Made by a program: the position numbers and the translations under genes. DNA of 63,223 bases, counting the filler, from Sluysia triapertura (lineage: Eukaryota), in NCBI GenBank assembly GCA_046118255.1. It is 5 parts of 5 records of this genome, joined end to end, with 100 filler letters (N's around TTAATTAATTAA, not from the genome) between each part and the next. Parts side by side here need not be neighbours in the genome. Positions count along the whole stretch, not along the records: positions 1 to 12,554 come from JBJNIA010099545.1; positions 12,655 to 23,532 come from JBJNIA010192174.1; positions 23,633 to 38,793 come from JBJNIA010236555.1; positions 38,894 to 51,834 come from JBJNIA010070951.1; positions 51,935 to 63,223 come from JBJNIA010186314.1. One strand, written 5' to 3'. Below are positions 1 to 63,223 of this stretch, in pieces (position 1 is the stretch's first letter; each line of letters opens with the position of its first letter). The notes below the pieces were generated by a model. That model was not told the DNA's origin. It ran no database searches and saw only the letters and a program-made list of their open reading frames with translations.

Positions 1-833
1 ATCACTGTAATTACTGATTTTATTAAATCTGTCTTTACTAATTGTTTCGTACACAATGACTGTATTATGGATTAAAAAGTTTGAAATGTCCGATAAATTG
101 AATGTGGCTCCAAATAATCTATCAATCGATGTAACTACAAAATCAAGATTATCAATGATGGGATAGATGAAATAACTCATTACGTGATTAGTAGAAATAA
201 CATAAACATTTATTTCAACCTTTATAATAAATGCAATATCGAGTAAACCATCTGCATACGATATTGTCGATTCATTATAAAGAGATAAAAATAATAAATA
301 AATGTACAACACGTACTAACATATTATCTTGTACTACAAATTTTAAATCGTCTTTATCATAAACAGTAATTAATAATTTAAATGAAATGGTATCACTCTC
401 TTTAATATTGCCGTACCCTTTGAGAAATTCAATCCAGAGATTCATAGCTTCGCATACTTTATTCATTTGACTTACTGTAACATTACTTTTTAAAATTTTA
501 GACCGATGTTTATGTGTATTACGTGGGTATAATAACTCAAAAATGTAAATTTTAAACAACTTTTTAAGCTGTTTTACAACTGAAATAATGTACCGTATAT
601 TGTGTACGCATTTAATAAAACATCGTATCATCAACTTGAAATATTTGAATTTCGTATATACATCCATAATTGAGAAATTACATAAATTGCCGTTGTTAAC
701 ATAAAATTTATATTCAAATCGTTTGCATCCGCTAGATTCACTAAATTACTTATACAAGATATGACTAAATATCCATTATTAGTGACAATAACTATGGTCG
801 AAATAAACATAATTTTTGATTTAGTCAAAACAT
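1..833 (-). pseudogene. Frameshifted orphan ORF of cassette copy 1
   Basis: ATGTTT at 833, ~165 bp from the CCAAT pair; overlapping ORF pieces 631-828 and 275-667. Confidence 0.5.
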
Positions 834-993
834 AATGATTTTTATTTCAAAGCCAAGTTCAAGATTGCATCGTGAGTCTCCGTACATTTGTTTGTGTTTT
901 TGATATTTCTCCAACTCTGAAAATTTAGTTAAACAATTTTGTAAATATTTTATTGAATTGTTACCTGAAAATTTTGCATGTAAGCTATTTATT

Positions 994-1057
994 ATTAGTC
1001 ATCCAATCAGAAAGACGTATATGTGGATAATCAGTGTAAACTGATTGGACGGCTAAT
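994..1057. promoter_or_regulatory. Inverted CCAAT-box pair
   Basis: ATTAGTCATCCAATCAG (994-1010) / CTGATTGGACGGCTAAT (1041-1057), 15/17 complementary. Confidence 0.6.
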
Positions 1058-3027
1058 ATTAGAACTATAATTAAAAATCGCACTACAATGATTGTGATGA
1101 GCCATCATCAGTATTGACATAAATGTATTTACAATGACAAGTATTGTCAATACTAGTGATGGTAGATACTATTAAAATTATAAAATTTATTGTTTTTAAT
1201 AATAATAAAATGATAACAACAAGATGTTATTATAATTGTTGTTATTACAAAAATGCTTAATTCTTTATTTCTTTGTAAAACATGAGCTTGCTTTTAATAC
1301 TTTCATAATTCTCAACATATTTTAAATCTAAATGAAATGAAAAATGATGAATTTGAATGTAGTAACAACAATAATAAGATGCACGACGCTCTAGTTATTG
1401 TTGTTATTGCATTGCATAGGCTTGAATTCTTTAAAACTGTACATAGTCTTCCTTTAATTCTTCTAGATTTCGTGACATATTGGAATAAATTTAAAGTATA
1501 TTTGAAACTAAAATTTCTGAATAAGACTAGTTTAAATGATAAACGTTTTAAGGTATGATAGGAGTTGTATGTTGTTTCATGAAATGGAGAATGTTAGAAT
1601 GAGTTCTTAGATGGTGATTTGAGTATTGGAAGATCGTGAATAAAAGACCTATTGAGAGGAGTGTAATTTTGTAAATGTGAAGAGGTAAGCTACAATACAA
1701 CTTTTGGTATATTTGAAATCTTATTGTGTAATGTTTTATGTGATTTGTTTATTTGTTGTTTTTGAATGGTATTGTGTTGTGTTGTTGGTGACTATCCGGA
1801 GACAAATGGTGAATTTAAGGTGAATATTATCTGGTTGTTATGGATGTCGAGTTACATGTTTTTGATAGGTTTAAGTTGGTGTAAGTTAATTGTATTAGAT
1901 GTAACTGTGGTTTATATGTTATGAGATTGTGAATATGGCTTAGTTTAGCAGATGAACTGTTTTGTAAGTGTGTAGGATGTAAGTGTGTGAATATCAAAGT
2001 GTTGAAGATTTAATAAATTTTTTTTAAAATTTTAACGGTTATAAAGGTTGTCCACCACAAGAAGTTTGAGGATTCAACAGAAGCACGGTAAGAACGAAAA
2101 ACCCATTTTCTATTTTCGGTAGGTATTTAGTCTGTACATTTTATAGATGTCATTTTAAAATAGGAATTACCATAAATGTGGAAGTTCTTTTTGGATTTAA
2201 TGTAATCAAAATCTCTTGTCAAAATATTAGATCATGTTCTTCTTCCGTGTTTATTTCGAATAATTTTAAAACGATGTGCCATATGCTCTGTGATTTATCA
2301 ATTAATATTAAAATTTTAAATAATTATTTCATAATTAATATTAAACGTTACCACAAACTAGTTTCAATAAAATTAAATAAAACCTCCACACGAATATTTT
2401 TGCCTCGAGCTTTTCTGTTTCGTTTTGTTAATATTTTGTTTCTATTTATTGATGTCTTATATAAGAATTTACTTATCAGCACTGTTTTTTCTGTAATTTT
2501 TATTAAGTTTTTAAACGAAAATAATTAAATTTATTACATTGTTTATTTGTAAAATAAGTAAATTTAAGTTATTTATCAAATAATTTTGTAAATAAGTATT
2601 ATTTATTATTGCAATACTAAATTTAATTTCTATGATTCCGAGTAATCAAATATCAATGAAATTGTAGTTGATGCACATTTGCACGTGTTCTGTATATTTA
2701 ACCATTTGACCTTCCAATTATTTGGTAAATTTCTTTTAAAAATTCTCTGCTTTTTTGTTTTACAATTTAATTACACATTAAATTTTGATTATAAGTGACA
2801 AAACAAAATTGACGAAAGTATATTTTCTTCAATATTCATTGATAATTTAATAATTAACCATACATTACTGTCTTACATTTCTTACACTAATATTAAGTAA
2901 TGAGTAAATAAAAAAATAAATTAGACTGATTAATAATAGTAAATTAATCATAAATCTAAATATAAAACAAAACTCCTATATATTTTGTAAAACATGAAAT
3001 AAAAAGTAAATGATATATTTAACTTAC

Positions 3028-3057
3028 ATGGTGGTCTCAATATTAGATTAATAACAT
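3028..3057 (-). CDS. 30-nt symmetric phase-1 micro-exon (DVINLILRPP) of the same gene
   Basis: tattag|ATGTT...CACCAT|gtaagt; phase joins the 3698 donor without a stop. Confidence 0.55.
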
Positions 3058-3697
3058 CTAATACAATGATTTCTAATAAAACGCTAATCAATTTAATTAA
3101 TTAAAATTATAATTTATGTTACAATATTTAAACGTCTATTATTCTTATTTGTAATAAAATGGAATTCAATTATTGAGCACTAAAAAGTTAGCGCTACGTC
3201 TCCATAAATTGAAAACGAACGTGGGAACCCTAGTATAACATACAATTGATAATGTTCACAGGAACGACAGAAACCTTCGAACTTATTATGAAATATATTG
3301 AAATTTACCTCATTTTGAATTTTAATACCACAAAGCAGAATTTTCACATATTAAAACTAAGCACACTTAATACATGTTTAACTCTGCACCCCAGCCTAAT
3401 GACTGGAATATATTATATTATCAAATTATATTACTTAACACGTTAAGACATACACACCCATAAGTTACTTTTACAGCAATAACGTAGCAACGACGAAGGA
3501 TTTATAGTTCATATTTGAAATGTCTCATTACTGGCAACAACGGAATGATAAGGGTTTGTAAGGGTTTACAAAAATTGCAAAATTTGTAATAAAATTTTTT
3601 AGTTAATGTATAAGTAGGTTTGAAAAACATCAGAATAGGATAATTAATTTTACACATGATGTATTTTATAATTTTACTTAAATATCGATAAACTAAC

Positions 3698-4283
3698 CAA
3701 ATGAATTAGTAATATTTAGTGATGCCATATTAACTTCTTGTGATACTGGTTTATATTGTTTTTGTGACTGCTTAGGTGGTAGCAGAAGTCGAATTGATGA
3801 ATTTGGTGGTGTGACTTGTGGAGATGATAATGATGATGACGAAGAAGCTGATGGTATTGTTTGCGATGATGCATATTTTTCATTAATATTTGATTTAAAT
3901 AAAACTGATGGCTGTTCAAGTAACATATCGTCAGTTAATTCGTCATTACCATCATCGTTATTATCATTATTATCATCACTTTTTGATGTAACATTATTTG
4001 TATTGTTATTTATAATTTGATTAGTGTTTAATTCAACATTTTGTAGTGATGAATTGTTTGGTTCTGTAGATACTTGTATAGTATTTAAATTCATTGAACC
4101 ATTATTTGGAAAGAATTGGTAACACTTAGTAGTTTTCTCACCACAAGTTTCTGCAGTTTCCATTTGAAATTGGGTTGGTTTCAAGTTACTTATTGAATTA
4201 AAATGGATTGATTTGTTGGAATAAAAATTAGTATCACGATTTGTTATTTTTGATTTACATTTTGTGCTAGAAAATCTAGTCAT
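3698..4283 (-). CDS. First coding exon of an unidentified gene (N/S/D-rich low-complexity N-terminus)
   Basis: 195 open codons ending at a G|GTTAGT phase-1 donor; candidate acceptor TTTTAG near 4729 for the untranslated part. Confidence 0.6.
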
Positions 4284-5889
4284 TTGTTGATGTAATGAAT
4301 GTTAGATTGCTAAGAGTTATTACTAGAGGTGGAAGAGAATTAATGATAAAAAAATGAAGAAAAACAAAAAAATAGGATAGATTAGTAATAAGGATAAAAG
4401 AAATAATAATAATGATAACAATTATGTGATTATTATACTTATTAATACAGAATTGTTGAAATTTATTATGAAATTTTATCATAAAAATTATTATAAAAGT
4501 TATTATTTGATATCTATATTACATAACAATAATGACTATAATTGTTATACATATTTTAATATGATATGAATCGCAATAATAATAGCGATAGTTCATGTTA
4601 ATTAGATGCGATGGTTATGTTTGTTTTTGAATGAGTTTAATAGTTTGTCTCATAATCTGTGTATATGTGGAGTGTTTTTATGTGATGAAATGTGACGAAT
4701 TTTATGTGATGAATTCCCTACAACATTGCTAAAATTTAAGAAGAAATATAAAAATATAGTAAGATAATAATATTTTAAAATTAATTAAATGGTTAATTTA
4801 AATACTATAGTTATAATCCTAATTATGTAGATGGCTAAAAACTACGAAAAGCTATGATCAATAATATTTTAAAGTTAGGTGATCGGTTGGACAGAAAACA
4901 ACCGTCAACATCGGTCATTCGTAATTTTTATATATTGTTTAATCTTACACTTTAATTATGGGTGTCATTCTACAAAGTGTGTCCCTAAATATATTTTTAT
5001 GGCTTCAATCATAAGATTGATTGCAAGTATAGCATAAAGAGTGAATGTAACAATGTAAAGATAAATGTTGATTATAATGGCCGCTGGACGTTGTTGAAAA
5101 TACTGATTAAATTACGATAACTTAAAATTACATTTAGGTTTAGATTAAAGAAAATAGGACTTAAGGCCCTATATTAAATCATTTAAGGAAAATCTATTAA
5201 AAATTGTTATTCAAATAAATTTTATTAAAAACTTCGAAATATCGATTAAAGTTGTAATAGCAAAAAAAGAAATAATTGAAGACGACATACACTGACTACT
5301 TATAAATCGTGAAACGGTAAAAATACTTAAAAATCACAAAACAATAAAAATACTTCAAATCTAAATCGGATCATTTATTATTTGACAGTGGATTGGTTAT
5401 TTTAATTAGGTTTAGTTCATTGATTAATGCTGTTGTAGAACAATTCATCCATTGTTTATTAAAGCCATCAAAGAATAAATAAGGTTTGGTTTGAATCCAA
5501 TGATATTGTGTATGTATTAATAGATTCATTAATTCCATAGTTATTTTCACTTTGTATAATTGAGATTCAAATAAGTCTTCAGAGTATGATCCAATATCTT
5601 ACAGTTTTGTACGGCGTTATAGAAGTAGTACACCAATTATTTAAGCAGCATCTAACAGATAAACTTATTAGTTTCTTATTTATTTCCTTAGAAATGACTA
5701 ATATCTCATTTGTTTTAGCTTGGATATACAATTTATATCATTATAAAACATTTTCTTAACTTATTTGTTGCTATTTTAAGTGAATCTGTATTATGCAAGT
5801 TAAACAAATGTATAGTAATACTGATGACATTTGTATTCCACTATAATGTGTCGATAATCTTAAATTCGTATAATTGTGATGGCATTATT

Positions 5890-6915
5890 GGTGGTAATGG
5901 TGTCCTGGAAAATATATTCTTGGAATAGAATAGTGGTTATCATTTTTGGAAGATGAATTGGTATATTTGCATTTATTCAGAATAAACATAATCATTAAAA
6001 AGGTTATGATTAATGCAATAATAAATAGTGTTGCAGCAATTATTAAAATGGTTATTTATGGATCTCTTTTTAGTGTATCTATAATCGTAGATTCCTTATT
6101 TCTTTGCATAGCAAAATGGAGTTTACTAATCTTAGCCTGATTTTTTATAAATATTATTATGTCTACCTTCAGAAAGTAAGTAGTCTTTACAAATTGTCAC
6201 AGGATATTCCGTATTAAGTGTAACATGTTTATGTATTTACCATATACTAAAATTAAATTTTGCTGGACTAATACGTGGACTAATACTGTGCTTTCATGTT
6301 AGTTTTAGTCATTTTAATTTGTATTTCTGTATCGTAATTGTAAAAGTGAAAATATTTTGATCTATAGATTCTTTGTGATGCATCCGTGATTGAAATCAGT
6401 GGTATTAAAGTAAGTAACATCATATTTTGTGGCATATTATTAACTCTCATCATTACGCAATAAATATTATGTAATTATGTAATAATTGTGTAATAATATT
6501 AAAAGTGCTATTAATTGTATGTCCAATTAATTTTTCCTGACATTATTAGTGGTACTAATTATCCTACTAATTATTACAATTATGTACTAATTGTCGCCAC
6601 TGTTATGGTATAGTAGTTTCTTTACTTATTGATTAATTATTGATTTATTATAAAATGAAAAACCTATTGTAGTATAATAAATTGAATGCTTGTCTATTAT
6701 TGAAGGTTTCTTTATTGATAATGGTTCAAAATATATGTCCAAATTATAATTAGGAACCTCATTTCTGTTGTCAATTTCAACTGTCTAAAGTCGATTAAAA
6801 GTATTTGATAAATATCCCGTTTAGTATCCATATATTCTGTTAAATTTGATTGATATGATATTACCATTATTATCAATTGAATAAGTAATAATATACAAGT
6901 TGTTATGTAAGTCAA
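5890..6915 (-). pseudogene. Decayed env-like membrane glycoprotein of an LTR element
   Basis: Signal-like TCILLLIQLIIMVIS, then LDIYFEPLS, scattered Cys, C-terminal TM ITILIIAATLFIIALIITFLMIMFIL and a short tail; lies downstream of a protease relic. Confidence 0.4.
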
Positions 6916-7139
6916 TTTATTACTTTGAATTCCTCATAAACATCACACCACTACTATGGATACTATCATTATCATTGTTCCACCAATCAAGGTTTTCCCA
7001 ATTTGGAGTTGGTGTTGAGGGGGTCTTGGAGGATTTATTGGAGAAATTTGATAATTTTGTTGTGCTGTTAATGGTGGTAATACTTTATGCGTTCCTAATG
7101 GTATTTTAATGAATCCTAATCTACCATGTCCTACACCAT

Positions 7140-7300
7140 TTTCTAATTTGCTTAATACACCCATTCCTATTATAACTTCATAAAGACATCTACTCCGTAC
7201 CAATATTTTTACGAATAAGTCCATGTCTAAGATTGTTAATTTAATTCCATTAAATTCAATATTTGAACCATCTACTGTAAATAATTGTATACCAACTTAT
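7140..7300 (-). mobile_element. Ty3/gypsy-like aspartic protease relic (C-terminal half)
   Basis: VGIQLFTVDGSNIEFNGIKLTILDMDLFVKILVRSRCLYEVIIGMGVLSKL fits the retropepsin flap and the C-terminal ILG motif. Confidence 0.5.
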
Positions 7301-8435
7301 TGTAACAATAATTTCTAACGCATTTAATGTATTAGAATTAAGAAGATTTTATCTTATTTGCTGTACTTACTGGTTTATCGGTTAATGATTTAATGGTATG
7401 CTTATTGATTTGGATGGTTTATATCTGTTTTGATTCTTGGTTTAACTTTTAAAATACTTTCTTAAAACACTTTTCTATCTCTTAAGTTATATTCATTATT
7501 TGGTCCTAATTTACACCGATTTACTTGTACAACGAAAGTTTGGGTATTCATGTCATTAGTGGAAGACGTTTTCATTACTTCATATGTGACCTAAAAATTT
7601 TATACGCATTTAGTAGGTTTAATTTTTAATCTTGTCACTTCTAGTTTTTTAATGTATTATCAATATCAAATAAGTGTCGTTCAAAATCCTTTGAGAATAT
7701 AAACCATTACATTTTTGCATCCAGATAATATGAAGTTCATACATCTTTGAAACGTTGCTGGTGCTCCTAGTAATCCCCCTAATGGCATTTTTTCGCATTC
7801 ATATAATTCATCTTCACATGAAAAGTTTTTTTTGTGTTTGCCTTTTATTTGTACATTATTTGTAAATGGAATTCTGCTAACTTTTAAACCATCTATTTAA
7901 TCTACTTATTTCATTCTTATGATTATATAGCTAAGTCAATTTGTTATTTGTTTAATGAAAAAACGTAGGCTTCCGGATTGATGAAATATGTTACAAAGTG
8001 CTATTTTAAAATGAGTTACGTTTGGTTTAGCGTGGACATGTATATATACTAAGCTAATAAGAAATGTAAATTCATTTTTTTGTTTGCAAAATGTTTCAGG
8101 ATTGTAGGAGTAACAGTAAAGCAAAAAACAAATTTATTAAAATATAATGCATCTTCTATCAAAAATTTAATCTCTAAATATATTTACAATAATATTTTGT
8201 ATACATGATCTTTCAAATTTCAATACTTACTGAGTACCAGAACAATTCTATGACTATATTTTAGTGGAGGGCTTAATTGGTATGAAGATTTATATAAGTA
8301 TTCAGAAAGGTACTTCACATTATTATTGATTTCGAAATTAGACAGTACTAAGACACTTAAAGTGACCTCTATCTTTAAAATTAAAATACAAATAAAATAC
8401 TTAAGACTGTCTACATTATCGAATTTAAGAGCGTC

Positions 8436-8745
8436 ATAACAGATAAAACATCTTTTGCAACATCTAATTAAATCTTCACCACGTTTAAAAGATTATATAA
8501 GACATTCAAAAATCTTTTTATATCATTTAATAAGCCTTTTATAACGTTCGAAAAGTTCCTTATGACATTTAAAAGATTGATTATAACATTTATATTCTCT
8601 TGACAACATGTAACAAAATTTTTGTAACAGTGCCTTATAACATTTAAGATGTTCCTAGTAACATTTAAAATATTCTTTATAAAAGTTAAAGTGTTTTACC
8701 AAAACTAAAAAGTTCTTTATATCTCATAAAAAATCCCATTAACAC
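8436..8745. repeat. Degenerate ~21-22-bp minisatellite
   Basis: Recurring ATAACATTTAAAAGNTTCYTT-like units, about 14 copies. Confidence 0.7.
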
Positions 8746-9950
8746 AAGAAAATGTACATCATTAAGTAATTCGTAACCTTTGAAATCATAACAAGTTAAA
8801 ATCTGTACGTGAAGGTATCTATTAAAAATATACGCTGAGATGAATCCGATAATGTTAATGTCTATAATTGGAAACTTAACTTTAATTAACAGTTTTACGA
8901 TTTTAGTATTTTATGAGGTTGAATATTGTTAATAAGACTATGAGAGTTGAGTTAGCTCTAAATATTGATATTCCTAGATGTGTTTTGAATTGAGTTCAAA
9001 TTGAGATTTGGGTATGTGTGTGTACATACAGGTGATAAAGTATAATCGCTGGTAGGGGCTGAAACACACCACATACACTTTCGCATTATTCTAATTGGTA
9101 CTAGTTTTACTTAAATTACATTCTACTATAATTTTTATCAGGAAGTGCTGGATTTTAAAATTATTAATTATAAAATTATTAATTTATACGCATCGACATT
9201 TTTATTTTTATTTTGAATTCTTGAATTTGAAATTTTATTTTATACATTTATATTTATTTAAATTTAGATTTTTCTTTTATATATTTATTAACTTGTGCAA
9301 TATTATTATTATTATTGTTTGTGTAATTGAAATATCTAAATAATAATTGATTAATAATTTGATTTTACCATATGGACTCTGACAGATAGGCCTGATATGT
9401 TATTCTTTTGGTGATCTAGTTTGCGTTCCTAGTACTAATCTTATATGAGAAATGAAGTTAAATTTTGTTAGCTACTTTTTTGATTACAAATCTTAGTATT
9501 ACAATTGCTAATAAGGAACCCTACATTTAATTCAAACAAAAATAAATTTATGTATTGAAAATGGAAACAAATTACTCACAAACACCTCATTTGATATGCT
9601 TATTATCACCAATCTGGATTGATAAACTTGATCCTTCATGCTGCACCTGAACTTGAAATTATATGTGCTATTAGATTATTTAGTTTCATATAAGAAATGA
9701 AATTTTTCTGCCAATATTTTGATTCCATAACGCTGGTCTTTCATTTATTTTGTTCCATTTTCGTTTTATGTAATAATTTCTAATGAATATTAATATTATT
9801 TTTCATAATGAAAATCAGATATGGTGATCACTTACTTAAAAAATCATACTTTATTAAGCAAGAATTTACCAGTTCTGCTATAAAATTTGAGATATTTGCA
9901 TATAAGACTCAACGTGATTATTAAATATTAAGTATTAATTTTCTCTTCAG

Positions 9951-10308
9951 TATGGACCAATTTCCAGAAGTGTGTTCGTCGATGCTCAGTGAATTTACTG
10001 CACTGCTGTCTTATCAACCTTGTCCATTAACTAAATACAGAATTTGTCGATTACTTATGATCAATATGTTCATGATCGATTATGTTTGCAAGCAAACTCT
10101 TGCACTTCTTTCTACAGCAGCTGCTAGCTCATCACCTTCAGTTCTTGGTGGATCGGTCAATATCAATCACAATTCTGTTGCTACTACTTCTAGTTCTGCC
10201 AGTAATACATGCCAATTTATGCGTACCGTTCATCAAGACCAAGCTTCTAGAATGACAATGGACTTCTTTGCTATCATATGTCAAAGAGCTGTTGAAATTT
10301 TCAAAGAA
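9951..10308 (+). CDS. SMG6: SMG6/EST1A internal exon (EST1/14-3-3-like region)
   Basis: MDQFPEVCSSMLSEFTALL...PCPL...RLLMINMF resembles the SMG6 F..V....L.EF..LL...P.P....L..INMF segment; cag| acceptor and |gttagt donor. Confidence 0.85.
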
Positions 10309-10381
10309 GTTAGTTATTCATATTTTGAATTATAATTTAAATGATTATTCAAACTGTGTCATTTAATTTATTTATATTCAG

Positions 10382-10750
10382 TGGCAACAAAACACATCTG
10401 AAACAGATTCAATTACAAATTCACTAACTCTTCCAGATGATTTGAGATCTTTACTCACAGCGATATGCTTATGGACAGACTGGATGGTCACACGGCCAGA
10501 ATACTGGAACCCACCACCAAGTCAACGTGATCCTCTTTTACCACCTAGTATTGATGATTTTCAAATTCTTGCCCAACTTTGTACACTTATTAGTAATTTT
10601 CTCGATCAGGTTACCTTCGCATCTCCAAAATATCGCATTATCACAAACACTAAAGAAGCTGAACAAATGATTGGACACAGCAGTACATTTGTATTATTTG
10701 AAGAATATTTAATTTGTGGTTTCTTACCAATGTTAGATCAAAATCCGAAA
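10382..10750 (+). CDS. SMG6: SMG6/EST1A internal exon
   Basis: LWTDWMVTRPEYWNPPP and LFEEYLICGFLPML match the SMG6 W.DWM...P..WNPPP and L.ED..L.GF.PL motifs; 73-nt phase-0 intron before it; |gtaagt donor. Confidence 0.9.
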
Positions 10751-11399
10751 GTAAGTACATTGTGTAGAAATTATAATAAAAATAAAAGCGTTTTAGAATG
10801 TTTTCATTTTAAAGGTATTTCACAATTTTCATTTCTTATTTCTCATTGACCAATCATAAAAATCTAGATAGTTCTATTTTTTCAAAGATATAAAGCAGAA
10901 GTGGGTATTGAATATAGAAGATGCATGCAAAATAAAGAATAAGTTATACTTGAAAAATTCCAAATATATCTGGATAAATATATTTATATTTACAACATAA
11001 ATCAAATACAGTAATAAACATTTATTGCTATATTCTTATCTAATCGTTAAATTAACATAGGCCAATTATGTTTAAATAATATGTTGAAGCAAGACACTAC
11101 AACCTCTTTGAATAACTTCATTAGAAAGGTTTCCTAAATTTTTGGAACATTAATATTTCCTCATCTTAACATGGACTAAAACAATGTTACATCGCATTTC
11201 TTATATTTGGTCACCAATAACAAGGTCTGATCAATTCTGTCATCTTAGGAGTATCAATATTACTTTGATGTGTTATTTCCAATATTTATTTTCTGAACAG
11301 CAAGAAAGTATATTTTGTTAAATCTCTATATTTCATATTCCATAGTTACCGAATATTTCAACGATTAATTGATTGTTATGCATGATTTTACTTTTAAAT

Positions 11400-12150
11400 T
11401 CATCGTGTTTTTACGAGGACATGCCATACGACTACTAAGATTGGAATTATTGTCAAATTAGTTGTAATAATTCTACCAACAGGAAGATTCTTTATTTGAA
11501 ATAATTCTGCAATGTCGATAACCACTACTCTACCATTAGAATGGTTTTATACGTTGCATTACGAAACAGTTGATGTAACAAGATTCTTATCTATCAGGAA
11601 TAATTTAAATATTTCATTCCGAATAACAAACTTACAAATTCATTTTCATTTCGGCAATACCACTAATATGCATCACTGGATCTTCATTTACAAAATATTC
11701 ATAGATAATTCATTTTTACTAATTGCAACTTTAATTTCAAGAATTCATCCTAACAGAATTTATGCCATTTGAATTATTTCCGTCTTAATTAAAATAGCAT
11801 AATCTGGAAAACTTCTGGTCAATGTGACAAGCAAGAACTATTAAGGTGCATATTGAATTCTTTTTCTGGATGTAGACCAATACCATTTTTACTTAATGTA
11901 TGTCCTGAAACATTGTTTTACTTTTTGGATATGCACATTTCTCTTTATTGATAATTATGTTAAATAATTTCAGGCGATCTAGAGTCGTTTGTAGATTGAT
12001 TTCATGTTCCTTAATATTTCTCCCCAACAGCGCGTAATATCGACAATATCATTTGATTTTCTTACAATTCGAAGTTCATATATGAATCTTCCTTAAGGGG
12101 AACAAAATACCAGGTATTTTCTATTTTCCGAGTGCCCCCATTTAGTGAGA
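11400..12150 (-). mobile_element. Heavily decayed RTE-like non-LTR retrotransposon
   Basis: Fragments GIGLH, FPDYAILIKTE, IAEMKM, TYKTIL and a YG(H)VL-like piece resemble RTE RT and C-terminal motifs. Confidence 0.4.
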
Positions 12151-12475
12151 ATATCTTAACATTCCAATTTTTCAATATTATCTTTTAATTAAAATTAAAA
12201 TGTATTGTTAAGAATACTACTTTATATAAAATACAGTGAAACGCTATATAATATCTGATAAGTGATAAAATGTTTCTCATCCTTATCGTCGGTGTGGACA
12301 ACAAAAATTGACGGTGTGCTGATTTTATTTTCACTAATAAAAATAATATCAAAAGTACCGAAACCAATTTATGATATTCCAGGAACATTTTTATTAAATA
12401 AAAACATAAAATAACATTATATTAATTCATAATCGGTATTTATACAAATTATCCATTAAGTTAATTATCATTTAC

Positions 12476-12480
12476 TACTT

Positions 12481-12554
<74 letters not shown>
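12476..12554. repeat. (CTA)n(TAA)n microsatellite at contig end
   Basis: Directly visible. Confidence 0.95.
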
Positions 12555-12654
12555 NNNNNNNNNNNNNNNNNNNNNNNNNNNNNNNNNNNNNNNNNNNNTT
12601 AATTAATTAANNNNNNNNNNNNNNNNNNNNNNNNNNNNNNNNNNNNNNNNNNNN
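12555..12654. other. Artificial contig spacer N44-TTAATTAATTAA-N44
   Basis: 100-bp block with a six-frame-stop linker at 12599-12610; identical at four places. Confidence 0.98.
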
Positions 12655-13150
12655 TCTAAAATAACACTCAAAATCTATTTTGAACCTTGCCGCTATCATT
12701 TATCGATAGCGTATTAAAATATTTTACAAAAATCATTTTATCCAGATTATTTATAAAATAATCTAGCTCAATATTATATATTTTTTTTATTTTATATTAT
12801 CATTTGTATCATATACATTTTTTGAATTAATCAAAATTACATTTTTTAAGTATTTATTGTAACATTTGAAACTGGTTCCTTTGTGAATCATATTAAAATA
12901 ATTAACAGGTTCATTTTCATTGAACCTAATTAAAATCTTAAAGCTAAAAGGTTCGTATAAGCGAATCTTATTAAAATCTCGTGATTACATTTTTAAAATC
13001 ACTTAAACTTCTTAAAATCTAAAATAAAAAGACCTCCTAAAAGCAAATTAATTGATCATAATAAATTAGGTTTTTCTTTAATAGTTAATTTTGAAAATCC
13101 AACGGTTGGCCATTAAATTCGTAAGTCCAATACGTTGGTGGACTCACTTC
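12655..13150 (+). repeat. Palindrome-array block R, copy A
   Basis: Three ~40-bp units GGTTC-N6-10-GAAYC-NN-ATTAAAAT at 12873-12979; hairpins at 12691-12711 and 12744-12764; aligns with rc 25245-25790. Confidence 0.75.
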
Positions 13151-25790: not shown

Positions 25791-27839
25791 AATAAAATTA
25801 TACGTACGCAATATTAAAATTGCTAAAAAGCCTTAACAAAAGTAACTAACGATAATTTTCGAAGTGTAAATCTGAATGTAAGTGTAGATGGACTGAAATT
25901 AGATAGCTTGAATTGAATCTCGAAGATTGATACGAATATATTTTGTGTGTTAGTATGAAAATTTAACGATTTAAACATTAAAAGGTCACTAGTTATTTTA
26001 AACAATAAAAGGTTAAAAGTAGAAACAATTTTTTTGTATTCCAAATAAAAATAATTTAAAAATTTTATTATTAATAAAATTATTACTTACTTTAAAATTT
26101 CCAAACTAATATCAATTATTTAAATTTTTAAATCTAATATCAATTATTGTTACATATCGATAATTAATCTAAAAATAGTTTATTAATACACACTCACATT
26201 AACTTTAAACAACTTTATAAATGTCGATCGATATATTATATAAACTCTTCTTATTTAGACTTAGTTTATACATTGTTAATGTATTGTTCTTTTTGGTGGT
26301 GGTGTTTCGGGGCGCCAGGACCCTTTCTGAGACACGACCTCGGCATGCTACGTTGAGTTCCTCTATTTACTCTTAATAATGATGCACTAATAGCTTACTT
26401 TGTTTAAAATTTAGTTCAATCGAAAATATTTATTTTTTATAAATGAGTAGTAGTATAAATGTTTAATATTATGGCAATTTGTTATGGACGTTGAGTCCTT
26501 TTATTGTATCTGTTCTTATATGTATTCGCTAGTTTTAACTCTATTCAGGATCTCATTCAATCAGAAATATCTATCTATAAAATCGTGAGTTTTATACTCA
26601 TCTCGGTTGTTCGAGACGAAAGTGCCTAACAAAGTGTTTATTCTCCAAAATGGTACAAATTTTATTTAATTAAATTACTGTTTATCTAGCTTTATGAAAT
26701 TTTATTCTACTTTATGAAACTTAATTCGATTTCGTATACATTTTATTTCAACCTATATTTTACTCAATAATTCCTTATTGTAATTTCGTTATTCTATAAT
26801 ACACTGTTTTCAATTCCCAAAGATGAACAAATCAATTACGCAATGTAAATAAAATGAAATTGATTTATCATTCAGACGAAATAAATAAAATAATAATAAT
26901 AAAATTTAACACTCACTGTAAATAAATATGTTACAATTGTTCTACACTGAATGGATTCAATCAGATGATTGTAAATTATAGTTCACAAATGACTTTGTTT
27001 CTGATTTTTGTATTTGCAAATTAGAATCAACGAATAAATTTTGTCTTATGAGTTATTAAGAATCTATCCACAATTTAACTATCCGATCAATTTGATCCAC
27101 AAATATCATACGATTATTCTTGCTAATCTTCACTAATATTTATATACAGCCAAATAAATAATATTGCATTAAATTTTTGATATTTATTAATAATAAATAC
27201 TGGCACTTCATTCTATATATACTTCTATATAATTCTATATATACTTCATTCTACTATATAATTCATTAATTAATTTTTAACCTGAATGATTTGTTTATGT
27301 TAAATTGTTATTTTATTCCATCTCAATTTAAGTTATTCGTTTTGCCATTTCTGTTTTGAGTGTTATTGTTTATTTAAGTTTTATTATTTCAAGATAAATA
27401 CATATATTTTGAATTTGTAGTTTTTTTCAAGTTTTTATACTTGTATATTTATATTTGTGGCCACAAAAGGTATAGAAGCTCCACAAATTGTATGTTTTAA
27501 TGTATATTGAAACTATCACGAGTATATTCTGCCGGGCAGCGAATGGGTGAATAGTAAATTTTTAGTAACACTTTATATATTATTTCACTATTTATTTTAC
27601 TACTGTTAGTCTTGAATTGAAATAAGAAAATATCTCAAAAATACCCTTAAATTAAAGAGTAAACAGAAATGTAAAAAGCGTGAGTGGAACTCATCACACT
27701 TAATTAATGTACAACTTGAAAAAGTTTAATATTACATAGATTAGTGTGGTGAAATCAGTGTTAAAATAATGTTTTTGGACTTAAATGAATCTTAAACTTA
27801 CACTTGTATTAATTTTGATTCGTTTATTTTAATTTTCAG

Positions 27840-27870
27840 ATTGACGAAACGATGATTGAATCTATGGAAG
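27840..27870 (+). CDS. OGA: Probable OGA 31-nt exon (IDETMIESME)
   Basis: tttcag|...G|gtaag; phase 0 to 1, completing Val with the exon at 32233. Confidence 0.65.
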
Positions 27871-28169
27871 GTAAGATTTTTGAACATTAAATTTTATTCT
27901 TAAAATAATTTTAGCTGCGTTTTAATTATAGAAAGTATAACAATAATGTGCATTATCTTTGTGGGAAACGAGTTAACACCTTCTGCACATAGTATTGCTA
28001 GTGTGTGGGAGCCGACAAAACTCGGATGTTATTATAATACATAAATTATTAAAGGTTATCGGATTGGGGTAAAATAGCCCGCATAAAATGTGTTAATTTA
28101 TATTATTCCTGGTAACTTAAACTTAAGTGGTGACCATGCAGGCATGATGAAAATACTAAATAAATATTG

Positions 28170-28945
28170 TATTAGGTTGGTGCATAAATTCGTGCGGTTT
28201 TATTTGTTTCAAAGAAAGCACACCAACTTCATGTTTTAACTGATTTGAGTTATATTCATAATATAGCTGAATTATCTATTTAAATCATTTCAGACTAACT
28301 TTCACTTTCATTACTCTCATTAAAATGGAGTGTCAGGTAAATAAAAATGAACATTTCCGGCATCAACATTTAAACGCTGAAGAAGTCACCAGAATGATTT
28401 GTGGAGAAAAGGCCGTCAGTGAACGAACAGCACAAAAGTGGTTTTCGAAATATAACAGTCGGTCAGGCTGACATAGTGACTTTGAACCAATTGATTCATG
28501 ATGATCCGCGTCAATGCACACCACAATTTCTCGACATCTCAAGAAAATGGGAAAAGTTCGGATCATTGGTACCTCACTTTCTCAAAGAAAGTCACAAAAA
28601 TCAACGTGTTTCGATTTCTGCATCTTAGTCCCAATAGATTTTCATCTTTTCCGCTCCATATTGAACCATCTTTCTGGTCTCATATTTGAAAACGAAGAAA
28701 CAATAATAACGTGGATTGAAGAATTTTCGACTAAAAATCACCAAACTTCTTTAAACGTGGAACTGACAAACTGCCGGAACGGTGGAAGGAAGTGATCGAT
28801 TGTGGCGGAGAATATCTCACCGATTGAAAGACTGAGATATTTGTTTTTTCTAATGATTCATTTTGTTATCTGGAATTTTTTGCATGGTTTTTATTCTTGA
28901 TCAGTATGCATTTTTCATAATTGTAAAAACCGTACGAACTTATTA
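28170..28945 (+). mobile_element. Mariner element, internally deleted
   Basis: TIR TATTAGGTTGGTGCATAAATTCGTGCGGTTT; N-terminus MECQVNKNEHFRH; VSERTAQKWF, DFHLFRS and KLPERWKEVIDCGGEY relics. Confidence 0.9.
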
Positions 28946-31900
28946 TAAATGTTATATTTGGAAAATATTTGATTTTAATATTACAAAACTTAACTGATTT
29001 GGTTAAAATGAAGAAACTTTTCATTGTTACAATCAAATGAAGCAGGTATCTTGTAGAAATAACAATAACAAACGGATTAAAAGAAGCTTGATAATAGTTT
29101 AAACATCATTTTTTGAAAAATCAATCCGTGACTAATGATTATATGGGAAATAGCAAATAAAAACTAGAACAATAAGAAGGTTTGGAAATAGGTGATGGTT
29201 TTTTAAGAATTACCCAATGAAAATTCTTTAATTTTTGAATTTAATGTACGCCTTTAATATTTAAAAAATTACTAAACATAAGCTTAAGATATGTACAATC
29301 GTTTGATTTTGGGTCTTCAGGTAGCATTGGGCATTGATGTTATAATTCCTGTTATATTTAGGCATTTTCAATATTAAATGAAATTCTATTTTATTATACC
29401 AATTCCATTCCATGTGTGTGTGTGTGTGTGTTAAAGTTAATCAGCACACTGTAGAATAAGTCATAATCTTAATTTTATGACAAAAGATTACCAAATAATT
29501 GATATTGATAACAAATATAAGTTATTTCCTATTTTTCCAATAATAATTATTAATAGTAATGTTATTAAAGCACAACTTTAGACATTAATAAGAGATTATA
29601 AAAAATAAAAGATCAAATAATAACGTTTAACACAATTATTAAACGAACTTACTTCAAAACAATAAATGATAAAACGTAATTCCTGTTAAATCATTTATTT
29701 GATGTCTGAACAGTTGTGTTTATCTTATATTTAAATTATCTGAAATGTGTATTGTCTATATAACGTCAGAATCAATAATTTAACGAAAGTTACTTTCTAT
29801 TTAGAGAAAATAAGCTTAATTCAGAACTTTAAATTTAATTTATTAATATTTTTTATTTGATTTGATTTGTCGATGAGTCATTTATATTGATTGAAGAACC
29901 TTTTCTTTTTTATCTCTAAATCACTTAGTTTATCCCGGATGCTGAGTTAATGCTTGTCAAAATGGAAGTGCGAACTAATGTAGTTCAACTTATTACTTTT
30001 GAATCTTATTTTTCAATTCCCGAAAGAAATCAATGATGCTTTAAGTTTAACAAATCTTTATTAGTAGTGCATAAGATTGTAGTAATGAACAAAGCAATCG
30101 AAAAATATAAATATATGAATAATTTATCCACACAAAAGTTTTTGTTTACGTTAAATATTGTTTTTAAATTTTATACTTGCTAAGGGAAACCCTATTTATA
30201 GTAATTTTTTCAATAATAAATTTACATTTTTACTTATTAACAAATCCACATAATATAAATTTAATAACAAATTTATTTAAATCATTCTAATTATAACATA
30301 CATTCAAATAATAATAATAACAATAATAATAGTAGTAATAGCAGTGGTAGCAGTAATTACAATTATAATTACAATAACATTGTCGATGATATACAAAATT
30401 ATTTAATAATAATAGTAATAGTAATGTTGTAGTAATTATTTTAGTACTTATATGTTAATACAAAGATCTTATATATATATCTAAAAATTTTAAATAATAC
30501 CGAGTATTGGCTTAAGCACGATAATCGATAAAAGTCCTTCGGAGAAATTAATAAAATAAATTTTGGTTTTCAAAATTTTGGCACATACATCAGAGCAGAC
30601 TGAGAATTCAGATTTTGATGTTTGCGTGCTGCAGTCAGCTGATCTGACTTCGAGAGTGTTTATTACACATCGCAACGAAAGATACTATCATTTGTGCAAA
30701 TGGTTGTGCAAGTAGTAATTGCCGTAGTAGTAGTGGTAGAAATAGTACTCTTATGCAACGAAAGAAAGTCAAAAATAGGGGGAAATGAAGATAATAAAAC
30801 AATGAAATAACAAGCAGTTGTTCGATCTATTATGTAATTTTTGCATGAATAGCGTAAACCTTGCAATCAACTATTGTACATTCTGTAGAGTATTTTGTAA
30901 TATATTAATATAGTATTTTGTCTTATTTATTATCCTTTCTCGATTTTCATTTTAATTGAATTTGTATTTCTAGTATCGATTTCTTCAGAAATACTTTCAA
31001 TAGAATTATTTTCGTTGATGTTTTGATCTGCTCCATTTGATTTCACTGTTAATTCATCTGAAGTCGTCATAAATATTCAAACATTTTAAACATCAACTCA
31101 AAATTACATAAGAAATTTTTGGAATACCTTCTAATTTTTAAATTAATTCTATATTTTTATTTTCCAAATATTTATATTACTTAATATTGATTGCAAAGAT
31201 TATGCAATAAATCGAAAAACCTTATAACAATATTTTTAACAGCAATGTTAAATTTTCGATTATTGTTGTCATGATTATGTGAGGTGACAAATGCTTCCTT
31301 TTTATGTGTTATTTGTTAATTTTGATAAATATGTTAGGTTTTGTTTGTTCAAGAATTTGTTTATCAAGATTATGTTTCGAGATTGGGTTTACTGCAATTT
31401 ACTTGTAAGAATCGTAATGACCTTTAGGAGTACAATTTCGCTGTATATGGCGTTTAGAAGGTGCCTCAAAATAAGGTTTTTTTTGTAGTATCCATCAAAA
31501 TCGCCTATAAACTTAAATTTCTTATTAGAAACATTCTTGAACTGCTTAACACAGTACTTAAAGTCAGTAGACATTTTTAAAATGGAATTTTTATTTTCCT
31601 AACTCGGGTACCCAATTCACAAAATATGAAGTAAATTTAATTTTTACGACTACGACAATTAAGAATGCTAAAGTCCTGTCATCGAAACCTCTTTGCATGC
31701 AGCGTTTCGTTAGATAAACTTACTTTAGATTTCCACAAATTCTGCTTTTTCATCGGCAATCTACTTCATGTCCCTTAAATACACAGCACTTTTCATGTGA
31801 ACAAGACTTCAATATTGATCGTACTTTATTCGCATAGTACTATTCCGAATACGAAACAGTGTAATTAATACGTAAAAATAAAAATACGTTCAGATATATA

Positions 31901-32167
31901 CAAAATACAAAACTGTAAAACTTATGTAAATAAAAGTACAATAATAATAGCAATAATAACTACAATAATGATAATAATATAACCATAATGGCAAAATGGT
32001 TATGTTATAAAAATTCATATTTGGGGGATTACACAATAGAGTGTAAAAGGTATTGTGAGATAGTGAGTGTTGAACATGATTTGGTCTGTTTCTGACTTAA
32101 TAAAATTATCGGTAATAATATGGGCCACCATCAAGGTATATCCAAAAAACAGGATGTTCATGTTTAG

Positions 32168-32168
<1 letters not shown>

Positions 32169-32230
<62 letters not shown>
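32169..32230. repeat. (TTA)n microsatellite abutting an OGA splice acceptor
   Basis: Directly visible; gives the false poly-Leu in ORF 32067. Confidence 0.95.
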
Positions 32231-32231
<1 letters not shown>

Positions 32232-32232
32232 G

Positions 32233-32624
32233 TGTCAAATGATACAACAGAGTCAGCTTCTAATAATCCAGCATCAAATGCCGCCACAATCGATTCCAAA
32301 GACGAAAGAGAATTAGTTAAAGATCCTTCATCATTAGAGTTAGACGGAATAAATGCTGGAACAAATAATATATTGTCTGAAAAGGATATATTAACAGCAG
32401 ATAATTTGAAATTGTTGGTTGATTTGTACTATTTGCCATATGAACATGGAGAACAGGGTATACAAATGTTAGAACTGGTTCATTGGTTAAGATCGCATGC
32501 ACATTTGGTTGATAGAGATGGTATTGATGATAACGGTGTTGCAGAATCAGAATCACAAGTTATTAATGGAAATAGTGAAGATCCGGCTGCTTCTGCTTTA
32601 CCATGTGAAGTGCAACGAGGATCG
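32233..32624 (+). CDS. OGA: O-GlcNAcase stalk-domain exon
   Basis: LTADNLKLLVDLYYLPYEHGEQG...WLRSHA matches the OGA L.DLFYLPYEHG motif; donor TCG|gttaga (end less certain). Confidence 0.9.
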
Positions 32625-33989
32625 GTTAGAATCGTCGATTTTATTTTTATTGAATAATCCAAAAAATATTAACTATAACGGAATGGGTTATTTGAAAAAA
32701 CTAATTTTTGAAATATATTTGCACTTTATCATTTTCTTTTCTGATAAGTATACTAAACTTGTTATAAAATATAATAACATATGATAATATATCAACTGTT
32801 TTAATAATATTTTTAGGTATGTATTGCGAAATTTTTGGAATCAGTTTAAAACATGAATATGTAAGTATTTTAAAATTATTTTATTGCTTGCGTATTGGTT
32901 TGATTCTAAAAATTTGAACAAGGCTTTTGGTTCATAGAAGACCATTTCCATATTTAAGCATCAAAAATTGTGACAATGTTTTATATGGCTTATGCGATCT
33001 TGATATCTATTTTTAGTAGTAATTTTAAGAAAAACGATGAATGATATAATATATGACGTCATTCATTCTATATCATGAATGCAATTTTATGAATCAATAG
33101 AACTACAATAAATGTCATAATTTGGATGGATTTTGTCAATTATATGAAATGTTTAAAATCATAGTAAAGAGAAGCTATGTTAAAATTAGAAATTGTATTT
33201 ATTTTTCACGATACACATACTGAAACAATATGATACTCAGAAATTTTAAACTAAATCAATTTTTCATCGCTTTTTCTAATGGATCTTTTGGATTTCAATT
33301 TGCGATTTTTTGAGAATCAATTGTGAGTATTGAATGACGTGGACCTTCCAAGCTTAGGATTTACGATGAGGCTTAGATCTTTTGTACCAATTTTGTAACA
33401 ACATCTTCACATCTTTTGTAGTTTCGATTGCTCTGAATTTAACAATAGTATGAATATTTAAACAATTCTCTTTTTGTTTTAATTGCAAGACCTACATAAA
33501 AAAAAGTAAATCCTGATTAAACAATATGATCATCAATATTCAAAAGCGCCTAAAATAAATTGTTCATCATAATATTTCTGAGATAAAAAGAATTTGTCTT
33601 TTAAATATTCATAATATTTAATAATAATAATACTTGATTGTGTATTTTCCAAACATAAATTGTATGAAATAGATCACCTGCTCCTTATCAGTATGTATTT
33701 TGCATAAATGGTTGTATATCTTAAAAACATTTTGGTTTCCGAATTTTATAATTATTTCCAAATGAATAAATTGTGTCTAAAGTTATATAAAACAAAATTA
33801 ATTCTTACATAGAAGAGATTGGCCATATAATAGAATTAATTATGGAGAAGATAATATTCGAAAAATAAACAATGTTCACTAATCTTTATTTGACGATCTT
33901 CAGTTTTAAATTGAAAAACAAAATATTTGGTATTATGTTTCAAACAATGGAAATTTTACTTATATTGATTTTTATTTATACCTTAATTT

Positions 33990-34745
33990 TGATAAACAAC
34001 ACTACGTTATCATGGAGAGCGACAGTGAAGAGAAGGATATTCAGACAGTGGCTACTCGACTTCAGTTCCAAGTTCGGAATCTGAATCTGAAAATGAAGAT
34101 CAGTCTGAATTAGACGAATGGATTGTGTAAATCAGAACCATTTGAATATATCGAAAATTCTTTAGTAAATAACGAAAATTTATCATGTACGGCTTTTCAG
34201 TTACTTTCGATGATGAGTTCATTGAAGAAATTGTAGACGAGACAAATTTGTTTTCGATATAACACCGTCACACACTTCAAATCAATTATACATAAGACTA
34301 TCGAAAATGTGAATTTTTTGCAATCATTGACTGTGAACGTTACATATAAGCCATAAAAGAAAATGTATCAGTCAAAAAAATGTATCTCAATTCCAATCTT
34401 TGCAAATCATTGTCATATAGAAGATATATGGTTTTGAAAAGATATTTACATTTTACGAATAACAAATATAATCCGGCAACACTCAATAAGATAAAGTTTC
34501 AACTTACATATATACCTGAACGGGATATAATGCGTTGGAAACAATGAAACGCGTTAGATTTATACCCCGAAGTGAATTTCTAAATTTACCTCATTCTTCA
34601 GAAGTTGTAATGAGTTGTAACGGGATACTGTTTAACAATTGACAATAGTTATATTCTGTTGAATTGACCGATTCACTTACATAGTATCATGTTCATACTT
34701 GTGGGACTGCAAGGTCACAAAGAAGAGGCTTGCTCAATAAAGTTC
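33990..34745 (+). mobile_element. Decayed piggyBac transposase
   Basis: Acidic N-terminus, IVDETNLF, KRYLHFTNN, YIPERDI, LTIDNSY, TCGTARSQRRGL; many stops. Confidence 0.75.
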
Positions 34746-35919
34746 ATTCAAGATATATAAAAGTATATTGAAAACAAAGACCAATGGCAGTAAACAAAAT
34801 TCCCAATATAAATCATACATTCACGACGTTATTCAATAAGCCATTCAATAATAACGTTACTCTAAACAAATCTTCAAACTCAAACAATTTATATCTTATA
34901 TAACATTAAAATGACGTCACAACTTAATTCATTATATTAACTTCTTATCCACACGTTTTTAGATCACAAAATGACGACATTTCACAATGCATTAACCAAA
35001 CTCATAAACAGATGCAAAATCCAAATGCCAAATACAAAAGGACTTAATAGTGAAGTGTAAACACCTTTTAACCCACAAACATTCAGCAAAACTTGTAATC
35101 TTAATCACTTTCAAATAATTCTCCATCTATCCTGTACTTTACGTATTTAACAATGGAATATCTTATAACTTTTACACTCAATAATTCGTATAAGATCATG
35201 AAAGTATAGAAATTAAAAGTTATATAAAGTAGAGGAAATAGACAATGAGTTAAAAATATTGATCCTGAAAATATTTTATCTTTTAGTGAGTTTATGTTAA
35301 TCTATTATTACTATAAATTTTGTTGTAACATTATTTATATATTTGCTTCTCATTAATATAACCTTGTGCACTATGCGCTTCGTATCAAACAGTAAACATT
35401 TAGTAAAGTTAATCAAATAGATATAAAACAAAAATTCTTTTTGTAATACAGTTAAATATTAATGAAACTGAAAATGAAACACCTACCAGAACGAATTAAT
35501 TTCGTAAGTAGAGGTTAAGTTTTTCTGCGTTTTTTGAAAAGACCATTTTTAAATTATCAAAATTCTTTAAAAATGAAAAACCTGATGTTTTTATTCAATT
35601 TTTGTAAAAATTGTTCAAGAGTGTGCTTAATAGAGTTACTCATAAATCTCTGTTGGTGTACCAAAACTAATATCAGGAGTTACTCAGCCCACTTTTGAAT
35701 TAACGAACTCAATATTAAATTACAATATTGCATCATTTTCTTGAAAATCTTGAAATACATAAATATTAGCATTTCATTGTACTTCAATTTTTCTCTTGAT
35801 AAATTCATAGAAAGGTACAATATTCATGATCAACATAATAAAATGCTGCTAATAATTATGTATTTTCAAGAAACGAACGAAAGTGAAATTTATTCTTAAG
35901 TATACATTGTATATACCAG

Positions 35920-36094
35920 ATGTCCCAGTGGCGAATGAAAGCTGCCGAATTTCATGGAAGAGTTCAACAAGTCCGCGACTTGATCAATCGGTTTTGTTGC
36001 ATCACCAATAAAGCAGTCTTATCAGATTTCTATTCATATTTGCAAGATATGCGACATATTCTTGAATCACTGGATTCTTATATCAAGTGGCTAG
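35920..36094 (+). CDS. OGA: O-GlcNAcase exon
   Basis: MSQWRMKAAEF...NKAVLSDFYSYLQDM...SYIKWL matches OGA W...A..F / N...L.D.Y.Y..D / ..WL; phase 0 to 1. Confidence 0.9.
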
Positions 36095-36403
36095 GTTAGG
36101 TTAACATTAAAAAAGAATAATACTCATTGTAGGAAGTAAATAAAAGTAAAATAAATAGAGTTCATACTTAGAAATTTATACTTTTTTATATCATCGCTAA
36201 ATTAATAATTAAGAAAGCTTTGTTATCTTTCCATTCCAATAAAAGTGCCATTACATTAATAACAAAGTTATAATATTAATTATAAAATTGAAAATAATAG
36301 CAACTTATTCGAGTACTTATATAATGTAGGATCGATGAAAATTATAATGAATCTAATAATTTAAAAATAGCATTTATTATTATCATTATCATTATTATTA
36401 TAG

Positions 36404-36457
36404 AATCGGCTAAGATTACTTACAAAAACGTTTGTGCTCTAAGAAGATTGTTATCAT
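36404..36457 (+). CDS. OGA: O-GlcNAcase 54-nt symmetric exon (ESAKITYKNVCALRRLLS)
   Basis: tag|...T|gtaagt; phase 1 to 1; creates Trp with the next exon. Confidence 0.65.
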
Positions 36458-37399
36458 GTAAGTAATTGTTAATTTTGCAGTTTTAAAAATAATATAATGA
36501 TTATTTGGTATTTGTTATACTTTGGATTTTTATTTATTTTTTAAATATTTATGTATAATTTTAATTAATTCTGCTATGGTTTTTCTTGACTCTTAACCTA
36601 CGACAAAATATTTTTCAGAATGGTCCGCTTACAGTAAATAGGACGTTTCTGTACTATTTATCTAAACTCAAATATTATATGGTTAGAGTCTTATGATCGC
36701 TCAAAGGTATTATTTCAATAATTTATTAAACACAAAAGTATTAATTTTTATTCAAAAAACACAAAATTCTTAAACTGCTAAAGTAACAGAATGAGAAAGC
36801 AAAAGTAGTTAGTTTAATCAAGTGCTAATATATTTTGAGTGGAGTGTTTACCCCTCAATATATCGGGACTTAAAAAACTTTATAATTTAATATATAATTG
36901 CACAGGATGAGAAATCAAAAATATTTTTTTTTAAAGTCGATAATGAAGGTTGTTTCCTCAATTTGTTAGACATTACAAATTTTTAAATATCTATTCTCTC
37001 TTCTCTATATACAAAGTGTAGTTTAAATTCGTAGAAAATATCATTAATAATTCTTAATTCGGCCATGAATTTGTCAAACATGATAGTGATAACCTGTTAT
37101 ATATATTTATACATAAAACAAAATTTTGGCAATGTTGATATAAATGTTTAATTGAAACCTTAATTGAAACTGCTAATCATGAAGGTACACTTTGTCGAAC
37201 TTTACTAATGTAAAGTAAAATAAGATTCTCTGGTGTTTCTTTCTTAACTATATTAAAGATTACATTCCATATCTTTTAAGATTTTTTCATCATCTAAACG
37301 ATCTATGAATGTTTACTTCTATCGACTTTATCGCTGTTAGTATCGTCATCGATGATCTCTGAAACTGTATTTTCGACAATATTGTTAGACTTCATAAAA

Positions 37400-37472
37400 T
37401 GGACTGATCGGGGATCGAACCCGGGACCTCTCGCTGCACAGTTCGATGCTCTACCACTGAGCTATCAAACCC
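37400..37472 (-). pseudogene. tRNA-like sequence with corrupted anticodon arm (tRNA pseudogene or tRNA-derived repeat)
   Basis: A box TAGCTCAGTGG, B box GGTTCGATCC, D and T arms, imperfect acceptor stem, TTTT immediately 3'; T-arm resembles tRNA-Ala. Confidence 0.75.
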
Positions 37473-37734
37473 ATCTAACAACTTTAGATTATTATAGTCA
37501 ATTATACCAAATGGCACTTTAGGCCTGTATCACAACAATATGTTGATCTACCGGATTAGGAAAAATCTTTATTAATTTGTAAGTTTTCCCGAAATTGGGT
37601 TTTATTCATTCAAAAAGTTTCCCGTTTATTAAATAATGGAAAAATTGAGAAAAGTGAGGTTTTCTCCAAATGGGGTCGCACTATATTATTATTATTATCA
37701 TTATCATTATTATTATTATTACTAATCATTCCAG

Positions 37735-37820
37735 GGTGTACACCCGGTTACAAAGAAATGTTTACTGGTGATGATTATGAGTCATGGATGTTTCGTGGAG
37801 GATTGATTGCTGAATTTCAG
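37735..37820 (+). CDS. OGA: O-GlcNAcase exon
   Basis: WCTPGYKEMFTGDDYESWMFRGGLIAEFQ matches the OGA E.W.FRGGL..EFQ motif. Confidence 0.92.
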
Positions 37821-37862
37821 GTTATTCTTATTATTTTAAATATTTTCTATAATTATCTTTAG

Positions 37863-38281
37863 AGAATGTTTCCAATTGACAATGCTTATGATATCTATCC
37901 AGTAAGAGCTTCTTTCATAATATACAATCAGTCAGATTTTTCTGTTAATACATTATTGTCTCCTGATTCAACAAGTGTTATGTCAGCCACTCAGTATTCT
38001 GGATCTACTACTGTTCCTAGTAAAACTGTTTCTACTATTCTCGTGGAACAGTCCATAAATATTCCACCAACTCCTAGCATTATTCAACGTGCTGCTCCTT
38101 CTTTAGCTCGATCTACATCATACAATGTACGTCCATATTCATCAAGTACTGATCGTGACGCCATTTATTCACTTTGCTTCCACTTGATAACTAGTAGAAT
38201 CACTCAGACTATGGGTCATGTTAATATTGATTGGCAGAATTGGTTTGATAATGAACTACTTCTCAGTTTACCTGGTGATAG
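37863..38281 (+). CDS. OGA: O-GlcNAcase exon, start of the pseudo-HAT domain
   Basis: RMFPID...YNVRPYSSSTDRDAIYSLC...LPGDR; 42-nt intron before it; AG|gttcgt donor; gene continues beyond the contig. Confidence 0.88.
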
Positions 38282-38793
38282 GTTCGTTTTTACAAATTTT
38301 TATTTGCTATTTATTCTGAACCGTTTTACTCGGTACTTTCAAGAAGTATTCGTTGTAAGTATACATTATGCACTGTTGCGTACTTCAAATATGGAAATAT
38401 AGTGACGGACTAGGGAGTAAGTCGAGCTTTAGAAATAAAAATCAAGTAATGAAAATTGTTTATGTATAAACAATGATTAAAGACTCGATAGTTGCATAAG
38501 TGATGAAACCACGCATTATAGTTAAGTATGATGAAATCAACGTGAATATGTAGAGCAAGAAGTTAAACATGTAGAGTAGGGTAAGTTTGCTTTTGCACAA
38601 ACTATGGCGACAATTAAATATACATCTGAGTGAGCTAAGTTGTGTGACATATTAATATTTACCGTAAGCAAGCCACGTTGTAAATTTTCTCATCAAGTAA
38701 GTTTATTTCAATTTTATTATAATTTTCTGGATATGTTTGGTAGTTAATCTTGCAAGTAAATTATTGATAAAATTATGTTTCATATTAAACATA

Positions 38794-38893
38794 NNNNNNN
38801 NNNNNNNNNNNNNNNNNNNNNNNNNNNNNNNNNNNNNTTAATTAATTAANNNNNNNNNNNNNNNNNNNNNNNNNNNNNNNNNNNNNNNNNNNN
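38794..38893. other. Artificial contig spacer
   Basis: Same block. Confidence 0.98.
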
Positions 38894-39429
38894 ATTTGTC
38901 GGTTGTGCGTGACTGTTTTCGGTCTGTTTGTGTGTCTTGTTTACTGGTGTTCAATTATTTTTTAATGGGCCCTGTAGTACATTTTCGTTCTTATACAACA
39001 TTTTATTTGTCTATTAAATATGTATCAAAATATAAAATTTTTAGTTGTTATTTTGAATTTAGTTCTTTAATTAATTTAAATTTTCAATATATCAAATTTT
39101 TAAAAGACCTTAAGTCTTTTTTTTCATTAATTTCGAAATTCTCTTTAAAGATAATCGTAAATAAAAGATTTAAATTAAACGCCCATCATTACTGGCCATC
39201 ACAGATGGCAAGCACAAAAACAAAATTATTTTTTATAAGTTATCTTTTTTGATAGAAATGAATTAAAATTTATTAATCTACACTTAATTTATAATTTATG
39301 ATATAAATTTGTAGTACTGAATACCTATTTTGGTATGTTAACTAGAACCGTCAAATTATGCATTTTATTATTAAAATATCGCATGAATTCTCTCGAAGTA
39401 TATAAAGATGCACATTAGATAAAATTTTT

Positions 39430-39842
39430 TGCGTATCCAGTCTCGCTTTTTGCATGTTGTTGCCGTCGCAGCGCTGGAATCAGGCGACAAACTGCATTAG
39501 TCATTTTTGTTAAACCGTCGTCTTTGATGGATTAGTCAAGCTCTACTGTTGAAATTAACTAAATATGAACAATATATTAAATCTTTATCATCTTGTGTAC
39601 AGCAACAAAAATCACATTAAAAAGAATTGTTAATTTTGTTTCTAGCATATTGCTTTTTCTAAACCTTGATTAATAAAAAATTGTTTAAAGAAGAATTTCT
39701 TTTATTTTTTTATTTAATTATATTTACATTTGGTTTCACCACGCTACCATTTCGAATGAAATTTTATTGTGGCACGTTACCTATTTAAAAAAGAATTTTT
39801 TTGACTTTGCGGCACAGACATCAAAAAGGTTCGCCATTCCTG
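39430..39842 (+). mobile_element. hAT (Charlie/Buster-type) 3' end
   Basis: Transposase C-terminus LLKLTKYEQYIKSLSSCVQQQKSH* (stop 39618-39620); terminal AGGTTCGCCATTCCTG followed by TTCTATAA (nnnTAnnn). Confidence 0.75.
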
Positions 39843-39854
39843 TTCTATAATAAT

Positions 39855-39970
39855 ATTAGACTTCGTAAATTGGACCGACCGATGATCGAACCCGAGGCAC
39901 TGAGCTGTCAGCCCCGTCTAACAATTTTTAGATTACTATAGTCAATTGTACTACATGGCACTTTAGGTCT
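39855..39970 (-). repeat. Second, internally deleted copy of the tRNA-like repeat
   Basis: Partial A box and B box at 39871-39915, plus flanks shared with 37385-37525. Confidence 0.75.
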
Positions 39971-40009
39971 TAGGTGATCTCAAAATTAACAAGCTCAAAA
40001 GTACTCTAA

Positions 40010-40345
40010 TGACTTCAAAGGCTTTCTAAATCATTTTCAAACTTCAATAAGGCCTCAACACCTTATATAGGTCTTTCGAATGCCAAGGTATTCTTTATAG
40101 ATGTTATTATTATAGATGTTTTTACTTTCACGATTCTTATTTCGACAGTGTTTATAATGTTCAATCCATCAATTTGAACCCGTTCTCTCTTCATATTGTA
40201 GCTCCATATGTTTCTCCCTCATTTCCTAATACACAATTTGGAATACCAATTCTTCCAACTTTCTTTTTTGCTTAATTATATAGAGAACTGTTTGAGCACA
40301 AACTCTGTATTCTTCCGAAAGTTTCGTTGTGGATTTACCTTTTTC
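40010..40345 (-). mobile_element. Non-LTR RT relic (RTE-like)
   Basis: KGKSTT, MREKHME and DLEK fragments in RT domain order. Confidence 0.35.
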
Positions 40346-40694
40346 AATCATTACATTTAACTGAAGTTTTTGTTTCACAATCAGTACGACTATTTAGCGA
40401 TTAATTTAACATTTCTATAGGTTATTTTTCTAAAATAATTTAAAATTTAAAATAATTTTTAAAAAATTTAATTTTAATTAAAATTTTAATTATCATAAGG
40501 TATTTTAAACCTAAAGAAAAATATACAATACATACCGGTAAATCAATATCAAATCAATAAAATTAAAATTATACTTAAATAAATAGATAGATGCGTATTT
40601 GTTTAAACAATTATGCATTTTCTAAATATTATCCACGGATAATCGGGAGTTTACGGTAATGTCGAAATAATTTGCATGCACATACCGTAGTAAG

Positions 40695-40990
40695 ACATTC
40701 TCTTTAATCTTCTCTTGGCATAAGCTATTACTCCTAAATTTTCCTTATTCTCTGTCCTAATATTGCTCATATTGTAAAATTATTAGAGTCCGTTGTTAGT
40801 ATAAAGGGTTTATTCATATACGGAAATATTAGTATTGGTCTGCGGTTAACTTTTCTTTTAATTGTATAAATGTTTTTGTTTGTTCTTCTTTCCATTTAAA
40901 TTCGACATACTTTTTGTTAGCGTTCTTAATGGTCGAGCTATTTGAAAAGTCTTTTACATATAACTGTAAAGATTGTGGTGTAATTGATTT
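40695..40990 (-). mobile_element. Ty3/gypsy RT-connection/RNase H relic
   Basis: FKWKEEQTKTFIQLKEKLT...FPYMNKPFILTTDS...AILGQ...VIAYAKRRL. Confidence 0.85.
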
Positions 40991-41324
40991 TAAATTGTTG
41001 TATAATTTTAATAATTGTTTGTAATGTAATAACAATTTGATTTTAATAATTGTTTTATAACAATCGAATTTTGATTTTATTGATTATTAATATTTAGTGA
41101 ATTATTATTATCCTATTGTTATTTATTTTAATATTATTATTAGATATTATATTTAGAAATATAAAATAATAAAAAATATTACAATTATCAAATATCACAT
41201 AAAATAATAACACATAAGAATAAATAAAATTATTAATAAAATTAGTTTATTTTAAATATCTAAAATAAAATTTTGTTTTAATTAATATTATGTTTTAATA
41301 AATGAATTTATCAACAAGCAAAAT

Positions 41325-41965
41325 GGAGGGTTAGATTCATCTATTTAAGCTAAACTTTTCTAGAATTGAATTAGAATTAAAAACAAAAGTTAGGATATAT
41401 AGACAAGAAAAGTTTGGTTCTTTAGTTTACAGAAAATTTCTCCGCTGATGATTAACCTTTTTCCATGAGTCAAAAGTAATTTTTTATTAAATAGGTTTTC
41501 ATTAAAATCCTAATTTTAATAAAATAGGATTGATTAATATCCACTAAAAATCTTGTTTTAATTTCTTAAACCATAAAAAGGCTGGATTATTTTGTAATTT
41601 TAAACTTTGAATTTGATCTCCTAAGCCTTAAGCTTAAGGAAGTAAAATCAATATTATTATAATTTTTAATGCACAAGATCTATCGTTAATAATAAAAATT
41701 CGGAGTACTTGTTTATTGTTTATTAAAATCACTGACGATTTAATCAGACCGTAAAAGGCTGATTTAACCTTTAAACTACTTGAATATTTGACATATAGCA
41801 AAAAGGCTGTCTTAACATATCGATAAAGTTGTTTTTGTTTAATTAATTCACTCAAGCTAAAGCAGATAACTTTACCACATACACTATCTTTAATTGAACA
41901 AGTCTAATTAACCGTCGTCAGTTAGTGACATAAATCGTATCTAATTAGCCGGACTCATCTCCATA
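41325..41965 (+). repeat. Diverged R-like block
   Basis: Similar GGTT/AAATC sub-repeats and a terminal GGACTCA anchor; weaker alignment. Confidence 0.4.
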
Positions 41966-42609
41966 TCTTAACTATTTTGCTAAGTAGGTATCTTTTAAAA
42001 CAGAACCGTCGCATATTTTTTGCTAACATATTTTAGAATTTTGGATAATAAAATTTGGTAACGTTAGTTGGTATTTATAATTTGATATAAGCGTATAATT
42101 AACATTTGAGAACTTCTTAGAACGTATATATTTAAGGTTGTTTGACCACATTACAACCTACGATAAAATTATACAAGTTTTGACAGAAATCTATATTAAA
42201 CGAATTTCGTAATATATGTCATAGTAAAAGACATTCTATACTTTAATCGTGCTTTCACATTACTTACAGATACGCCATTGGTAAGTCGTATACTGTAAGT
42301 GGACTCTGAATATTAATTTATTTTGCTGTTAGGTACGTTTTTAGTCAAAAGAAAAAATACTTTGGAATTGAGTTTATATTTAATATTGATTTCATTGTAA
42401 AATTAATACTCATTATTATTAGAAAGTACACTTTATGGTTGTTAAAATTTTGATCAAAACTCAAATTATGGTTAAAAATAATTATGAAAATTTTAAATAC
42501 CTTATAAAAAACCTATAAACAAATGAACAAAGATATGAAAATTTTTATTTAAAATTTTGAAACTTAAATGATTTAAATTTGATTTTCTCGTTCTTGACAT
42601 GAAATAGTG

Positions 42610-43560
42610 ATGATGTTCCGTCACCTAAAAACAAATTATAATTATAATTAATATTAATTAAGTAAACGAAAGTTGTTAATTTAATCTCTTTAATTTCGTG
42701 ACCTCTACGATTATTAACATAGATACGACCAAATTTGGCATAAAATATATTACTTACGATGTTAGATTCGTAGATTTTATGAAGCTCAATTTCGCAAGTG
42801 CTGTCTTTAACATCATTTGTAAAGGTAGAAGGATGTTTAGCGGTGAATCTACAGCTGTAGTTGTTAAATCCACATTTATTGTGAGTATTGATGCAGTTGT
42901 ATTTGTATTTTTGTTCGTACTTGTCTGGCGCTAATTTTTAAATAGAAGGTTATCCGATTCTTGGTTTATTTTTGTTATTTGAATATAAGTTTGAGCCGGT
43001 TTCTCATACAATTTCAAGACTTCTATACGCCGATGATAGAAAACATCAACAAAAGAATTATCATTTGACGTCAGAGTATTTTGGTTATAATTATGTTCAC
43101 AATCTTTGATTACACAATCACTAAAAACATGAATGTTGGAGAAATATTCCGTAAATTTACACTGCTTCCAAAATCTGTTTCGTACAATTTCCTTGTTAGC
43201 GACTTCAATGGTCGAACTTCATTTTGAGCAACGTGCCTCTGCAAAGAATTGGATCGATCAACAACATCTTGAATTGTAATAAGTAAGTTGCCATTCTCGA
43301 TTTTAAACCAATTTTTATCAACACTTGGTGACAATTGATCACTAACTCGAATTCTTGACGTGATAAAAGTTGAGACAATATCAGTAATTGACAAACTTCA
43401 TTTTTGTTTAGGTATACCATAACAGAATCGACATCTAATTCTATCAACGTTTTCTTGATCATCATTATTTCTTTGACTAAATCCATAAGTCTAATATTTA
43501 CGCAGTAATTAGTTGTTGATGAGACTGGCAAATCTAAATTTTGCTCGTTCAAACTTGTAC
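42610..43560 (-). pseudogene. Decayed orphan ORF, divergent from cassette copy 3
   Basis: Overlapping frameshifted ORFs 43205-43552 and 43110-43394; candidate acceptor tttttag near 42626. Confidence 0.45.
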
Positions 43561-44482
43561 TACTGTTAAAATCGTTTGGTAATTGTTTTAAGTTTTTCTC
43601 TTAATTTTTATTAGGATTAAAAAATTTTTATTTTCTTACAAATAAATTTTCTGCATCACGATCGGTTGTCCAACCTGTAATGGTCAACTCTTAATTTTTT
43701 TAAAAAAATTCGATAAAATAACTCTTAACATTCTAATATTCACATATCATCTGTACTACACCCATGGAACAATTCATCTGCCAAAGTTAAATTTTATTCA
43801 CAACCTTATAGCTTATACATCACATTTGCATCTAATACTACCAGTTTATATCAACAAATCCATCAAGAACATATTCACATTCACAGCAATCAAATAATAT
43901 CCACATTTGAAATTATTCACTTCACATCTTCAAATGAATTATAACATTTTAAATTCATCAATTATCATCACATAATCCCTAACAGCACAAAATATGATAT
44001 CACTCAAAAACAACAATAAATAAATCACATAAAACATTGCACATTAACCTTTTAAATATACCAAGAGTTATACTCTGAATTATCTTCTCACATATATCAA
44101 ACCACACTCTTCTTTGTTAAAATGTCGCTTTTGATCAGGAATTCACTTTAACATTCTACATTTTACTGTATATCATAGTATAAAATGTCAAGTATATAGG
44201 CAAAGATTTTCAGTTTAGATACATGCAGATTTATTGGGATACATTCGAAATATGTTTAGAAATTAAGAAAAGAAAAAGTAAGCTATTGTTAGTTAAGAAA
44301 ACAAGAATTTATGCATTTTTTGAATTACTTTACTTTGAAATAAAATAATATTAATAATAATAACATTATTTTATTATTAATGTTGCAAAAATTAGTATCT
44401 ACCACCACCAATATTGATACTACTCATTACAGTACATACATTTGTGTCAATATTGTGTCGAATTTTGCATTAATACTACTGG

Positions 44483-44536
44483 CATCCAATCAGAAATAAA
44501 CTCACAAAATTTCAGATAGACATTTCTGATTGGATG
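44483..44536. promoter_or_regulatory. Perfect 15-bp inverted CCAAT-box pair
   Basis: CATCCAATCAGAAAT-N24-ATTTCTGATTGGATG. Confidence 0.7.
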
Positions 44537-44706
44537 ACCAGTTAAAAATTGCTAAAAATAGAAAAAAATTACACAATTGTTAACGATTAAATATTAAATA
44601 ACAAAATTTTAAAAATTAATTTTTAATAATTATTTCGAGACCAACCATGCTTCTGATAACCGTTATAAACGTTGGCTTCAAATGGGATTACAAGACAACA
44701 AGCAGT

Positions 44707-45845
44707 ATGTTTAATTCATTGGAAATCTTCCAGCATTCTGGTAATGATTTATTTATCGAATCGCATAATGAAACATCCTGGTCTGATGTTTAAGTTAACA
44801 TGTCCACCGCGAGTAGAATACGTATGGATATTAAGATTTATTTAGTATATCAATATCTTAAGTATTATAAATCAATATTCATATTGAATCACCATAACTT
44901 TAGCAGTCTCAATAATTTGTTAATAAAAGATTACAATGTATTTCAGAAGTTGAGATTAGAGCTCAAGACTAAACCAATTAAGTTCATCATGTTAACTGTA
45001 CCAATTTCAAGTAATTTATGGCGTTTATGCTCTTCTAAATATTATAGTTTAACGAATCTAGCAGGATCGATTTCTCTATGCCAACAGCCAACAAGGTCAG
45101 CTAACAATAACCGTTCTACTTCCAACAAACCACAATTGTATTATTTAAATTACATTAAGAAATTAACATATAAAGTATCTAAAGAGCCGGACAAATACAT
45201 TTCATTTATGGACACTCAATTTTAGATCAACGGGTTTACTCGTCTAACCCATCATATTATCAAGAATCACCTTTGTGTGTTGAAATTAAATTAGTATGTA
45301 CAAGTAAAGTTCACATCTCAGTATCAAAATTAATGATTGCCAAATCAAGTATAATTAATAATGATTTCAAAAATTATGAACTCGCTAACCTCAATGACGA
45401 ATGCCTAGAATCTCACCACATGAATTGCATGGAGGTAACTTTTGCAACCAGATCTGTGTGCACAGTACATTTAGTATCGGAACGTACATTTACCTACCTA
45501 TTCGTTAATCATACAAATTCGTTCAACAGCTCATTCAATACTCAACAATCAAAAAATCGTTTTTCTATATATTCAGCAAATGGCGATTTCAAAGTATCAA
45601 GTAATGTCAAAAGTAAACACAATGCAAACGACGAAACCATATGCTCAACGCTACTATGGCGATGTACACTATATAAAGGATGCACAGTTGGTCAAGTTGA
45701 CGAACCTAGTAGCTGCAATATGAAATCAAGAAACGTAACTTTTTATTTTATTAAAATTAAAATTTCTCGTAAATTATATAACTTCTTTTTTTTCTGTTAG
45801 ATGATCATTTAGAAGTTAGACTTCACTACGTGCACAAAGGTATAG
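44707..45845 (+). pseudogene. Decayed orphan ORF with candidate 66-nt intron 45735-45800
   Basis: ATGTTT start, two in-frame stops and one frameshift; gtaact...tgttag|ATGATCAT. Confidence 0.5.
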
Positions 45846-46090
45846 TGGTCAATTGGATAATACATAATTTGATACAAAATAAAAATCTTTTGTTTGCTTA
45901 TGACTTTTTCTGTTTTCATTTAAATTAAATTTTAATTGTTGTAATGATTTTAAATGTTTAGTGCTTAGCATCAATAATAAAGATAATAATAAGGATTATA
46001 TCAATTTAATAGCAGATTCAATTAATTTATATGTGATTTTAAAAATTTTTAATCAAACAACACAAAAAAGAACATAATACTAATTTAAAT

Positions 46091-48900
46091 ATGTTAGCAC
46101 AATTAATGACAGTAATTACAATAATTTTATGTTTACCGGCTGCACAATCCATTAAGGCATTTGATTGTAAAAATACAACACATGGAGCAAAATTTTCAAT
46201 AATGGATGTAAAAAACAATGTTCAAATAAATACGTAAATACGTATCAAATAGATTTATTATACAATGCGATCGCATTTATCATATTCATCAAGAGAGAGG
46301 ATACATTTATACTAGATCATATGAATGTGCAGTATCCAGAGAGATATTAATTAGATTCTATGGATATAATCACCATGTTTCATTGATTAAACAGCCTACA
46401 GCAGAAAAATGCCTTGAAAGTCTACCAATGCACTTCAAACCCATGAAATACAAATGGACAGCAAAATAATTCTTAAAACAAAGAAATATTTGCAATAGGA
46501 AATCTAGCCTACGATGGTACTCCTGAATATGAAGAATTTTGGCTTAAAGGTAATAAATTCTACAAGCACAAGTTCTTGATAATTATACTATTGAAATTAA
46601 GAATAGTGAAACAGCTTTTGACCCAGACACAAAGACAATGTTAGAAATGTTTTTTTTTGCAAATTAAAATCATGTTTATATGGAAAATTTGCTATTGTTT
46701 GTGACGTGGAAATACAATTGCGAATGTAGTTTAGTATACTTAAGAACAGTGAACTTTTATAGAATGTTATTTTAAATAATGATAATAATGGAAAAAATGT
46801 TGTGTCTTTATTTAAATTTATTAACAATAACTCAAAATGTGTGCAAATTAATAACTACTCTGTAATCACATAAATAATAAATATTTTCAATAAGTTAATA
46901 AATAAAATACTCAAACTCCAAGAGTGATACAACACACAAAATGTTAAAGTCCTTTGTGGAATAAAAGAAATTTATGATGCGGGTGTTATGAAACCACGAT
47001 AATAATACCAAAGAATATCACTTTATGGCTTGGTCAAGTTACCAAAATGAAGCTTCAATCACAATGTTTAATGCAATTGTGTCGAAACAGTTTTCTTAAT
47101 GGGGTCAACGTTTTTCTTCACTTATATATTTGATAAAAAATAGTAGTTTGATAATTGCTAAGGAGATTAGAAATTAGAAATATATAAGTAATTACTCTAG
47201 GAAATTATTTATTCTTTTAAGTCCGTTATAAACCGACCAATTTTATAATTAAACTTCTACAAGAGTTTGTGTCGACTTCCAATTTATTATCTTCCAGCAA
47301 TGCTTACTGTTCAAATGTATCAACTTAAAATAAATATAAAATTAATTTAACACCAAATTTCTTATCCATAAAATTTTTTTTATACAATACGTCATATGTT
47401 AACCGTACCTTATAGGTCGATTTCAATAAATTGACTAATTGACATCTTAACTGAGGCTTGAACATTACAACATTATAGACAATTAATTAATATAACTTTT
47501 ATAATGCTATCCGCGTCGACGTGCTTAGCAACATCTCACAATCAATAGTATTAATGAATTTCAATATTATTCCATAGTTCGCACATTATTTTCTCATGTA
47601 CAGATATTTTTCATAAAATTATTAAACCATTCAATTTTTAATTAAATTAATTAATAAAGGTACTTTTGTATTTTCAAGAGTTCTAAAACCTTCTAAAGGG
47701 TTCTCTCTTCGTATCTTTCTTTCTTTCAAATTTAAACATTTTACACGTATATCCAATTAACAAACATAACTCGTCATAATATTTTACTTTATTCTTTTAA
47801 TAATACTTCTTAATATACAAATTTAAATTTAAAATTTAAAGAGAAAACATTAGTAGAAACAAGTGCTAATTGTATTAATTGCTAATAAATTAGGTTTAAT
47901 TGAAAAATACGATCAGACAATTTATAATACTAATTATAAAAAATATTTGTAACTAAAAGCAAAGTGAAGTAGACTAACTTTCATTGATTGCGTAAGGATG
48001 TTAATTTTATAACTCATTTTAACAATTAAGGCAAATAGAAGATTTTTATAGAGAGATTATCATTAATGATTGTAAATTAAATTGTGACATATTTCGTACA
48101 AAGTAGCATTGATTGTAAGTAATCCTAATAAGGCCACTCCAGTTATTCTGTTAGGTAAAGAAATTTTTTACAGAATAATTGAAGAATTATTACAAACTTT
48201 TACTTGTAAAGAGGTTGATATTTCTATTAACCATACTAACGAATGTACTCATGAATTTATAAAAATAAAGTTGATATTTCTATTAACCATACTAACGAAT
48301 GTACTCATGAATTTATAAAAATAAAGTTATTTATATGGAACCGGTCACAAGATTATTACTACCGAACGCATCAAAAGTTAAATGTCCACCTTTATTTGCT
48401 CCAGCTCTAGCTTTATCACCATCAAGAAACCTATAAATTATAAATTTACAAAATGATATATATTTTGATCGCATCCAAGATTTAATGAAGAATGGTTTAT
48501 ATGATTAAAAAAGCTTGAAAATATTTGTTATTTTCACAAACCCGAAACATAATTTTGACTGAAACAGCAGAAACTTCCATATGAGACATAACTGATAAAC
48601 CAAATTATGAAAGATTATTATTTTCAAAGATCACTTTGAAAAGGCAGAAAATGAAGCAATTAAAATGATATGGGGAAAAGTTTTAATTTTTGTTCAGACG
48701 ATGGCTGGTTTTACGGGATTATACTATATAATTGTTATAATAAAATTACTTTTTCAACGTGTATTGCTCACCTATGAATTATGTAAAATTATCGGTTTCA
48801 TTTGGAAACTAATTTTAGGTTGACCATTTGTTTCAAAATGTTTGCACGAAAGATTTTCTAAATTGGAAGAAACAATACTAAAATGAGTGACGAAAACAGA
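46091..48900 (+). pseudogene. Chuvirus-type/gB-like class III viral fusion glycoprotein, decayed and split by a ~1-kb insertion (about 46800-47840)
   Basis: Signal peptide then AFDC...FSIMDV; HQERGYIYTRSYECAVSR...YGYNHHVS; AIGNLAYDG; KDVNFITHFNN; FTCKEVDISINHTNECTHE; YMEPVTRLL..ASKVKC; LMKNGLY; TM WGKVLIFVQTMAGFTGLYYIIVIIK, all in the expected order. Confidence 0.75.
48214..48328. repeat. Perfect 56-bp tandem duplication
   Basis: GTTGATATTTCTATTAACC...ATAAAAATAAA twice. Confidence 0.95.
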
Positions 48901-50602
48901 AATTGAAAAAATTGAATTAAATGCTAAATTATCACGTTAAAGGAAATCTTAGAAAAAGATCAGAATCTATCCAGAGATTACACATACATTATGTAATGAT
49001 AATAAATCATCTCAACAATATGTAAATGTAGTATCTGAACGAAATAAAATAGAGATAATATTAATAATCTCTCGCAATATTTCTTTTGATACTTAAAATA
49101 AATTTTATTCTGAGTTATTTATCTATTGTGAACACAATCTTTCTTTTACATAACTTATTTTAATACATTTAATACTTAATTTATTTCATTAAATATCGCA
49201 ATAATTTAAATTGATATTAACATTGATTATGCATTAATAATTAAATCGTTAATAAAAATATTTATATTTATTAATTAATTTCAAATTATAATTTTAGTTC
49301 AGAATGGTGTATGAGAAGGTAAAAGAAATTCTTTAAATAGAAGAACATAAAGTTAAAGATTCAGTTAAAGGTTTGGTTCCGAATGATTTGTGGTTACTCA
49401 AACTTCCGAATTCATGCTTAATTTCAAAAAATATTTCGAAAAAAACCAAAAAAGCGTAAAATATATTGAAAAATGATGCTTATAAAATGCTTGTGAATAT
49501 TAAAATAATACTTATTTCCTTTCTATAGTAAAGTATTATAATAATAAATCTCATTAAATTGTAATTAATTTTGTAAAAGAACTTTAGACATAATGATCAT
49601 TCTTCATTTTGAAATAAACTTATTTTTAATAAAATAAATTCATTCTAATAAAATAATTGTTAAAATTAGTAAGATTATCAATTTAAAATGAGATTACATA
49701 CAGTTACTATAAATTCAAAATTTAATAACAAGTGTTAATGTATTTTTAGAATTCTTAGTATTTTATAAAATTTAAAAAATTTTATAAATAAATATTTAAA
49801 ATAATATTATTAATTAAAAAATATTGTGAAATAAAATTATCAAATTGAATTGAAATTATTATTAAATTAAAACCTTTTAATTTTATTAAATATTAAAAAT
49901 TTTGAAATTATTATTAAAAATTTATAAATAAATAAATATTTAAAATAATATTATTAATTAAAAAATTTTTAAATTTAAACACTTTAAAAGTTTTATCACT
50001 AAACAAAATTACCATAGCTACTGTGTATAAACATAAAATACTATATAAGGAATGAAAAATTATAGTATTGTACACACGTATTATTAATTTTTTTAAAGAA
50101 GATTACATTTAAGAAACAGAAGGCATAAAATTTTAGCAGCGATCTTATTTGTATAAATAGAATTACAGTTTGATCAAGAATAAGAAGATATTCATATTTA
50201 AGACGGCATTTACAAAACAGAAAATATAGAATTTTTGTATAATAAGGAATAACAGTTTGATTGTTAGTTTATTTGCATCATTAAGATAATTTTTTAAAGT
50301 GAATATAAAATATACTCAATTTATACTTAAATATTTTTTGTAATGTTTCATACCATATAAAATCTTCTTAAAAATCTAGATTATTAAATATTAATTGATA
50401 AATTAATATTTGCACTAATTATTCTTAACGTCCTATATTATTAAATTTGAACACTATATAGACAATTAATATCGCATAAAATCGTTCTGATAATTAGACA
50501 TTAATTAATAAAGTAAATAATTTCCCAATTTATTATAATGTATTATAATACATATGTTTGCTTTTTCCAAAATATATTTATTTACATAGTTTTGTATTAT
50601 TA

Positions 50603-51832
50603 TTAGCTTGTGCATAACTGTTTTATCATTACTTTGTATAATTGTATTGGTTTGATTATGGAGTAGATAGTATTTTTCGAGTCATTACTATTTGAAAATG
50701 TTCTTTGGACGAGTGTTAAGGGCTTATTATTATAAGATTTATGAAAGGAATTAAATGGTTTAGATGATTTAACGTTGCGACAGGAACTAACTGCGTAGTC
50801 CATGTTTTTATACACAAAGATCTCACGTAGAGCAATTACGTGGTTTTTAATGAAAGGAGATTCATTCAATTGACGTCGATTTGCAAATATGGGTTGTTTA
50901 CGCATAAGTTGTTTTAAAGAGATTACGCATTTATTCTCTTGGCTTATATTATAAAAACTGGCCTTAATACAAAAAACGTTGTTTGCTTTAACTATTTTAA
51001 ATTCTAGTCCTATAACGTTTAGGATCTGTTCTTCCATAAATTCAATATCTTTAAGTACACAATGAAAATGAGAGAAAACACAGTACTCGATATTAAGTTT
51101 TATTAATACAAAAAGTTCCTGTAATATTGTTATGTGTTTACTGGAAATTGATAGTAATTGCGTCCCTGGTCCGTTCACGTATCCAATTTCGTGATTGTAT
51201 AGCTTGGTAAACCTATGATAGATAAAAATAATATAAATATCTTTAAGTAAATGTTTAATAGAACTGAAAATTAGAAGTTTACCTTTAGTGAATAAAGTTA
51301 AAGCTGTGCATTCGGATACGAATCTGACAGAGTATTGTGGAGCTGCAACAGCATCCCATGTTGACGAATCACGCATAGTAAGACCATACATTATGTATTC
51401 ACGTTCAGCCCGGTTTACGTAGTTTATATTCTGCTTGGCGTTATTTACATCATTCACGCTAATTCTCTTGATAATACTTCGCTTCACACTATAGACATTA
51501 CATAGACTAAGTTCCAGACTAATTGCATCGGTTACGTGCTTCTCGGTACTATTTACATCGTTTACACTAATTCCGTTTATTGTACTTCGCTTCATACTAT
51601 TGACATTACATAGACTAATTGCATCAATCTCATCGTCTTTGATCTGCTTCATTTTATGCATATTAATTACTTGAATCATGTCATTTCTGCTTCGCTGTAA
51701 GACATTTACATAAATTACATCGATTAGGTCATCCTTGGTTGGAGATGAATAAAATATAATTTTGTGCTGAAGTTGGTCTGGTATAACTGAAACTCGATTT
51801 TCAACTAATTCATACGGTATTGTTACTGCTAC
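50603..51832 (-). CDS. Uninterrupted orphan ORF of at least 409 aa, open to the contig end
   Basis: 358-aa ORF plus 51 stop-free upstream codons; internal ~36-aa tandem repeat. Confidence 0.55.
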   Translation of the reverse strand, partial: VAVTIPYELVENRVSVIPDQLQHKIIFYSSPTKDDLIDVIYVNVLQRSRNDMIQVINMHKMKQIKDDEIDAISLCNVNSMKRSTINGISVNDVNSTEKHVTDAISLELSLCNVYSVKRSIIKRISVNDVNNAKQNINYVNRAEREYIMYGLTMRDSSTWDAVAAPQYSVRFVSECTALTLFTKGKLLIFSSIKHLLKDIYIIFIYHRFTKLYNHEIGYVNGPGTQLLSISSKHITILQELFVLIKLNIEYCVFSHFHCVLKDIEFMEEQILNVIGLEFKIVKANNVFCIKASFYNISQENKCVISLKQLMRKQPIFANRRQLNESPFIKNHVIALREIFVYKNMDYAVSSCRNVKSSKPFNSFHKSYNNKPLTLVQRTFSNSNDSKNTIYSIIKPIQLYKVMIKQLCTS

Positions 51833-51834
51833 TA

Positions 51835-51934
51835 NNNNNNNNNNNNNNNNNNNNNNNNNNNNNNNNNNNNNNNNNNNNTTAATTAATTAANNNNNNNNNN
51901 NNNNNNNNNNNNNNNNNNNNNNNNNNNNNNNNNN
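51835..51934. other. Artificial contig spacer
   Basis: Same block. Confidence 0.98.
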
Positions 51935-54118
51935 TTTTTTTTGAGTTTTACATTTGAAATATAAATAAATAATGATAATGTAAATGATAAATATATATTA
52001 TATATATAATATACAATAAATAATAATACAAAATAAAATGTTTTATTCAATATTTACAGAAAATGGACAGTTGGGAAAAAGATCAGGCTAGGCTGCTGAA
52101 GATTGTTGAGGAAATGAATAGTGGATCAAGCAACAGTGAGTCTGAATCTGATGCTGACAGTGCTGAAAATAACAATTCGGATAGTGAAGATGATGAATCA
52201 ACTACAGATGAGGAATATGAAGCACCAGAAGAACCAGAAAATGATGAGACATGGCATACCAATACAACATCTATAAGAAACTTTTCTTTTGATGCAGATG
52301 CCGCTGGGATTCTTTTGGATATAGAAGAAAATGTTTCTCCAATTCAGGTTTTTGAAAAAATATGGGATGACCAAGTAATGGAAATGATTATAAAATCTAC
52401 GAATGATTACGGCATAAAACTTTGCAATCAAGCACGGCCACATACAAGGCATAGTAGAAAGGCAAATTTCAAAAATACTGATATGATCGAAATGAGAAAG
52501 TTTTTAGGTTTGTGTTTGCTTCAGTCCCAGCTAAAATTCTCCAGCATTAGAAAACTCTTTTCCATTGATGCATTACATTACCACCCAGCATTTCCGTCAC
52601 AAATGTCTGGAAGGAGGTTTGAGCAAATATTGAGGTGTTTTTGTGTTGAGGAAGAAAATTCAAACGACCCTTTGAGGAAAATAAAAATATTTCTTGATTT
52701 GCTCATACAAAAGTTTGCGAATGCATATGCACCAAATGAAGCATTATCATTAGATGAATCGTTGTTATTATTTCGAGGAAGGCTTTATTTTCGCACGTAC
52801 ATGAAAGGCAAAAAGGCAAAATACGGAATTAAATTCTATGAACTTTGTTCAGCCCAAGGTTACGTTTTGAATATAGAAGTATACAAAGGCCATCGAGAAA
52901 ACGATGAAAACATGACAACTATTGAAAGTCTTGTGATGCGATTGATGCAGTCATACTTAAACAAAGGCCATCATTTGTTCATGGATAATTATTACAACAG
53001 TCTACCATTGTCTAACAAATTACTTAGCAAAAAGACACATGTGACAGGAACTCTTCGTGTAAATAGGAAGGGTCTGCCACAAGAAATAACACGTCGTAAG
53101 CTTAGAAAAGGAGAACATGTATGGCGACGCCAAAATCAGACTTATGTGTCCAAATGGAAAGATAAACGGGATGTGCTATGTCTAACAACAGCTTACCACC
53201 CAAGCATGATAAACACAGCTAACCGGCGACAACAGGAAAAGAGAAAACCAATTGAAATAGTGAATTATAATCAGAATATGTCAGGTGTAGACAGAGCAGA
53301 TCAGATGATGTCCTATTATTCCTGTCCACGGAAGACAATTAGATGGTATAAAAAGGTAATCTTTCATCTACTGGATGTAGCAGTATGGAATTCTTTCTAC
53401 ATCTTTAAAGAAAAGACAGGTTCTCAAATGAAGTATATAGAGTACAGGGAAGCAATCATACGATCTCTAACTGGTATAGATAATAAACGGGATGGAAGAA
53501 CTTTGGTTCAATTTAAACGTGCACAAATCCAAACCAATGAAATCAACAACAATGGAACACAGCATTTTCCTGAGAAAATTTCACCTCCTGAAAATTATCA
53601 GCGAAAAACATATTTTCAGCGTTGTAAACAATGTTATAAACAGGGAATAAGGAAGGAAACATCATATTGCTGCAAGAATTGCATGTCAAAACCTGCACTG
53701 TGTCCTGCACCATGCTTTGAAACATGGCATACCGAAAATAATGTATAATAATTATAAAATTATAATAAATTTTTTTGTCATTTATTTATTTTTGTTTGAT
53801 TAAGAACTAACATTTCGTGTAAAACTCCCAAAAATACTTTGTTGCATACAAAAATTACTTGTTTGAACCATTAAACCTGTCATTTACGTTTTTAAATTTT
53901 TGCTGTTATAGCCGCCATCGTCCTATCACTTAGTGTATAGAGTCCGCTGGCGCCATGACGGTTATAGCCGCAACCTAATTAAAGGTACTAAATTAATCAA
54001 AATTAAGTTTATTTAAGCAGAAAGAGTAAAACTATACTTCTAACATTCTAAAAATCACAAAAACATATAGTGTCAATTTTCGAACTTCGCTTGTTCCTAC
54101 TGTCCGTCAACGTGTTAA
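51935..54118 (+). mobile_element. piggyBac element (left end lost in the gap)
   Basis: Sub-terminal repeat GTTATAGCCGC twice (about 53905 and 53961); candidate right end CCGTCAACGTG-TTAA at 54104-54118. Confidence 0.7.
52063..53748 (+). CDS. Intact piggyBac transposase (PGBD4-like), 561 aa
   Basis: Acidic N-terminus; DDD motifs SLDES, FMDNYY, GVDRADQ; C-terminal Cys-rich domain CKQC...CKNC...LC..PCF..WH. Confidence 0.97.
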   Translation: MDSWEKDQARLLKIVEEMNSGSSNSESESDADSAENNNSDSEDDESTTDEEYEAPEEPENDETWHTNTTSIRNFSFDADAAGILLDIEENVSPIQVFEKIWDDQVMEMIIKSTNDYGIKLCNQARPHTRHSRKANFKNTDMIEMRKFLGLCLLQSQLKFSSIRKLFSIDALHYHPAFPSQMSGRRFEQILRCFCVEEENSNDPLRKIKIFLDLLIQKFANAYAPNEALSLDESLLLFRGRLYFRTYMKGKKAKYGIKFYELCSAQGYVLNIEVYKGHRENDENMTTIESLVMRLMQSYLNKGHHLFMDNYYNSLPLSNKLLSKKTHVTGTLRVNRKGLPQEITRRKLRKGEHVWRRQNQTYVSKWKDKRDVLCLTTAYHPSMINTANRRQQEKRKPIEIVNYNQNMSGVDRADQMMSYYSCPRKTIRWYKKVIFHLLDVAVWNSFYIFKEKTGSQMKYIEYREAIIRSLTGIDNKRDGRTLVQFKRAQIQTNEINNNGTQHFPEKISPPENYQRKTYFQRCKQCYKQGIRKETSYCCKNCMSKPALCPAPCFETWHTENNV

Positions 54119-54299
54119 AAATCAATTTCGAAAATTGAAGATCATTTTTTAAATTATCTTTTATTAAACACTTTATTGCTAAATTAAACTTAGAACTAGA
54201 ACTATTTATTTCCATTGTCTTTAAGTATAAACATGTAATTTTGAATATGGTTTGTATCTATCTCGAATATGCCATGAGATGTTTCCAATAAATATTAAC

Positions 54300-55498
54300 T
54301 TTAAAAATTAACTTCTATCAAGATAAATAAAAATAAATTTTAAAATTACTTTTTTGAATAACTGAATCAAACGTGCTAAAAGAGCATTTATTCGATCAGA
54401 ATGTTCATTAAAATCTGCTGGATTACTAAGACTATCTTTGAATTCGTAGAATCTGTGACAATATTGACCCGTGGTGCAGTTTCGTAAAAACAAATAGCGT
54501 TCTTGTAATGTTTGTCCTCATTAGCTTAAGTCTGTAATTTTATGCTGCTACTAAAGAATAATTTTAAACGGCCAATTCTTGATTTTACATTCGACATGTT
54601 TTCCTTAGTGATTTTACTTTATTTGTCATGATAAATGAATCGATATCGATTGTCTTTTTAATAATGAATTTGTGAAAAGCTAAAAATATATTAATAAAAT
54701 TTTCTATAACTTGACCATCAATTAATCTATGAATGCTTTTATTTTCCTTTGCATTTTATAATTCGAAGAACAAACATGATTTAAACTTGATAATATAACC
54801 TTTTTATCATTTTAGTAGTCTTTAAACTGAGATGTATGAAATCGTTCTGTCAAACTTTTTGTACTTTCACTAATCTATCATAGATTTTATTAAAAGTTAA
54901 TAACTTTCGGTAGTACCTCTAATAAATCATGAAACATACTACTTAAAACTAATTCAAGCAGTTTTCTATTCATTTGGTAATTATTCTGGTCTTTAAAATA
55001 TTGTAATAAATCACATCCATTTTCATATTTACCATCTTTTATTTGCTTGTCGTTAATAGAATAAACAACGCCATCAATTTTTAAGTTATCTTTTATATAT
55101 TTGGATGACATATACAACGTAAAACTATGTCTTTTTTAAATCTATTATTGGAGTGCTATGATCATAATAATTTCGTACAAAACTAGCTTCATTAATAGTT
55201 ATAATTCTAAAACTTTACATTGTAAATTTATCATTAAAACGAGTATCAAATAACTTTACTTTATATTTTTATCAAACAGTCAACTTTGCTTGTTTGGAAT
55301 CGTAAAATTTTAATTGTTTTCACACCATTTCACAAATTTATGAATATTACATCTGCTAATCATTGGACGTCCAATCAATTGAAGTTGATTACACTCAGTA
55401 ACTGTCATTAGTCAACAATTAACACGACATGCTGGCTCAATTCATTAAAATTAAATGATTAATAAAGCAATGTCGACCATTATAATGGTCTTAATAAC

Positions 55499-55579
<81 letters not shown>

Positions 55580-56190
55580 ATATAATAAAATAAAAACATA
55601 AATCTTTGTCTTATTTGTCTTTACATGATCTTTTTTGTATCTTATCTTCTTTCTTGACACATTTAAAATTCCATAAAAATGGTTTCTTATAAAAAAATTA
55701 ATTCTTCTAAGATTCTTTTGAAAAAGACCTTGTTTAGTAATTACTAAAATATGCAATATGTATAAATTGTTGATAAGAGAATGTTTAAAGAAAATAATAC
55801 ATTACTAAAGATGTTAAACAAGTAACAATTTGATTGCATTGTTTAAAAATAATTTCAAAGTGTTGATTTAATGTTTTCAGTGATATTAAATATTATGGAA
55901 TATTATAAAATATTATAAAATATTTAAAATATTATCATATTAAATATTATAAAATATTATGGAATGTGGTTTTATGCGATATATATTAAATTAAATCTGG
56001 GATGTTTTGAATTAATTTTTAAGTAAGTCTTTGATGATTTCCAATGTTGAGTATAATTTTTGATGCTATGAAATTTTATGTCTAGATTGTTTGAAAGTAT
56101 GAAGGATTGTGAAATGTTCTGAAGAGTGATTTTGTTGTATGGCGGCATTAAAATAAAATTTTAAAATATTTGGTTGGCCACCACAGAGTA
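54300..56190 (-). mobile_element. Orphan-ORF cassette, copy 4 (more diverged)
   Basis: Same order as copy 1: decayed ORF (about 54300-55328), CCAAT at 55362-55376, (AAT)n, GT-rich segment, GGTTGGCCACCACA (56172) matching GGTTGTCCACCACA (2046). Confidence 0.5.
55500..55578. repeat. (AAT)n microsatellite
   Basis: Directly visible. Confidence 0.95.
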
Positions 56191-56844
56191 ATTCTGTAAT
56201 ATTAATATAATAATAAGAAAAGAGTATTTAATTTAATTAGACATGTATTATTATGAAATTATTATTTAAGCTATTTTTTTCCAATTGCTACTACTACTAC
56301 TATCATCATCATCATCGTGATTAATAATAATTTCTGTGCTACCAAAGATTCATTAATAAAAGCAATTGGCCAATTGAATTATGATATTTAGAATAATTGG
56401 CAAAAAGTAATAAAAATAATGAATTAAAATTGCTAAATTTAACGCTAATGTGGCACAAAAATAATTTCATGAAAATGAAACTTTGAAGATAGTCAAATTG
56501 ATCAAATCTAAATAAAATTAATGATGTTGAATTAAACTCATTTTTGTTAAAATGTAAGAATGTTAATGATGCCATAAAAATTAATTAAAACCGTTTTAAA
56601 CAAAAGTTCATTATCTAAATATCGGCTTGTCCCACCGAATAATATCTCGATTGTAGTACAAAAACTGGTTTTTTGACCCAGTAGTTTCAGTCAGTTTCAT
56701 TAAATAAATTAGATGATTTTGCGGCTCAGTAATACTAGGTGTTGGTGTTGTTAGTAGCTATATGTTATTCAATGAGCGAATGCTTGAAATAAGTGTAACA
56801 AAATTTCATCGAAGAAGCAGAATTTAATACAATAAAATGTATTG

Positions 56845-57260
56845 TGTGAGTTCACTTATGATTCTAGTCTTACCTGTTGCGACTAGTCCTTAGGATTTTC
56901 TGAGAAAATCTTAATATGGAGGTTAGATTGAGAAAAATATTCCTTTCAGAGATTAATTTCTTTATAAAATGTCTTAATGTTCGTTTAATTATATGGCTGA
57001 TTAGCCATTCTTTAGCGAGGTTATTATAACTGATTTTACATTTGATTCTATTTAAACATGATCTAAAAATTTGTAGTTTACGAAATCCGCTTGGAAAAAT
57101 CAGCTTAATTATTCAACAGGTGACTAATTTTAGCAAAAATTAAGACTATTTAAATTACATTTTACGTAGGATCCACTTTAAATGAGATCGATTAAATAAG
57201 TTTGCTTTAATCTTCAAATTATTAAATAAGATAAAATAATTAAATTCTAAAACCAATCAA
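56845..57260 (-). repeat. Diverged R-like block
   Basis: Begins GTGAGTTCAC...CTTACC...GGATTTT...GAGAAAA...TGGAGGTTA, collinear with 25247-25330. Confidence 0.55.
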
Positions 57261-58400
57261 ATATGAGTTGGACAATAATATAATACACAAAACTTCTTAA
57301 TATTAGAATTTAGTGATCGTCGGATATTATAATTGCAAATAAAGATAATTTTATACAAGAATTTATGACGAACCTTATAAATGGTTCCAAAACAGTTAGA
57401 CAATGTTTTAAGTATAATTTACTAAAAACTTAATAAATATGAACTCTAAAACAAAATTCAGCTTAATGTTTTTGTGGTAAACGACGTCGATGTTAATCCA
57501 ACGAATTAAAGAATCCAAAAACAAGTATAAAGTTATGATTTAGTTATTGAAATTGTAGATTTTTCGTCTTGTATAAAAGTACTTATTCATAAAGTTTGAC
57601 CTTTGTCCTTTATATTTTAATTTTTTATGAATTTAAACAAATTTAAACTTTTTTGAATATTTGTAAATAAATTTAAAGATTGTAAATACATTTTAATTAA
57701 ATTATAATAATATTTAATATTTACATTTACAAATATCTTTTAATATTTGACGATCCGTAATTTATAAATTCTTTTAATTAAATATTTTTAATAAATAATA
57801 ATATTAATATTTTTGTACAAATATTCAGTATACAAATTTTTAGCATATTGACAAATATATTATATAAATCTAAATATACTGACAATGTCGATGACTACAA
57901 TAATCTTTGAACAATGATTAGCACTAAAAAATCGTGAAATTTTTAAAAACCAATTCGAAGGATTATAATTCATGTAGACGATATTTGATTGAAGTTGATT
58001 TGAATCGAAATTTTTTATTAGTCAAAGAGATTTGTCTTTACAAAAGTTCAGAAAATGCTGACAATGAATTCTAAAATTAAACAATGGCTTTAGAATTGGT
58101 GTGGGTTGCACGGAATTCCAGATTTTAATGTAGAACAGACAGTGATATTCCAGTGTTATTTATGAATTCGTATAACATGCAAGATATTATTAAAAGATTT
58201 ATAAGAAATGTATAAGAAACATAATAAGATGGCAGTTGACAGAACCAGAACGTGATTAACAAAAATTAAATTAAATTAAAATATTTGTTATTTAATAACG
58301 AATATTTTAAACATGTGCATCCAATCTCAAATTATGCTCATCACCATGTTCTGACAAATTTTTGTGATTATAATTTTACTTACTCTGTTTTGACTTCCAG

Positions 58401-58424
58401 GCAATGCGTCCATAAATCATCCAA
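58401..58424 (+). CDS. Candidate 24-nt symmetric micro-exon (NASINHP)
   Basis: ttttgacttccag|...|gtacga; open in phase 1. Confidence 0.5.
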
Positions 58425-59190
58425 GTACGATTAATAAAAGAATTGTGAACGAAATAATTTAAATAAAATTAAATATGAAATACTCGGCATTCAGGTTGAA
58501 ATTAATATGAGCCGAAGGCAATTATCTAATATTGTTTCAAATAAAAGGATAGGTAATACAAAGAGATGTTAATATCGTAGTTCAATAAATGATGAAACAG
58601 AAAAATTAAGCATGTCTTATAATGAATGTACTTCAATGTACATTCATAAATGTACTTAATTCACTTAAAGTAATCAATACACATTATCTTCACGATTACA
58701 TAATACTATATGCATGAGCCATCCTACATTCAAACTCATTTTTTAATAAATACATAATTCAAATTCATTTATGATAACACTATCCATCTATAAACATTTA
58801 TTCTCTCAAAATTTTGATTTTTTTTCATAGCAAAAGTCAACTCCTGAATTTGTCTTCTAGATATTGTGTTATCATTCATTGTAACTATTCCAGTTTTCTT
58901 TTATGTTGCATCATCATTTTTCCATTTCTATTCTACCAATATTTTTATGTACATCCGATGCTTTTAGTTCAATTTGGAAGAAATTAAAATTTTCGTGTTG
59001 ATTAGAGAATATCTACGGGTATAAGACCTCTCAGGAGGCTAATCTATTTTAATTAATTTTCACTTTGTATATGATTTAGGAAAAATAAATGAATAAAAAT
59101 ATCATATACAGAACTCGATCTAACGACAATAATATATGTTACACAACTTGATTATAAACAAAACAAGTTACTGGGGTAAATAAATAAAAT

Positions 59191-59553
59191 AATAATAAGT
59201 TCGTGCGGTTTTTTTACAATTATGAATAATGCATATTGATCAAGAATAAAAACCATGCAAAAAATTCCAGATAACAAAATGAATCATTAGAAAAGAATTC
59301 TCTGCCACAAGTGATCACTTCCTTCCACCGTTCTGGCAGTTTGTCAATCTCACGTTTGAAGAAGCTTGGTGATTTTTGGTCGAAAAATTATTCAATCCAC
59401 GTTGTTATTGCTTCTTTGTTTTCAAATGTTAGTCTAAAATGATTTAAATAGATAATTCAGCTGAATGAATATAACTCAAATCAGTTAAAACAAGATGTTG
59501 GTGTGTTTTCTTTGCAACAAATAAAACCTCACGAATTTATGCACCAAACAAAT
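59191..59553 (-). mobile_element. Mariner miniature derivative, same family as 28170-28945
   Basis: Aligns in reverse complement with both ends of the 28-kb copy. Confidence 0.9.
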
Positions 59554-62149
59554 ATAATCTTAAAAACTACAAAACCTTGCGATTTATTGGGTAATTATAT
59601 ATTTAAAATATTAAATAAATATTCAGTTTTATTTAATGTAATTTTGATTTATATGGTTTGGTTGAAAGATATTAATAAGTTGAAAATTATTCGAAAATGA
59701 TTAAGATGTCAGTGCGAATATTCGAGAAATATTAGTGATTGTGCTGTGTGAAGTTCATTAAAAGTACAAGTGGATATATGAGAATAATGGTGCAGGGGAG
59801 TGATGATGGCTTCGCAAGATTTGGAAAACTGTGATAGGTGTTATGTGATAGTGGATATTGCTTATGTTTTGATTGGGGTTACCAAAATATTATAAGTTAT
59901 TGAGTAATACACAATGTTGTTGACTTTGTGAATTGTAGCTGAATTATTTTAAATACTATCTTCTTTGGTTCTATCACTGTATAATAATAATGATAGGAAA
60001 TAGTATAACTATTTTTAGATAAATAATGATGAAACAAATCATTAATATTAGTAATATTGATAAAATAATCATTTATACAATGTCCCAGTTAAAGAAAATC
60101 ATATTTTAAACACAAATTATTAAATAGTTTTAAGTTTTGTATTAATTTTAGGTTAATTTTATTTACTTACTAACATAAGTATATTATTTTTAAATAATAT
60201 TGAATAATTTTAATTGAAATTTATTTTCATTTTTTTTATAAATTTTCTATTTGTATGTAAAGTCAATTTTCATTTTAATGAATTTAACAGAATTACAAAA
60301 ATGTTTTCTATTTTAAAAAATTTGTGTCATTATTATGTTCGACGAAACTTAAAAATACTAATTTATTGAATTAAAAATCAGTCCAATCAGATACCTTTAT
60401 TTGATTTTATAATAATCACAATTTATTTACTGATTCGTTGAGATGGAAATGAAATTTTTGAAACACCAAAAAGATATCTATCAAGCACGTGCAGGTGAAA
60501 TTTGTGCTACATAAAAAAGAAAGAACAGATTGTTGCATTCTAACGGATGGAACCTAATTATCATTGCCATTAACAATGGTAGTAATATAAGGTGTCCAAA
60601 ATATATCCGAACCGCAAACTTAAATAAAAATTAGATATCAAAAACGACAAATTTAATCGGTATATTTAGTATTTATAAATGTTCCATACAAGAACGACAT
60701 CTTTTGACAACACTGCGTCATACTTTTTTGGCAAGTTTCCTCTGAAATTTGGTTCCATTGGTGCTGAATACTTTGTTTTAGTTGATCAATTGTCCTAAGC
60801 TTTTTAGGATAAACTGCGTTATTCAGTAATTCTTAATAACTAATTCTAAATCTAAAGTCTTTCGGTGCATTTTTAAGAATTAGGGTCCAGAAGCACACGT
60901 TGAACAAAAATCAAGCAATGACGTCAGAACAAAATCAATAAGATCACACAACAAAAGGCTACTATTGGCAGAAGAAAATGAATAGTAGCGAAGATAACAT
61001 AAAATGACATAAAAGAAGAAATTACATTTGTCGTTTTTGATATCCAATTATTATTTAAGTTTGTGGTTCGGTTACTTTTATTCATCAATTTTAGTCTAAC
61101 TTCAAAACGTAGAGAAAAAATAATTAACTTTTTTGAAAATATTTCAAAATATATCAAGTACTAACATTAGGCTAAATAGTGATACCATGGAAATGGAGAT
61201 CCATTATGAATGTTGGATAAACAAGAAGAAAATTACAAAAAGGAAGATTTTTATAAGGTTTGAAGAAGATTATGTATAAAATGCTATGAAGTGTATCGTA
61301 CTAAACAATAACGACTTATTCATTATTTACTCAAATTCTAAATGAAATTCAAAGATAAGTAAAATAAATAGTAGATCTAAAAATAATTTGACTACCGAAA
61401 TAAAAGGAAAGTGATCCACTAAAACATTGTTCGAGTAACCTAAGGATTAGGATACAAGATTATAAAAATACAAAGAAATATATTTTAAAAGAAAAGAATT
61501 TTAAATATAGCAATTAACAAAATGATGTTCAATTTTATTTCTAAAAAGAGATCCAGTTTAGTTGCATTCTGGATGGATGTCGGTACGGAAAAGAAGAAGA
61601 AACTGCAAAGAAATATTCAACAAAAAGAAAATTGATGGATCTTGGGATTCGGAAAATCAATCTAATTCCAATTTTATTAAATAATCACTTCAGAATTATT
61701 CTTAAACTTATAAAAACGACTTCCTATTATCCCAATCAATTAATAAACTTCTTATATGATTTGATTTCTATTAAACTGAATATTGATTAACGAATAACGA
61801 ACTTTATTAACAACTATAATACAATGAAAGAGTGTAACCAAATAGAAATAACAATAAAAATGGATATTGTGCAATTAAAATCCCAAATGATCTTTAATTT
61901 TATCTTTTAATAATATTAAATTGAATATAAATTTTCCTCTCAGTAGATTGGAGTAAACAAAATTAAATAAATAATTTTTCAGAAATATAACATCGCAATC
62001 CTTGCTAGAATGATAAATCAAACTCAGCTTGTTTTCCTAAAACGCTCTACTAATAAATGATCTTAACAATGCTGAACGATCTGAAGAGAATAGCCAATTA
62101 AAAATTGATTATTGAATTGGCCTGAATGATAAAATGTTCTTTCCTCGTT

Positions 62150-63052
62150 AAAAAATGTATAAATAAACTATTCATCAGCCAATAGGAATCAATGGAATCT
62201 ATTTTTAGTAACACCTTTTCTTTTTCATAAATTAACGATTTTAAATTGTTTTTGTCCATCGATTTAATAATGTGAAACGGTTATAATGACAATTTAACAG
62301 CTGATTTAATTTTAGTTACTTTATTTTCCATATTTTTCGATACATTAAATTACGATTCTTGTTATTGTAATAAGGTAAGTTCTATTACAAAACTAATATT
62401 TATTGTAGATAATGTCCAAACATATCACAGAAGCTGAAGATATAGTAAATTTAAATCTTACTTATTTTCTCAATCTATTATGAATATTTCTTCTGATTTC
62501 AGAAAATATTTACATTAATCTTGCTTGATTAGTCTTATTTACTTCGAAAAATTGTGGATATTTTCCAGAAAAATCAATATTTGATTTAAAATGTTTGATT
62601 TATCGTTTAGAGATAGTACGTTTATAATTGTTTTCAGTTTTAAATCTCAATGTTAGTTTAGTAAGTTGTTGTTCGAATAGAAAAATAGCATACGTGTCAA
62701 TACATTCATTTTGAGTCAGCTCAAAGAAGAAGTTTAACATGTTAAAGATTATTTTACTGCTAGACGTGAAATGAATTATATATAAAACTGCACTAGCACT
62801 CAGCAATGTTCCTTTCTCGTCAAAAACTTGAGTCTTCTTAATTTTATGATTTTGTAACAAGTTATTGAATTTTATATCTTTACACGTTAATTTAACAAAT
62901 TGATCTTCAAAATTATTAGAAAATTTATCTTTATTTATTTCTACGAAACATGAGAACATTAATTTATCGTTTATAAAGAACAGGAAGACTTTAAAATTAC
63001 TAATACGGAATTTTATTATTAAAACATTGATTGTTATGAAGTTCAAGGACAA
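62150..63052 (-). pseudogene. Decayed orphan ORF, possibly cassette-type
   Basis: 150-aa ORF with coding-like frameshifted continuation; no recognisable motif. Confidence 0.3.
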
Positions 63053-63116
63053 ATGAATTCTATTAGAGTTACAGATTTTGTTTTTTATTTTTCTTTCTTC
63101 TGTTGACCCTTTGCAG

Positions 63117-63149
63117 TACTGGAATCACCGTTGCGCTTCACCAACCCTG
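63117..63149 (+). CDS. Candidate 33-nt symmetric micro-exon (LESPLRFTNP)
   Basis: Long pyrimidine tract, ttgaccctttgcag|...|gtacga; phase 1 joins 58401-58424 in frame. Confidence 0.55.
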
Positions 63150-63223
63150 GTACGAAGTACATAAACTAAAGTAAAAGTTATCAAATATATAAATTTAAAA
63201 CTCACACTGATTGACTCGGTCTT

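Follow-up and report, generated by a model that had tools for sequence, protein, structure and literature searches.

A conserved non-coding block ahead of unrelated decayed genes in Sluysia triapertura: probable remnants of giant envelope-bearing retroelements

Introduction

What kind of element keeps its non-coding DNA recognisable from copy to copy while the genes behind it have nothing in common? The question is raised by a 63,223-nucleotide stretch of Sluysia triapertura DNA (the window), which consists of five contigs joined by N spacers. A preliminary description placed four loci on four different contigs, each with alignable upstream DNA followed by an orphan open reading frame (ORF), and proposed a mobile or virus-related cassette, possibly part of a giant LTR element. 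The layout holds: a cassette is present on four of the five contigs, and the remaining one carries a further repeated block, R. The genome is AT-rich, and the window is crowded with other elements (piggyBac, mariner, non-LTR reverse transcriptase).

Results

A shared non-coding block

Copies 1, 2, and 3 have in common a non-coding block of 0.85 to 1.1 kb, with pairwise z scores against 60 dinucleotide shuffles of 51 (copies 1 and 2), 24 (1 and 3), and 9.7 (2 and 3). The copy 1 block (985..2059, minus strand) comprises an edge motif (TGTGGTGG.CAAC), a CA-rich segment, an AAT/ATT tract, hairpin H1, and the CCAAT hairpin H2. Its stretch 987-2057(-) aligns with 13136-14243 of copy 2 at 66% over 1148 columns (E 5e-114), and the copy 2 block lies at 13133..14245 (plus strand). 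The copy 3 block (43676..44545, plus strand), whose evidence includes a z of -7.0 and an H2 at 44478-44542, aligns with copy 1 in two segments, at 66% and 62%, and with copy 2 at 64%. Copy 4 has a diverged block that keeps the edge motif (55350..56185, minus strand) and is weakly similar to the others (z of 3.4 to 7.5 in its three pairs). The upstream DNA is thus as alignable as had been claimed for copies 1 to 3, and weakly so for copy 4.

The shared block is non-coding. Its indels are divisible by 3 in 6/39, 5/37, and 10/35 cases, and it shows no consistent codon periodicity. The reading of the block as a decayed ORF was rejected; one 61-nt segment stands at S6/N1, the other segments being unbiased.

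At its 5' side the block has a sharp edge, at its end stand the two hairpins H1 and H2, and similarity breaks off directly past H2. The edge motif starts with TGT in copies 1, 3, and 4, three matches against 0.01 by chance in a post hoc count. The inverted CCAAT pair, described earlier for all four loci, is perfect in copies 1 and 3, degenerate in copy 2, and absent from copy 4. Neither a primer-binding site (PBS) nor a polypurine tract was found at the block edges, and inspection by eye led to the rejection of the edge motif as a tRNA PBS site. Half of an H2 hairpin like that of copy 3 (z of 7 to 12 to copy 3) lies at 26553..26592 (minus strand), upstream of the R block of its contig in that orientation.

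Unrelated decayed genes behind the block

Past the hairpin, spacer and ORF DNA reach at most z 2.2 in 12 of 12 comparisons; ORF DNA is not conserved like the block. It is also no random non-coding flank but decayed coding sequence: with decay measured as minimum breaks, 0 of 200 shuffles were as open as any of the ORF regions. All four cassette ORFs are broken. Copy 1 (1..810, minus strand, truncated by the contig end) has 3 breaks versus 13 in shuffled sequence and no family above cut-off; copy 2 (14444..15843, plus strand) has 5 versus 22, copy 3 (44707..45925, plus strand) 4 versus 16, and the strongly decayed copy 4 (54220..55260, minus strand) 11 versus 17. Another decayed orphan ORF without a family (42548..43600, minus strand; 4 breaks versus 16) lies divergent from copy 3, between its R and its block. 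An open 409-codon orphan frame (50603..51832, minus strand), whose place in the element is uncertain, converges on the envelope gene described below and gave no match in homolog or family searches.

None of the six ORF pairs beats shuffles (z ≤ 0.6 in all), which bears out that the proteins share little and leaves a reported MD.(Y/F).K-like patch unsupported. Other proposed common features fare no better. The ATGTTT start (MF) ascribed to copies 1 to 3 fails in copy 2, where ATGTTT (14431) is out of frame and meets a stop after 6 codons, the long frame running from ATG 14444, and in copy 1, where the first ATGTTT (833) is followed by a stop after 2 codons. A small intron near the ORF end has candidates in copies 2 (15559/15562-15616) and 3 (45735-45800) and none in copies 1 and 4, by a filter with a background of 0.11 per kb per strand; the unspliced frame of copy 2 is open across its intron-like stretch. 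The post-intron D(D)H is not seen, as canonical GT-AG splicing of the two candidates yields IML.. and MII-stop instead.

Searches for relatives were negative throughout. ORF 2 had 0 phmmer matches among 1.84 billion representatives, a stop-free piece of ORF 3 had none in a homolog search, and 14 stop-free pieces (ORF 2 left out) had only sub-threshold matches in NCBIfam and PHROGs. The ORFs contain no zinc knuckle. Single-sequence AlphaFold models were uninformative (pLDDT 30), and Foldseek on one of them returned nothing at E ≤ 0.001. In collection scans, viral contigs yielded a single locus in one of three scans, via one 19-mer match without further similarity, and metagenome contigs yielded no match in two.

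A broken envelope gene behind copy 3

A broken gB-type envelope gene (46091..49030, plus strand) starts 166 bp past the copy 3 ORF on the same strand. It has its own ATG, a hydrophobic N-terminus, and a C-terminal membrane anchor, and it matches Pfam Monjiviricetes_fusion (PF24664) with E 9.7e-11 and 40.8 bits against a cut-off of 27; a natural stop-free piece gave E 3.8e-6 in a profile scan of 140 segments. The stretch 47120-48100 within the gene is probably an insertion. The ATG at 46091 follows a stop and an AT-rich spacer, and no in-frame gag-env-pol arrangement is seen, though decay could obscure one.

In comparisons made by eye, not computed, 46278-46388 has 17 of 37 residues identical, ungapped, to the Smed_errantivirus_5 envelope row, and 46578-46640 has 9 of 21; the insect row and the 18 nematode rows compared match far more poorly, also by eye. 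The closest envelopes appear to be those of the Schmidtea mediterranea errantiviruses, which are probably the Burro elements. Six S. mediterranea errantiviruses span 14.5-18 kb (PMC13524379), and we equate these (1-6) with Burro because such sizes fit the 4,873-aa Burro ORF. Flatworm errantiviruses carry gB-type envelopes only (PMC13524379). A PDB sequence search with the envelope gave no match, nor, as weak evidence, did its C-terminal part among longer proteins.

Gypsy-type gag, protease, reverse transcriptase (RT), RNase H, and integrase were absent from the 140 segments and 28 read-through frames scanned, on contigs of 11-15 kb that are shorter than the element would be, and no pol lies in the 2.8 kb between envelope gene and contig end, the side on which flatworm elements have theirs. 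The sole RT in the 28 frames is a non-LTR piece at 18500-20100; no RT or transposase lies inside the cassettes, as described earlier. No LTR pair or target site duplication (TSD) was found, and no contig has two copies in direct repeat. A hammerhead ribozyme, a mark of the terminal repeat in Penelope-like or Terminon retroelements, was absent from the window in an Rfam scan (two matches, neither a ribozyme).

Block R and its end hairpin

Block R occurs at four sites, united by a 3' end hairpin with a G|GTAAG loop. R2 (12655..13145, plus strand) consists of 41-bp-spaced palindromic units and ends in a GTAAG-loop hairpin that overlaps the start of copy 2. Rx (25248..25790, minus strand) has the end hairpin and no cassette after it. 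The R3 end hairpin (42254..42306, plus strand) has the GTAAG loop followed by GTGGACTC, and R4 (56848..57300, minus strand), which also has the end hairpin, lies 0.66 kb upstream of copy 4. The bodies align solely between R2 and Rx (z 9); a window-wide 41-bp periodicity was rejected, as it is present in R2 only. R had been placed upstream at three loci, and the hairpins there do have the same orientation as the cassettes; the R3 gap, given as 1.7 kb, is 1.37 kb because the true end of R3 is at 42306.

The hairpin is 84.6% paired, and 4 of 10 pairs are changed on both sides among the four sequences, from which the structure itself was derived. A G.U pair in three of the four favours an RNA on the cassette strand. 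The covariance model found only its four training sites, none of them upstream of copy 1, and no contig carries an inverted partner of R.

Discussion

The loci are likely pieces of a giant retrovirus-like element, because a shared block precedes unrelated broken genes and, once, a broken envelope gene. We estimate a probability of about 0.6 that a giant Ty3/gypsy retroelement with an envelope gene, belonging to the Burro lineage of planarians, left them behind as decayed remnants of several divergent families, with the block standing before family-specific accessory genes. The host is an animal, probably a triclad-like flatworm. The earlier idea of a mobile element related to viruses, whose control region is conserved and whose cargo cannot be aligned, is supported. 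The earlier terms "very high copy" and "expression cassette" gain no such support; every ORF is broken. For a giant LTR element, the adjoining gB-type envelope is the first positive evidence; membership is unproven, because gag, pol, paired LTRs, a PBS, and a TSD were all missing. It is doubtful that the block is "unrecognised", since in Burro-type elements it may correspond to the LTR or to the accessory region. Retroelements normally lose introns on the sense strand, and the intron-like stretches in copies 2 and 3 therefore count against this reading.

In such an element, the block would be the LTR or leader, and the CCAAT pair may serve as the accessory ORF promoter or form a stem in the RNA. 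The G|GTAAG loop could be a leader splice donor giving subgenomic RNAs for the accessory and envelope genes, with the unspliced RNA as the copied form. Spread would proceed by reverse transcription, with gag-pol supplied from elsewhere in the element or in trans, and the slot past the hairpin may be refilled by recombination or diverge beyond recognition. A more speculative and rather unlikely extension is a helper-dependent, Burro-derived vector family without its own gag-pol, a cargo-swapping satellite retrovirus of flatworms. Its fixed cis-module might consist of the R hairpin with its splice donor, the CA-rich leader, and the twin hairpins, and its exchangeable slots on both sides might hold orphan genes with introns as well as an envelope gene that stands by itself.

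It is unlikely that block and ORF are a non-autonomous repeat in their own right, or a family of decayed host orphan genes whose promoter is conserved, next to an unrelated envelope gene. Such a reading would account for an envelope seen at one of four copies (copy 1 is truncated; copies 2 and 4 have no trace of it) in a window so dense in other elements, and the intron-like stretches suit DNA-level spread. Helentron-derived elements have a microsatellite and then a terminal stem-loop, an order that the block resembles. Against it, the envelope gene keeps an intact N-terminus at its position behind ORF 3, where an inserted fragment would rarely begin; four ORFs without shared sequence are unlike host paralogues, and no Helitron-type or terminal inverted repeat (TIR) ends were seen.

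We regard as quite improbable a Maverick/Polinton-like DNA element with a captured planarian-type envelope, in which R would be the terminal repeat, with an adjoining variable slot that holds the intron-bearing ORFs as cargo. Introns would survive DNA replication, contig 4 has genes on both strands, and nematode Mavericks combine a gB-like fusogen with poorly conserved, intron-bearing cargo of 2-5 kb by the left TIR (10.1101/2022.07.12.499685). However, ~10 kb of contig 4 contains no match to pPolB, integrase, ATPase, protease, or capsid (in what are fragments only), ORF 2 lacks any relative in the search above, R lacks an inverted partner, and the R bodies of copies 3 and 4 are unalignable; fusogen-bearing Polintons are reported for nematodes (10.1101/2023.08.22.554363). 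That a negative-strand RNA virus left endogenised genes here, with a glycoprotein behind a matrix-like ORF, is very improbable even though PF24664 is named after Monjiviricetes glycoproteins and such insertions are frequent in arthropods, as RNA viruses do not have 1-kb conserved DNA leaders bearing microsatellites, no trace of nucleoprotein or RNA-dependent RNA polymerase is seen, and the envelope by eye resembles that of planarian retroelements.

If the Burro-lineage reading is true, that lineage includes families that have envelope as a separate gene and, behind a conserved, structured control block, an accessory region whose content is rapidly exchanged. Such families would help to explain how the giant retroelements of planarians gain additional genes and express them, and would point to one place from which flatworm orphan genes may come. 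For annotating relics of this kind, the covarying R hairpin and the edge motif offer concrete probes. Because every copy here is dead, the interest lies in evolution and hinges on confirmation in a contiguous assembly.

Among known systems, Burro-1 is said (Grohme 2018) to have an LTR of ~5 kb with an AAT/TAA expansion and three unannotated ORFs. Burro elements occur in thousands of copies with accessory ORFs and tandem repeats, and in Dugesia japonica as decayed fragments full of stops and frameshifts (PMC6431247). The loci resemble Burro/GYPSM1 of Schmidtea and Dugesia in the gB-type envelope (by eye), accessory ORFs, tandem repeats, many decayed fragments, and an AT-rich genome. Unlike Burro, whose envelope shares the reading frame of a ~4,900-aa polyprotein, the envelope here has its own ATG and a signal-like N-terminus; the accessory ORFs have intron-like stretches and differ wholly between copies, and the scans turned up no gag, pol, BIR, MATH, or BCL2 domain. 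At copy 3, a gB-type envelope comes directly after an ORF that resembles gag in size and position, as in the GAG-ENV-POL errantiviruses of Platyhelminthes, Nematoda, and Bryozoa (PMC13524379); that ORF matches no gag profile and lacks a zinc knuckle, and the envelope is not followed by pol. Mosquito Anakin BEL/Pao elements (PMC7642597) likewise captured a gB-type glycoprotein, and bdelloid LTR elements with an exchangeable ORF3 (PMC5408684) have heterogeneous extra ORFs among related families; unlike here, both have complete gag-pol, small LTRs, and extra ORFs with recognisable homologues. Although they yielded neither a Maverick core gene nor paired TIRs, the loci share with nematode Mavericks carrying MFUS-1 (10.1101/2022.07.12.499685) a stand-alone gB-like fusogen with a signal peptide and variable intron-bearing cargo by a conserved terminal region, and the helper-dependent vector family, if it exists, would parallel those cargo-carrying Mavericks.

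Shared non-coding DNA upstream of the cassette ORFs

Four cassette loci on four contigs (copies 1-4) carry a common non-coding block at 985..2059 (-), 13133..14245 (+), 43676..44545 (+) and 55350..56185 (-). The upstream similarity claimed in the preliminary description is real: by BLASTN, block DNA is 62-66% identical among copies 1-3, and block pairs reach z = 51 (copies 1 and 2), 24 (1 and 3) and 9.7 (2 and 3) against dinucleotide shuffles, while copy 4 is weaker (z = 3.4-7.5 against the others). ORF DNA and the spacer after the CCAAT hairpin, in contrast, stay at z ≤ 2.2 in all 12 comparisons. The block was also considered as a hidden gene, which was rejected, as indels divisible by three number 6 of 39, 5 of 37 and 10 of 35 and the substitutions follow no consistent codon pattern. 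Copies 1 and 2 share ~31 identical bases (1627-1657, -; 13531-13561, +) within block DNA that is otherwise ~70% alike; copy 3 lacks this run.

The 5' edge of the block is sharp, with TGT(G/A)(G/A)TGG.CAAC in copies 1, 3 and 4 (three matches versus 0.01 expected, counted on the sites from which the pattern was derived). Two hairpins, H1 and H2, close it. H2, an inverted CCAAT pair spanning 46, 48 and 48 bp, has folding z-scores of -3.8 to -7.4 on both strands of copies 1-3 and is absent from copy 4 in the fold analysis. The pair may be a candidate pair of NF-Y sites or a candidate stem. For H1, only copy 1 gives significant folding (z = -3.1, -4.1); copy 3 is borderline and copy 2 falls short of significance.

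The ORFs are dead and mutually unrelated

The ORFs behind the blocks (1..810, -; 14444..15843, +; 44707..45925, +; 54220..55260, -) are real coding remnants. All four regions are more open than 200/200 shuffles. The same holds for a divergent ORF (42548-43600) and for a fully open 409-codon frame (50603-51832, -) that runs off its contig end. The latter has a ~36-residue internal repeat and an AT-rich in-frame stretch, and lacks a homologue. Two further frames were seen: a stop-depleted 174-codon orphan at a contig end (62603-63124, -), with no family match, and a 152-codon frame (2070-2525, +) divergent from copy 1, placed like the divergent ORF of copy 3 and unrelated to it.

The scarcity of protein similarity already described is confirmed, with z ≤ 0.6 in all six pairs of the four ORFs; family and homologue searches with them gave no match, and fold predictions were uninformative. 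Other proposed common traits fare less well. An MF start is found at best in copies 1 and 3, intron-like stretches near the ORF end occur in two of the four copies, and canonical splicing would not yield the supposed post-intron D(D)H. The unspliced frame of copy 2 continues for 75 codons, and therefore the intron is not required for the ORF.

A hairpin ends the palindrome-array blocks

What is conserved in the palindrome-array R blocks is their terminal part, where G|GTAAG forms the loop of a bulged hairpin and GTG(G/A)ACTC comes next (13121, 25272(-), 42281 and 56873(-); four matches versus 0.05 expected, post hoc). Pairing holds in 84.6% of cells, slid controls falling to 16-51%. Both sides change at 4 of 10 pairs, a count reached by 30 of 500 shuffles, making covariation among these four sequences suggestive. 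A G.U pair in three of four copies favours a hairpin acting as RNA from the cassette strand. The loop matches the established 5' splice site consensus and may be used as one. No R-type hairpin was found upstream of copy 1, and R bodies align only between R2 and Rx (25248..25790, -), an R block with no cassette behind. Half an H2 lies upstream of Rx, and a CA-rich piece (59690-60000, -) similar to the leader of copy 1 (z = 7.5) adjoins a mariner fragment upstream of the block R4, possibly as a fifth leader remnant; modules are therefore also rearranged or solitary.

Genomic setting and an envelope gene beside copy 3

The window (five contigs with N spacers between; GC 26%) carries an SMG6-like exon (9925-10849, +; 53% identity to one unnamed protein) and an O-GlcNAcase exon (32076-38402, +), and the host is therefore an animal. 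Mobile elements include an intact 561-aa piggyBac-type transposase (52063-53748, +; PF13843, E = 8.6e-83), which immediately follows copy 4 and has the reverse orientation; a decayed non-LTR retrotransposon piece (18500-20100, +; RVT_1, E = 3.5e-7), whose C-terminus by eye looks like a restriction-like endonuclease; two mariner-like fragments (28163-28959, 59178-59561; 79-89% identity); and a Tc1-like terminal region that is present twice (20351-20572, 24006-24242; 80% identity). A tRNA-like sequence and a related copy (37372-37526, 39843-39970; Rfam E = 7.9e-5) are probably a tRNA-derived SINE, and a CENP-B N-terminal domain fragment (40229-40393, -; E = 1.1e-4) is probably a pogo/Tigger relic.

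Overlooked in the preliminary description, a broken gB-type envelope gene (env; 46091..49030, +) is a clue to the nature of the element. It begins 166 bp past the copy 3 ORF on the same strand, encodes a protein whose N-terminus is hydrophobic and whose C-terminus carries an anchor, and exceeds the cut-off for PF24664 (Monjiviricetes_fusion, E = 9.7e-11); 47120-48100 is not coding-like and is probably an insertion. By eye, in the accessible rows, 17/37 residues at 46278-46388 (ungapped) and 9/21 at 46578-46640 are identical to the Smed_errantivirus_5 row of PMC13524379, and one insect and 18 nematode rows match at few positions. Env affinity and base composition point to a triclad-like flatworm host.

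Interpretation and comparison with known elements

The anatomy and decay of the cassettes are directly visible; we infer all functional steps. We give a probability of about 0.6 to a large retroelement family that would have retained a cis-module, made up of R hairpin, CA-rich leader, AAT tract and twin hairpins and serving transcription, splicing or packaging, while the gene behind it would have been swapped out or diverged family by family. Env would be expressed as an additional gene, and replication enzymes would lie elsewhere in the element or act in trans. Against this, a domain scan of stop-free segments of 48 residues or more near the cassettes, covering 140 of the 170 listed (the other 30 belonged to an earlier scan or held low-complexity, mariner, host-gene or reverse-frame sequence), turned up neither gag nor pol. 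Pol is likewise missing behind env, and no primer-binding site, polypurine tract, LTR pair or target-site duplication was seen. Env stands behind one copy only and looks free-standing, unlike that of the planarian Burro elements, and introns on the sense strand are awkward for a retroelement.

The nearest known counterpart of such a family is Burro, the giant gypsy element of planarian flatworms. Grohme 2018 reportedly describes a Burro-1 LTR of ~5 kb with an AAT/TAA expansion. In the accessible text of PMC6431247, Burro has thousands of copies, accessory ORFs and tandem repeats, and D. japonica holds decayed fragments; its env lies in frame inside a 4,873-aa ORF. A bolder and less likely reading is a satellite of Burro that lacks gag-pol and swaps its cargo. 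A nematode Maverick model would fit the layout, as the accessible text of 10.1101/2022.07.12.499685 places a gB-like fusogen and intron-bearing cargo beside the left TIR, but no Maverick core genes were found here.

The block is undescribed in the literature covered, including the accessible parts of PMC11410931, PMC8532177, PMC5408684, PMC7642597, 10.1101/2022.06.22.497255 and 10.1101/2023.08.22.554363; it may be covered in the original Burro publication, in Repbase or in bioRxiv supplements, which lie outside this scope. In the accessible text of PMC13524379, flatworm errantiviruses have solely gB-type env in the order GAG-ENV-POL, with six elements of 14.5-18 kb listed for S. mediterranea.

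Follow-up and report, generated by a model that had tools for sequence, protein, structure and literature searches.

Contents of the window and of the env locus

We analysed a 63,223-nt stretch of eukaryotic DNA (the window) that has a GC content of 26% and four N-linker joins. It contains an O-GlcNAcase host exon (E=5e-10), a weak Est1/SMG6-like match among the host exons (E=0.02), and many transposon remnants (Table 1). The Rfam search returned one tRNA-like match and nothing else; it lies within a short repeat, present in two copies, that may be a tRNA-derived SINE.

Performing six-frame translation, we recovered every glycoprotein motif that a preliminary description of this DNA had listed, on the + strand and in the expected order. 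The ATG at 46091 opens a hydrophobic N-terminal stretch followed by AFDC..FSIMDV. Downstream, we find Q..YEC.V.R..GY.HH.S at about 46285-46385, C.EV.I...T.ECT.E at about 48200-48260, MEP.TRLL....C from 48335, GLY at about 48495 and, by eye, a hydrophobic TM-like stretch at about 48680-48755. When stops were read as X, one frame matched the Pfam family PF24664 (Monjiviricetes_fusion) at E=2.7e-9, and its 36 bits clear the curated gathering threshold (cut-off 27). The other two frames of the env region gave zero Pfam matches.

We also aligned the locus in a frameshift-aware manner to P0001, the best database relative (see below). Positions 46112-46757 aligned to P0001 residues 378-600 and positions 47869-48871 to residues 638-1000. 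The two halves scored 331 and 653, whereas the shuffle maxima were 37 and 50 and none of the 30 shuffles reached either score. Identical codons amounted to 272 of 552 aligned (49%), a count that takes in one doubtful 30-codon segment. The long helix of the central part is identical to P0001 at 22 of 27 positions, and the profile matches in this part had E=1.7e-6 and 7e-12. The env remnant is thus a real glycoprotein of the Monjiviricetes/chuvirus-type, gB-like class III family.

Table 1 Features of the env locus and of its surroundings in the window
Feature	Coordinates	Strand	Remarks
Long-ORF cluster	275-846	-	no convincing family
Non-coding repeat, copy 1	987-2057	-	about 1.1 kb; copies 62-66% identical (blastn)
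Weak protease-like piece	7245-7138	-	E=0.04; follows the gypsy RT fragment
Gypsy RT fragment	7857-7606	-	E=5e-12 (P0006)
Non-coding repeat, copy 2	13136-14318	+	as copy 1
Long-ORF cluster	14417-16189	+	no convincing family
Non-LTR RT remnant	18524-19981	+	E=2e-8
Mariner/Tc1-like fragments, pair	20351-20572 and 24006-24242
Mariner/Tc1-like fragments, pair	28163-28946 and 59192-59561
Two-copy short repeat	37372-37526 and 39843-39970		tRNA-like match at 37400-37471 (-), Rfam
CENP-B/pogo-like DNA-binding domain	40229-40393	-	E=1e-4
Gypsy RNase H fragment	40889-40656	-	E=8e-8; strand opposite to env
Long-ORF cluster	42545-43600	-	no convincing family
Non-coding repeat, copy 3	43686-44628	+	as copy 1
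Orphan ORFs between repeat copy 3 and env (long-ORF cluster)	44647-45800	+	no convincing family; not common to the other repeat copies
Two short intron-like stretches	45735-45962		GT...T-rich...AG, by eye; after ORF 45183-45800
Signal-like hydrophobic segment and ectodomain start (AFDC..FSIMDV)	46091-46210	+	P0001 residues 375-411
Ectodomain, N-terminal half (domain I/II region)	46213-46757	+	pieces across several frames; P0001 residues 411-600
Unalignable DNA interrupting env	46758-47800		about 0.93-1.05 kb; right boundary anywhere within 47690-47870
Central env: TNY motif, long helix, C.EV.I..T.ECT.E	47869-48264	+	P0001 residues 638-788
Perfect 56-bp tandem duplication within env	48214-48328	+	Tandem Repeats Finder, 100% match
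C-terminal env: EP.TR, GLY, membrane-proximal helix, TM, tail	48311-48871	+	PF24664; P0001 residues 789-1000
Possible env-to-protease linker remnant	48872-49093	+	IYP at 48965, same frame as the TM
Long-ORF cluster	50603-51832	-	no convincing family
Weak integrase zinc-finger-like start	51793-51602	-	E=0.012; opposite to env, not collinear with the RNase H fragment
Intact piggyBac transposase ORF	52027-53748	+	573 aa; E=9e-83; adjoins an assembly join
Long-ORF cluster	62600-63124	-	no convincing family

The env copy is a pseudogene

The signal, ectodomain and TM of a type I membrane protein are all present as remnants, and the ORF is not intact. We counted about 12 frame breaks, 6 stops, the 56-bp duplication and ~1 kb of unalignable DNA; stops and frame breaks extend into the C-terminal part. 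The locus had been taken for a gene missed by ORF calling, but with these lesions it is a pseudogene, and the copy encodes no working protein today. Of the 2.8-kb span likewise given for the glycoprotein, only about 1.9 kb belongs to it, and from 46758 onwards at least 929 bp cannot be aligned.

The interrupting DNA gave nothing below E=0.17 in a six-frame Pfam search and zero matches to the 17 relatives described below, and its alignment score against P0001 was reached by 6 of 30 shuffles. We looked for a clear TSD or TIR of the ~1-kb DNA and found none. Downstream of the TM, a YP motif similar to the IYP at 48965 occurs between the TM and the protease in 8 of the 12 relatives examined. The linker alignment scored no better than shuffled sequence, 8 of 30 shuffles attaining its score, and the assignment of this segment as a remnant of the env-to-protease linker is suggestive only.

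We considered sequencing error as the source of the breaks: some breaks lie at homopolymers, but the nearby 573-aa piggyBac ORF is intact. Because of this intact ORF, the stops and the 1-kb insertion, decay is favoured, though not proven.

The nearest relative is a Ty3/gypsy polyprotein

Searching one frame of the env region against 1.84 billion representatives with phmmer (E<=0.001), we obtained 17 relatives. P0001 was the best (E=1e-41), and the next stood at 1e-18. By Pfam, PF24664 is present in all 17; an aspartyl protease follows it in 11, RT/RNase H is present as well in 3, and an RdRp, nucleoprotein or BEL/Pao-type family in none. P0001 (2627 aa) shows the layout CCHC (by eye)-env-PR-RT-RH-IN, with env in frame upstream of pol, and the nearest PDB match of its pol is Ty3-G (E=5e-119). 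The signal-like segment, which begins with an ATG at our locus, is internal to the polyprotein in the relatives.

P0001 was the top match for all five single-frame env pieces (48-81% identity). We built a tree of 13 rows, leaving out four short fragments and P0011; the single-frame env read was sister to P0001 (support 99/98), with a long branch because about 35 codons are out of frame. Since the tree holds no genuine chuvirus G, we argue against a viral donor from search ranks and identity values. P0001 is 37-43% identical to most other relatives, and the env remnant, at 49% to P0001, therefore belongs to a distinct sub-lineage. TNY is found in the remnant, T[ND]Y in 10 of the 11 long relatives and TEHP in P0017. 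Word-indexed homologue searches matched for none of three queries (the env C-terminal frame, the O-GlcNAcase exon and the P0001 env region); these are weak negatives because known relatives were missed. Judged by these sequence comparisons, the env is closest to that of GAG-ENV-POL Ty3/gypsy polyproteins and is probably neither an endogenised chuvirus G nor the env of a BEL/Pao element.

We also checked the fold on an intact relative, P0004, modelled by AlphaFold with 11 sequences (pLDDT 62, pTM 0.37). The best PDB match of this model by Foldseek was HSV-1 gB (E=2.8e-11, TM-score ~0.2, ~10% identity), and the best viral-model match (BFVD) was the chuvirus G of Tacheng tick virus 4 (E=1.4e-33, 20% identity). 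Atlas look-alikes of a relative were mostly Negarnaviricota clusters (0.95-0.96). A class III (gB-like) fold is thus predicted, with low global TM-scores and from a model of P0004, not of the env remnant itself; to herpesvirus glycoprotein B, the moderate model and the low identity and TM-score would indicate a relationship at the level of fold only. The proposal of a chuvirus-type, gB-like family, which had named a profile or structure match to such proteins as its test, is therefore borne out at the family level by PF24664 above its threshold and by the model of the relative, while the donor looks like a retroelement.

Just upstream of env, P0004 residues 9-80 form a weak Bcl-2-like domain (Pfam E=0.00096; PDB E=0.01), and P0002 has a stretch similar to this region.

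Comparison with described env-carrying elements

Excerpts of PMC13524379 describe GAG-ENV-POL Ty3/gypsy elements with a gB-type env in Nematoda, Bryozoa and Platyhelminthes. We compared by eye 6 Platyhelminthes_C1a, 10 Bryozoa, 13 Insecta and 18 Nematoda rows of its supplement 2. Among the rows shown there, TNY occurs in 6 of 6 Platyhelminthes_C1a rows and TEHP in 13 of 13 Insecta_C1 rows. The motif series of P0001 and the env remnant, TNY included, was matched by eye only by the flatworm rows among those compared. Smed_errantivirus_1-6 in the same excerpts (cysteine class C1a, HSV/gB-type env) are alike, by eye, in the motifs of env domains I-II, with YQE..EC, CG..SH.S, DG.C, FD..T..M, C.L..LK...F, TP.VL and KCG..VY.TNY in common. 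As presented there, the gene order of the Platyhelminthes errantiviruses is the same as that of the database relatives of our env. Unlike these elements, the env remnant is broken and lacks gag, pol and a recognisable LTR pair.

The planarian Burro, according to the sections of PMC6431247 used here, is a giant gypsy-like element whose env stands in frame after a BCL2-like domain and before the protease; this env resembles mononegavirus fusion proteins, and decaying Burro fragments with stops and frameshifts are mentioned. The weak Bcl-2 match of P0004 stands at the same position before env as the BCL2-like domain in those sections. P0001, with 2627 aa, is about half of the 4873-aa Burro ORF1 given there. 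Burro sensu stricto is characterised in these sections by a length of >30 kb, an ORF1 of about 4900 aa and MATH, BCL2, dUTPase, BIR and ankyrin domains. We detected none of these domains near env, nor did any Burro part besides env turn up in the window, and by Pfam P0001 has no MATH, BIR, ankyrin or dUTPase family. Burro sensu stricto was rejected, as its domains were seen neither near env nor in P0001. Troyka, from what the consulted part of PMC12440569 describes, was set aside as not relevant.

Traces of gag, pol and LTRs

Upstream of env, the score of P0001 gag was reached by 19 of 30 shuffles; downstream, the PR and PR-RT scores against P0001 were reached by 8 and 15 of 30. One of three gag tests, with P0003, gave a score of 52; the shuffles peaked at 49, and 0 of 30 reached it. 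This alignment ends near an N/R-rich stretch and is lost with low-complexity filtering; the marginal score is probably compositional, although it may be a faint gag trace. Neither a long direct repeat bracketing env (43000-51800) nor a recognisable LTR pair at the locus was found. The 1.1-kb repeat described below might be an old LTR. With no significant gag or PR-RT-RH-IN at the locus, we are therefore dealing with an env-derived fragment and not an element, and we infer its parent from the relatives instead of seeing it. As pol ought to be detected more readily than env, its absence counts against the explanation that we prefer below.

Elsewhere in the window, the gypsy RT fragment shares GAPATFQRCMNFIL with P0006 and belongs to the same gypsy clade as the env relatives, so this clade did occupy the genome. 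The LTR-type pol remnants that we detected in the window are gypsy-like only, BEL pol having been screened through Pfam only. A candidate second G at 62806-62648 (P0003, E=0.009 and 0.001) was rejected since the G profile did not recover it.

The 1.1-kb repeat and the orphan ORFs

Upstream of env lies the third copy of a repeat, called a cassette in the preliminary description. One strand of the repeat is A/C-rich. We rejected a coding repeat: in none of the frames are the substitutions consistently biased towards synonymous changes. Towards the 5' end of the first two copies, TGGTGGAC looks like a candidate primer-binding site. The repeat ends in an inverted CCAAT-like pair, which lies near the 3' end of copy 3 as CCAATCAG/CTGATTGG.

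The longest ORFs of the long-ORF clusters reach 174-427 aa, compared with 166 aa for the longest ORF in 20 shuffles. A weak PHROG match (phrog_37082, E=2.8e-5) was found for ORF 15112-15840, for which a phage tblastn gave nothing. ORF 50606-51832 did not match the profile of the relatives (probability 1.8%). Between copy 3 and env, the two main orphan ORFs gave zero matches in Pfam, PHROGs and NCBIfam; the second (45213-45797) had no Atlas match, and its fold was uninformative (pLDDT 31). The intron-like stretches that follow suggest that the ORF upstream of env may belong to a spliced gene. These units of repeat plus orphan ORFs are a more open question than env in the window.

Env had been placed ~250 bp downstream of copy 3 and tentatively assigned to the cassette element. 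The distance holds only if ORF 45183-45800 is included in the cassette; the three copies have DNA in common only as far as ~44628, which leaves about 1.46 kb to the env ATG. Env and copy 3 do lie on the same (+) strand with no assembly gap between them. The assignment itself finds no support in the other copies: the G profile detects none near copy 2 and copy 1 runs off the window, so 0 of 1 testable copies back it. A link between cassette and env is unsupported within the window.

Origin of the env remnant

We conclude that the locus is most probably a solo, pseudogenised env from a Ty3/gypsy (Metaviridae) GAG-ENV-POL element of the Burro-like/flatworm errantivirus kind. It is probably an ordinary genomic fossil and does not stem from the integration of a free-living RNA virus. 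Judged by the relatives of the element, the host would be flatworm-like. Intact relatives encode a single polyprotein of gag, a linker (sometimes Bcl-2-like), env and PR-RT-RH-IN, in this order. From what is known of the family, the hydrophobic signal inside the polyprotein and the TM at the C-terminal end of env would thread the ectodomain into the ER to give a type I membrane protein, proteolysis would release env from its gag and pol neighbours, and as a trimer the class III (gB-like) fusogen would let particles pass from cell to cell. In this copy, gag and pol may have been lost by deletion or rearrangement, after which env would have decayed neutrally and taken the ~1-kb insertion.

A different mobile element, with the 1.1-kb repeat as its terminus or promoter and the orphan ORFs as cargo, could instead have captured an env of the same clade anew, as a gene on its own; we regard this as unlikely. 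The link could still exist because long orphan ORFs (156, 243 and 205 aa) follow all three repeat copies on their own strand and because the signal-like segment of env opens with an ATG, about 17 codons after an in-frame stop. The common strand of env and copy 3, uninterrupted by an assembly gap, the inverted CCAAT-like pair just ahead of the orphan ORFs and the lack of a convincing gag or pol trace beside env point the same way. However, the G profile detects none beside copy 2, which has >4 kb of DNA downstream, or beside copy 1, where the downstream DNA is <1 kb. The ORFs after the copies are mutually dissimilar: of 225 ORFs compared, a single weak pair (E=0.018) emerged. Env is also much more decayed than the preceding ORFs (19 lesions in 552 codons versus 2 in 385, p=0.002), a p-value that is soft because the upstream ORF block was chosen for its openness and has no reference. 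It is correspondingly improbable that the repeat is the end or promoter of an undescribed cargo element that shuttles orphan genes and carries a re-captured, free-standing env with its own start codon. If true, this would be an enveloped or env-carrying element without its own gag-pol.

The preliminary description had left the donor between a jingchuviral G and the env of an enveloped retroelement, and had mentioned BEL/Pao among such elements; the evidence favours a retroelement env, of the Ty3/gypsy kind, over the other two proposals. Direct integration of a reverse-transcribed G mRNA from a jingchuvirus or another monjiviricete, as a non-retroviral EVE, is very unlikely. A solo G with its own ATG would fit it. 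So would the Pfam family and class III fold, which are alike in the Jingchuvirales (Chuviridae) G and the arthropod G-derived EVEs treated in excerpts of PMC10084718, the Negarnaviricota look-alikes and BFVD chuvirus G matches of a relative, and a flatworm-associated chuvirus genome in a table of that source. But by far the nearest sequence is a gypsy polyprotein, whereas the identity of viral G proteins to the clade member tested is <=20%. No L (RdRp) or N domain was found in the 45 ORFs across the window, the 30 shorter flanking ORFs and 3 frames, and the further frames scanned. An env from an Anakin-type BEL/Pao element is still harder to credit. Anakin, in the part of PMC7642597 consulted, is likewise an LTR retroelement, with a chuvirus-type glycoprotein serving as its env; it is a BEL/Pao element (Belpaoviridae) of mosquito hosts, whereas our remnant would belong to the Metaviridae. 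No BEL/Pao-type family appears in any relative or beside the locus, the pol of the best relative is Ty3-like, and the pol remnants in the window are of the gypsy type.

As a Ty3/gypsy remnant, the locus adds one decayed copy, of a divergent sub-lineage, to an already published class of GAG-ENV-POL elements. It also calls for caution: "chuvirus-like G" matches in such genomes can be retrotransposon env and not records of RNA-virus infection, so tallying them as EVEs would overstate the chuvirus host range. The locus would gain greater weight only if the neighbouring repeat is a new type of element carrying env and orphan genes.

We made two further observations on the relatives. Protease-like domains are repeated in several of them. 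Past the integrase, P0001 (~2260-2627) and P0006 (~2480-2855) show by eye a second membrane-protein-like region, with no Pfam match, that consists of a signal-like stretch, a beta-rich region and a TM.
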